Positions 1-64,000 of a stretch of 64,000 bases of DNA are shown here, piece by piece. The stretch's first letter is position 1, and every line of letters starts with the position of its first letter. The DNA lies in contig NOWV01000187.1 of NCBI GenBank assembly GCA_003344405.1, forward strand, positions 62,001-126,000, in the 5' to 3' direction. A model generated the notes under the pieces. The model was not told the DNA's origin. It did not search any database and saw nothing but the letters and a program-made list of their open reading frames with translations. This DNA is from Trichoplax sp. H2. Lineage: Eukaryota. The translations under genes were made by a program, and so were the position numbers.

Positions 1-3000
1 TTTGGAATGTTAATTTTGGTTCATGAAGATTTCTAAATCAGGATTGCGTTCGATATAATAAACATTTTAATTAAAAGTAAATCATAAGAAAAATTATGAT
101 ATCCTCCTGTTAATTTCCTTTCTTTGTTTTTACTATCGTAATATAATCACAAATATTGACTTGAGCCTCAGTCCTAATTCGTTAATAATACGACGCTGGA
201 GTGATACACCGAAAAGTAATAAAGCTTTTAATACTTACCTCATTTGCCTTATAACTAGTGAAAAATTTTGACCTTAACATTTATAAAAAAGGAATTAATG
301 AAAAGATAAATTAGAGAGTTGCATTGCCTTAAATACAGTTTGATTCTAATTTATAAGCAACAAATTTACCAATAATCTTAGTCAATAAATTGCATCAGAA
401 CGAGAATGAATACTATTACATAAAAACAAAACATAGTTCGAAATTCTTACACCAGATCTTGCTACGCAGAATAATTCTGGCTCGGACGTCCGTAATAATA
501 TTTATAACGCAATTAATAAAGAGTAGGCAGTTGTGATTGAGCTGATGATTGCTGATTTGCAAGTCTTTAACCACACCATGAACGAACTGTTCAATGTAAT
601 TCTACTCAAATAACATGATGCTAAATTAAGTCTTAAATCAAAAATTGAAACTGTTGAAATTGAACTTTCAACAGAATGCTATGGCATAGTTATGTCTGTG
701 GATGAAAGGATATTCAAAATTGATGATGCTTTACCTGTTTTGATGTTATAAGCTTTCGAACTGCTTTTTCGCTTTCATTCGAATATAAGCATAATGCTGC
801 TATCAATTGATAGACAACTTTACGAATTGCCATATCTTCTGAACCTAAAACTATGGATTTATAAGTATAGAATTGCTTATTCATTCAAGACAGTGCTAAA
901 AGCTCTCTCAAATTTCTGGTTTTCTCAACATCACCGAGTTTAATTACTGTGTTAACATGACTAGCTGGCAATGCCGATAGAAGTATGTCAAGGCTAAATA
1001 GAATACAATAAGGCTACTTCCAATACACTTAATATTAGCTGTTACTACTTGATAATTATAATTAATCCAGTAACTTAATATCGAATTATAGGATCAAGAT
1101 ATAATGCACATATGTCAAGTTTGGACCATGTGTTTGTGATTAATCTTTATCAAATATCGGTCACAACAAAAAACAATAAAGACAACTCTCAACAATCTTT
1201 ATGAAAGAGCGGAAATCCCATAATGCAGTTTTTAAAGGCTAGGTAATTTATCTCTCTACGTGGTGTTAATTAATACCACTAGACGTTGTAGGAACTAAGA
1301 TCCTGATACGTAGTATAAAGCAGAGATGGTTAAAACCCTATTATCAGCCGCTATTCTACCGCTGTTTCGTTTTTTATGCAAACTACTCCAAAATTGACCT
1401 ATATTAACTATCTAATTTACTTTCGATCGAATAAGGACTGTACGTTTATACGTCTCATTCTTTATAGTTTTTAGATTTTCCAATCCTAGACAGTCCGTGC
1501 CTTACATAATGCTAGAATGACATAATTAGAAAAATGAAATATGGCTTCTGAAATTAATATTGGGTAATAGGCGCATATTTGTGCGGTAAATTGTCGCAAT
1601 TTGATAAAGAATTAGAAGTTATGATTGCTCAAAAACGCTTGAAATGAAGTAATATTTAAATGGCATTATGCGATTTAGTCATATACAGTACAAAAAAAAA
1701 ATTAAGAGTAATTTTACTAAAGAACGAATTTAATAGTTACGATTTGCTCATCAGAATAGTTTGAAATATGTCCGGCTTTTATTTGTATAGGAAGCAAACT
1801 CATATTACAAGGGACAAAATTAGAGGTACGATTTGTTTGGAGTAGCTTACAGTTTAAAATATGTCCGGTAATTTATCCGTACTAATTAAGAATTAATTCT
1901 AAATATAATAGATCAAATTAGAAATAGAACAGTAATTTAGTTAACACTGCTTGAGGCATGTTCTATAATTTATTTTTGTAACATGACTGATTGTAACTGT
2001 AAAAGTGTTCTTTAAATTTTGATATAGCGATTGCTCAAACTTGTTTAAAAGACATTCTATAATTTATTTTCCTAAAAAGACTGATTACAATAATAAAAAT
2101 GTTGGTTAAATTTAGACAATTGATAGCTAAAACTTGATTAAAAGACATTCTATAATATAGTTTATTTTCGTATAAAGACTATCTGTAACTGTAAAAGTGT
2201 TCTTTAAATTTAGATTAGGTGATTACTCAAACTTGCTTAAAAGACACTCTTTAACTCCAAATAACTATGTTAAATGGATTTGTTCAAATGCTATCGCTGT
2301 AGTATATGCTTCTTTCTTAGTATTAACTCGGTATTATAGCTACTTATTGGAACGCCATGACAAGATTAGATAAAAAGCCTTTGGTGATAATTGGAATTAA
2401 TCGGATGATCTTATGTCATTGATTAAGATTTTATTAAGTTAATTAAAAATGAGAACTGGGATGAACAAAAATTGTTTGCATTAATTATGTGCCATTAACC
2501 TAGTACAGCTAATTTGGATTATGTTTTTATATCATATTTTGAGAAAGTCAAAATGATTGAATATGTTAACTATCATTACACTTTAATTGGAACTTTTTCC
2601 TCATAGATGAATAAGGAATAAACTTTATCGATTCTGTAAACGAAACAGCTATCTAAAGTTATGTCGTAGTATAAGACTGCTACGGCAAATAACGAAGTAA
2701 CTTATTTCTGGCAAGCCTAGCTGCAGAAATTGTAACCAAAAACTACAAATTGAGTTACTAATGTATAGTATAGCGACGACATTCATCATACCTAAGAATT
2801 GTAATCGTCGTAAAGTTATAACACCCTACTACATACATAACATCATTAAAGTATTATTACAAATTATCAAAGTAAATAATGGAAACTACCATTATTTTAC
2901 GTATTTTCAAGCTGGCTATTCATGAGCAGATCCAATGTTAACATATGGTCTTGTAAATTGTAAGGGAAAAGTAAAAGTTAATAATAATTATAATTACATA

Positions 3001-4251
3001 ATTATTTTTAAATTGGATAATAAACTAGTATTACCTAAAGCTAAAATTAACACAATTTAGAAGCTTAATCAAAGTTTTAGAGATCAGAAAGAATGAGGTA
3101 TTCCTATTTCGTCAAAACATCTTGATTCAGCTATATTGACATAGTATAATAATATGAAAATGTAGTATAAATTTCCTAATTAATGAACCATAACGTCTTT
3201 AATAAGCAGTTAATTTATGTAAAGAAGGAATAGAATTAAATTAATTTTTCCCGTTTTCATCTCCTTCTTTTCTCTTGGGATCGATGCTTAAAAGTTATTA
3301 TAAATCGTATTATCTTCCGTTATTAAACTAAAAATTCGACGTAAAAATGTCTTGAAAAATAGGTTAATAATTATACTGTTAGTTACGATAAATATGCAAT
3401 AGTTTACTTATTAATGTGCAATTAAAATTGTGAAAAAATAGTTTGAAATTGTAGCATACAGTAAGAAGCTAAAACAAGATGTATTGTAATTCGTGAGTAC
3501 AAACAACAAAGAATCACTTTTATAGAGTAACTTAATGAGAATTGTGAATATTAAATTAAGGTCAAGATTTTCTTATGTACATCGAATAGACCTTAGACTG
3601 ATTCACTCAGCAATTACTTTAAAATAATTTTCTACTTAAACTTAAAAAGTTGAGAGTTTACATTAATTTTGGATGACCAGCAAGGTCTGAATTTAGTTCA
3701 ATGTTATTATTCGTTTTTTTAATTAATAATCTAGTTTGTGTACGCGTGCATAAAATAAGCGAACGCATAAATTTGACGACAGAAAGAAATCTAATATGGA
3801 GGGTATCAAATTACTGTTTCACGCAAATGTGATAGGCAAGGATTTCTTTTAAAGAAAGATAATAATTTTACAAATTGCGTGCAATTTAATCTTATTTGAA
3901 TTCGACTAGAAGTTACAGCTAGGAGAAATCAATCTATCAAGACTATTACTTACCCTGAAAAAGTTGCTGAATTAAAAAGTGATTGTGTGCTACGTGATCC
4001 ATTCCTAGCTGATGGTTCATTAGTAATTTAACACAAGCGATTGCAAGTTGTCCTTGGCCATCATTTTGACACGATAATGTAGTACAATTTGTTGTCATCC
4101 ATTGAAGGAGTTGAAATAACCCACCACGATGGATAAATGTTTCAATCCATACCTTATTTTTATTCGTTAATTCATCTTTAAGGCTATCTAATAGCATCAT
4201 TGAAGGATGCAGCTTGATAGAATCGATTAAAGTCGCCATCATTTCTTCCAT
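1..4251 (-). CDS. Formin, N-terminal GBD/DID(FH3) region, INF2-like; 5' part of gene, continues beyond the window start
   Basis: Exons 4251-3954 (…WIETFIHRGGLFQLL…CVKLLMNHQLGMDHV), 850-735 (VLGSEDMAIRKVVYQLIAALCLYSNES), 601-451 (CLLFINCVINIITDVRARIILRSKIW), 282-239 and 32-1 (RNLHEPKLTFQ) join in frame with GT-AG boundaries. They match the INF2/diaphanous DID pattern (KKQVFELLAALCIYS…INAVI…RARTQLRNEF). Confidence 0.85.
1950..2255. repeat. Diverged tandem repeat, ~95-bp unit x3, in formin intron
   Basis: TTCTATAAT…AAAAGTGTTCTTTAAATTT…CTCAAACTTG.TTAAAAGACA recurs at ~1961, 2055 and 2148, with a partial copy at 2247. Confidence 0.8.
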
Positions 4252-7200
4252 GATGGGTTTTGTATGCAGACAATGGACTGTTTTAACTTATCGGAAGGAA
4301 TTACTGTCGTCTTGAAATGACGATTTTCGACAACTCATTTCAGGATATATATAGAAGCCTTTTTATAATATCAAATATCGAATATGTTGGCTTGAGAAAT
4401 TGATTAGTGTTCAATTACTAACTGAACAAATACTAGTATCAATTAGCGTATATATTATATCATCACCGTGTCCTATCGACGCTTAATTGAATATTGAATT
4501 GGTCTAAATTAAGCAATTGAATGAAATAATCAATCAATGTGAAATTAAAGCTTGCAATTGTCAAAACGAAGAATGGTAAATAACAATATATTCAATAGAT
4601 TAAGCAAAATCTTTTAGGAAATATTTACTAATGACGACATAGAGCCGAGTAAGTTTATTATTGGAAAGTAAATAATACGTAAATTCGAGAGGACTCATAT
4701 TAAATCTATTACGAAATATTTCCTAGTTTTGATAAAAACTAGAATGAACGATCGTGCCTATTGTGAGTATTGTCAGATCCAAATGCTATTAGAAATTACA
4801 CAGGTAGTATACGTAGGAGATAGAGAGGTACGGCTACACTGTAACTTACATGTTACCAATTTCATCATTAAAAATAACGTCTGCAGACTAAAATCGTTGT
4901 GTCAAGGTATGTGCTATAAATCAGCCATCTTCTACGGACTTACGTAGCACATATATTTCTATCCATCAATAATAATTTGATTATTCCCTCCAAACTTTAT
5001 GATTAATTTGTGGTTACACGCATATACTGATTTAGTGCCGATGTATTATATTATCAATTCCGGATGGATGATGCCGAAGCAAATTGGTTATAATTAATCA
5101 CGGAACCTAGAAATATTGGACTTACAGCAGTTCTTCAGTGTATAGTATTGAGGTATAATCGTTCTTAAATCTCGGTAGATTAAAGAAATGATATATAATT
5201 GCATATTACGGAACTACGTTTCCAATATTCAACTAAGAGCTATATTTTAAGTGGTATAATTTCTTTTAGTATTTAAGTTAATAGTACGATTTGACAAAGT
5301 TACAATCTGTCATGTTTGTAATGCTTTAGCTACGTTGACCTCCTTTGATTGTTCACTTGCTTTATGCTATCTTATTTGAAGTCTAAAAATAAAAGCTAGT
5401 TATTGCTTTTTCTTTTTGTTATACATTGCTAGTGAGAACTACTAAAATAAAGTCGTAACATAAAGTAAGTTGTACTTTTAGAGACTGTTCTTTTGAGTCT
5501 ATTTAGGAGGGTAGTTCTAGATTATGCCGCTTAGACAGTTGTGATACGGCACTAGATACAAATTGAAGCCGATATTAGAAAGACAATTTATAGTAATTTT
5601 ATTTTAATGCAAGTCATGGAGACGTGTCTTTTGCTTTTTATGATAAATTATACAGCAGTTGATTCGTATGTTTAAATTCATCAATTGATATCTTACTATT
5701 CACTCCAGTTATTGCAAGCAGCTCCATTGCATGATAAAATATCAGGTTACATTTATCTATCTCGTATTGCGGGCTTTTTAAAGTTAAAATATAAAATTAC
5801 TGCTTATGTCATCGCTAATGAAAAGTTCTAGATTTAATACGATACTTTTATTTGTCTCTATGAGCAGTACAATAATCATTCCTTACGCGATGGAGTTAGC
5901 ACGATCAATCAGTATGGTACCTAATATACTAGCCACTGATGGGTGTTATATGACAAATTTACGGAAATGCTATTCTACTGCATACTATGAATTTCAAGAT
6001 ACACATATTCCAAGATAAGGTAAGGCATTTTTGACTGGTAATTCAACAGTCAATAATTTCAACATTAAACAATATTATTGCAATTTCGGGGAACATTGCC
6101 ATTGATTCATGACATAAGACGAAAAAGGGACAATATCAAGAAATTTACTAACGTTTAAGAATAGCGATAGGCTCGTAAAACTAAACTTACATATACTACG
6201 GCAACATTGTACTATGGTATCATTGATAATTTGTGCATTCTGTTATAAATTGACGTAATCGTATATAAGGTATTCTTGTTCCATAGTGCATAATAGTATA
6301 AGTGTAGGCGAAGCTGAAAATGGTAAAATACGTAGAATTCACATGCCCTACGTAATTCGAAAGGACCGATAGCTTAATTAGGAAATTGTAGAAAAAAATA
6401 TCATACAAGATAGACCACAAACGATGATCACATGAAATAATTGTTTATTTGTAAATAATCATTAATTGGTGTAAACTGCTTCAATTGCTACATTATAATT
6501 CCTTGTACGTATATGTTGCAGAATATTAATTACAGCAATGACTTTGCAGATCTGTAATTTAAATATAGTACTTTCAGGCTTCGTCGCTGTAACTTCGTAT
6601 AAGATTTTTCGTAATCTACGCTAAAATTACTCATCGAACTTCATTTACTATTTACCTAACTTTCGCAAGTATCCGTGCTACACCTTGTATGACTTTTTCA
6701 ACACTATACCTTTTACAAGCACAAACGCAGTACATATTGTACGTCGAAGCCTACCGTATTTCGAGGAATTTTTAGGCATAGTGACTTGCATACAGCTAGC
6801 TTTCTGGAAGCATAGGTGCGTGCTACAAGAGTATCTCCAGGGATTGGAACCATCTGGAGTGATTACTTGCTTGACCTAGTACAGCGTAAGATTCTTTGAC
6901 TCCTATTCGCACTGTTCGATAAAGAATACGGAGTACACAACAAATACAAGTATAGTCACTTGTTTAAAACTCAAAAGCAGTGGATATTTAATTAAGTGGA
7001 CATCATAAAATTATTACACCTGTCGCATGTATATCGCCGAACCACAATGTATTGGTTATAGCTTATTTTATTATAAGATAGGCCGTATTCACAATCATTC
7101 CTCTTTCATAGGAATCTGAAAATGATATTGTTTACAAGCAATATGAAGAAGTATATCGTGGTAAATAAATGTTTATAGACCAATTGAGTCTTGAATATAC

Positions 7201-7319
7201 TAGTTTCGATTACGAAATAGCAGTTACATTTTTCGATAAACACGAATATAAATGCAATTATTAGTAACATGATAAATACCCTTCCAAGCATGAAGATGCG
7301 ATGGTAACCCACTGCCGTA

Positions 7320-8924
7320 ACCTTAGCATGTCAGTACCTTATCGCACCTAGCAATTTATAAATTATTCCTTTTTTTAACATCATAGTAATATATACAATT
7401 CAATAATCTGTTTCTGCCACTTTGATACTATTTTTCCTGTAAGAATACACTACCTAGAATAAATCAAATTTGGTAGTATAATTGACATACGTCTGTCTAT
7501 AAATCTTTCGGCAACAAAAGACTTATCATTCATCCCACCAAGAGTAACAGATTGCCACGATTTCAATAAGCAGAGCGTAGCAGCCGTTAACCTGTGAAAC
7601 ATAATAACTCTAAATATTCAATTTCAATCAGGCATAATAATATGTTTACTATTGTACGTATGTCATCGATCAAGGCATAGTGGTAGTCTTACAAATTATG
7701 GTAAACATCTTTGTGATTGAACAGTCTAAGGTGCAAACTAATTCTATAAGACATATAGCACAATCATTGAGCATAATCGTTCCGTGTAGAGTACAATCAA
7801 TACTTTACTATGCAGAACTAGGAAAGATTACAAAATGATACAAGAATAAAAAAAAAGCACGCTTGATAAGGCTTAGACAAGAAATGACCTAAGCGTACCG
7901 TGTGAAATGTTCAAATGGGAACGATTAAAGATAACTGTGTGCAAAATACGATTCCAACAGGCTGCTTTAGTCCAGGCCATGCAAGGCAGCATACTGGCTA
8001 ACGAGGTACTCATAACCAAATATATCATCGTCATCATTAACTGGATCATTTTCATGTTGGGAAAATATATATTGCGTTGTGTTGTAGGGTGTCATCCATG
8101 GATGTCTTACTAGTGGTATTTCAGGTTCAGGACCAGAGAAAGTGTCACCAAAACATTCGTCCGATGATTCACTGGTTGCATTTGCAACAGTATATTTGCT
8201 ATCGAGGTTAGTGGAAAAAAATGCATCTACATCACCGTTATTATCACATGCTTGTATAGTCGAGTTGTCTTGCAGTGCACTTTTCAATTTACGCTTGGGC
8301 GGTTGTTCATTATTTTCTTCTATAGGACTGTCGTCTTGCTCTTGACCATAACCAATTTTACGCTTTGTCGTATGAACGAAACGGCTGGACGAGTTCCAAC
8401 ATTGATTTGCGTTACTAGTATAGCTGCTTGAATCATTGCTAATACCGTATTCCGGTAGTACTGGTGTTACGGAGTCTTGAGTATTGAGGCAATTGTCATC
8501 AGGAAGTTGGCATTGCTTTACTTTCCTAAGATCAACTACTTCTTCATTAGTCATTACGCTAACTTGGATCATTACGTCACTGCTACGCATAGGGACTTAA
8601 CAAGACGGGTGTTTTAAGAATCTTAAAACTGCGGTCAATGTAATTGGCAATAAAGTAAGGACGAAATTGCCTCTATCCTACACTTTTCAATCCTTCAAAG
8701 AAATGACCAACAATATCAACGCAACCTATCGAGTCACTAAATGGATGACAGTTGCTAGGAATTTTCTGGAGTTTGTCTAAATTTACAGTGTGAAAGTGAC
8801 TGCAAAAAGACTGAAAAAAAAGACTGGATGCTAAACTGAACAATACTGAAGTCAAGCAAGGGAGATAGCCAAGTTTGCTATCCAAAATGGACGTTAAGAT
8901 CACTGTCAAGTAAAAGATTTTCAA
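7320..8924 (-). pseudogene. Unknown, probably decayed gene containing a 207-codon low-complexity ORF (7967-8590)
   Basis: Long acidic/Ser-rich ORF with a KRK-type basic patch. Open stretches upstream (8673-8924, then past TAG: RQFRPYFIANYIDRSFK) and a clean AG/GT-bounded downstream exon (~7591-7491, LTAATLCLLKSWQSVTLGG…) cannot be joined without stops or frameshifts. No family recognised. Confidence 0.35.
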
Positions 8925-9117
8925 TGTACAGGACAGTGAAATACTGAATGGAAATTATCTTTACAGTTAATGGGTGGATAACTACCTTGAAGTTGCTGTT
9001 GAAACTTTTTACGGTTGACGTGTCAGCGTGTCGACCTCCTCGGTGGCGTGTTGCAATAAGAATGAGGCGACGTTAGACAGTGTAGGTTGTCTTATAGTTT
9101 TTTTCTTCATCTCTATG

Positions 9118-10490
9118 GTACTGTACTGTGCTGTACGGTACTGTATTTGGCAGTGTTGTGCGTAGTGTAGTGTACTGTACAGTGTACAGTACACTACACT
9201 ACAGTACAATAGTAGAAAATTGGAGAGTTTTTTTAACCGCGTGGTAACTGGAACTGTACAGTACTGTACATCGTACTGGACATTGGGGACTACTGGGTTC
9301 TCTAGGGACCGCTAAAGACTCTTTCTTTTGCTTTACAGTGATTCGTCTGAGTGATACCTTAGCGTGTACGACAACGAGACGTTTCCAACGTTTGCAGAAC
9401 GTTGTTTTTTTACTGTAAAGATGGACTTATTAATATGGTTGCTAAAACAAACACTTTACAGTACAGTACACTGTACAATGTACAGTATTGTATTGTAGTT
9501 TTTGCTGATGAAGCTGATGATGATTGATGACTTGCAATCCAAATATAGTAACTTATAGTATAATCCATTCAATACAATGCACTGTATTACTGTACTGTAC
9601 AGTACACCCTGGTCCCGGTTACAACAACATTACAGTACAGAACAGTGCATGAGTGTACTGTACTGTACAGTACAGTACAGTACAATACTGTACAGTATGC
9701 GGTACAATACGTACAGTACAGTACTGTATTCCTTTAACACGTGATCCAATCCATGGGTACAAAATGGATGGCAAATGCGTGGTTAGAGACTTGTAAGAGT
9801 ATTAGTCTTGGAAACCCCTGGTTTTAATATGTACGATTAGTGGGTAACTTTCTACAATAAGAGACCTACTGTACTGTATGTGTACAGTACATATGTTCAT
9901 AACGATTGGTCTTTTGGGGCGTTTTCCTCGTAGTTTTTACTACAGTATTCAAACATACAGTACAATACTGTATGGAAGAAAACGGATCACATTGAGTACA
10001 GTACAGTATGGTACAGTACTGTAATGTACTGTATCAGAGACTAAAACAGTACAGTACTGTACTGTACAGCACAATATAAAGAAAAGAGAGGTTGCTCTCT
10101 TTTCTTCCGACTTTACAGTACAATGTACTGTAGTAAGAAAGAAAGATCCAACGACTGTACAGTACTGTACTGTACTGTACACAAAAAGAAATACGATACA
10201 GTACACTACTGTACTGTACTACTGTACTGTACTCTCTAAAAAAAGGGTCTCTACTGTACAGTGTACACTGTACAGTACTGTACATGTACGGTCGCGGCTG
10301 TCGCAGTCATGGACGGACGGAATAGACTACTACAGCAGAGTACAGTACTGTATTGGTATTACTACCATTGCCATGGTACCGTCGTATGTGGTACTGCGCA
10401 GTAGTGACCACTCGATCGTTCGTATTTGTGTAGCAACGTCCAAAACACATCTAAACAATCTTGTCGCGCTTGTACTGTACACTCTACTGT
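9118..10490. repeat. (CAGTA)n/(TACTG)n low-complexity palindromic island
   Basis: Dense TACTG/CAGTA pentamer tracts, including the perfect 26-bp palindrome TGTACTGTACTGTACAGTACAGTACA at 9654-9679. Confidence 0.9.
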
Positions 10491-10658
10491 TATATGTAGA
10501 CGCTCATTGGCGCAGTCATTCATATCTGGAAAGTGGCTGACTCTTGCTCTTACCATTGGTTAACGATCCACAGGTACAAATTCAAATTGGACGATTGATT
10601 GATTAACCAGCTTGGAGATGAAGTCCAATTGTACGGATTCAAGCGGTCAAAGATGACA

Positions 10659-11250
10659 ATCTGTATCTTGATTAGTTTTTTGAGCTTACTACGTTCTCTA
10701 GCGGTAAAGTTCCTAATTACTGGTTGAAAATGAACAATTTGCGATGTAGTCGTTAACGTTGGAGAATAGCTGATAGCTTTACTCCAGTTCACTATTCTAA
10801 CATTGGCAGTCTAATCAAGCATGCAAGCTAATTGATCACGATACTACAGTACACAGTAGACCATCTGTATCTTGAGCTTACTACGTTCTCTAGCGGTAAA
10901 GTTCGTAATTACTGGTTGAAAATGAACAATTTGCCATGTAGTCGTTAACGTTGAAGAATAGCTGATAGCTTTACTCCAGTTCACTGTTCTAACATTGGCA
11001 GTCTAATCAAGCATGCAAGCTAATTGATCACGATACTACAGTACACAGTAGACCATCTGTATCTTGATTAGTTTCTTGAGCTTACTACGTTCTCTAGCGG
11101 TAAAGTTCGTAATTACTGGTTGAAAATGAACAATTTGCGATGTAGTCGTTAACGTTGGAGAATAGCTGATAGCTTTACTCCAGTTCACTGTTCTAACATT
11201 GGCAGTCTAATCAAGCATGCAAGCTAATTGATCACGATACTACCGTACAC
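10659..11250. repeat. Tandem repeat, ~200-bp unit x3, upstream of TXNDC9
   Basis: Near-identical units start ATCTGTATCTTG at 10659, 10863 and 11055 (periods 204 and 192; copy 2 has a 12-bp deletion). Confidence 0.95.
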
Positions 11251-11549
11251 TCCGTGGCTGATAGCCACAACTGCACTACAGTACTTGCTCAACCCGTTTG
11301 ATGCAGTCATCATGTCACTAGATAAAGTACAGGATAGTAGCACACCTTATTTGTCACTTTGATAGACTGATTCTATACAACAGTACTCTAAAATTATCAC
11401 AGTACATAAATACATGTACTATCGATGTTATTGGGTTGCTTGTTAACGTATTCTACCAATTTCATTCATTTTGTAGAAATTTTTTTCCAATTTTGATCAT
11501 TACTTCACTGCTGAATCTATCATTTGACCTCGTCCTCTCAAATATCAAC

Positions 11550-12203
11550 ATGGCACAAAACTTAGAAAATATTTTCCAAGATCATTTATTAAGGGCAACC
11601 AAGATGGTTGAAGATCAGGTCGATGCTGAGCTGCATCGATTAGAGACCTTGGATGAAGATGAATTAGAAACCATCAGAGCGAAAAGACTCGAACAAATGA
11701 AGAAGCTAAACGCTCAAAAGCAAGAATGGTTTTCTCAAGGCCATGGCTCGTATTCGGAAGTTGCTGACGAAAAAGAATTTTTCCAGGCTACCAAAAAGAG
11801 CTTTCGTCTTATTTGCCATTTTTATCGTGATAGCACCTTTAGGTGCAAAATTGTTGATAAACATTTAGCTGAATTAGCCCCCAAGCATGTTGAAACTAGA
11901 TTTATAAAGATCAACGTGGAAAAAGCACACTTTTTGGTTGAGAGATTAAAAGTCAAAATGCTACCTACCATTGTATTAATTAAGGATGGCAAAACTGTAG
12001 ATAGAATAATTGGTTTCGACGAATTAGGAGGTACCGATGAATTTTCAAATGAAATGATGGAATGGAGGATCGCTAGAGCTGAAGTGATAAATTACAGTGG
12101 TAATATTTATGAGCCACCAACCACTGATTCTAAAAAATCAATTCATTTTGCGGTCAACAAAACTATTCGCTCCCAGGAAGATGATTTCTCCGACGATGAT
12201 TAA
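11550..12203 (+). CDS. TXNDC9: Thioredoxin domain-containing protein 9 / phosducin-like protein 3
   Basis: Single-exon 217-aa ORF from ATG 11550, with GHGSYSEV…CHFYRDSTFRCKIVDKHLAELAPKHVETRFIKINVEKAHFLVERLKVKMLPT…IIGFDELGGTDEF, typical of PhLP3. Confidence 0.95.
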   Translation: MAQNLENIFQDHLLRATKMVEDQVDAELHRLETLDEDELETIRAKRLEQMKKLNAQKQEWFSQGHGSYSEVADEKEFFQATKKSFRLICHFYRDSTFRCKIVDKHLAELAPKHVETRFIKINVEKAHFLVERLKVKMLPTIVLIKDGKTVDRIIGFDELGGTDEFSNEMMEWRIARAEVINYSGNIYEPPTTDSKKSIHFAVNKTIRSQEDDFSDDD

Positions 12204-12329
12204 CTACACAATACTGTAATATATTAACCCTTAATATCTTTCTTTTGCTTCTGTGTATGAAATAGCTGTACGCGTATACAGTACCTAAATCGCAACTCTA
12301 TGTATAGTAGTTAACCGTCGTCTTGTCAA

Positions 12330-13815
12330 TTTAATTTACAGAGCCTTACTGGCCATAAACTCAGCCTGATCGGCTCTTCTGTTTGGTTATCTAGTAATAA
12401 GTTTGCTTTTGCAGTTATAATAATTCTAAGATGGCGTTATTTGCGATTTCTTTATTCATTAATCCATGCCACTGTTGAGTTGGACATCAATCGTCAACCT
12501 CTGTATGGCTTCAGGATTTTATTAATTCATCAATTTTACCTAAAATAGACTCTGCAGAAGCGAGCAAGTGATGCTAAAATAGGGATTAAGTATAGTGATA
12601 TGCTCCTTGATTTCGCGTCATTTCTTTGTAGAGACGTTAAGAAAATAGCTTGTGGACTTCAAATACCCATTTTGACGGTGTCTACGCGTAAAGGGATGTC
12701 GTCTTAATAATCTGTTATGAGACAATCAGATAAATAGAATATTTATAGAGATTGCATTCATAACGAATTGATATGAATAATTATAATTTAAATTTACAGT
12801 AGACCATGTGCATGATGCACTTCTATATAGTACAGTAATAGTGATGATAACGAAAGAATTCATTTTATCCTAGCATCATGTTTACGGATTAAATTCATTT
12901 TTTTTGCGATCGTTGTACTATAACGTCTAGTATAACTTCACCCATTCAATCATCTTTGCTTTACAACACAGCCAAGCAATGTGCTTGTTGCATTATATAG
13001 AATTATAATTCGTTACTTATTGTACAAAATGTTAAAATCTCCTCAGATTAATTATATTATATTGTATCTTTCTAACATAATACTCGTATAGCAATGCCTG
13101 CAGTAGTAGAAGTATGAATGTATTTATTTCATTTCATGATTAAGGCTCTCAGTAGCCTTTGTCTGATGGAGAGAAATTTCGATTTACCATATCAGGCTTC
13201 ATGGGATTGCGTAGGATACGAGTCATGATATTTGAAATAAAAATTAAAGGTCAAAGATGGATGACTTACTGCGTTAATAGATCTGAATAAGTTTAATAAA
13301 TCAATTGCTTTTAAATTAGGGCACCGTGACCGTGCATGCATGATTCAAAAGTATCATCATAATAATACTGTCATAACTAATCCATGAAAAGTCATCATAT
13401 TGATTGAAGAGCCAACTTGTGACAGTGATAGATTATATAACATGGTTAAAAGTACAAATATGCTATACTAGTCAAAGTATAACGACCGAATGATCCATAG
13501 AGTCAAGAGGTAAGATCGGCCAGTAATTAATTCAATAAATAATGTACAATTATGGACTACCAGCAGACCTAATCTTTCTAGAGTCTGCACTCTTGATGCA
13601 ACTACTTTCGTCGCGGTTTTGTGTGCACACTGTACAGTGTACAGTCTATTACCCATATATCCACAATGTCAAAAGAAATTGGAAACTAGAAGACTCGTGC
13701 ACTCTATGAATTTAGGAGGCGGAAGGGACGAAATCATATTAGGAGCAAATTCTTACAGCAGAACGATTTGTATTTATGAAGGCTTTCGCGGCATGGCTAC
13801 CGCTCCATCTTCATT
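12330..13815 (-). pseudogene. Probable F-box/leucine-rich-repeat (FBXL-type) pseudogene
   Basis: Minus-strand fragments in the expected order: SSLPP…/ARVF*F, then VVASRV/(C)RL*KD*VC (F-box 'SRVCRLWKDL' with a 2-nt deletion and TAG stops), LWIIRSLYFD, SRCPNLKAIDLLNL ending at a GTAAGT donor (~13270), and IANNAILELL/NCKS. Multiple stops and frameshifts. Confidence 0.5.
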
Positions 13816-13992
13816 TACAGTTAGCAGTCGCTGTTCTACTGCCCATACAGTACTAACTGTATCTACCGTCCAGTACGATGACAGCATGACGGTTGTAATC
13901 TGGCCCAGTCACGCTACAGTACAGTAGCTTGCTTGGATAAAACACGGACATACAGATATACCGACGGCAAAGGTCGCGCATAAATTAAACGG

Positions 13993-14006
13993 TTTTCCCG
14001 CCAAAA
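13993..14006 (+). promoter_or_regulatory. E2F-type binding site
   Basis: TTTTCCCGCCAAAA matches the extended E2F consensus TTTSSCGCCAAA. It lies ~180 bp upstream of the F-box/LRR remnant. Confidence 0.45.
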
Positions 14007-15243
14007 ATTTGTATTGCCGGTGATGAGCACGAAGATGTTCATACAGCACCTGTCGCCAGGTGATTTATAAAATGCGAGTGCAGAGTTTTGCATCCCTGTC
14101 TATTTATTCCCATTCTGATGCTTACTGAACAATATTAGGTGTGAGAAAATTGTTATCCTGTGGGTTAAGCTTTGGACTTCAATATCAAATCACGCAACTT
14201 CAAAGCTTAGAACAGCAGATAGGAAGATTTGTACGTCCTTTTCTAATCAAGAATTAGAGTCTTGTAAATTTGAAACAAGCTGTGGATTATTGCTGCTCGT
14301 CATGCAAACAAATGTTGAGCTACGCGTGCTGGCTTGAAGGTATGAACTTTCTAGCATACTATATAGAATACCTGCAATGGACGTTTATAGTGTAGCACGG
14401 TGATACACGATGAGAAGTGGTTGGCTAGATCATGATAGGATATAGTAAAATGATAAAGTTAAATCTAATTTATGGTTGTAATTGAACAAATTGATCGTAA
14501 TGAAGTAAGACAGCATATTATTTTGTTAATTGTCTTGTAAGTTCAAGTAATCGAAGTCGTTCATAAAAGTAGAGGGTTTACTGTTTCATCAGTTACACTT
14601 TAGTATACAAGGGAAAATTAATCACGCAATACATTTATGATTTTTACACTTTGTTGTTGTACAATACCATCCAGCACAAAATAAGAATCGTTGTCATCAA
14701 TTTATGGGCAAAGATTAAGTTCAAACTTCTTCCCCGAGATAGCTTAGTATGCCAAAAAAGATTTCCGGTGCTGCATTATTGTACAGAAATAAGCCTGCGT
14801 TTTACAATTTCATTCTGTTACCTTGTTTCACGTGTTCATTTACGATTGCATAAGATCGATTAAAATAACACTGGGTCAAGTTTTTGCTCTTGTTTCAATC
14901 TTACGATGAAAATCAAACTCATCTTATACGTGTAAATGAATATTGTTGTACTGTAGTGAACTGACTGAACTCTGCTTTGAGAATCTGTTTGAACTATCAG
15001 ACATTCTCACGTAATCGTTACTTATTGAAGTTTCTGTAAATTTCATGCCCTTCAGTCTTACTGCGTTATTACGAAAGATATACGTGTAGACTATCTTTAA
15101 AATTGTTTGTGGTTAATGTTATTATTAATAATGCTTCAAGGCTGTAATGACGGTAGATGATATTCACCATCAATATATCAAGATAGTACTAAATGGGTAT
15201 TTGCATGGTAGTTTGAAAAGATACAAATGCATGCAGATACTGG

Positions 15244-15835
15244 TTCAATGTCAAAGTACAGTACTAGCGAGAGGAAATTTTTGTCGCCGGTACCATTTAC
15301 CGTATGTATGCGTGTTTCTTCTCGCTCTAATTTCATTGATTTGATTGCAATTTGTGCATTTTTGCTGCCTTGCAACTCCCAAAATAACTATCCATCCTTT
15401 GCAATAGCGTAATCTACCATGCAATTGCAGTATCGATATTATGATTCAATGTCAAAGTAGAGTACTACCGTTTGGAAATTTTTGTCGCCAGTACCATTTA
15501 CCGTATGTATGCGTATTTCTTCTGGCTCCAATTTCGTTGATTTGATTGCAATTTGTGCATTTTTGCTACGTTGCAACTCCCAAAATAACATTCCATCCTT
15601 TGCAATAGCGTAATCTACTATCCAAATGCAGTATCGATATTATGATTCAATGTCAAAGTAGAGTACTACCGTTTGGAAATTTTTGTCGCCAGTACCATTT
15701 ACCGTATGTATGCGTATTTCTTCTGGCTCCAATTTCATTGATTTGATTGCTATTTGTGCATTTTTGCTGCCTTGCAACTCCCAAAATAACATTCTATCCT
15801 TTGCCATAGCATAATCTTCTATCAAATTACAGTAT
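15244..15835. repeat. Tandem repeat, 201-bp unit x3
   Basis: TTCAATGTCAAAGTA starts at 15244, 15445 and 15646; the units are highly similar. Confidence 0.95.
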
Positions 15836-16711
15836 AGACTAAATTTTTCTAGTTTATGATCGAAGTTCGGTGTCCAATTTCAATTCATTTGGACATTGTT
15901 TACTATGGTGGGCCGAGTTACCGTCCATTGATTGCTTACTGTACTACAGGATGTCTTACAGCAATACAGACTTATACGGTAGACACTATAGCTTGTAGTA
16001 TGAAAAACTTGCTCAGTAGACTTTCTGTATCAGCGTGCGTTAAGAACCATATTAATACTGTACAGAAGGAAATGATGAAAGTCCATACAGTGCGCTGTAG
16101 TACGTAGACAGCTTTGGAACGTACCCCTACGCATTCGTATGGCTGCGTGCCTTTGAACCGAGCACTCTTTGCAAAACCATTTGCAATATTTTACAGTACA
16201 GTACAGGACACTACCTACTGCGTACAATGTACTGTACATTGTACGCAGTAGCACTATATAAACATTCCCGTCCTGCTCAGTCCATACAGAAACTGGACAA
16301 CATCAATGTACATTTCGATGCTTTATTCAATTTTATCAACAATTTGAACGGGTAATAATATCATCAACGATGCCAACCAATTTGTAGATGAAGAGCTTTC
16401 TCCACATAGAAGATACGACAGTGATTGATGATCATTGACTCCATTTAATCTAAGAATATACAGTGAGAGATGATGGCCTTGGATACGTAGTAGCATTAAA
16501 ATTCTGGCAGTTAGCGAACCCTTATTGCTAAAGGATAGCGTCCAAAGAGGGTTCCTTTCATCCGCCTTTTCATTCACTATAGTAATTTATATCAGTTGGA
16601 TTGAAATTATCAAGTTTACAATTCGTATTGTACTTGTATTACCTTATGGTGACGATAGATTGATTGTGGTTAGTCTTTATAGTTGACCCAAGATAAAAAA
16701 GGATAGCAGCT

Positions 16712-19700
16712 ATGGAGAATAGCAGTGGTGAGCTCGAGGTTGAGAACGTCAACGATCAAAACTATCAATGTAAAGAAGAAAAAATGGCCATTGTGCATGA
16801 AACACGATCTCACAACATCAACAAGACCAATCAATTGGAGGATAAATGCCTGGATGGACCAAATTTTTCGCCCTCTATACCATTAATTTCTAGTAAAGAT
16901 AACATCAGGGACGATAACAATGTCAACGCTCGCAAATCTACCAAACGTTCAAGGAAAATAAACTCTGCCAATAGCGAACAAGGTAATTAATAAAAATTAT
17001 TCCTTGCGTAAGGCGAAAAGAATTGCTTTGCAAGATATTTCTTGTTACAATGGTCAGATAGGTTACACAAGAATATTCATCGTATCGATACAATGATACC
17101 GTCGCTCAGTAATAGTTTTTTGACTACAAATAGCTACTTATTATGCTTTATACGTAGCTTACATACTTTGCCTGCTTTTAATACTCAACATATTATGTAT
17201 CACCAACTCGCAATATCAGTCAGAATCATGAATGTCTGTCTGATATACTTTGTCTTACAATTACAGAATACGAGGATATCTTAGTCATGAATTGCTAATG
17301 ATGGTTTAATTGCCAATGTCAATTTAATACATGACCATCTAAGCTGTTACTTCTCCGCTATTCATAGTATTGGAATAAATAATAACGTGTGGTAGACGTC
17401 ATCTTCTTGTTGAGCATATCTGACATGAATCAAATGCATGATAACATGCTGTACATGATAATAGAAGATAAACGCAGTCCTGGTTATGCATCAATGATCG
17501 AAAACAATTTTAGCACTTCTTTTTTAAGCCTCGTGGGCTAATTTGACATTAAAATCATCTGTTTATACAACAATTTCGTATTTTAGAAACAACGAATGGT
17601 GGTATTGAAGTGCGTCCCAAAAAAAGACAATGGGAATCATGGGGTGTTGATGACAAGCGAATATTTTTTGAAGCCTTAAACGAGGTGTGAAAATATAAAG
17701 TATTACAAGTTGTTATAGTGAACGCCAATGCAATAGCATGATATCGTATGACGGTAATGTAGTGAACTAGGAGGACTTATTATCGTAACGTATAAGAATA
17801 ATAATAACTGTAGATAACGTTGTCTCTCAGATCTGAAACTGCAACACGATCACTTCCTGGAATAAAATAGTATAACTTCGTAATAATTTTCGTTAACAGA
17901 ACAGCTAATAATTAAATATTGTTGATGTACAGGAAAAGTTACATTGTGCTTTACTTAGTATCTACAGGAAGGCTAGTTAATAAATATTAGATTAATTGGA
18001 AAATGAATTAGTGTACTATCTTCAGTTGTAAAGTAGTATGGTGAAATTGATCGTCTATGTACATGCATTGTGTAAGAAAGTATCCTAATCATGTTTTGAA
18101 AAGTATACCTTTATTACGTAATAGTATGGTAAAGACTTTGATAAAATACAAAGCTACATCGCTACCAAATATCGCAGGCGAGGTGACCCTTCGGACTGGA
18201 TCAAAAATAAAGATCAGGTACACAATTCTATTGTATGCATCTAGGATTATAAAAATTTGGCCATGATTATCAGCGAACGTCTATCCTCAACTCCTTGCCG
18301 CTAAATGTAGTCTTTCCTAAATAGTTTAGGATCATTTCGGTTACTGTTCTGTCATGGCTAATTTCGTTCCTATTTACATTACAAAGTAAATTTAATAATT
18401 ATGGCTAGATGACAACACTAATAGCTAAAAATTGTCCTTTGTATGTTGAAGGTTCGTCACTTCTATTATCGAACTTGGAATAAAATATCGAAATATTTGG
18501 ATAGAAATAAAGGTAAGGAAGAGTAACCTTGTCATGTCAAAATTACTGTTATTCTTTGAATGGAATCTAAAAAATAGCGCCCATGAATTTATTTATTTAT
18601 TAAGAGTACTAATGTGATACTTTCACGGATGCGTAAATGTAATTACTATGCTGCCTGGACAAAATTAACGACTAAAGCTTTTGTTGCTGTTCTAGATATT
18701 TATATTAATGGCAAGAAAATTAATCAGGAATTATGTGGCCTTATATGTTACGGGGAATTAAGAAAAAAAATTAAAGGTAAAAAATATTAATGGTATTGTT
18801 TATAACGTAAGGTTTATTTGGGTTAGTATTCTCTCGAATGTTATTGTAATTTTTAATGCTTAGTTAAGAGCGATTTGTTATACTTCGAATAATTCTGTAT
18901 ATGGATTTATTGTACGTATTCTTTACTCATTAGGCACTGCAGAAAAAGAAGTCAGGAAATTAAATGAGTTAATCACAAAGGGGTAATTAGTGCATGATGA
19001 TAGCTGATGGATATTCGATGATCATTGCCTTGCATTCAAATTGTCTATTTATTTTTAGTGATGATCATGATACTAACTGTCTGTGCATTTATTCTAGTTC
19101 AACTTGTGTTCGCTACCAAGGGCGCAATGTCAAGTTAGTCGAGATAGTGCTAAATTTTCTTTCTAATAGTAATATTTCAGTTACTATACTTTTATGAATT
19201 CAGAAATGAATCTCCTATGCATTGTGGACTAAGCTTATTATAAATTATCATAGCAATAAAATATAATCTGAACTTCCCAATGTAGGATCAAAGCTCCGTA
19301 TAATCAAGCAATGAAGGTGTTAACAAAGGGGGACGGACATACTAATCGTATGTTGTTTGTTTATGCAAAATCACATTCTAAATGAATTATTGACTTGTAC
19401 GATCTTGAAAATTATCCATTTTTTCAACCTATTAGATTCAGATAGCGCTATTAAATATCCCCACAAGTAGGTTCATGTCTTATGTATTTGTCTTATTCTA
19501 GATTTATGCTAAGTACGAAACTTATTATGACACAACTGGTTATACTTTATATCTAGAATGCCAAAAAAGTTAATTGTAGAACTGGAACCGGCATCAAATT
19601 TTTCTTGGACTGTAGTGCAAACAATTTCACAGAATCCTCGTCTTAGGTAATACACAATCAGCAAAGTAATTATTATTATTCACTTGCAGACTTTATTTCA

Positions 19701-22700
19701 ACTCGTTTTCATTTTTCTCGTCTTTCTAGAGTTGTTTTACCTTCTAGAAAGTCAATGGCAAGTTTGATTGAATATCTGCAGCGAAAGTGGAAGCGTCATG
19801 AAGACTTTCATGTAAGCACTTACATTGTTAATTTGCACTAAGAAGAAAATGATTAATCTTGATAATCATTGCAAGATAAATTGACTTTTTGTGTAGGAAA
19901 CATCCAGCACGTCACTAGATCTATCCATTCTAGCTGTAAGAAATTTAAATTCTGTGAATGCTGGCAATGATCAGTGTTCAGCTGTATCTCAGTGCAAAAG
20001 TAATGGAAACTACAAAATGGATGATCAAAAGAACGAATCATTAGATGGAGATCAACATTTAATGTTAGACACACCCAATGAGGATAATAATGAAGATAAA
20101 CTATCTTCTGATATTGTCCAGGCCTCAAGTAAAGATGGTACGATGCAATCGAATAACAAACAATCAATTACTGAAAATACGAGGTAACAGTTGGTATTCA
20201 GTTAATCCATTTGTGCAGAAAGTAACTTATTTATAACCTGAAAATTATAATTACTGGCCTTAGATAACTGACAATGCATAATTATTAACTTTGTAATACA
20301 GCTATCAGAGTGAAAAAGAATCAATGACTCAGTGGAACTTAAGCAATTGCGACGGCATATCTATCGGAGACATTTACTTGCAGGTACCTGATTCTACTAG
20401 TATTTGGAATGCGATTGTATCGTAACTATTCTATATTACTTATTACTGTTGACATATACGCGTATGAATACCAATGCTCGTATGCATTAATTGGACAATC
20501 TTTTTATTATCTTTCTACAGCTTGGTAGACCTGAAAAACTACAAATGAAATACGTATGGACAGAAAATAGAAAAGATTCTGTTAGTAGAGCATTAAAGAG
20601 AATATACAGTATATTTGCATAGCGTTAACATTGCATGCCTATTCATCCAAAAAGGACTTTTTCCTAATAAGAACTACAATTGTTAAGTTAAATAAGGGCT
20701 AAACTCATGTGCGGTATTGGCATTTCAATACTTTCTTATCGCAGGATGGTACTAGTTCAGGCAGTAATGGTTTTAGCTTAGCTTTGAAAAGACTTGCTGA
20801 ATTAGCTGATGCAGAATTTACTTTCATTAAGCAGGTGATAGATAAACTATTAATGCTAATTGAAGATGAAATGATCTCTTACAAAGTTGTATTCACTTTT
20901 TATGCTTGATAGAATAATTCTAATTCTAATAATCGAGGCGTTAATGGTTCTACATCGAATATGGTGAAGGAGCTTGAAAATTGTAAGAACACCACCAGAC
21001 CAACTTCTAATCCTGTTTGTAACCCCAATAAAAGAGTGCACATTGTAGCGGAAAGGTTAAACCGTTTAATATCAATCTCTATTTAATATGTAATTGTAGA
21101 AGTGATATTTATAGTGGATAATTTGATGTCATCTTAACTATAGTCAAGAAAAGCGTCCACTCACATCGCCTACAACTGCCATTGTTACTCAAGCAAATAC
21201 GGTAAGAATTTGGTACAGCATTAGTTATCACAGAAGGGCTATTAATTATTTTTTTATAAATAAAATATAACATATAATAGGTAACAACGATAGCATTACC
21301 CAAAGGCCGAAAATATAAGAACGTTACGAAAGGACGTCCCATAGTTCCACATGTAAAAGATACATTCTGAGCATATATATATATTTATGTATACATAATT
21401 CTTAACGTAAAAGAAAAAAGCCTATGATTTTTGTAAAATTGTTAAAGGGGATTTTTATTCTTTAGAGGAGAATTATCTTACCTCGTATCTCTAACCCACC
21501 TCCTGGTGCTGTTGCAGTTTCTGTATTTCCGGACATGTCACTTTCTAATTTACATCACACAGTCGAGAATGGCCAAAAAGATACTGAGCCGCTTCAGTTG
21601 CAAACTATCTCCATACCCGCAAATTTGAGCGTCTCATCAGGAAGTGTGATACCAACTCCAACTGCTAGTAAAAATGATGAACTATCATCTAATCAAATTG
21701 CAACTTTTAATAGTCCTTCAAGTGTTACACCCCCTTCTGTACATGGTGATCCTGTTTTTGAGGATAGTACATGTAATAATATGGAAGTAGTCGTTAAATC
21801 ATCCGAAAATGGCCAAACTAGTAGTATTCTAGATATGGCTGTAGACAAAGCATTTTCCAAAGCTCTTAAGTCTTCGTTAGATTCTCGAATAAATGCCGAT
21901 ATCAGTGACAGGCTATCAGGTTCGTTTTGAGAATAGCTTTTATATTTCATTCTTGGAGTAATTTTTATGGAAAAGAATTACTAATATAAGCCTTGTATTA
22001 GGGGAAGAAGAATGCATAGAGGAATCAACTGTTGATACTTGCGGAGAAACGGAAGATCTAAACACTGATTCGACTACAGCTGTAGGAGATTGGATTAGTA
22101 GTGAGGTATTCATTATTTAGTTTGTGTCATTTCTAAATAAAGTAATGACTCTATTGACCAAAATCAACATCTTTGATTTAACATGCGATTTTATATACGT
22201 GTAGGCATTTGATATCTCTCTTGGTGATCTAATAGGTTTGTTGCATTTTCTGACATCACTTTATCTTAACCGTAATATGTTTTAGAATGGCGTTTTCCCT
22301 TGCATTTATAGGAACAGAAGGCAATGATGGAAGCGAATGTAGTGAATCGAAAATAGTAGACAGTCATCAATCTATAAATCAGATAAAAGATGTAAGTGGA
22401 GATTCTGAGTATTTGTGAAGCAAGTAAGACACTAAAATTGGTTTACCTAATACGACAAATTAATTTTTGGTTAACTATTACATTAGTTGGTTGCGTTTTT
22501 ATAAATTAGATTGGATGACTATCTATGATACCTAGTAAAGTTAATTTTTGATTTGATTTTCTAAGACCCATTCCGCAATGGAATCTATTCTTAATGAAGA
22601 TAGCGTTGATTACGTTAAAAAATTTGCGACTATGGCATCCCAAATGTTTGGTCGAAAAGAAGAAATTAATAGCACTGCTTTGAATTTTAAATCTGTGATA

Positions 22701-22703
22701 TAG
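16712..22703 (+). CDS. CRAMP1: Cramped-like SANT/Myb chromatin regulator, multi-exon
   Basis: Exons 16712-16982, 17587-17684 (KRQWESWGVDDKRIFFEALNE), 18125-18217 (YGKDFDKIQ…KNKDQ), 18452-18512 (VRHFYYRTWNKISKY), then QELCGLICYGELRKKI, KLNELITKG, VRYQGRNVKIKAP, VELEP…QNPRLR, SLIEYLQRKW, and a last exon NEDSVDYVKKF ending TAG at 22703. These match Cramped family motifs. Some central exon limits are approximate. Confidence 0.92.
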
Positions 22704-24299
22704 TAGCGTATGAAATATATTTACAACTTCGGGAACGATTAGGCTACTTTGCCAAACATTCGCCGTTTTGATTTTTATTGAATATGTCAGTCATATACAA
22801 TAACTGTAATTTAGAGTGAAACAGAAATGATTCCTTGACGAGTTTGTCGTTAAGATTGTTTATGATTCCGTTATCACACAATGCCACTATAAATTTAATG
22901 TATACAAATTTTATCCCAGACAATGCTTGTCTATCAGCTGATACTTTCGTCGAATAGTAATATTTTCCAATGTGAAGTGTGAATAAACGTGATGCAATAA
23001 TAGCCGTAACGTTCATATCCGGTAACTGATATTATTATGAACGAATATAAGAAGATAAGAATTTAAAATATTTTGGATTTGGCATTCGTTTCGCTGTCAT
23101 TTTGTCTAAGTTGTGCATGTTGTATTGCATAGCTTGCAGTTTTGCGTCGTTTCGGATAGGATTATCTATGAGAGTGTATATATACTTGTATACTATATCG
23201 ATGTTGTAGTTGATATTCGTATATTGATTAATTGCGACTTTTGGAATTGGCGTTTGAGACTCGATCATATGTGTATGATAGTGTTAGGACGTAGAAAGCT
23301 AGACTTTGTTAAATACTGTACAGAGAAGTAAATTGAGCTAAACTTTGTTAAAATTTAAGAAATATATGCCACTGTATTATTCCTAAAAGTATAAGATACT
23401 AATGAATGGAAAATAACTGAACGATGTTACAAATTGTAAAATTATGTGAATCAGTCTAATAATGAATATAAGTGACCGTTATGCAATGGAAAAGTAGGTA
23501 ATGTTCTGGTGTGGTTTACATCCTTACTATCGATCAATAGGCGTCTAATTTTAATAAAGGAATTGATGTAAAGTGCCACTTTTTAAGATTGGATTGTTAT
23601 CATATGATTCATTTATTTATTTATTAACGTACGCGTATATTGGACTGCATTGAAATGTTATGTTAGGCTGTTTTTACTGTAATATGCGTGATCATTTATA
23701 TGCATTAGTTCCATTTCATTTGACTGTCCCATTGATGTACAACGACGTGGTACAGTTACACCTGTCGAAGGTTTGTAGTCAACGAGTTGGAATTGGATGA
23801 TAAAGGAATTGCGATATAGTATCATGCTTTCGTTAAACTACGGCTGTCGCTTATTACTTGGCTAAAAGTTACAAATGAAAATCCCTGTCGGCTAGCTGCC
23901 TGTACTGTCTGGTAGACACTCGATGGCATGCACTTCAAAAAGGAGGATTGGATAGAGCACTATAGTATCGTATAGTACAGCGCCGGGCTACGTTGCTCTA
24001 ATCCATAATAAGACCAATAATATAACCTTTAAACTTTTTGCAAAGGTGGATATTTGACCTTTAGTATGTCGTATTATCAAGCTGCTAGTAAACGAATGTG
24101 AAAGAGCAGTCGATCATCAAGACAGCCAGCCTGCCAAGGCAGTTTAACACCTCAATGCAGACCAATACAGTATAGACGTCTGTACCGCGATGACAGCACC
24201 CAGGTTGCTTAGGTATACTTTTACTTTTGAATACGCCATTTTCTACCGTAACTACTGGTCCTCGAAGTCTATCACCATGGTGATGAGTGCCAGTAGCCC

Positions 24300-24815
24300 G
24301 GAACCAGTACGGTACCAGTACCAATCGTGCCCACTATGGAACACCACCCGTGACTGGGCCGTCAGTACCGTACGTCATACTACAGTACAGCCCGTGGGTC
24401 GTGGCTAGTCCGTGGCCTGCAGAAAGAAAAGTGATGCAAGACCAGTTGGACCACAAAGGTATCAAAAAAGGGAGGCAAAAAACTTGCAGTTGAGACTGGA
24501 TCTGAGAACAATTATCGTGCCATCTACTGTAGTCCTCAAGCACTGTACGGTGCCTAGTACAGCAAGAGCTGTGTTTTTTCCGCCACTGCGCCTGTTCCGT
24601 ACCCGGCGTAGCGTACAGTACTGTATACTGTAGATACTGAGTGTAAAGTACTGTGCTCTACAGTACTGTCCTACTATACTGTATACACTGTACTGTATCG
24701 TACACCCTATCGTGCACAGTGTATACCCTCTATCCTCGACCACATCACCTAGTGACCACTGACTGTGACCCTACAAAGGGAGACCCCATATTGCAAAGGC
24801 AGTACCGTACCGTAC
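24300..24815. repeat. (CAGTA)n/(TACTG)n island upstream of SLC25A43
   Basis: Repeated GTACAGTACTGTA/TACTGT motifs with locally raised GC. Confidence 0.75.
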
Positions 24816-25045
24816 CGGATAGAATGGGCAGTGCGTCACGTTGAATTGAATTGATCCCCCCTCTAGGCCTGTAACTCCTTTATCTCCATGTGGCAACCGC
24901 TGTTTCATCCCTTTCTCCTCTTAGCGTGGAATACACAGGAGCAAGAATCTTTCCTAGTTAGGTGAAAGTTTTCCTTGCGTTTTTTGAATCTCTTCTTCAT
25001 TGACTAGTTTCCAAGTGGAATTATCAGTCGATAGACCAAGACATT

Positions 25046-28000
25046 ATGGGTAAATCAAAGAAGGATGATCGTATGACCTTTGGCCAGAATTTCGTTTCTG
25101 GTGGCTTAGCTGGTGTTACATCTCGTACGATTACATCGCCATTGGACGTAGTTAAAATTTTGGCTCAAGTCGGTACTAAGGAAACCAAAGCAGGTTTCTT
25201 GAAAACCTTCTCCAATGTCTACACCAACGAAGGTGTCCGTGCTTTCTGGAAGGGAAATGGTATCGCATGTATCCGTCTTTTCCCTTACAGTGCTGTCCAA
25301 TTTGCTGCTTTTAACAAATTGAAGGTAATGATGGCCGATAAAGAGACTGGCAGACTGTCCGCTTTGAACGCTATGGCAGCTGGTTCAATGGGTGGTATTT
25401 CTGCTACTGTCATGACTTATCCAACCGATATGGTCAAGACCCGTTTAACTGCCCAGCACGCTAGCAAAGACAAGGCCCATTACAAGGGTATTTTCGATGC
25501 TTTCCGTGTCATTTTCAGAGATGAAGGCTTTCTCGCTTTCTATAAAGGAATGTCTACCTCAATCATTGGTAAGTAAGTTAGTCTTTGATAGCGGTTTTTC
25601 TACAAAATTAGCGGCGGCTGTTCACTCAACCGTCATACAGGATGCGATCGATGCCAAGAATGACATGACTTGCTGTCCCAATTGACTCCTAGTCTACCCG
25701 CCCGCCGTTTAATAGATAAATTCATGGAGTTGGGTATCCAATTACGATTCAACTCAACTTCGTCAAAGATATCATCATATCTTCTATCTTTCACTCTTCA
25801 TCGCCGCAAGGCCGACTGTAGAAAATATGCCCATGTTGTTCATTCACTTGTTACGATAGTAGTCTTCCATGTGGTAGCAAAGGGTCCATTTATATGGACT
25901 TGTACAGTTGTAAAATTTGCCGTTATTCATGGCTTACTCCACAATGGACTTTTTTTTTGTTTTATAGCCGGACGGGCGTTGTTTCTATGCCTTGTATTAT
26001 TTGCATGTCCCCCTTTCTGAATTAGTTGCTAGGAAAATAAGAATTTTCGGACCCTATAAAATTGTACATCCATCAGCAGATAGACATCCATGAACTATGT
26101 TACAGCTGTTATCCTTTCAACAACTGTCAATGGCTACTGTCATGACTTGCTGTTACCTTGAGTGCAATACTCAAACGAATTGCAAGCGCTAAATGTTAGA
26201 CTTTATCTTTAAGGCGTCGTTTAAAAAATTATTCCAAAACTTCGTGTAGAGACTGTTACTGACGCAGTTTCAAACTGATAAGCGAGTATACTGTAGGATT
26301 CTAAATATTCTTTGATAAAGTGACTTTTTTCAACTTGTATTTCGACTCCATTGAAAGAGTATCTCTATATTCGACTATGTCCACTAGAAGACCGACTAGA
26401 ATATCAAACAGTTATTGTAATAGTAATAGTTACCTACTGCACATAAAATTGCTTAATTATCGTTAATGTAATCATACAGATTTAGTAAGTCAATTTTATG
26501 GGTCCAAATTGAATCATGATTATTGATCCAAAATAATGGTTTTATTTTAATGACTGTTTGTGGAATGTACATATATGCCGCCAGTTGAATATGTACATTT
26601 TGTTACATTCAAAGTCTTGATGATGAAATGGATATGGTTTTAAATTAATGACCAATTATACTTGTGATTGCAGGTGTAATTCCTTTCGCTGGAGGTACTT
26701 TTATGGCATACGAAGTTTTAGATAAAGCATGGAACAAGCCGAAGTCTGAAATGACTCCTATGGAGAACTTTATCAATGGATGTTTGGCAGCTGCTTTCGC
26801 ACAGGTAGGACGAATTTTAAGCAGCGTTGGTAAAGTTAGGCGTTGTTGACTTCAGTAATAAATATTATAACTTGTGATTACATAACTTTGGAACTTGATG
26901 TATAGACGTGTCAAGATATACGGTAGTTTGCTCTGTTGCGTTAGAGCTTGAGATGTACAAGCATCTGCCATTAGCTCTAATTCTGTAAGAACCGCATACT
27001 GCTATTATGAAGTATCTATTTGAATACGACATGTGGAATTACTGCTGTGTATGTAATGCAACAGTCGTTAACATATGCCCTTTCATTCATCAATTTTTTT
27101 TCATACTAGTAGAATCATCATCAATCGAGATTAAGTCTTTTAGTTAACTTTATTTCGTTTAATAGGCTATAACCTCATAGTTGTGCAAACTATTATTAGT
27201 ATCAAGCTATTAAATTACTCTTTAATTAATGATCGATTTGTCGTCTTTATACAATACTACGCATTGTCATAATAGTATTTATTGATTTTTTCCCGTGATC
27301 GAGTGCTCGCAGTATGCCGTACACTGCGTATGTTCTTACAGGTGACATGTGACACCTATGATTTATCGACAGCTGGTACTGCAATTTGTATCTTATATAA
27401 CGGGAAAACCAGTTATCCATGTTATCAAATTTTATTAATAATTATGTAACTCAAAGTTAAAATTGATAAATCCATTGATCGTGGCCTTTTTAATCATGTA
27501 CGACATACCTTTGTATTTTTTTATAGACATTCTCTTTCCCATTTGATACCATTCGTAAGAAGCTTCAGGTGATTATTGACTTGCATCTGTTCTTTACTGT
27601 ATTATTATTATTATTATTATTTTAACGATATGTTAATGGAAAATCAATCTAAAAATATCTCGCATTGTAGGCTCAAAGTAAAGCTCTTGCTGGTGGCGGC
27701 GGCGTAGATGTCGAATTTACTGGCATGTCTGACGCTTTTATCCAAACTGTCAGAAAGAACGGTCTCTTAGGATTATGGAGTGGTACTACTGCTAACTTGG
27801 CTAAGGTAATTTTTGATTCTTTTCAGGAATGATGTAAAATGTTTGAATTAGTAAATCAAATTAAAAAAATCTTTCAACTACATAAATCGTTATTTGTCTT
27901 GTGTGTTAATTATCCATCTTCTACGGATGCGTCAATTGTTATGTAAACATATTCTTGATATTGTTCGATTTTTGCATTAATAAGACCACGTAATTTTTAT

Positions 28001-28182
28001 TTGCTCATTAGGTCGCTCCGTATGCCGGTTTAATGTTCATGTCTTTTGAGGCTAGTAAGCGTATCTGCCTGTACTTAAACGGTTATACTACATCTCCTTG
28101 GAAAGACACCCCAGTTCCTGGTGTTGATCAGGGCATGAAGCCCCATGAATTGAAAGAGTTTTTAGCAAAGCAAAATAAGTAA
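25046..28182 (+). CDS. SLC25A43: Mitochondrial carrier SLC25A43
   Basis: Exons 25046-25568, 26674-26804, 27527-27568, 27671-27805 and 28012-28182 total 1002 nt (333 aa). Three carrier signatures (PLDVVK, PTDMVK, PFDTIRKK), plus SLC25A43-typical LAQVG, WKGNGIACIRLFP, GGGVDVEF and KRICLYLNGY…PGVDQ. Confidence 0.93.
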
Positions 28183-29599
28183 TTTGTTACTAATTACGAA
28201 AAGTGTAGGCTTTTAAGATATTGTCAATGTTCTTTATCTTGGCATTCGTGTTACCATATTTGTATTAAAGCTAAGATGGTTTAATTAAATTGGCATTATT
28301 TGTCTATTGATTGGGCGTATAAGAATGGCATGAAGCGAGATAGTAATTAGCAGTGCATACAAGTTATTTTATTGTAAGTTGGCAATGGTATCCTTTGACT
28401 TTGCTTTGCCATTCTTATTAACTAAAACGGTTATGTTAAACTCGGATGAAATCCGTCTACCCGTCTATCTTGAAATTAATGAATTGAGCTAATTAAAATT
28501 ACAGTACCTCAGAATTCAGGCTTGTGTAATGTTACTCAGTAGTTGTACAGTAAATTGTAGTAATACAGTATGTTAATTCTATGATAATTAATTAAGACGT
28601 GAAAATCTACGAATTGAACATCTTGCAGAAATCTTGAGTGCTGCATTGCAATGTGAATAGTAAACCAGTGGTGCACAGTATAGCTCGAATAAGATTTAAC
28701 TTACTGTACTCATTTTAAACATTTATAGCGTTTAGTGCAGTTAAAACCGGTAACAAACGGGTAATTTGAGCTATAAGCTACACCCCCGTACTTGAAGCAT
28801 ACATTGAATCGTAGACCACGAGCAGAAAACTAGGTATTTTTCTAGTAATGCATAATTGAAGGCAACAAATTTGCAAGGTACAGATCGTGCAATGGATCTC
28901 ACATTCTTTTAAAATAGGGGGGATAACCTTGTCAGCTGTGGATTACAATTACTGCTTTACTAATGGTTAAGAATATGAACATAGTGCACAGAATTTTAAT
29001 AGCAATTTTGGATGGTGTGTACGAAATGTTGTCTGATAGCAAGTAAATTATATACCAGATGACCATACAGTATTTGCCTTAATGAATAGATTTATGGCAG
29101 ATTGATAACAGTATCGAAATATTCTTGCTATTTTATTGAATGTGTTACACGTAACTTACGACCTTAAAAGTTATTTACTGCTACTAATACTGATATAAAT
29201 TGATACAGCTGCTATGTTTGCAATCTCTACAGTATGGACTACAGTATACTATAAGCTGTTGATATAATCCAAGCCAGAAGGCGAGATACTGTATAAGGTG
29301 TTTGAGACAAGGTAAACTCGTGAATTTAAAGTGACATGTCTCAGAATTAGCGGCTTGTCATTAGTAACCAGTAGTTCTGTACCAAAATTATAATTTTTGG
29401 ATTAATAGCAGATAATGAATTACCTTCTGCGATTGAGAAAAGGCCCTTTTAGATCCTACCTCGTTGCCTACTCTATTATTGTACTAGTTTAAAGTATTAT
29501 TTTTTAGATTTGTATAGCATTGATCGAGGACAAGTGATGACAGGATAAGAAACTAAACACTACAAAACCTAGGCCAAGACCTACAAAGCATGCCAATTA

Positions 29600-32500
29600 C
29601 AAGCGGTTAAATAATATTAATCTTTGGCCATGTGGATTCTATATCTGAATAAATAAAAATTGGGAGGAGAGAATTAAGGAAATACTTTTAATATTTTTGT
29701 AGAACTTTGAAATTTGTATTGAGATGAAAAGAAGAGGAAAGACGATCGTTATATAGAATCAATTTAGTATCTGCACTATAAGTCTTAACAGTTCCATATC
29801 CCTTGGCTGTCATTATAATAATCGTAACATTTACTTTAACAGCTAAGGTGCATCAATCGCAAAGGTAGCGTGATTTAATAAGCAAAAACATAGCTATATA
29901 TATAGCCCTGTATAGTCAATATTAACATTTGGTACAGTACATATTTGTTGTATTTTTTTCAGGAATTGAAAAATTTGATTATTTTACGTGCTAAAAGGAT
30001 GAAATTAAGGTAATAGTCCAATGATTAGCCACGGAAGAATGATTATAATCTATCACTCTCTATAAATGTATCAAGCAGAAACTAACTAATCGCTAAATGA
30101 TAAAAGGACATGATAACGTTAGTGCATTTATGCTGACCAATAGCTTCATTAGTATGCTATCCAAAGTTTCGTATACTGATTCCATAAATATTATAGCCAA
30201 AATAGCATTAAATGCTATACTGGCTATCAATAGCTTTACTATTCTTTTGAAGGAGTACTTGGATGTATCTGTAATACATAATTGCATGCAGTTACTTCAA
30301 ACATGGTACAACTTTATACTAGCAAAATATAAGTATTTACTCACTTGGAACTAAGGTCGAAATTGCAGCAATTTCTTTGTTATTTGGACAGTTACTTGTA
30401 CAATTCCTGGTGTGGTTATCCATATTTTGACCAGATTCATATGTTACATTGTTTGCCAAGTTGGTATTAGAATAAAATACTGCAATATTTTAAACGAGAA
30501 TATTCTAAATTATGTGAAAACTGACAGATTGATTAATTATCGCAAATTAAATGAATCATAATTACCATTACGGTATTCAGGCATACGACTTTGACGAGCA
30601 CCAATATTTAAAGATTCTAAAGAATCAAACAGATTATCAACATTGCTTGGTAGTCCATTGTTGAGCATCGAAGATTGTTCTAACTGTGGCATCCAACTCT
30701 CGCTTAAACTTGAATCAGACGTGTCGTTAGTATCCGATTTGGAGTTAAGGCGCCGGAATTTATGCTTTCGCAACCTGGAAATTAAATGGTAAATACTAGA
30801 TGGATTAAAATAGATTATCCAACGATAATTACCATCTGAATAATTTAAAATTAAAATTTATTTAGTATGGTTATAATTACCGATTTTTCGATTTTTCCAT
30901 CCTTTTGCATAATACAAGCACAAATATTACCGAATTTAGAATAACGATTACAATACAGCAGATTATCTTAATTAAATATGATACAGTCATGTTGTCAGTC
31001 ATGTTATCCAGTCTGAGCCAGCTATCCTTTGCATACGCTACAATCCATAAGAGTAGCGGAATTATTAATACAGCTCTCTTTAACGCAATTTGATAAAGTG
31101 CGATACCAAAATTAATCATAAAATTAAGCGTAAAGCCAATGATATATATATAGGAATCTTCCAAATGGGATGTTACTATACGAGTATCCATTGACCATGA
31201 CCTATTTTGCGTATAATTACAGACTATTCCCGCTTCAAATTTACAGTTAGCTATTATTGTTGACATAGTTTTCGCTAGTAGGAGGCATGAACAAAATAGT
31301 ACCATAAATTGAATAACAATCATCACTTTCGGCGGTCTTCTGTTGGTTGGTGCATACTTCTATAATAGTTGTCATTAATGCAAAGACATAAATTTGTTTA
31401 ATAAAATTACTATTACTTGTATTATGTAGCTTACTAAATTCTTGTGTAGATTTAAAACATAAATTATTATTATATCAATATTACTGATAGCATGCACCTT
31501 CATCATGCTCTTTTTTAATGATTCTTTCAAAATTTCGGACTTTATGAAACGATTTTGTAGTGTTAGATGTCGTTTGACGATACATTGACAACTTTTACAT
31601 AAGGGATATTGTTTTTCTAGTGCGGCTTTGAATGCTTCAAATGGTTGATTATTATCATATTTCTTGAAATGAGATTTTACATGATCATTCAGCAATATAT
31701 TTAAAGAATAGAATTGGAAATAAGCCATCAGTAAATTTGTGTTTCCCTCGTGCTGAGAAAAAGCGGATAAAAATGAATGACTATTGCTATTACCATACGT
31801 ATGTTCCTGCATACCTCGGGAAATTTGGCAATCTGATTTATTATAATCTCTTGCTTCCTGTAGCATTCTACACAAAGTGTTGCTCGCATCGTTAAAGGTG
31901 TAGCTGGTTGTTTTACTATCAAGGTAGATAAAATAACTTAATAATATATGTAGCTCAAAATGCGATAGGAAAATATTAGCAAGGAAAGTATCGTGTAACA
32001 CAAGCAAGATGGTGATATTTTTTTATGATGATTTCAAGACGTACCGTTTGAGCTGTTTCTGTTCATAACTATTGTGTCTGCATATTCGTGATTTCCATTC
32101 ACCATTTCGTTTATTTCTTTGTTATAACCACCATCCTAGAAAAAGGTTTTATACAATTCAATGACCGTAGACATACAAGTAGATAAGTTAAGTAAATGGA
32201 TATTATAAACTAAATATGCCGAGAAAGCTACAGCGTGTCAAATTGTTGATTATTTAATATCGATGAAAAGATCTATTTAAAGGATTTACATTATAAAACT
32301 GGAAAATTCACTCTAGATATAAATATGATAACCAATATGACCATCTATAAGCGGATAAAATGCAACTTACTGCATTAAAGCCATTATATTGAGAGCAAAA
32401 TTGGCAATACCAACTGTTTCGTTGTGATGTAGCAACCCAATTATTGCGATTGCAAAACCAGCAATTGCGTCTCCTCCTATTCCCATCAGAGAGAAATAAT

Positions 32501-32997
32501 GTTAAAGGTCATATTATAAGCCCTCTAGGAGGTGCTACCGATCCGAAAGTGCATCTGATAAAAGCAAGCACCAATAGGATAGCTTAATAAGTCAAGGCTA
32601 TAGTGCTTCGAAGTACTATGGTGGATACGATGATCAATGTACTGTATTATCGATCTCTAGTAGGTTTGACTAGTGCTAGGTGCAGTAGTTGGTTTGAAAT
32701 GCAAAGCGTCCTATACTGGAAATAGCAACTAGCGCGTCAGAATGGAAGGTTTACAATAGCATTGATTGGCATCATCTTGTAATAGCATCCTCTCTATTTT
32801 AAGTCCGTATAACTCCATCCGAAACAGCCATTGCAATGTAATGAATACTAGTTTAAGAGTAATTTAAATGTACAGTATGGATAGGTTGATCGTACTTACC
32901 ATGGAAAGATCCAAAATAATGCAAAGAATATTGCCGGTACACACAGGTAGAATCGAGTCCAGTCCTCATATTGATTGACCATCCAATTTTGGCGCAT
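29600..32997 (-). CDS. TMEM201: Inner nuclear membrane protein TMEM201/Samp1 (Ima1 N-terminal zinc-finger domain); 3' end uncertain
   Basis: Spliced exons give …FWIFPW|RRRNCWFCNRNNW…WYCQFCSQYNGFNA|DGGYNKEI, LCVECYRKQEIIINQIAKF and LEKQYPLCKSCQCIVKRHLTLQNR (four CxxC pairs), followed by a hydrophobic multi-TM exon (~31360-30880) and a Ser-rich tail. Confidence 0.88.
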
Positions 32998-33739
32998 GAA
33001 ATGCCAGAATTGATGTAGTAAATCGAGAAGATTGATCGCACTACTAGGAACGTAGTCGTTCATACTGTTGATGATCGGAAAGTAAATCATTCCAGTCTAA
33101 TCGATAGCACAGCACAGGCTCAATCTTTAAACACTAATAAGAATAATTAAGCAATCCTAATTAGAAAAGAGTGCCAGTAAACCTGCAGCCACTATCCAAT
33201 CAGCATCCTTAGAGTCATGGTCATTGAACAAGGTAATGGAATGATCGAGTGAGAGATTAATAACCAATTCCCTGAAAGTATGATGGCAAAAGCCACCAAA
33301 ATTGGCTTATCTTGATCAACTATGATTGCCCTTTTATCGCTAATGATGGATTTTGACTTAATATAACTTTAATGTTGGCAAGGCCAGCATGGGTTATCGC
33401 GTGACATGTTGATACGTCCTCTAATCCAATGATGGAATATCGTCAAGAATGCAATTTGCTGAGGGTGTCCACAACGTCCGTACGTCTGAGCTTCTGCCTT
33501 GAACGATTTGCACAGTCTTGTGTTTCAAGTAAGTGGTCAGTCAATATTATTTCTTGAGAGAAAGGAGGACCAGAGAGGGAAATGGATTACTAAATCGCAA
33601 GATGATGGTATTTCCTACCGAGATGAAAGCTTTCCTTGCCTTTTTGGTATTACAGAGCTGTCTTACCGTTGAAATTGAATATTGCTATGATTCAATTCAG
33701 ATGGCCAAATACGATGGTAGTCGTGAGTTCGATACTCTT

Positions 33740-35190
33740 CAGTGTACAGTACACCATAGTACAGTACTGTAATCTAGAAGGTCTAGTGGTGTATGGGATG
33801 AGCTCGATTTACCCATCCAGTAATGGTATGCAATGTAGACTATCTTTTAGGCAAAATGTATACTGTACTGTATTCTATGATGTGCCTGATCCATTAAACT
33901 GCTGTCATGGTTGAGAACAACTTGACACTGAGCTATCCTCATTCATTCATGATAGACAGAAAGTTATGGATAATCGCCAAAGGGATCAATTCCATTCTTA
34001 ATTGATTGATAAATGAATAATTCATAAGCAATGGAAACGGATGCTTGCAACAACATAGCTCCGCTCTTCAATTGGCATGATTGGTATGACCGTAGAATGA
34101 ATGGAAGTTTTAGTACATTGCTTGTTTACTGGACGCATTTGTCATTCGCTAAATCGCGAATACAGTATCTTAAATCTGATTTTGTCGCAGTTGGTTCTAC
34201 CAATTGGCTTTGACTGTATAAGAGGATATAAACTAGAATCGGTTAGGTTAGACTGTATAAACGTTAGGAAAGTTTGATCATATTTACTATTTGCACTTGG
34301 TTCACCGTACTTTTCAGATTCACGCAGTCTTGCAGATTATTATCCGACATACTGTACTGCACGTACTGGACACTTTGTGTACAGTACAGTAGGTCAAACT
34401 ACGGTGGCTCACAATGTGAGCCACCGTATCAAACCGTTTCAACTACAGTCGATTTAAAGTGTGGGCAAAGTAAAATGAACACTTTCAATCTAGTTTCAAC
34501 GGCCTGACTTGAGTAGAACAATTATGTAAAAGATTTGATGAATGTAAAATGCACAGTGAACAAGGCAGCCATCCACCATTCCTGTATGTAATATTATTGC
34601 CCACTTCCCCACTATCATGTACAGTTGTACACTAATATACCGTCGATCATGATGATAATGCGTACGCAACTGGAACAATAACGTCATCCAACTAGAACCG
34701 TACTAGGTCACAATCTGTTATTTAATTATGTTCTACACTGTCTCTATCGATTTATAGAGATAGACATAGATAGATACATCAGAGCATATTGGGTTCTGAA
34801 TCCTTTTCTCTTTGTAGCAGTCTCTCTCTCTCTTAGGCGTACTTGCAGTAATCCAGTTCTCTTTTCTGAAACATCTCTCCCTCTCTCGTCTCAGTCTCGA
34901 AGCACAGTACATACTGTAGCGAGATGTGTACATTGTACTGTAAGACGAATCTTGTAATACTGTACTGTAGTATTAGTACAGTACAGTATGATTAAAAGGA
35001 AAAGGACTGACTGCAAATGCGTCGATCACCTAGGAAAGATGAAACTCGATGAGAGTCAAGTACAGCACTGTCAGAGTTCGGAGTGACGTAATGGAATGAC
35101 CATGGTGCGACTGACCTGCGACCACTAGGACTACAGTACACTACTGTACAGTACTGCACTCTCCTAGTAGACTGTACTGTACACTGTACA
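33740..35190. repeat. (CAGTA)n/(TACTG)n island in the divergent TMEM201-UFSP2 interval
   Basis: Tracts at ~33740-33880, 34345-34390 and 34900-35190. Confidence 0.75.
34400..34428. promoter_or_regulatory. Perfect 14-bp inverted repeat
   Basis: TACGGTGGCTCACA-A-TGTGAGCCACCGTA. The palindrome is directly visible; a regulatory role is inferred from position only. Confidence 0.5.
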
Positions 35191-35410
35191 CGGTGGTTGT
35201 TGTTGTTGGACGGATTGAAGAAGGAACCAAAATTCTTCTTCCATTTTTCTGCCTGTGAATAACAAAATTGATTTTATTCCAACCAAGTAACTGCAAGACA
35301 ACATCCCCTACTGCAAGCGACAGATAGACAAGCGTAAATTAGCTGTCACATTGATCGATCTATTCAAGCTTTCGTTACTGTAGAAAGGATTAATCGCCAT
35401 CGATGTGGAC

Positions 35411-38400
35411 ATGGTCCAAGTTACAATTGATGAATGCATCAGCAAAGCAAGTGTCACTAGGCTTGATTTCTATAATTTTCTTTGACTTTGGATATAGAAA
35501 ATAACGATGGATTCGTGAATAATCTTAATTTTCTTCCTTTTTCAATATCAACGGTATACGTGCATGGAGTAGAAATTAACCCAATCCAGTGATGACCATT
35601 TTGGTTTATTGTATGGATTGATCAATCAGCAAAATGTTTTTATTTTGGGCTGCGCCAAATGTAATTCATTGACTGGCGTTACTTCTCCCGATTGGAAGTT
35701 ATGCTTAAAGAAAATCCAACCATTTCTACCTGGAGGTCAGATTATACTACAATTGCAATAATCAAGCTATTCAATAGTGTGGAAATGGTCAGATCGATTA
35801 CAATAGTGTACAGGACTTGAAATGCCTGCTTCGCAGTCTACGTATCAAAGATAGTGTAGCTTACCGGTCTTTATGATGACAATATATTCAAATCTCTTCG
35901 GCTTTTCATCTTATTGAAATATTTTATAACTGGTTGCAATGTTGTTGTATCATGCTGAATGTTTTAGCCTTGATTCATTGTTCTTATTAGGAATTTCAGT
36001 ATGCGGAATCTTTCTAGCCAAAGGGAATAATGATCAAACTTTAACAGAAACGTGCAAAAAAAATCTCAAGCTGCTAGTAGACACCAAGGTAAATTACTGC
36101 AATCTTTTACGTATCATTCTACTATAGCCCAGTTAATTAAATTAATGACAAAGATAGCAAGAGTTGAAAGGTTGAATGGCCAGATTTTATCAGTTGTCGC
36201 TTAACCGACATCAAAAATAATATCAATTCTATTGGCACTTTATGATGCAATACTATTGACTTATTAGCTTGTAGACAATTCAGAATTACTGGTTGGCATT
36301 GTTGTGGATGGTAAAAGCGAAATCGATAAAGTTATGATACACAACTCGGATCAACGGATAGCAGTGGATACTCAATTCAAATTAGTGGAACATTTGCAGG
36401 ATAAACTACTCAATTTTAGAATAAAAGTAGACATTCCTGTGTACTTCAGCCCTTATAACAGTTGAGTAGTGCATATTAGTGTAATTTTTGCCCTGGTCAA
36501 ATGAAATTCTAACGATAAAATACTGGTACAGTAATATTTCAATCTTATTATAGTATTATTAATCATAAATTTTATCCAATACACTTAGAGGAAAGCATTG
36601 AACGCGAAATGAGCAGGTTAAGGCAGATTGTAACAAGTCAAAGAAATTGCTATTTTATTCGGGACTGGCAGCTTATGCTGTCGTGTAATTCGGATGCAAC
36701 TTGTGATAGTGCTAAAACATGCCGAGATTTTTTTAAAAATCAACCCAAATCGGCTGATAATCCGGTAAATTTTATATGCCATCAATGAAACTTCTAAAAT
36801 TTTACATGCACTGTAATTATACGATGACGATGAAACTGATAACGTCATTTTCGTCCCTTCAATAGTCACTGAAAAGGATTGACGTAGAATTATTACAAAA
36901 AACCACTGATCGCTCATCAAATTTGCACAGTCCCATACTGGACTGTGAAGTATTATTATCAAGTATGTGCAAATATACTTTACTATTCAATTTCATAATA
37001 TGATATTTGCTAGTGTTATAGTCAATATTAGCTTGTAGTACAGCAGATCTTGATTGTATTTTTTAACGTTTCTATTAGATAACTGCAAACTTCATGAAAT
37101 CATGCTATCCATTGAAATTCTAGTTTTGTACTTCAGAGATACTGGTGTAAAGCACTTAGCTAAACTATTTACAGATGCGATATTAATCCAACTGGATGAA
37201 GTGAAAAATTTACTCCAAGATGTTAGCTATACTAAGCTAGAATTTTACTATTACTAAATGGCGTCATTTTGGGGGAATTCCATACTTAATTTTCCCAATT
37301 TTAATTAGAATAATAGAAATCCAAACCATGCTATTCCGGAAGTCTTTCAGTATGTGCTTCCTGACAGTAATTGCCCAATTATGGTCATGTATCCAAACTT
37401 ACAAATTAATGGTGAATTGGTTGCAGAAGAAACACTAGGTTATTTTTTACACAGTAGAAACGATCAATTTCAATCAATATAAAAGCCGTTAATAGGACTA
37501 GACGTCAATACGTGCTTACTCTTACAGTATCATCGTAATGTATTAATGCACCCTATATCTCTTTTTTAACCCCCAAAGAGGACTACCGTAGACATTTACA
37601 TATGATGTTTTGTCTGCCGGATAATAAACCGTTACTAAAGCGAGCAAATTCCTATCAATATCGCAGTCAGTTTAAAGGTGATGAGTGCTTTCTAACTTGT
37701 AAATTCTGTAACGTGGAAAGTCAATAAGAATTAAATCTTGTTAATCTATCCTATGTGTATTTTGATATTACTATATTTAGACGGACATCTAGTTAATACT
37801 CACGAAGGGCTTTCTATGCCAAAAGGTTTGTATATATACACTGTTTACGAAATTTTAATTTTACAAACTATTATCTTAATGTGAATTTTTGTTATCTGAA
37901 GTAGGTGATGGCACGCAAATTGCTCTAGTAGATGGATGCTACTCTTACTTTCATTATATGCAGGATAATATCAATGATGATGTAAGAAATGCCTTCCGCG
38001 GCGACGATTCTATACTTCTTATTAGCTTTACTTGTACGAGGATACGAGCAGCATCATTATTATTAAAGTTGTAATTTTTTTCTTAGCAATGGGGGTGTGC
38101 CTATCGTTCATTTCAAACCCTCTATTCTTGGTTTAGATACCAAGGTTATACAGATAAGGCAACACCAATGCATAAGGATATCCAGCAAGTAAGAAAATCT
38201 ATTCAGTGACTATTATGCAAGGTTCTCTTTAGACTTATACTCATGAACAGTAATCCTATTATCGACTTGTTTGTAGGCTTTATGTGATGTTGGTGATAAG
38301 CCGTCAACTTTTGTTGGATCTAAAAAGTGGATAGGCTCGTACGAAGTTAGCATCTGCTTAGACCATTTCTTAAATGTACGTGAAATCTAGGAGTATAGAT

Positions 38401-39238
38401 TTAAGTTAGAGCTTTAAGAAAGCGACAGCGGTTTAATCTTAAATAAGTTTACGATAGCTTATTTGTTGTCAGTATGTATATACATATATATTATTATGCT
38501 TTGAAATATTAGGTTTCAAGTAGAATTGTATGCGTTAGTTCTGGAGCAGAACTACCGCAGAAAGCTCGAGAACTCGTCAGTCATTTTCAAAGTGAAGGTA
38601 CTCCAATCATGATAGGTATGAAATTTGTTGTTAACATTTACACCAACAATGACTTATTTTAGTTATAATATGCGTATAAGGATTCTTATGGTGATCTCTA
38701 TTATATGTAGGTGGCGGTGTTTTAGCACATACAATTTTAGGAATTTCCTTTAATGAAATTACAGGAGAAGTGAAATTTCTTATATTGGATCCGCACTACA
38801 CTGGAAGAGATGATTTAAAAACCATACATTCCAAGGTTAGGTTATAGCACAAATTGCAAACTATTTTCAGCGAATATGCGTAAATGTGACTATTTCAATT
38901 TAGACAATTAAAGCGTTTTCTGTCATTTACAGTATATACGATATATCTTTCATGCGTAATCGTATTGTATAATCCGTCTATTATAGGGATGGTGTGGATG
39001 GAAAGGACCGAACTTTTGGGATCAACGAGTAAGTTTAAATTTCTATTGACAGATAGTAATGTGAGATTAGTCGTGTCTATTCAAAGAAAAATTGGAAAGC
39101 GCTATAAAATTTTCAAACACAGAATTTTCGTGATTTATGGAGCATTTAATACTTAATTTTTATTTTACCCCTGCTATCTTTTATATTTCGTAGGCAAACT
39201 ACAACCTTTGTCTTCCAATGACACCATCAATGGTTTAG
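35411..39238 (+). CDS. UFSP2: Ufm1-specific protease 2 (peptidase C78)
   Basis: Exons encode [30 protein letters not shown] (catalytic Cys), [51 protein letters not shown] (Asp-Pro-His), [11 protein letters not shown] and NYNLCLP ending TAG at 39238. A long N-terminal extension starts at ATG 35411 (start less certain). Confidence 0.95.
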
Positions 39239-40543
39239 TCTGAGTTCATCCGTATATTTAATATATTCAATAAATGTTTTAAACCTAAGTGCCGGTATTC
39301 ATTTGAATCAAACGTCGTTTTCTACGTTCAGGTATAAACTGTTTAAGAAATAGAACCAGTGAGCAGATCAAGTGATGATGTAACATTATACACTACACCA
39401 TCTTGTCTATAGTCAGCGCCCTTGGAATGCAACTACAGTAACCGCCGTAAATGATTAAATTCTAAAATTTCTTTCTATATATCCAAGATCATAGCCATCA
39501 AGTTGGTGCACCGCGCACTTATAGTGCCGGTTACAAACGGGGACATTCAAATACTTCGATTAACCTTTGCAGCCGTTGTTAATTAGCTTAAAATCTTATT
39601 TCACTGTACCTAGAGTACAATACGTTTCGATATTAACTGAATGTCATGCGAATGAGTAGGAAAAAACTTGCTATTGAAACGGAAAGAATTATTATAGTCC
39701 ATTAGGTTGCCGCTACTATTGCAAAAAACTAACATTTATTAATGTTTTCGCTGGACAACTTACGTAGTCACAAGTAAACAACGTATTGGTGACTTAAAAA
39801 AATCCATTAGAATAGAATACGAGTACTCTCTGAACAAGTTGAAGTGGCATTTGTAATAATTAAGTCAAAATGATTCTAATGTATTTAATATACATAGATA
39901 CGTATATACGGTATAGACTTTATGCACATATTCTCTCTGTCTATATAAGGTACTGTATCTATATACATATACTTTTACAGTAACATGACTAGGACAAATC
40001 ATTACATAATCTAATTAACGTTAGCGTCAATTACAAAAAAGTCGTATAAAAACACTACACAATCTCAGTTGATCTATGCTGGCATGAATACTAAGTACAC
40101 ATATGATAACAGTAGCAAAAGCTTGTAACTGCTAGCAGTAAGAGAGAGAACTATAGTACATCATGCTCACGATCACGTTGTGCGTGTTCATGATAAACTT
40201 TTTGTATAAATTTAATTTAAACCTTGCCAAAATGTATACATGTAACAATCTTATCATTATACTATTAACATAGATGAGCACGACACAGATTAACATGCTT
40301 GTTCGGCGCATAGTTATATTAAGATGAATATAATACAAGAGACTTGAACCTATTTCTGTTATCGTGATAAAACTTGAATACAGTAATAGTTATTTCCTTG
40401 ATAGTGCATACTATTCAAATTACTTTACAATTGATACAGTAATCATCTGGAGTTGTAACTTTGCTAGAATAATTAATTGATTGCAATAGAAAATAAGCAG
40501 GATGATCAAATAATTCAGAAATAGGTTAAATAATAATGATATA

Positions 40544-43517
40544 TTATTCGTTCATCCAACTTTCTTCTACTATAGCAGAAACTTTCTTTTCATATTCACG
40601 TTTATTCTGCTGATATAATTGGGCAGCTAGGCTGTTAGCAGGACTATTAGGATTAGGTTCATCTAAAAGAGACTGGATCAACAAAATAAATAGTTATTAC
40701 GGATTGATGCATAGAAAACGTCTCTAAACGTTGACCAACGTGTACAACAGAGAATGTGAAATGATCAGGCTTTAAAGTTACTTAGCTTACTTGTATCGAA
40801 GTGAGGATAGCTGACACATCATATGTAGGACTCCATCTATTTTGTAATATATCTAGGCATATCCCGCCGTCCGCATAAACTACAATTAAGAATATGTAGC
40901 AAGGCATGAATTCGCGATAGCTTTGTTTACAGTCGTCAATACACTTTAATGTTAGGTGTATCAAGTATTTTTCCTCGGTTGCAGACATTGAACTTGTAAA
41001 CAAATCTTCACAGTATTTACGCAACATCGCTTTAAAGTCTTACCATTAGGATGAAACATTTTGGAGACAAATCTAACTGCGGGAGGTTTGTTAGGATAAT
41101 CTTCCGTAAACCGAATCGTTAATTTAAAGGTACCTATAGCCATTCCGAATCGGCGTGGATAATCATGACAGATAAAAGTAATAAATAAGTTTACGAATAC
41201 CGAAAGTTCAACATCGCTATGACATTTTAATAGATAGTCAACTGGTGTTCAAAGGAAGTGGTAAAAAACTTTAGCAGTTGCGTTGGTATTACAATCTTTT
41301 CAATTTATGAACTAACCGTCTTCAAAAGGTGTATCATGAGGTCTATAAACGAGGTCCATCGTATATCCATTTCGATATATGAAAATAAAGATATAATATA
41401 CAGTATCTTAGAATTTGCCTGGCATGATTTAAAAATGTTGATAAGAGTACTCGTACTGCTTGGACTAGCTTTCATGGGTATTTATACAGTAATAGCTCAC
41501 TGGCTAACATTCTTATTGATATATCATGTCAAGTATAGAATCTTTCGTTGGGGGACGGTATCCCTACTCTACAAGTGCGTCAATCATTACCCAAATATGA
41601 CCGCATTCCAAATTAAAATATTGTCTTCGGTAGGAGCTCCGCTTACACCTGCTGGTGGATCTTCTTGTAATCTAGTTTGATGGGATGAAGAAAAAAAGTA
41701 GCGATATCCGTTAAGTGTAAGCTATTTTTGAAATGCATATTAAGAGTTCATGTCCTATCTACATCACATGAAATCCATGAAATGGTGCTTGCTAGTTACA
41801 CACCCTAGCTATCATTGCCTATTGCTATAACTCAATCCCTCATTCATCATAGCTGGTACAGGATAATTCCATTACGGTAAGCGCACTTTCTGAGGGATAA
41901 AGCGATGTAAAAAGCGGAGTGAAACAATTATTGATGACAGTGGCAACTATTGTAAATCATTGCAATTAGGAAATTGATTATCATGAACTCCATCCAAGGA
42001 TATTACTACAGTAGGTTATTTCACACGTAATACTACAAATTTGGATGATGGAAGTCCGATATCACTAGGCACCGTAGTACGCGTCGGTGTTGAACGAGAC
42101 TTTGGAACGTTTATCCTCTATCCACTCAGATGCATGATGACAGCATTGAAACACTCTCCAAAGCGTTGATATGCTATACATCATGATGGGCTTGAACTGT
42201 CATATTTAATTTGGATACAGTACAAGATCGAAGAAGAATCGTTGGCGTTGCCAGGGACTACTATGGTGCTGCTGATATCGAACTGATACTGTATCATCGC
42301 CAACGTCACTCCTTCCTTTCAAGCACTACAGTAAGACATGTCCAAGGTGATGTTGTTCACGACTGGCAGTCCATTAGCGACTCCTCTCTCATTATTTCTG
42401 TTATAGTCCATCCAACTCCAACTGCATTATCGCCAACCTCACTGTACACTGTATAGTTACTCAAGATTACCAAGTCCTTACTTTTAGGCACAACAGTAAG
42501 CCATGTCAAGGCTTTATCTTGTTGACTCCTGTAAAGTTGATCAGCGACTGCTGTTCTTTTTCTTCGCCAACGTCACTGTGTACTGGTATACAGTAATAAC
42601 AGTATCGTTACTCAAGATTGCAAAGCCCTTCCTTTCATCCTGTACAGTCAAACATGTCTAGGCTTATCTTGTTCACTCCTCCAAGTCTATCAGCGATTCC
42701 TCTCTCTCCTTTTTCTAGCATAGTCTGCGAAAGAGGATAAAACTGGAGACTTTTCGACCTATTCTACGTCCATGGATTACAAGAAAATTGTCCAATTTTC
42801 GAATCATTGATGGTATCCATGGTAGTCACAGTCAAGCAATACAGCAAGTTGAAATGACTAGCAGCAAGCCACTACACGCGCATGCCCCAATGTGCTGCGT
42901 CAGTCTACGTGATACGACCTACTAGGGTACGGAAACTGAAACGGTACGGTACCACTTTGTACTGTACACTGTACAGTAAGTATTACAGCTCTACCCGTAC
43001 TCAACCATAGTAGAGCTACGGAAGACGCAGCTACGCACTGTATTGTACTCTAGTGTAACTTGTCTATCATCCACTGCATACAATCTTGTACAGCCAGCTA
43101 GAATGGTTGTACAAATTGAATAAGACTTTGGCTCCTGCAGTGCCATATAAAACGTGAAAACTTCATGGTCGATGACAAACTTGATTAGGCCGCTCTTCTT
43201 TTACTTATTGATCTTCATTTTAGAAGTTATGTCATCACTAGGAATAATTCTCCACTATACAGCACTATCAACGAGTTTCGATACTTGAAACCGATGATGC
43301 AAGTACCATTTTCATTATCCGTAGCAATGTAAATTACTGAATAAGGTCGATGGGAAATAGTGGGTAGACAAACATGAAAAGACAGTATCAACGCGCTACA
43401 ACGGTCAATGGATTTCAATCTAGGTTTATGTTTAATCATTCCTTTCAATCCAATACTGTATTGCTGTACTTACTTTTTAAAGTCTCTCATTAATCGTCTT
43501 CTTGCTGGTGTCGACAT
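40544..43517 (-). CDS. UBE2A: Ubiquitin-conjugating enzyme E2 A/B (Rad6)
   Basis: Exons 43517-43474, 41671-41591, 41342-41317, 41133-41044, 40879-40791 and 40672-40544 total 459 nt (152 aa): [23 protein letters not shown]…[26 protein letters not shown]…SPANS. Confidence 0.97.
42298..42725. repeat. Diverged ~134-bp tandem repeat x3 in UBE2A intron 1
   Basis: CGCCAAC.TCACT…ACAGT.A..CATGTC…TTGTT.AC…AGCGA recurs at 42298, 42431 and 42565. Confidence 0.75.
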
Positions 43518-43595
43518 GGTGAACTTGTCTACTAGGCTATATCACTGTTGTCGTCCGTATGTTGAATGTGGATGTTGTGTTATTACTTTACACGT

Positions 43596-43622
43596 AGAGA
43601 GAGAGAGAGAGAGAGAGAGAGA
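43596..43622. repeat. (GA)n microsatellite just upstream of the UBE2A start
   Basis: ~13 AG units, ~80 bp 5' of the ATG; reads as a pyrimidine tract on the coding strand. Confidence 0.9.
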
Positions 43623-43834
43623 CAACTTGATGATGAGAAATCGAGGGGCTAAACCAACCAGATTGATTAATAATGGTCCAATTTTCTTACAAGTTATCAC
43701 TGGCTACCTTGATCGTTACTTCACCAGCAATCAGCAGGCCAGAGGAAAGCCAAGAGTCTTTCCACTTTTAATGATCAATATTAAAGAACATCGACGTCGA
43801 CACAGGGACCCTATCGATTTGGGATGATGTTGGT

Positions 43835-45600
43835 CTTACAGTACGCTACAGTATTTCCCCAACTGCTGTACTGTACCGTACAGTACTAGGATAGGAGATT
43901 AAGGAAATGCCTAGATCAAGCCACTGAAACAGGAGCACAGATACTGTACTGTACACTGTACAGTACAGTATCTGCATTTCCAAGCTATACAGCTCAAAGG
44001 AAAATTCTTAGCTCACTCTTTCGGACCGAGCTACAGTCCGCAGAAAGGACTTCTACAGTAGGATACTGTAGGACAACAAACTTTGCACTGCACAATATAC
44101 AGTACAGTACTGCAATGCTGTAATACTGTACAGTGTACAGTACTGTACAGTCATGACTTACTGTACTGTACAGTACAGTACTGTAGCCCTGCAACTCCTT
44201 TGGACGGACAGACATTTGGCCTGCTTTGGTCAATACATTGTGTCAAATACTCCATTTTGACAGTACTTTAGTATCGCACTAGTCGATTCTGGAGAGACTG
44301 ATTTTTTCTACTGACAGTAATCCATGGACTACTACTGTAGTAGTGTACTGTAGAGTCTACACTGCAACTCCTTTGGACGGACAGACATTTGGCCTGCTTT
44401 GGTCAACCCATTGTGTCAAATACTTCATTTTGACAGTACTTTAGTATGGCGCCAGTCGATTCTGAAGAGACTCATTTTTCTACTGACAGTAATCCATAGA
44501 CCACTACTGTACTGTAGAGTGACTGCAACTCCTATGGACGGACATACATTGGACCTGCTTTGGTCAATCCATTGTGTCAAATACTCCATTTTGACAGTAC
44601 TTTAGTATGGCGCCAGTCGATTCTGAAGAGACTCATTTTTTCTACTGACAGTAATCCAAGGGCTTACTACAGTCGACCTGCAACTCCTTTGGACGGACAG
44701 ACATTGGCCTGCTTTGGTCAATCTATTGTGTCAAATACTTCATTTTGACAGTACTTTAGTATGGCGCCAGTCGATTCTGACTGAATAGACTGATTTTTTC
44801 TACTGACAGTAATCCATGGACCACTACAGTACTGTAGAGTGTAGACCTGCAACTCCTTTGGACGGACAGACATCAGGCCTGCTTTGGTCAATTTATTGCG
44901 TCTACATTGTGTCCATTTTGACAGTACTTTAGTATGACGCCAGTCGATTCTAAAGAGACCCATTTTTTCTAAATAAAGTCCTATTCCATTGCCTGTTACT
45001 AAGCTCTACTTAGAAGCAGTCCATTTAGATGATGAATGTTATTGAAATGAATACGAGTGATTTGGAAAACAGAGACGGAAGATCTATCTATACTGAGCAA
45101 CTCTTTTTGGATATTTTGCGGCCTTGTCTTGTATGAAAAGTCCGTCCGTCGGAGGAGAGTGGCAGCCGGTCTACTGTAGTATTTTTTCTAGTAGCAGTCG
45201 AGAAGGAATCACAGTAATCGTACAGTACAGTACAGTACAAAATGGAGCCATGACAGTACAGTACTGTAGACTACAGTATGTTGACAAGTATTGTACAGTG
45301 AATACGAACAGCCGTATTGAAGATTCATACTGGTGTCAATGAGCATGGAGACAAGAAATGGAACACTTTGTTGGAATGATTGTAAAGCTAACTACGAACT
45401 CTTACTCTCTATTGAAGATTGAATTGATTGTCAGCAACGCAGTTTAGAACGCAGTACTGTACTACGTACGGTACTTGAATTTAGACTTTATTTGGTAGAG
45501 TATTTGGTCATTTCCTACGGTAGTACTGCGTTGTTGATTCAACACTCTACAGTGTACAGTACTGTAGTCGTGCAAGTCGTCTACAGTACACTGTACTCCA
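43835..45600. repeat. (CAGTA)n/(TACTG)n island between divergent UBE2A and importin-alpha-like genes
   Basis: Dense tracts at 43835-44185 and 45215-45600, including the 37-bp palindrome CAGATACTGTACTGTACA-C-TGTACAGTACAGTATCTG at 43938-43974. Confidence 0.85.
44189..44971. repeat. Tandem array, 155-173-bp unit x5
   Basis: CTGCAACTCCT(T/A)TGGACGGAC starts at 44189, 44362, 44523, 44678 and 44847. A conserved ~140-bp core alternates with variable TACTG/CAGTA-rich linkers. Confidence 0.95.
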
Positions 45601-47124
45601 CGTTTCAAGTAGCGTTGGACTCTCGCTTTCAGTTTGTTGAGTGCGCTGGTCGAGCAGACCATACTGAATACTGTCAGGCAATAAACGCTTTCGTCATCTA
45701 CCCATGCTAATGGCCCATCATGCCTCATGAATATTTGACGTAAGGACATCCCGCGGCGTTATTCGCTTTCAACAATTTCCATTAAATCAACATCGCTTGC
45801 AAATAGTTCAGCAATCGACGAATTTCCATTGATTTCTAGCCTTTCTCACTGTATATAGAATGCACTTGATCCATACAAACTGACCAAGTAGCGATGGAAG
45901 ATGAAGAAGAGGTTAGATGCAATCAAGCAGTCAGAAAAATCCAATGACGCAGTCATGCCGCAGTCAATTAACTGGCCGGCAATCACTTCATTACACATTA
46001 CTCCTGTTGTATCGCTTTGAATGCTCTCCATTCGTACACTACTTTGCCACTCATTTCTGTCTTTCCTAGTGCATCGATCAACTTATTCTACCATGGAATA
46101 ACAGTTGATGGATTCAGTCTGTTCTTGTAATGCTTGAACGATCAATTATCACCTAAGAATAGCGTCTAAAATCATTTCAGCCATTGAAAAACTGCCTAGT
46201 CGTAAGAGCACTACCCGGCAATCACACTCATCACTCTCCTTTCATTGTCCAATAGTACACTACTGTACACTAGAATGTCAAATGGAAGGCGTCTTATTCT
46301 CTCTTATGCTTAGTGGATAGGATATTCAATCAAATCAATGACTACAGTATACTTACTATGCTAAATAGGAACTATTCGTACAAATTGGAATATTCTACTG
46401 TAATACTAATTCTTTACTCTCTCTCTCTATTTTGGTTTGCAATCCTTTTTGATTGCATTGCTATGAAAAAAAACCCCTTGGAAAAAACAGTTGCAGTTAA
46501 TGGTAGAGGTAAGCTAATCATGATCGCACGATACTAGCCTATACTGCTACAAGACTAACCCCATTTCAGTAGAATACAACATCGTCGGCTTGATCAATAC
46601 AAACTTTGACTATTCCTTCTGACTCTATCTACAACTAGTAGTAGAAGTAAAGCAGTGTCAGTCAGTAACGTGAATTCATTATTTTTGCATGCCCCACAAT
46701 AGCCATTCGCGATAATGCAACCTTGGCTTTGATCGCAATAATAATTATTCTTATTCTTATATTATTATAATGCAATCAATGATAGCGACCAATCGATAAT
46801 GATATGTAATAGTTTATTGCCATTTTGCTTACAATACTTGTAGACAGTATACTGTACATACTCGCACATTTACCCATCAACTCGATCTGTTATGCAGACT
46901 CGACATGATCTATGTACTGTACGATCGAGAACAACTCGGCCAAATGATGATAGGGTAGTCAGTCTATGAACAACTGTTTTTCTATGCACGCCAGTGTTTG
47001 TAAATGCGGTTTCATCAACTAATTAACTCATGTAAACATTTTGACCCAATATTAATGACCAAATTATAGCTAGTAAGACTGTAATGCTAAGTTGATACGG
47101 ATATATTGTCATTGGTTATTGTAG

Positions 47125-50100
47125 AAGATATCCACTCTTGGCGTGACTGCAGATCCAGCAGCAGTCTACGATGTCGTTCAGCACGCAAGGTAGAATTAAT
47201 TAGCGTTTGTAATCAATGTTATGAATTATTGCTTTCCTCATCGCCTTGATAGACATTGAGCTATCATTCACTTGAAAGATAATACCATTCATAGATAAAT
47301 AGACACTATATTGACGCTCAGGCAGTAGAACAAAACAATCTTAATTTTACCTCCGTTTTGATTTATACGCCATATAGACAACTTTTAACCGCCAGAAGCA
47401 ATCCTCCAGTAGAGGCAGCAATAAGGTATCATGCAAAGTGGAAAAGACGTATTATTGTCACAATAATGATGGAGATTTTATTATCTCTTGTTCTATTCCA
47501 TCTTGTTGTTACTCAACCATTTCTATCATCATTTACTAATACTATTGTTATATTTTGTTCACTGATTTCATTTCTAGCTGATGTGGTAAAACATTCAAAA
47601 ATGAGTTGTTCAATTAGTTTAGTGAAGTCATGATAGAACTATCTACAGTACATTCGAGTATGATCAATAATTGATTGATGATAATATTTTACGTAGTGTG
47701 TTACTCGCCTACTGTGTAGGCAGTATAGAACCACCCAAATCGCAATCATATTCTATAATTTCACTTCTTACTGTATTTTATGGCATGAATGAAAGATGCC
47801 ATGCTTGTATAGTATCAACGGCACAGCAAACTTATATACCTTCAATTTAAGAAAATTAATAGAAAGGGAACGTAAAGTGTTGTATTGAACAAAATTGAAT
47901 GGCTCCATGCTTTAGTATGATAATTGTATCATACTCTTTTCTTATTGTACTAGGGTTGGTCTGGTCGATAAAACTATAGAATGTTTAAGAGAATCAGATA
48001 GGTTAGTGAGATATTACACAGGGCAGTATTCTAGGTCTAATATAAATTGACCAAAGTGTAACTGCTACATTAAAAGTTTACAACAATTTATTAGCGATGT
48101 TGCATTATTTTCTCCATTGTAGATGTTACAGTAATCATTTCCTAAGATCGTTGTATTTTAAAGTCTGCTTAAAAATAAATACTAATAGTAATAGTTGAAT
48201 TCCAACAGTTACATCCTGTGTTGTTATTTGATACACTGGTTAGCATGCCTTCCAGCCTGTCATATTTGTAATGACTGTTTCTATCAATATTTTTAATTCT
48301 ACAGTTCCAAAACACAACACGAAGCAGCTTGGATCCTCAGCATAATTGCAAGCAGTGATTCACGAGGCCCGAAGGTTATCGTCAACGCAGGTACAAGCTA
48401 ACAATATATCTACAGTACATTAAATATCCTGAATTTAGGTTACGTTGATTAAGTCATAGGATCGACCTAAACACGTTTGCTTTGAAAGCAATCGTAAAAT
48501 TTTATATTGAAGATCACTTATTGTACAATATTTGTATTAGATGGTATTCCAGTACTTGTCAATAATTTATCTACTGAATATCCAAATGTATGTGAAAAAG
48601 TTGCTCTCGCTTTAGCTTTCATTGCAGGTTGGTAATATTGTACATATTAGTTTACAAGATCTATATACATGATGTACTATGTAAAAATAGTCCAATGCTT
48701 AATATATACCGGTCACCTTATAAAATATATATTATGACAAACTTGACAATAGGGGATTGCATTGACTACCGAAATAAAATTATTGATTGTGGTGTAATGA
48801 CAAAGTTTGATGCTGCTGCAGATGTAAATAAGCCGGTAAATTACCAAATTTAAATCTGCATTAAGCTTATAGCACACCTGTAATACATAAAATAAAAAGT
48901 AATGCTGCCATTTATACTATCTATATTATGATAAATTATATTATTGCATCAAAATCTTTACGATGGTAAAAATTAACCTTGTAGGCTTACCAATTAGAAA
49001 GTGTAGCGAAATTAATAAATAAGGTTTTAAGCTATCCAAGTTCCCAATTACCACTTGAGATTGCAAAAAAGGTAGCGTGTTCACATACATTAGGACAATT
49101 TTTCGATGATTAATACCTAAATTAATATTCAAACCCTTTCTTATCTTCAAGATTTCGTTTATTTACAATTTCTTGATACAACTATGATTTTTCTAGTTAA
49201 CGGTTTACATAGTTGAACTCTTGGACAAGGAAATATTGACGGTTGGTCATTTAGGCTATCACTTTATGTTTTTGATCATATTTATAAATTTTATTTACGA
49301 AAAATCAATATATATTTATCAAATACAACTTAAACAATAACAAAATGTAATAATGTTCAATACTAACACGAATAGGTACAAAGTAGTCTAGCTGGAGCTG
49401 CATATTATCTGACTAGGAATGACAATCCGTCATATTTACAGGTTTCTACTAGGGTTTCGTCCATCCTAAATAAGTTTGTTTAACGGATTATTTACGGTAA
49501 AGTTTGGGTGGTTTAAGATATATTTTTTATCGTATAGGTTGCTGTGACGTTAGGGTTGTTAGAAAAAGTGGTAAAATTGTTATCGAGGAATGATTTAAAT
49601 GTTCAGGTTTGATAACAATTTAAAGTTATGTATAAGAAACGCACATTGTTAATGTAAATAACTTTGCAATTACTGATTTTGAAATCGATTATACAATAAG
49701 CGACTTGCACTTTTATATACAAATACTTAGAAAGCAGCAATTCGTGTATGTCAAAATGTCTCAAGTTCCGATTATAGCCGCTTTACACAAGTATGAATGG
49801 CCCATATAGTTATAATATCATTACTGTGTGTGATGTTTTATACTGGATAATCTGGGTCTAGTTTAAATCATTTCTATTTTTTATACATTCTTTAGGCTTT
49901 AATTGATTGTAATGCACAAGATCATTTCGAGCTGTTGTTAAAGACAAAGGATGTATATATCATATTGGTAAAGGAATCTTTATTTGTATATAATCTAGCT
50001 AGCCATTGACGGCGTAGAAGATAAATTATTTCTATATGCTTGCAGAATCAAGAGCCGATGCATTTTATTTTACTTACATTTACTGTTACAGGACACTATA

Positions 50101-51222
50101 AAGGTCATTTCCAATATTGCAACTGGTTCTATAAACATAAAGCAAGTAAGTTTAAAATTTATGAAAAGATAACTATTCTTGCTGAAGTGTGATAAATTGG
50201 CCTGTTTATATTTCAGGTTCTGCTCGATGTTAAGATTCTTCCCACCGTTTTTGAACAAATTAGAAATGTAAAACCATTTTTAATATTTTTCTAGCACATA
50301 CAGCATCTTCTGTAACTGTGTAATAAATGAATGGCGTCTTAAAGACTGAGATTGTACATTCTTGGCTATAGACTAGATTAATAAAGGTTTGATTTATTTA
50401 TCATAATTTAGCCTGATATGCATATCGTAAAAGAAATTTGTTGGGTAATTGACAATTTTATAACTGGAGCAGCAGAGGATCAGGTTAGTCTCATGGAAAA
50501 GGTAGTGTATAATTTTAATTTACCAGTAATGCCTTACGAATGAGTAACAAACTAACGAAACTGTTTACTTATTATATAGCTTCAACAGCTGTGTGAGATT
50601 GGCATCGTTGATTTGCTCTATAGCAGTCTGCTTATTAAAAATCATATGGTACGACTTCATGTTTATAACTTTGTATGAATTCATGTGAAAAATTTTCAAG
50701 TAGTGCGTGCTACTTTGCTATTAATGTAGCAATTTTCCAACATTTTCATTAGAAATATTCTCTATTTTTTTAATGCAGATAATAAGGCATTCCCTAGCTG
50801 CTCTCTTAAATCTAATCGAGGTAGCATGAAATAACCTTTTTGCGTAGTAGTCAACATTGTATAATACACGTGTTACCAATAGTATCGACTGGAAAAGTCA
50901 TAATAATGTTATGGCATTTTTAGGGAACGCTAGATGATGATATGAAATTGTCGATATGTACCGATTTCGATGATATAGGAGGTAAATAAGGTTTTCAAAT
51001 ATATCGAAAAGATTGATAGCTCGTATTGGCAATTTACATATGTATTTATCGTACTTTTATGTTAATGATAAGTGCTTGAACTTATTTGTTAACTATTGGA
51101 GTATTTATTTAGGTTTAATTAGGCTGGAGATATTTTTAAGAAGTGAAAGCGACGAAATTAGAATTATGGCAACGACAATTCTTCATGTAATTCAAGATAT
51201 TTATGGTCAAAATCAACAGTAA
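47125..51222 (+). CDS. Divergent importin-alpha-like armadillo-repeat protein; 5' end unresolved
   Basis: Short in-frame exons follow the importin-alpha ARM layout: HARQLLTARSNPPVEAAIR, TQHEAAWILSIIASS, GIPVLVNNLSTEYPNVCEKVALALAFIAGDCIDYRNKIIDCGV, VISNIATGS, IVKEICWVIDNFITG, GLIRLEIFLRSESDEIR, ending TAA at 51222. Confidence 0.8.
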
Positions 51223-52057
51223 TAACGTTACAGCAATGATGTTCACTTTAGAGGTGTTATTATCAAATAGCAATAATTATAATATGAATCGTAATATTTA
51301 TAAACCAATATAGAACTATCCGGCTTGGGTTTTAAAGTTGAGTCCATTAAGCGCGAGTTTTACTTATTACAATAACGATTAAATCCTGGTGTATCGATTT
51401 AGTTATTGTTAAAAATTTTTGATTCTTCTCTAATTATAATTCATACATATTCTGATGCGCTAAATGTTTTATATTATTAAATGAAATAAATATAAGAGTA
51501 ATTGAAATAGCTATTTTTGAAAATGATTGTAATAAAGTTGAGTATTTTGTCCACGTATCTTTTACGACTGTTTACTTGTCAGACCGTACTTACTGGCTCA
51601 TGAATGAAATCTATTTATCGGTCGGTAATATGTTCTTATCAACATCAATACAATTACGTAGGCAATAATACTATCGATGTAAGTTATATCAGGTTGTGTT
51701 TGATATACATAGAGACTATTTTATTGAAGCATTATATTAACTAGTAGTGCATCATTGCTCACCATTCTATAGGGCTTTAGTGTATTGTGATTTATTACAC
51801 GCAGAATAAACAGAAGTCGGAAAGAAAATATTTATTAGCAGATTACTGTTAAACTATTCCGTAAGTAATCATGAATTGATTACACCTTTTTTAAGCAGTT
51901 TTAACAAGTTACGATTCTATACCCATTTCTCAGTACGCTTATATCTTTAACGCAGTATCACAAGCAAAACTATCGTGCGTAGTAGCAGTTACGCTAACAT
52001 CTACAATACATGGAAATCGCTAGAAAGGAAGTAAAATAAACATGTCACTAAATTAGC

Positions 52058-52148
52058 AATTAACTTCGATCAAATAAAGTCATCAGAAGCAAAAACGGCC
52101 ATATCGGCTGTAGTTTAAGCCCGTCATGTTATTCTCTCGAAGCTAATT
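52058..52148 (-). promoter_or_regulatory. Candidate SECIS element in the MSRB1 3' UTR
   Basis: Minus strand reads AATTAGCTTCGA…AATAAC-ATGAC-GGGCTTAAAC-TACA-GCCGATATGGC-C-GTTTTTGCTTC-TGAT-GACTTTATTTGA-TCGAAGTTAATT. This gives a 12-bp lower helix, an AUGA/UGA kink-turn core, an upper helix and an apical mini-stem. Confidence 0.7.
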
Positions 52149-52556
52149 TCAAATACGAATAAAATTTAGAAATATTTACCATTAGTAATAATATAACCGA
52201 CTGCTTTGTGAATATTACAAGAATATGTATAAATTTTAAATAGTTTTAATTTTGTTGCAAACACTACAGCTAGTCACTATGCCTATCGTCCTAATAAGAC
52301 AGCTTATAACAATTTTGAAGTTACATCAGTAAACGACGACTTTTCAATCTTGTTTTGTTTGCTAAAAAACGAGCTACTCTTTAAGCCGATAAACGCATAG
52401 GATAAAACTAGGAAAGAGCGTTCGCGTGTGGTTCAACTTCATTGTCATACAATTGTGTTTTGTTACGTAAAGCATATAGTGGATAGCAATCGATTACAAG
52501 ATATCTATGTTAACTATCAATAAAGTTAAAGTATAAAAAACGGTATTCGTTCCAGC

Positions 52557-54180
52557 TTAATTAGCTTTTGGAACGAATTTGAGCGAATTTGAGAATATTC
52601 AAAAACGCGATTTACCACCAGGTCCATCACGAAGAAATTCGTGACCAAGACCTTGTCCACAGTTACCGCAGGAAACTTTTAGTGCTCCAGGTGATTCTTC
52701 ATATTTTGATAGGCTATTTTCGGAAACTGTTTCAGTGAAAGCAGGCCAAGGTGATGAATGCTCATATTTAGACTTGCTAGGAAATAAGTCATGATTGCAC
52801 TTTGAGCAGACATATTTGCCTAATGACAAAAGATAAAAAAATAGATAAGCATCGCATTTTACAATCATTACCATCCTAAATGATTTTGCGCTGCTTCCAA
52901 TTGCCTCCAACGGGTGTATATTTGGCGTACATTAATAACGGTCACTTCATATCGATGTTAAGCACCGGATACTTTGTCATGATAATTGACTGAAGACTAG
53001 TTCAGGTTTCTTATGTCATCCTGTTGCATACAAATAACGTAACTTTGTAAAGGCATTATTCAATTACAGAGATAGCTGGGTTTGGAGTGAAAGGCGATAC
53101 AAGATCGGCAACCATTCATATTACTTATAGAATTAATTCATTGTGTCCTTGTGTAGTCTATTCGATAAGTGTTGCGATATCTTTTGTAAATTACATGCAG
53201 AAATGAACGGCTATAATTATGGCGCAGATGCCATATCCAAATGTTATGCATTCACGGACAGTACTTTACTGATAAAGATATAGTCAACGGATAACCATGC
53301 AATTTTTCCGTTTTCATTCCATCATGAACTACTACTCTACATCTACAGTGCTGGATGTTTATTTCTAGGTACGAGTATCTCGATGAATTCTATAAATTGT
53401 AAGGTAATGAAAATTGGCACAACAGCCGTGACTGCCGTAGATCTATTTTATTATTGACTCTCCATCCCTAAACGATACCGTTAAGCAGATTTGGATGAAC
53501 TTGCCACAAATTTTCCATTACTTTGATAGATGAAGTAAGGTTACGATAATAACTTTGCTCTCTACAGTAAAGGTAATTTAGTGATTTTACCCATGTAAAC
53601 CACCTTGTATCCATTCCATTTCACTGAGCGTGATTGCTTAGTGCCAGCTACAGCTGCTTTGTCAAGTCCTCCCTCCCACATACTACTAGCTCACCGTCAA
53701 TAAGGCAAAGTACTGCCTTTTCCTACTTGACAGTGAAAGGATTGCCATGAAATCATACAACTCCACGATCTACTTGCAGTGCACTACAATCATTAATTAT
53801 AGATACAGTACAGTATAATGGATGTTTATAAACCTTCATAAGTACGCAATGATTTACACATGAGTCTGTACTCCAATTAGAATGAGATCAATTCCACTTT
53901 ACGGACCAAGCCAAATTCTGAAGCGTAACATCGTAATGTTACGCTTCAGAATCTTGGTTGGTGCGTGAAATGGAATTGATCGCATTTTCAAGAGAGCAAC
54001 CGCTGAATGAACAGTAGGTGAAGAAACGTTGTCCATGATCGTAGGCCGGCAATCGATTGAGAAACCTGTCATGATGATCCATTTGAAAGGATTGAGCAGT
54101 ATTAAGTCCTATCAACAACATTGTTTCCTACCCGATTCAAAGTGGTCTTTATATTTTTCGCTTCTCCAGCTGCAAAACAT
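52557..54180 (-). CDS. MSRB1: Selenoprotein methionine-R-sulfoxide reductase B1 (SelR/SelX)
   Basis: Exon 1 54180-54132 ([17 protein letters not shown]) plus exon 2 52819-52557 (KYVCSKC…[12 protein letters not shown]…[12 protein letters not shown]…[22 protein letters not shown]) total 312 nt. The TGA at 52601-52599 occupies the catalytic RFUIFS position of MsrB1. Confidence 0.96.
53881..53986. repeat. 106-nt imperfect inverted repeat (long hairpin) in the MSRB1 intron
   Basis: Arms 53881-53930 and 53937-53986 pair at about 43 of 50 positions. The inner 16 bp (ATTCTGAAGCGTAACA) are perfect and the loop is TCGTAA. Confidence 0.9.
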
Positions 54181-55319
54181 GATACGCTCCGTATGACTGA
54201 TCGATCGATCACAAGATCTTTTCCCTTGCTTCTTCTTATTGCTCGATCAAGAAATGATCAGCAAGATTATTTTGAAAAATGCGATGGTGCCGAGAGTGAC
54301 TGGCAGGGACAATCCAGTACCAGGCAGAGACTTGGAAGACCACTACAGTACAGTATTGGTCTTACAATCCGTTGGCAGTCCTGTACTGTACACTGAGTGA
54401 ACAGTACAGTACAGTACAGTACAGTTCTGTTCCAATATCAAGTACTGTACTGTACTGTACCCTACAGTGCATGAAACCACCATGACTCAACGAAAATGAC
54501 AGCACCCGTGACGTACCATTACCGCTTCAGGCATGGTCAAGTCACTCTTCTGACTGAGAGTCAGTAGTCTGTACAGTAGATAGTATTTTTCCACAGTACG
54601 TACTGTACTGTACTGTGGAAAATACAAACAAAATACATGTCGTCCAAGTCACCATGTTATACTGGAAATTGAACCTACTCGGATGACATCTGTTTTACAT
54701 ACAGTACNNNNNNNNNNNNNNNNNNNNTCTTTATATTTTTCGCTTCTCCAGCTGCAAAACATGATACGCTCCGTATGACTGATCGATCGATCACAAGATC
54801 TTTTCCCTTGCTTCTTCTTATTGCTCGATCAAGAAATGATCAGCAAGATTATTTTGAAAAATGCGATGGTCCCGAGAGTGAATGGCAGGGACAATCCAGT
54901 ACCAGGCAGAGACTTGGAAGACCACTACAGTACAGTATTGGTCTTACAATCCGTTGGCAGTCCTGGACTGTACTGTACAGTACTGTACAGTTCTGTTACA
55001 ATATCAAGTACTGTACCCTACAGTGCATGAAACCACCATGACTCAACGAAAATGACAGCACCCGTGACGTACCGTTACCGCTTCAGGCATGGTCAAGTCA
55101 CTCTTCTGACTGAGAGTCAGTAGTCTGGGTGAATGACGCAACACACCCACAAAGTGAAGCCGCACTTTTGGGCGGTGGCCATCTACAGTAGATAGTATTT
55201 TTCCACAGTACGTACTGTACTGTACTGTGGAAAATACAAACAAAATACATGTCGTCCAAGTCACCATGTTATAGTGGAAATTGAACCTACTCGGATGACA
55301 TCTGTTTTACATACAGTAC
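54146..55319. repeat. ~570-bp direct duplication flanking a 20-N assembly gap (54708-54727); includes part of MSRB1 exon 1, its upstream region and a CAGTA island
   Basis: 54146-54707 is repeated at 54728-55319, differing by SNPs, pentamer tract lengths and a 56-bp indel. Confidence 0.9.
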
Positions 55320-58300
55320 GGGACTGTACTGTACAGTGTACATCACACCGCTTTTACTCGTGCCATACTGTTCCTGTAAACTACTGCAACACTAATCGTG
55401 TTAACTCTTATTGCAATTCGACAAGGAGCACAAGGAAATGGACAAGACCACAATAATTCACCACCAAATAGCGCATAGGAACTGATTCTACTGTACATGA
55501 TGACTTGCATTGGTATCTTTAGCCGTTGTAAAGTGCTCAAGATATAAGTTATTAAGTTAAATGGACGATTGAATTTACAAATAAGTGTTATCCATTAACT
55601 TAGCGACTCACGTATCAGGTCTCAAGCATTAAATAGCCTCACCAATTTCCCTGGTGCAAAACTATCATAAATAAGTAAATTAATAGCCAAGTCTACAGAA
55701 GTATAGTAAGAATCACATTATACTTTTCGACGACATTGGATATTTGTTAATTTAATAACTGCGTGTTAACATATGATTCATCACATAATAAAAACTATAA
55801 TATTGATGGCACAATTATGAATTCATGAATGCCACTTGATATGCACGGTTGATACTAGTTTATACGGTGAATATTACAGGATAGAGACAGAGAAAGCATA
55901 TAGACAGCAATCAGAAAGAATATGGCTGTGAATTTCCTTTTAATGTCTTGCTTTGTGTAGAATATATATCCGTCCATTTGAACGGGGGCTTTACTAGTAT
56001 TATTAATTAGAGAAACTTTGATGTAGCTAGCTTGTCTTATGCTTTGCATCGTAGCCGCTTTTGACTTGGGACTTTGAAGAGAAATTCTCTTAGAAAAAGC
56101 ATCTATTTTGCCTTTTTACATCTTTATGCTGTAAATTAGGCACTACCAAACGCTCCTCTTACGTATCAATTTATCACACATTACAACTCCGGTATTCCAA
56201 TGTCAAGATTGATCCTTTATGTATATCTAAATAAACCTGTAGTATCTTGCCAGCTCTTGTACTCATCGAAATCCTTTCTTAAACTACTGACAGAAACCAC
56301 GTCTGTTTACAAAAGCCCTCTACTAGAACTGTCAAGATAATTGTTACATGTCAAGAGTACTTAGCTTGATCCCTAAGCAAGGATTGAGCTGCTGTGATAA
56401 TCGATTTCTGCCTGAATCAACCGTGCTTACGTCAATGAATGAGAGCTTTAGCTCTTCGGTTCGCTATCAAATATCTAGATGAATTGTAAATCATAATATT
56501 AGTCAACAATACGCACACAGTATACGACATTTTCTGACGGCGATTAATAGCTGGCAGTATGCAACATGTCTTCAAATCGCTATTATAACAATAGGAAAAT
56601 TTCCTTTTAAAATTGAACAGTCATTTTTACAATTATCCGCTAAAAGTAGGTCATCATTTTTTCATCATTATTAGAATTGCGATAAATTTTAAATTAATTC
56701 ATTGTCTATAGTTTAACTTCTAATTATTCGATTTATCTCCATTTTGCATAGTTCTTGGTTTTTAATCAAGTATTGCAGCAATAAATGATTCTTCAGTAAT
56801 AGAATGACTTACATGAAATAATGCTAAAGTATTTCCGCTACATAATTACAGGTATGGAATTGATCAGTGAAATATGGTTAATCCATAATCAATGAGAATA
56901 CCCATCCCCAATTCATGCCAATTTTGTCCCTTTAGAAAAGGCCAGAATTTTTAATCTGACGCTCGCAATTTCAAAACTGTAATCCCTAAATCGCATTCAT
57001 TTATCGTCGATTTAATATTTAGTAATAATTGCAAAGGCTGAGAATAGAGCTGAAACGTATCAACAAATAAGATTGATACGCAATCATCTTATATTCAATT
57101 AGAGAATGAAGAGCTGGTCTTAATTAATCTTCAACGTCTGTTATAGAGAAGCTATAAACTAATTAACTAATAAAGGAAAGATTCATTTTATGGCTTAAAA
57201 TTTTATAACATTAACGGTCTATTTGAGGCCCTCTATGTCATAAGCCTATCCTAAGTCATGATGGAGGGTAAGTGTAAGGATAGGTGAATTTTAATTTATG
57301 AATCAAGATTGAACTTTAGCTTTTTTTAGTCTACTTACAAAGATGAATAATTTTTGTCGTAAAGTGTGTACGGCATATTAACTATAAATTACATGTAATT
57401 ATTCGAATTGGATGTAAAATCAACTTTCAAATGTACACGTATTTGTTAGCAATGATTATAGCCACACACGGTAAATAGAAATACTGAATATAAGAACGAT
57501 TATCATATATTCATATGCGTACAGTTATGAACCATAATGCAAACAGCGGATGTATACGAGTATATACGTATTACCGTTGATAACACTAGAGCACATGTCG
57601 ATGAGCTACCATGACTTTAATAAATCTAAATTATGATTATGCTTGCATTCTTATTAATTAAATTAATGACTTCCATGTTTAGTATAATATGAACATAAGA
57701 ATAAACTATCGTGATAGCTATTTTATTTTCTTCAGGTTAAACAAGCGTCGTACCTTATAGTACTATTTATAAAACAGGCCAACTACCTTATCTTTTGATT
57801 TGTTAACCCTTTAAACTATGAAATTGGGTCTACTAGACCATTTCAATACGAATCGTAGAAGTAGCAACCACCACTGCAGATCTTTTTATTGCATTCACTT
57901 TTTCATCATTAGCATTAAACGTACTTTAAGTGACTACTAGCTAGTTTGATCAAGCTGCTAAGAAATTCAAAGGAAAGTTCCATCATGAAGGATATATGCT
58001 TAAAAACTATAAGTATATTTTAGCTGTGACATCATTAGTATGCAAATCCTATTACCTATCAGCGATCATGCCAAGGTGGCAAAAAAATAATTTCAGTATA
58101 GTATTATACATTATTTTAGTGTAATTACTACAGCGCAGAATGACAGGCCTTGAAAAATAACGAACGAATAAGGCGTCGTTAAATTAAAAATTTGCACCTG
58201 GCCAAATTGTCTGTCACTCATTAATATTTTATTCGATCAAAATGTACGTCTAGATTGACCTAATTTGTATATAAAATAAACACAAAAGTGTTTAATAATC

Positions 58301-58342
58301 GAAACCGTTTTAGAATAATTTAGTCTTAAAATCAATCCGAAA

Positions 58343-61300
58343 ATGGCGTCAAAAAGTTATCCGTATTTTACTGTAAGCGCAGTAGAATAACTTCATATAA
58401 TTATTTCTCGTTCATCATGTGATTCAGTTCTGTAAAAGTGGATTATTACAGACAGAAAATGATGGTAGATCAGTTATATGCAGGCTATATTTGAAATTTA
58501 CTGCTACTAACTACAAAAACGACGAATCCATTTCGGCAATCCGCTATTTCTAGGGCTTAATATCTTGGAAGTATTTCATATTAACTGACTTGTTATTTCT
58601 TTCATAGCTGTTCTTACTTCAATTTTGTGTGGTTTTTGGATTACCATCATCTAGTAAGTTAATCTTGAAAAATCTTTCCTAACTGAAAATTGAATTACCA
58701 GTTAGATCTAAAAAGTGCAAAGCAGTCATTAAATGTGCATTCTATTGTACACTAGCCTTAAAATTATTGTCTTACATTTTATCTACTTGAGATAAGATGT
58801 CATGATAGCTATCACTGCAGTATGGGGATATCAATGCCAATGCCTCTACAATTAAGATAACTAATACATAAATCCTTGCTCCTGTCATTTTAGTGGAGAA
58901 ATTTTGGATTCGAACAGACAATGAAGTGAATACCTGTTATCATGTTTCTAGCTTTCAATATAATTTTTTCACTGCTCAAATATATTGCCAATCAGTTGGC
59001 GGTAGTTTAGCTATATTAGACACTTACGATAAGCAAACATCATTCGCTAAAATGTATTACAATCACCTTGGCCTTGATGCAGACATATGGATCGGATTGC
59101 ACAATCTTTATAGTTCAGAACTTAATTATTATGAATTACGATGGATGAATGGCCAATTAATCGACTTCACTAACATTATACCTCATGAATCGAATAATAC
59201 GGCAGAGCTCTGTTGTACTATGAGATATCAATTCAATCATACATGGTACTATGATAATTGCATGAATTCTCGCAATTTTGCCTGTCAAAAAGGTACGGTA
59301 AGAAATGTAATTAACTAATTGAAGGAAAGGAATAGATTTGATCTCTCGTACCGGGTCCGGAGATATTTCAACATTATAGGTTACCGTGCGTTTCCTACTC
59401 ACTTAGAAATTCATACTATTACTTAGGCAATATATTTTCAAAACCTTGTTAAGGAGAATGAGAAAGAGCAAGATAACTATTCCTCTTAGATGCAATATTA
59501 GAAGGATTTTGCCATTTTTCTTCTACTTCTATCACAGTATCTATTAGTTCTGTATTGTGACATATCACATTTAGTTTGCAATTAAACTTTATTCTTCCCC
59601 ACGGTGTTAGTATTACCTACAGTATAATCCTACATTCATGTAATAAAAAAGCAGTCTGATGAGACGGTGTGACAGCGATTCTTATTACACTATGAATATC
59701 AGGAATTTCTTTTCTTTTTGCTTTCTTTTTATTTATATATCGCAGAAGAATGTCAGCACCTTTAATGTTCTGAGATAGATCGTAATCGATAATAAGTTTA
59801 ATAACGCTACAAAATTTTTTCTACGATAGCTGAGGAACCTATCCATTGATCTTAAATTAAATCGGCCACTGTTTAGAAATAAATCAAAGATAAGCGTATG
59901 TTATCCACATAGAAATTGTCTTAGATTATGCCTATTTCCATACTATATTTTTTAGAGCTAGAATTCTTTAGCAATGATAAGAGATTGAAGCTTATTCCTT
60001 ATGTCAACACTGCAGTATATTATGTAATGAATCACTTTTGCATATGTTACAAAACAACGTACTGTATATCCAATTTTTTTTTCAGTTTCGAGAATTAGCT
60101 ACCTTATAAGTACCAAGATGGAAATTTCTATTTATGCTTAATGATATTTAATGAGACCTTTCTAATCATGATCAAATTAATGAATAGTTTTGAATTCAAC
60201 TCTTCCGACTTAAGTAACGATATTCATGCTTGTTATTTATCAAATTAATCGTTGCCATTATGGCTATTGAGACTATTGAGAAGAGGGAATTGACCTTAAC
60301 ATTCATGTTGAATAAACTATCTGCAATAGCTTCATTTACATTAATTTTTCTGTTGATAATTATAAACTAATAATTAGCTTTTACTTCAATGTATTGCTAC
60401 AGATTGTACTGTCGATTTTCAATATGAAAATCGTGCCTTCACTCTTTATGGCACCAATTTGGGTTATGATGACAGTCGATCAGATTGCCAAAGCAAAGGT
60501 GGTGATTTAGCGATCGTTAACGAAGAGGCCATAAGTAAAGTCTTAAATGCTACCTTGCCGTTGAATTTGCATTTATGGATTGGTCTTCGAGATATACACA
60601 ACGTCAATAGTCCATTTCAATTCATCTGGGTTAACGATACAGTGGCAATATCTTACGTTAATTGGGGTTTGATTGGCCCTAACACTGATGATTGTGTCGT
60701 TGTTACACCTTTTAGTGGCACTTACAAATGGGCTAACTACCCATGCACCTCGTCTGTTTATCGTTTATGTGAAAAAGGTTCTAAATAAACTATTTTGTAG
60801 TGTTAGAATACTTGGAAGTGATCTTATACTGACATTAAATTAGCTAGAGCTCAGTTTCTTGCTCTCCTTATTCTGATTGCAGAAGCATCACCAATCACTT
60901 CACAACCAACTGCAGTAGCAACAATACCATCCACTACAGACGGAGTAATAACATTTGAATCGACACCATCAGAATCAACTACGGAAGGATCGACGATATT
61001 GGAATCCACAACATCAGAATCAACTACGGAAGGATCGACGACATTGGAATCAACAACATCAGAATCAACTACGGGAGGATCGACGACATTAAAATCAACA
61101 ACATCGGAACTAGGTACAGTGCAATCGACAACATCAGAATTTGGTACGGAACAATCGACTACATCGCTATCTGGCACATCAGAATCAATTACAACAGAAT
61201 CGGCTACATCTGAATCAACTTTAGCGGAATCAACTACATCAGCATCAACATCAGAATTAGGTACAACGGAATCGACTACAACTGGATCGGAAACATCAGA

Positions 61301-62572
61301 TTCAACTACTGTGGAATTGTCTACTTCGGAATCAACATCATCCGGATCCGAATCAACTACTGTGACGACTGAGGAATTAGAATTAGGATCTAATTCGTCA
61401 GATTTAGTAACACTGGTGCCAACAACATCCGATTATGGCCAAGTTTTAATTCGATATTATTCCTATATAAAAGAAGTCATTCAAGTAGGAGCCCTTACAG
61501 GTATAATCAGGATCATTGTTTTTATTTAAATCTATCCCAAAGTATAATTTTGGACCATCTCCCAGTGACCTACCGTGATGTTAGCCAATTGGGCATGTAG
61601 TTGTGAATGATACTTCGTAAGGTACTTGAAAAAAAGTAGTCGGTCTCTTTATGGTTACTGTCTTGTCAATAACTGATCAAGAATTTGTTATATTGCACAG
61701 CGTAATAACTCATGATAAACAAATATCTTTTCTAGCAGTCCTACAATTTGATTTTATCGTTGTATGGCCAAATAACCGATTAGAATTTCGACTTTGCTCG
61801 CTTGTAGAACAAATAGCTTTAGGATCTACCTTTACTTAATAGTATAGCCTTATTAATCATTCATGGAAAGTTACTACGGAGCATTTTAAAATATATTCAC
61901 ATGATTATGGGTAACAGGGAAAGTCCCATTCTTTCGTTTTATACTCGGTTAGAAAAGTCGTCCTAACTTCATATAAAGCAAAGTATCGTAGGATCTGCAT
62001 GTATTCCATGTAATGATGCAACCCTTCCAATTATTTATCGGAATTTACTCTACAGCATAGCATAGTACTAACTTAAGACGCACAAATCTTCGTACTCTAA
62101 GAATAATTAATGAATCACCTGGATAAGATGGCAAAATTTCGACATCTAACCGTTTAAAATGAGATATTCAACGTCTGTAGTTAACAGTTTGATAAACTGT
62201 TTATAAAATAGAGAGAGAGGAACAGATATAGCTTTAGGCATTTTATCTGTAAAGTATTTCATTCATTCTAAGACACCTTGTCAAGAAATATAGGGTAATA
62301 TGATCATTCTCGAAAACTAATGTTATGTTCTTTTTTCTTTATGTTCTACCTTACTCTCTAACTATATGATTCTAGCTCAAAGTTCTTATCGAATGGTCGG
62401 TATTCCAACTACTAACATACTACAACCAATCATGTCGTGGTCTGGCATATCGCGCCATCAATGCGCTTTCTACTGCACAAGAAATTTAATCTGTTCCCAT
62501 TTTGACTACAACTCTTCGATTATCTTTACTACAGATAATTCTCAATGCACCCTGTATAGTGTAAAGGCATAA
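58343..62572 (+). CDS. Secreted protein: signal peptide, 2 C-type lectin domains, Ser/Thr/Glu mucin-like stalk, PAN/Apple-like domain
   Basis: Exons 58343-58372, ~58608-58653 (LFLLQFCVVFG), 58894-59292 (CTLD1: AQIYCQSVGGSLA…WIGL…FACQK), 60402-60777 (CTLD2: CQSKGGDLA…WIGL…LCEK), 60883-61500 (STTSESTT repeats) and 62376-62572 (QCAFYC…CSHFDY…CTLY). Splice phases are compatible. Confidence 0.85.
60958..61370 (+). repeat. Coding minisatellite (45-bp / 15-aa STTSESTTEGSTTLE units)
   Basis: ACATCAGAATCAACTACGG recurs at 45-bp spacing and degenerates toward the 3' end. Confidence 0.85.
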
Positions 62573-64000
62573 GCCTGGCAGCTCAATGACTAATCGTTGA
62601 GTAACAATTATAGCCTTTTTTTAGATACGACAGCCATAATATTCAGCTAATAAATTATTAAGTGCTATCGAAATATTAACCCACGGTATTGTTATATTGA
62701 CAACATACATATAATTAGTTTGAAATTTTGCAAGTCATGCCATGAAGTAGCAATTCACTACCATGATCAAGATAGATGTATCTAATGCATCATTTTATGC
62801 CTTTAAATGCTTGAATATAATTGTTGTTAGATAGAAGAAACTTTACTTAACCAAATGAATATTTAACTTAGTTAACTTAATTAAGTTGCCATGGATTATG
62901 TTCTTGTTCAGAGTAGACGGTTATAACAGATTAAATGATCGTTTTAATTTACAAAATACTTGTATTTTATTTTTTTTCGCTCCTAAGGCGCTTAAATAGT
63001 CCTTAAGCTCCAAGATCATGATTGTAATTCCTTTTTAATGCTAACAATATCCTAATACCCGGTAAGGATGATAAATACTATGCCTTCTAAAGTCAGCTAT
63101 TATCATATTTTCGAGTATAATTTTTCGGAGAATGTCAGTACGGTTATATCAATCTTAAGCTCTAGCTTTATTATCTTCGAATGCAAGTATGAAAATTATT
63201 AAAGATTTCGCTATGTCCTTATCCTGATTATTAAATATATAGAGTTACAGATTCAATTCGATCCTATTTCTTTGCAGTTTTTCAAACTTCTTTTAATATT
63301 AAAAACTAGCTTTAATTAGCTATTATCGAATAAGTAATTATATATGTTTTTATACTGTTGAAGGAAGACTTATTTACATTGAAGAGACCAAAATTTACTG
63401 AATACAATCTCTGTTGTGACTTTCATCATTTATTATTTATATTACTCATAACGGATTATTCGGTAAAAAATGTTAAAGTCATCTTATAACAAATAAGATC
63501 GGTCACTTGACGTTCTTCTCTAAAGTAATACTTACTATAATAAATAGATAATTTCAGTATTATTAACATGCATAAAACTATTAGTTTTTAATGTATTCTG
63601 TAACGCTAACAATTCTACATAGAATCGTCTAACTAAAGGGTTCGTGAAACGCTTGCATCATTAAAATATCTGTAGAACTATTTTAGGAGTACTTTATTGC
63701 ATTTTTTGGAGACACCCTGTCTACCCAGATAGAATTTAAAATGCTAATTTAGTAAAATAAAAAATTAGATTTTACGTATTCCAAAGTATTTCTAATATTT
63801 GAAATTAAAAATATCTATTCAGTCTCATTTTCATTTTCGTTGATATTCTATCATAAATTATAATTATAATCTGAACCCAACAAATATACTGTTGATAATA
63901 TCCTGCATATCCTGCTTTCTTTCTCGTATTCAATGCTGTTTTTATCGGACTTTGATAATTACAAGATATTAGAGATTCCTGCTTTGATCTAATGGAAAAA

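What the first reader, a model, noticed from the sequence alone, without database searches (positions are those of the whole stretch)
9118..55340. Palindromic CAGTA/TACTG islands mark the 5' ends of housekeeping genes
Seen: dense tracts of one pentamer, flipping orientation to form GTAC-centred palindromes, occur at ~9118-10490 (TXNDC9 and the divergent ORF), 13625-13925, 16190-16250 (CRAMP1), 24300-24815 (SLC25A43), 33740-35190 (TMEM201/UFSP2), 42940-45600 (UBE2A/importin) and 53800-55340 (MSRB1). They are sparse in gene bodies and absent just upstream of the lectin gene and the formin's first recognised exon. Inference: a lineage-specific promoter mark analogous to CpG islands, acting through a sequence-specific binder, nucleosome exclusion or cruciforms. 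I know of no name for it.
Basis: partly seen in the sequence, partly recalled or inferred. Interest (0 to 1): 0.8.

Follow-up and report, generated by a model that had tools for sequence, protein, structure and literature searches.

The report
Known placozoan ACAGT promoter repeats
These clusters of short ACAGT/ACTGT repeats are real and lie just upstream of most genes in the window, but they match a repeat described in the placozoan Trichoplax in 2010, whose binding protein and mechanism remain unknown.

Summary
Observation confirmed. The window holds 216 copies of TACWGTA, about 14 expected from base composition. The "orientation flips" are A or T at the centre of one pseudo-palindromic unit, ACWGT, repeated every 5 bp.

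The islands lie between divergent genes or upstream of first exons: ORF209/TXNDC9, a mitochondrial carrier, TMEM201/UFSP2, UBE2A/importin-alpha-like, MsrB. A formin and a C-type lectin gene have none.

This is not new. Wang et al. 2010 (PMC2871265) reported ACAGT as the dominant Trichoplax microsatellite, 54% within 1 kb upstream of genes, and proposed a transcription-factor site. A 2026 paper (PMC12817080) lists repeating ACAGT among motifs tied to chromatin structure in T. adhaerens.

- The centre base is near random between neighbouring units (34 of 81 switches, against 103 of 1944 in ordinary ACAGT microsatellites).
- Half the heptamers stand alone and are still enriched.
- Perfect 26-41 bp palindromes occur in the islands.
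- No transposon body is shared between islands.
- One Mutator-like element sits inside a tract.

Best reading: arrays of sites for an unidentified dimeric promoter or architectural factor. The binder is inferred, not shown.

The parts
9119..10479 (.). Island 1: 56 TACWGTA in 1361 bp between ORF209 (minus strand) and TXNDC9 (plus strand). Includes perfect palindromes at 9162-9202 (41 bp), 9654-9684 (31 bp) and 10252-10277 (26 bp).
   Evidence: flanking genes
13625..13926 (.). Island 2: small cluster (3 TACWGTA plus TGTACAG units) downstream of TXNDC9. It lies inside an RNA contig of run X7 (13580-14287). Another strain shows insertions at 13606-13655.
15828..16251 (.). Island 3: 6 TACWGTA. Ends in a perfect 37-bp palindrome (16215-16251) that abuts a TATA box.
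16255..16262 (+). TATATAAA box directly after the palindrome. RNA contigs of X7 and X6 begin at 16329 and 16354.
   Evidence: contig ends are only a weak hint of a start
24166..24817 (.). Island 4: 9 TACWGTA plus (GTACC)3 at 24802-24817, upstream of the mitochondrial-carrier (SLC25A43-like) gene.
   Evidence: gene
24912..25567 (+). First exon seen of the Mito_carr gene. RNA contigs of X6 and X7 both begin at 24912. The GT..AG joint 25567^26673 sets the strand.
33745..35382 (.). Island 5: 20 TACWGTA between TMEM201 (minus strand; Ima1_N exon 32311-32508) and UFSP2 (plus strand). Also holds a 29-bp perfect palindrome, not made of ACWGT units, at 34400-34428.
41399..43460 (.). 10 scattered heptamers and short tracts inside UBE2A intron 1.
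43473..43517 (-). UBE2A exon 1, with the start codon at about 43517.
   Evidence: six-frame match to a short recalled N-terminal motif; exon 2 at 41590-41721
43837..45588 (.). Island 6: 37 TACWGTA between UBE2A (minus strand) and the importin-alpha-like gene (plus strand). Includes a 37-bp perfect palindrome at 43938-43974.
44186..45178 (.). Mutator-like non-autonomous element inside island 6. Its TIR-like ends carry GGACGGAC, 161-bp units repeat internally, and both flanks are ACWGT tract with an 8-of-9 matching 9-mer.
   Evidence: the TSD inference is weak because both flanks are tract
53563..55495 (.). Island 7: 28 TACWGTA upstream of MsrB (minus strand; SelR exon 52602-52931). Contains a 582-bp tandem duplication and a 20-N gap at 54708-54727. 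(ACAGT)5 at 54401-54425 and (GTACT)3.8 at 54442-54460 can pair as a 19-bp stem.
11550..12203 (+). TXNDC9, a single coding exon.
7970..8590 (-). ORF209, a protein on record in public collections with no Pfam family. RNA contigs of X6 and X7 reach 9010.

Best explanation
What it is. The islands are instances of the (ACAGT)n repeat that dominates the Trichoplax (placozoan) genome and concentrates upstream of genes. Its unit is the pseudo-palindrome T-AC-W-GT-A.

How I think it works. Each heptamer is a site for a still unidentified sequence-specific protein that binds as a symmetric dimer and does not read the central base. Tandem 5-bp arrays and scattered single sites together form a high-avidity platform in the proximal promoter and in bidirectional intergenic regions of constitutively used genes. 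That platform keeps these regions open and insulating, and it may contribute to the promoter-promoter contacts described in placozoans.

Where the tracts come from. Slippage, hairpin-templated copying and local tandem duplication create and reshuffle the tracts as a secondary process.

Shown versus inferred. Shown here: motif anatomy, clustering, and position relative to first exons. Taken from papers: genome-wide upstream bias and the link to chromatin structure. Inferred: the binder, its dimeric mode, and the effect on chromatin.
For: 1. The unit is palindromic with a free centre. There are 216 TACWGTA against 25 TACSGTA. The flanking T and A are kept at 0.67 and 0.66.

2. Neighbouring in-phase units switch A/T in 34 of 81 pairs (42%). 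In 113 metagenome contigs holding the same pattern, the figure is 103 of 1944 (5.3%). The tracts therefore do not look like plain slippage products.

3. 108 of 216 heptamers stand alone.

4. Position. Islands lie upstream of the start-codon exons of ORF209, TXNDC9, the Mito_carr gene and UBE2A, and between TMEM201 and UFSP2. 140 of 216 lie within 1.5 kb upstream of 10 anchors, P = 0.008. One tract ends 4 bp before a TATA box. RNA contigs of two runs from one study stop at 9010 and start at 24912, while DNA-like contigs run on to 9140 and from 24710. This is a weak hint only.

5. Genome-wide abundance with differing flanks. 3110 contigs of the DNA-like run X1 lay on 20 kb. Depth rose from about 100 to 2000-12000 only in tract-bearing bins. 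Loose-end consensus agreement was 0.37-0.48.

6. Print.
- PMC2871265 (passages): 7233 pentanucleotide microsatellites, 78% of them ACAGT; 54% and 85% lie within 1 and 5 kb upstream of genes; GO enrichment for translation and protein modification; a TFBS role was proposed.
- PMC12817080 (section 61 read): repeating ACAGT found de novo for T. adhaerens by a network trained on Micro-C maps.
- PMC12221973 (passages): about one third of placozoan genes, housekeeping ones, form promoter hubs with a motif at loop anchors.
Against: - No binding protein, accessibility, nucleosome or contact data were examined here. The chromatin link rests on a model-based sentence in one paper.
- The letters of the loop-anchor motif in PMC12221973 appear only in a figure I could not see. 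PMC12817080 attributes the transposon-borne motif of that paper to ACGG, not ACAGT.
- Near-random centre bases and long perfect palindromes (26-41 bp) could also arise from hairpin-templated copying within quasi-palindromic repeats, without selection.
- Tracts vary between strains (insertions at 13606-13655). This fits fast neutral turnover.
- 13 heptamers lie in gaps between convergent genes, and 19 lie in introns.
- The anchors of the permutation test were set by me from partial gene models. The 500-bp version is weak (P = 0.045).
- Contigs cannot define transcript starts.
- The organism is inferred, not named by any tool.
Confidence: 0.55

Rival explanations
1. Neutral by-product of mutation. 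Open, negatively supercoiled promoter DNA favours slippage, hairpin formation and template switching in a quasi-palindromic pentamer. Tracts then arise and persist at promoters without any function.
For: - Perfect palindromes of 26-41 bp, including arms that are not ACWGT units (16215-16251, 34400-34428), point to inverted duplication.
- Strong hairpin potential: z = -2.1 to -6.3 in 5 of 6 tracts folded, -1.1 in the sixth.
- Local tandem arrays of 150-582 bp sit in or beside 5 islands.
- Indels between strains lie at a tract.
- De Bruijn contigs break at every island.
Against: - Isolated heptamers are enriched 2-5 fold outside the islands, where no slippage substrate exists.
- The outer T and A of the heptamer are kept.
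- S at the centre is rare, 25 against 216.
- Ordinary ACAGT microsatellites elsewhere stay in one orientation.
- A gene-class bias is reported in print.
Confidence: 0.22
2. Transposon-derived. The tracts are terminal inverted repeats, target-site duplications or footprints of Mutator-type elements that insert at active promoters.
For: - PMC12221973 reports Mutator insertions in housekeeping promoters, with the motif in the TIR (passages).
- A Mutator-like element with GGACGGAC-bearing ends lies in island 6, flanked by tract. A solo end lies at 10285-10325.
- Any two tracts of opposite centre base look like a TIR pair.
Against: - Self-BLAST finds no sequence shared between islands except the tracts themselves.
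- Inter-tract DNA at 9274-9606 is single copy in the runs.
- PMC2871265 reports 0.13% transposon content and 6 MuDR matches, against thousands of ACAGT loci.
- The element in island 6 appears inserted into a tract rather than carrying it.
- PMC12817080 assigns the transposon motif to ACGG.
Confidence: 0.08
3. DNA structure itself is the effector. Cruciforms or very flexible YR-rich DNA exclude or position nucleosomes without a sequence-specific protein.
For: - Self-complementarity of 80-100% in any tract.
- A 19-bp perfect stem at 54401-54460.
- z-scores down to -6.3.
- Two flexible steps (TA, CA/TG) in every 5 bp, seen directly in the sequence.
Against: - Isolated 7-bp sites cannot extrude, yet they are enriched.
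- Most in-phase runs are only 10-25 bp.
- No structural or nucleosome data were available.
Confidence: 0.12

Closest known systems
Trichoplax adhaerens (ACAGT)n microsatellite (Wang et al. 2010, Biol Direct 5:18, PMC2871265; passages read)
   Same: Same pentamer, with the same bias to the region upstream of genes. The window holds 23 perfect one-orientation runs longer than 12 bp. The paper's genome-wide figures imply about 3.5 for 64 kb.
   Different: The paper counts perfect repeats only. In the passages I read it does not describe the free central base, the palindromes, the isolated heptamers or the bidirectional islands.
Repeating ACAGT motif found for T. adhaerens by the Chimaera network (PMC12817080; section 61 read)
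   Same: Same repeat unit, tied to Micro-C patterns. The paper also reports insulation at gene starts in this species.
   Different: It is one sentence plus a figure I could not see. The evidence is model-derived, with no binder and no promoter analysis.
Placozoan promoter-hub loop-anchor motif in Mutator TIRs (Kim et al. 2025, PMC12221973; passages read)
   Same: Housekeeping promoters of a placozoan carry a lineage-specific motif. An ACGG-bearing, TIR-like element does sit in two of the islands here.
   Different: The motif letters were not visible to me, and a later paper equates that motif with ACGG. The ACWGT tracts here are not transposon ends.
CpG islands of vertebrates
   Same: A compositional island at the 5' ends of broadly used genes. 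GC is 41% in the islands against 34% elsewhere.
   Different: CpG is not enriched (observed/expected 0.70 against 0.92). The signal is one specific heptamer.
Housekeeping-promoter motifs bound by architectural factors in Drosophila (DRE/BEAF-32, Motif 1/M1BP, GAGA factor on GA repeats); recalled, not tested
   Same: Short lineage-specific motifs, often multimerised, that mark constitutive promoters and insulate.
   Different: Different sequences and proteins. No orthologous binder is known for TACWGTA.

Membership tests
Trichoplax (ACAGT)n microsatellite (Wang 2010) | Perfect ACAGT repeats longer than 12 bp, abundant | tested here: met
   23 runs of 13-25 bp, 12 in one orientation and 11 in the other
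Trichoplax (ACAGT)n microsatellite (Wang 2010) | Lies mostly within 1 kb upstream of genes | tested here: met
   110 of 216 heptamers within 1 kb upstream of 10 anchors, which cover 15.6% of the window; P = 0.008
Trichoplax (ACAGT)n microsatellite (Wang 2010) | The genome is that of Trichoplax | tested here: inconclusive
   No tool names the organism.

Consistent with Trichoplax:
- ACAGT dominance together with an ACGG element.
- TXNDC9 is 100% identical to a protein on an 8.57-Mb contig, the next hit is 81%, then 64% to corals and molluscs.
- Two annotated assemblies hold ORF209.
- GC is 34.6%.
Chromatin-insulation motif of T. adhaerens (Chimaera) | Changes Micro-C insulation | not testable with these tools
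   No contact maps are available here.
Placozoan loop-anchor motif in Mutator TIRs (Kim 2025) | The motif lies in the terminal inverted repeat of a Mutator element | tested here: not met
   For the ACWGT tracts, there is no shared element body and flanks are unique. The GGACGGAC-bearing ends at 44186, 45178 and 10311 may fit that family.
Ordinary pentanucleotide microsatellite | Head-to-tail copies of one oriented unit | tested here: not met
   34 of 81 neighbouring units switch the centre base, against 103 of 1944 in metagenome ACAGT arrays. The longest in-phase run is 5 units.
CpG island | CpG observed/expected raised above the surrounding DNA | tested here: not met
   0.70 in the islands against 0.92 in the rest
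Dispersed transposon or MITE family | Copies share internal sequence, TIRs and TSDs | tested here: not met
   Self-BLAST of the window and the loose-end consensus in the DNA-like run. This covers one window and one 20-kb stretch only.

The most novel reading that the evidence does not exclude
TACWGTA is the recognition site of a placozoan-specific dimeric architectural protein, possibly a domesticated transposase. Arrays of the site nucleate the promoter hubs and insulation of constitutive genes. Mutator elements home to these arrays, and hairpin-templated copying keeps regenerating perfect palindromes. The repeat would then be a self-renewing promoter mark, neither a plain microsatellite nor a transposon relic.
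Probability: 0.3. Interest if true: 0.65.

Novelty: already known. Interest (0 to 1): 0.3.

Why it matters
The repeat is one of the clearest cases of a lineage-specific sequence mark at animal promoters. It sits in an early-branching animal that forms thousands of promoter-promoter contacts. In the papers I could search and read, its binder and its relation to the loop-anchor motif remain open fifteen years after the first report.

The unit is a 7-bp palindrome with a free centre, and single copies are enriched on their own. The same points warn that structure-based transposon callers may read paired tracts as inverted repeats.

As a discovery, however, it is a rediscovery.

Tried and rejected
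- Whole genome: none is held, so no genome-wide test was possible.
- Rfam on the window: 0 matches.
- Earlier findings of this scan: nothing, by place, words or sequence.
Single ORFs of UFSP2 and the importin-alpha-like gene then gave nothing useful.
- Pfam on small exons:
  - No family for the gene at 16.3-23 kb, so CRAMP1 is unverified.
  - Only a weak Arm hit for the importin-like gene.
  - Nothing right of island 7, so no gene is assigned to its plus-strand side.
- 5' ends: those of TMEM201, UFSP2, MsrB and the importin-like gene were not located. The anchors used are the first recognised exons.
- RNA cover: no long RNA contig piece was listed over 9011-11195 or 24394-24911. Missing cover is not evidence. 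The joints inside 9192-10253 are tract-mediated misjoins, not introns.
Most are one-orientation microsatellites. L084 is a 56-bp higher-order satellite. They served only as a control.
- Literature searches on the exact words TACAGTA, TACTGTA and longer forms returned only unrelated papers. The pentanucleotide/promoter search was also unrelated.
- PMC10580291 has no occurrence of ACAGT or GTAC.
- Supplements were closed. Additional file 5 of PMC2871265 and Supplementary Data 1 of PMC12221973 may list these very loci and the TIR consensus.
- A CpG-island reading was rejected.
- A reading as arrays of initiator elements was considered. It was not pursued because the tracts lie upstream of the TATA box, not at the start.

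Full report
**1. Is it there?**

The window is 64 kb with 34.6% G+C. The ten 7-mers that make up (ACAGT)n on either strand occur 680 times. Fifty simulations each of Markov orders 1 to 4 gave 51, 100, 217 and 361. TACAGTA/TACTGTA is the commonest 7-mer of the window, with 216 copies.

Coverage per 500-bp bin is near zero over most of the window. It peaks at 9001-10500, 13501-14000, 16001-16500, 23501-25000, 33501-35500, 42001-46500 and 53501-55500. Tandem Repeats Finder lists many short period-5 arrays there.

**2. Anatomy**

GTAC is twice as frequent as base composition predicts (421 against 204). Successive GTACs are 5 bp apart 84 times, 7 bp apart 18 times and 10 bp apart 12 times. The base between two GTACs is A 40, T 36, G 4, C 4. 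The 'flip of orientation' is therefore only A or T at the centre of one pseudo-palindromic unit, ACWGT.

Aligning all 431 units shows T at 0.67 before the unit and A at 0.66 after it, so the unit is TACWGTA. S at the centre is rare, 25 against 216. In-phase runs are short: 52 runs of 2-5 units.

Neighbouring units switch the centre base in 34 of 81 pairs. There the switch rate is 103 of 1944, and most contigs are all-A or all-T. The window's tracts are thus unlike ordinary slippage microsatellites.

Half of the heptamers, 108 of 216, have no in-phase neighbour. That compares with 12, 19 and 29 expected (Markov orders 1-3 trained on that DNA), and with 3-25 for eleven composition-matched palindromic heptamers.

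Perfect palindromes (arm >=9, loop <=3) give 32 rows, about 19 distinct, against 1.7-2.8 in simulations. 30 of the 32 rows lie in or at the edge of the islands. They reach 41 bp (9162-9202) and 37 bp (16215-16251 and 43938-43974). Some arms are not made of ACWGT units, and one 29-bp palindrome (34400-34428) has none. Five of six tracts folded as single-stranded DNA beat their shuffles, with z from -2.1 to -6.3; the sixth gave -1.1.

The islands are richer in G+C (41% against 34%) but not in CpG (observed/expected 0.70 against 0.92).

**3. Surroundings**

Genes and strands come from Pfam, six-frame motif matches and spliced RNA contigs.

| Gene | Strand | Evidence |
|---|---|---|
| Formin | minus | Drf_GBD exon 3946-4287 |
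| ORF209 | minus | 7970-8590; on record in public protein sets |
| TXNDC9 | plus | single exon 11550-12203 |
| Mitochondrial carrier | plus | from 24912; GT..AG joints |
| TMEM201 | minus | Ima1_N exon 32311-32508 |
| UFSP2 | plus | conserved C-terminal motif near 38790 |
| UBE2A | minus | exon 1 with start codon near 43517; exon 2 at 41590-41721 |
| Importin-alpha-like | plus | weak Arm hit and an NPPV motif |
| MsrB | minus | SelR exon 52602-52931 |
| C-type lectin/PAN | plus | from 58872 |

Every island lies between divergent genes or upstream of a first exon. Within 1.5 kb upstream of 10 anchors (21.4% of the window) lie 140 of 216 heptamers. The circular-shift P is 0.008; the same test gives 0.008 at 1 kb and 0.045 at 500 bp. 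The formin and lectin exons have 0 and 1.

There are exceptions. Ten heptamers lie in UBE2A intron 1, nine lie in the 5' part of the importin-like gene, and 8 and 5 isolated heptamers lie in two gaps between convergent genes.

**4. Reads**

On 8001-28000, run X1 behaves as genomic DNA. Depth is flat near 100 and every bin is covered. Its contigs break at each island (9140|11214, 13840|13884, 15297|16020, 24023|24710).

Depth rises to 2000-12000 only in tract-bearing bins. 3110 contigs were laid in all. The sequences that run on from the tracts have no consensus (agreement 0.37-0.48). The tracts are therefore repeated across the genome, at many places with different flanks. Inter-tract DNA such as 9274-9606 is single copy.

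Two RNA runs of one study both stop at 9010 and both start at 24912, and they start at 16329 and 16354, while the DNA-like contigs go on. One RNA contig (13580-14287) runs through island 2.

A TATATAAA box at 16255-16262 follows the 37-bp palindrome directly.

**5. Transposon test**

Self-BLAST finds nothing shared between islands except the tracts. It does find local tandem arrays in or beside five islands:
- 192 bp at 10655-11250
- 201 bp at 15241-15838
- about 150 bp at 42311-42706
- 161 bp at 44164-44971
- 582 bp at 54146-55319, at 84% identity, around a 20-N gap

One element does look like a Mutator-type non-autonomous transposon. It spans 44186-45178. Its inverted ends carry GGACGGAC, it holds internal 161-bp units, and tract lies on both flanks with an 8-of-9 matching 9-mer. 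A solo end lies near 10311. It appears to be inserted into a tract. Any two tracts pair as an inverted repeat, so structure-based callers could mistake them for TIRs.

**6. What is known**

Wang et al. 2010 (PMC2871265; abstract and passages) found 11,697 microsatellites in Trichoplax adhaerens. Of these, 7233 are pentanucleotides, and 78% of those are ACAGT. They called this the first genome in which pentanucleotides dominate. 54% and 85% of ACAGT repeats lie within 1 and 5 kb upstream of genes. GO terms for translation and protein modification are enriched, and they proposed a transcription-factor site. They report 0.13% transposon content.

The Chimaera paper (PMC12817080; section 61 read whole, other passages) says that for T. 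adhaerens 'repeating motifs ACGG and ACAGT' were found. It says the former belongs to a transposable element already linked to insulation by Kim et al. It also reports insulation at gene starts in this species.

Kim et al. 2025 (PMC12221973; passages) describe promoter hubs for about a third of placozoan genes, mostly housekeeping. They find an enriched loop-anchor motif that also lies in Mutator TIRs. The motif letters are only in figures I could not see.

PMC10580291 has no ACAGT or GTAC in its text.

No tool names the organism of the window. The inference that it is a Trichoplax-type placozoan, about 0.9 in my estimate, rests on three things:
- Both reported motifs are present.
- TXNDC9 is 100% identical to a protein on an 8.57-Mb contig, then 81%, then 64% to corals and molluscs.
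- Two annotated assemblies hold ORF209.

The window holds 23 perfect one-orientation runs longer than 12 bp. The 2010 figures imply about 3.5 per 64 kb.

**7. Mechanism**

I commit to arrays of sites for an unidentified symmetric dimeric binder that marks constitutive promoters, about 0.55. The grounds are the palindromic unit with a free centre, the kept arms, the enrichment of single sites, and the position upstream of the TATA box and first exons.

| Rival | Odds |
|---|---|
| Neutral by-product of hairpin and slippage dynamics at open promoters | 0.22 |
| Direct structural effect of the DNA | 0.12 |
| Transposon origin | 0.08 |

The palindromes and tandem arrays show that a mutational engine acts here whatever the function is. 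It could also explain the random centre base, which is the main weakness of my argument.

**8. Verdict**

The feature is already known, so interest is low to moderate. The open questions are the binder and the relation to promoter hubs.

Noticed in passing
window 44186-45178: Mutator-like non-autonomous element. Its inverted ends carry GGACGGAC, it holds four to five internal 161-bp units that each repeat the end sequence, and it appears inserted into an ACWGT tract with an 8-of-9 matching flanking 9-mer. A solo end lies at about 10285-10325.
   Followed up: partly
window 10655-11250, 15241-15838, 42311-42706: Tandem arrays with units of 192, 201 and about 150 bp lie right beside or inside the islands. 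BLASTN finds no relation between them. Promoter regions here seem prone to local duplication.
   Followed up: partly
window 54146-55319 (N run 54708-54727): A 582-bp tandem duplication at 84% identity spans a 20-N assembly gap. The copy number and length of this island in the assembly may be unreliable.
   Followed up: partly
window 34400-34428: A perfect 29-bp palindrome (14+1+14) that contains no ACWGT unit, inside the TMEM201/UFSP2 island.
   Followed up: no
window 43596-43622: An (AG)13.5 run about 80-105 bp upstream of the UBE2A start codon, on the transcribed side of the island.
   Followed up: no
window 60822-61529: Imperfect 15- and 45-bp coding repeats rich in Ser, Thr and Glu lie between C-type lectin and PAN domain exons. 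They look mucin-like.
   Followed up: no
window 28500-29293 and 39434-40441: Isolated TACWGTA heptamers (8 and 5) lie in two gaps between convergent genes, with no tandem tracts. They could mark unannotated promoters or enhancers, or be exceptions to the upstream rule.
   Followed up: partly
L001-L113 (metagenome contigs), e.g. L084 1245-1470: (ACAGT)n arrays are widespread in public metagenome contigs of unknown organisms, and almost always in one orientation. L084 carries a 56-bp higher-order satellite with mixed centre bases.
   Followed up: partly
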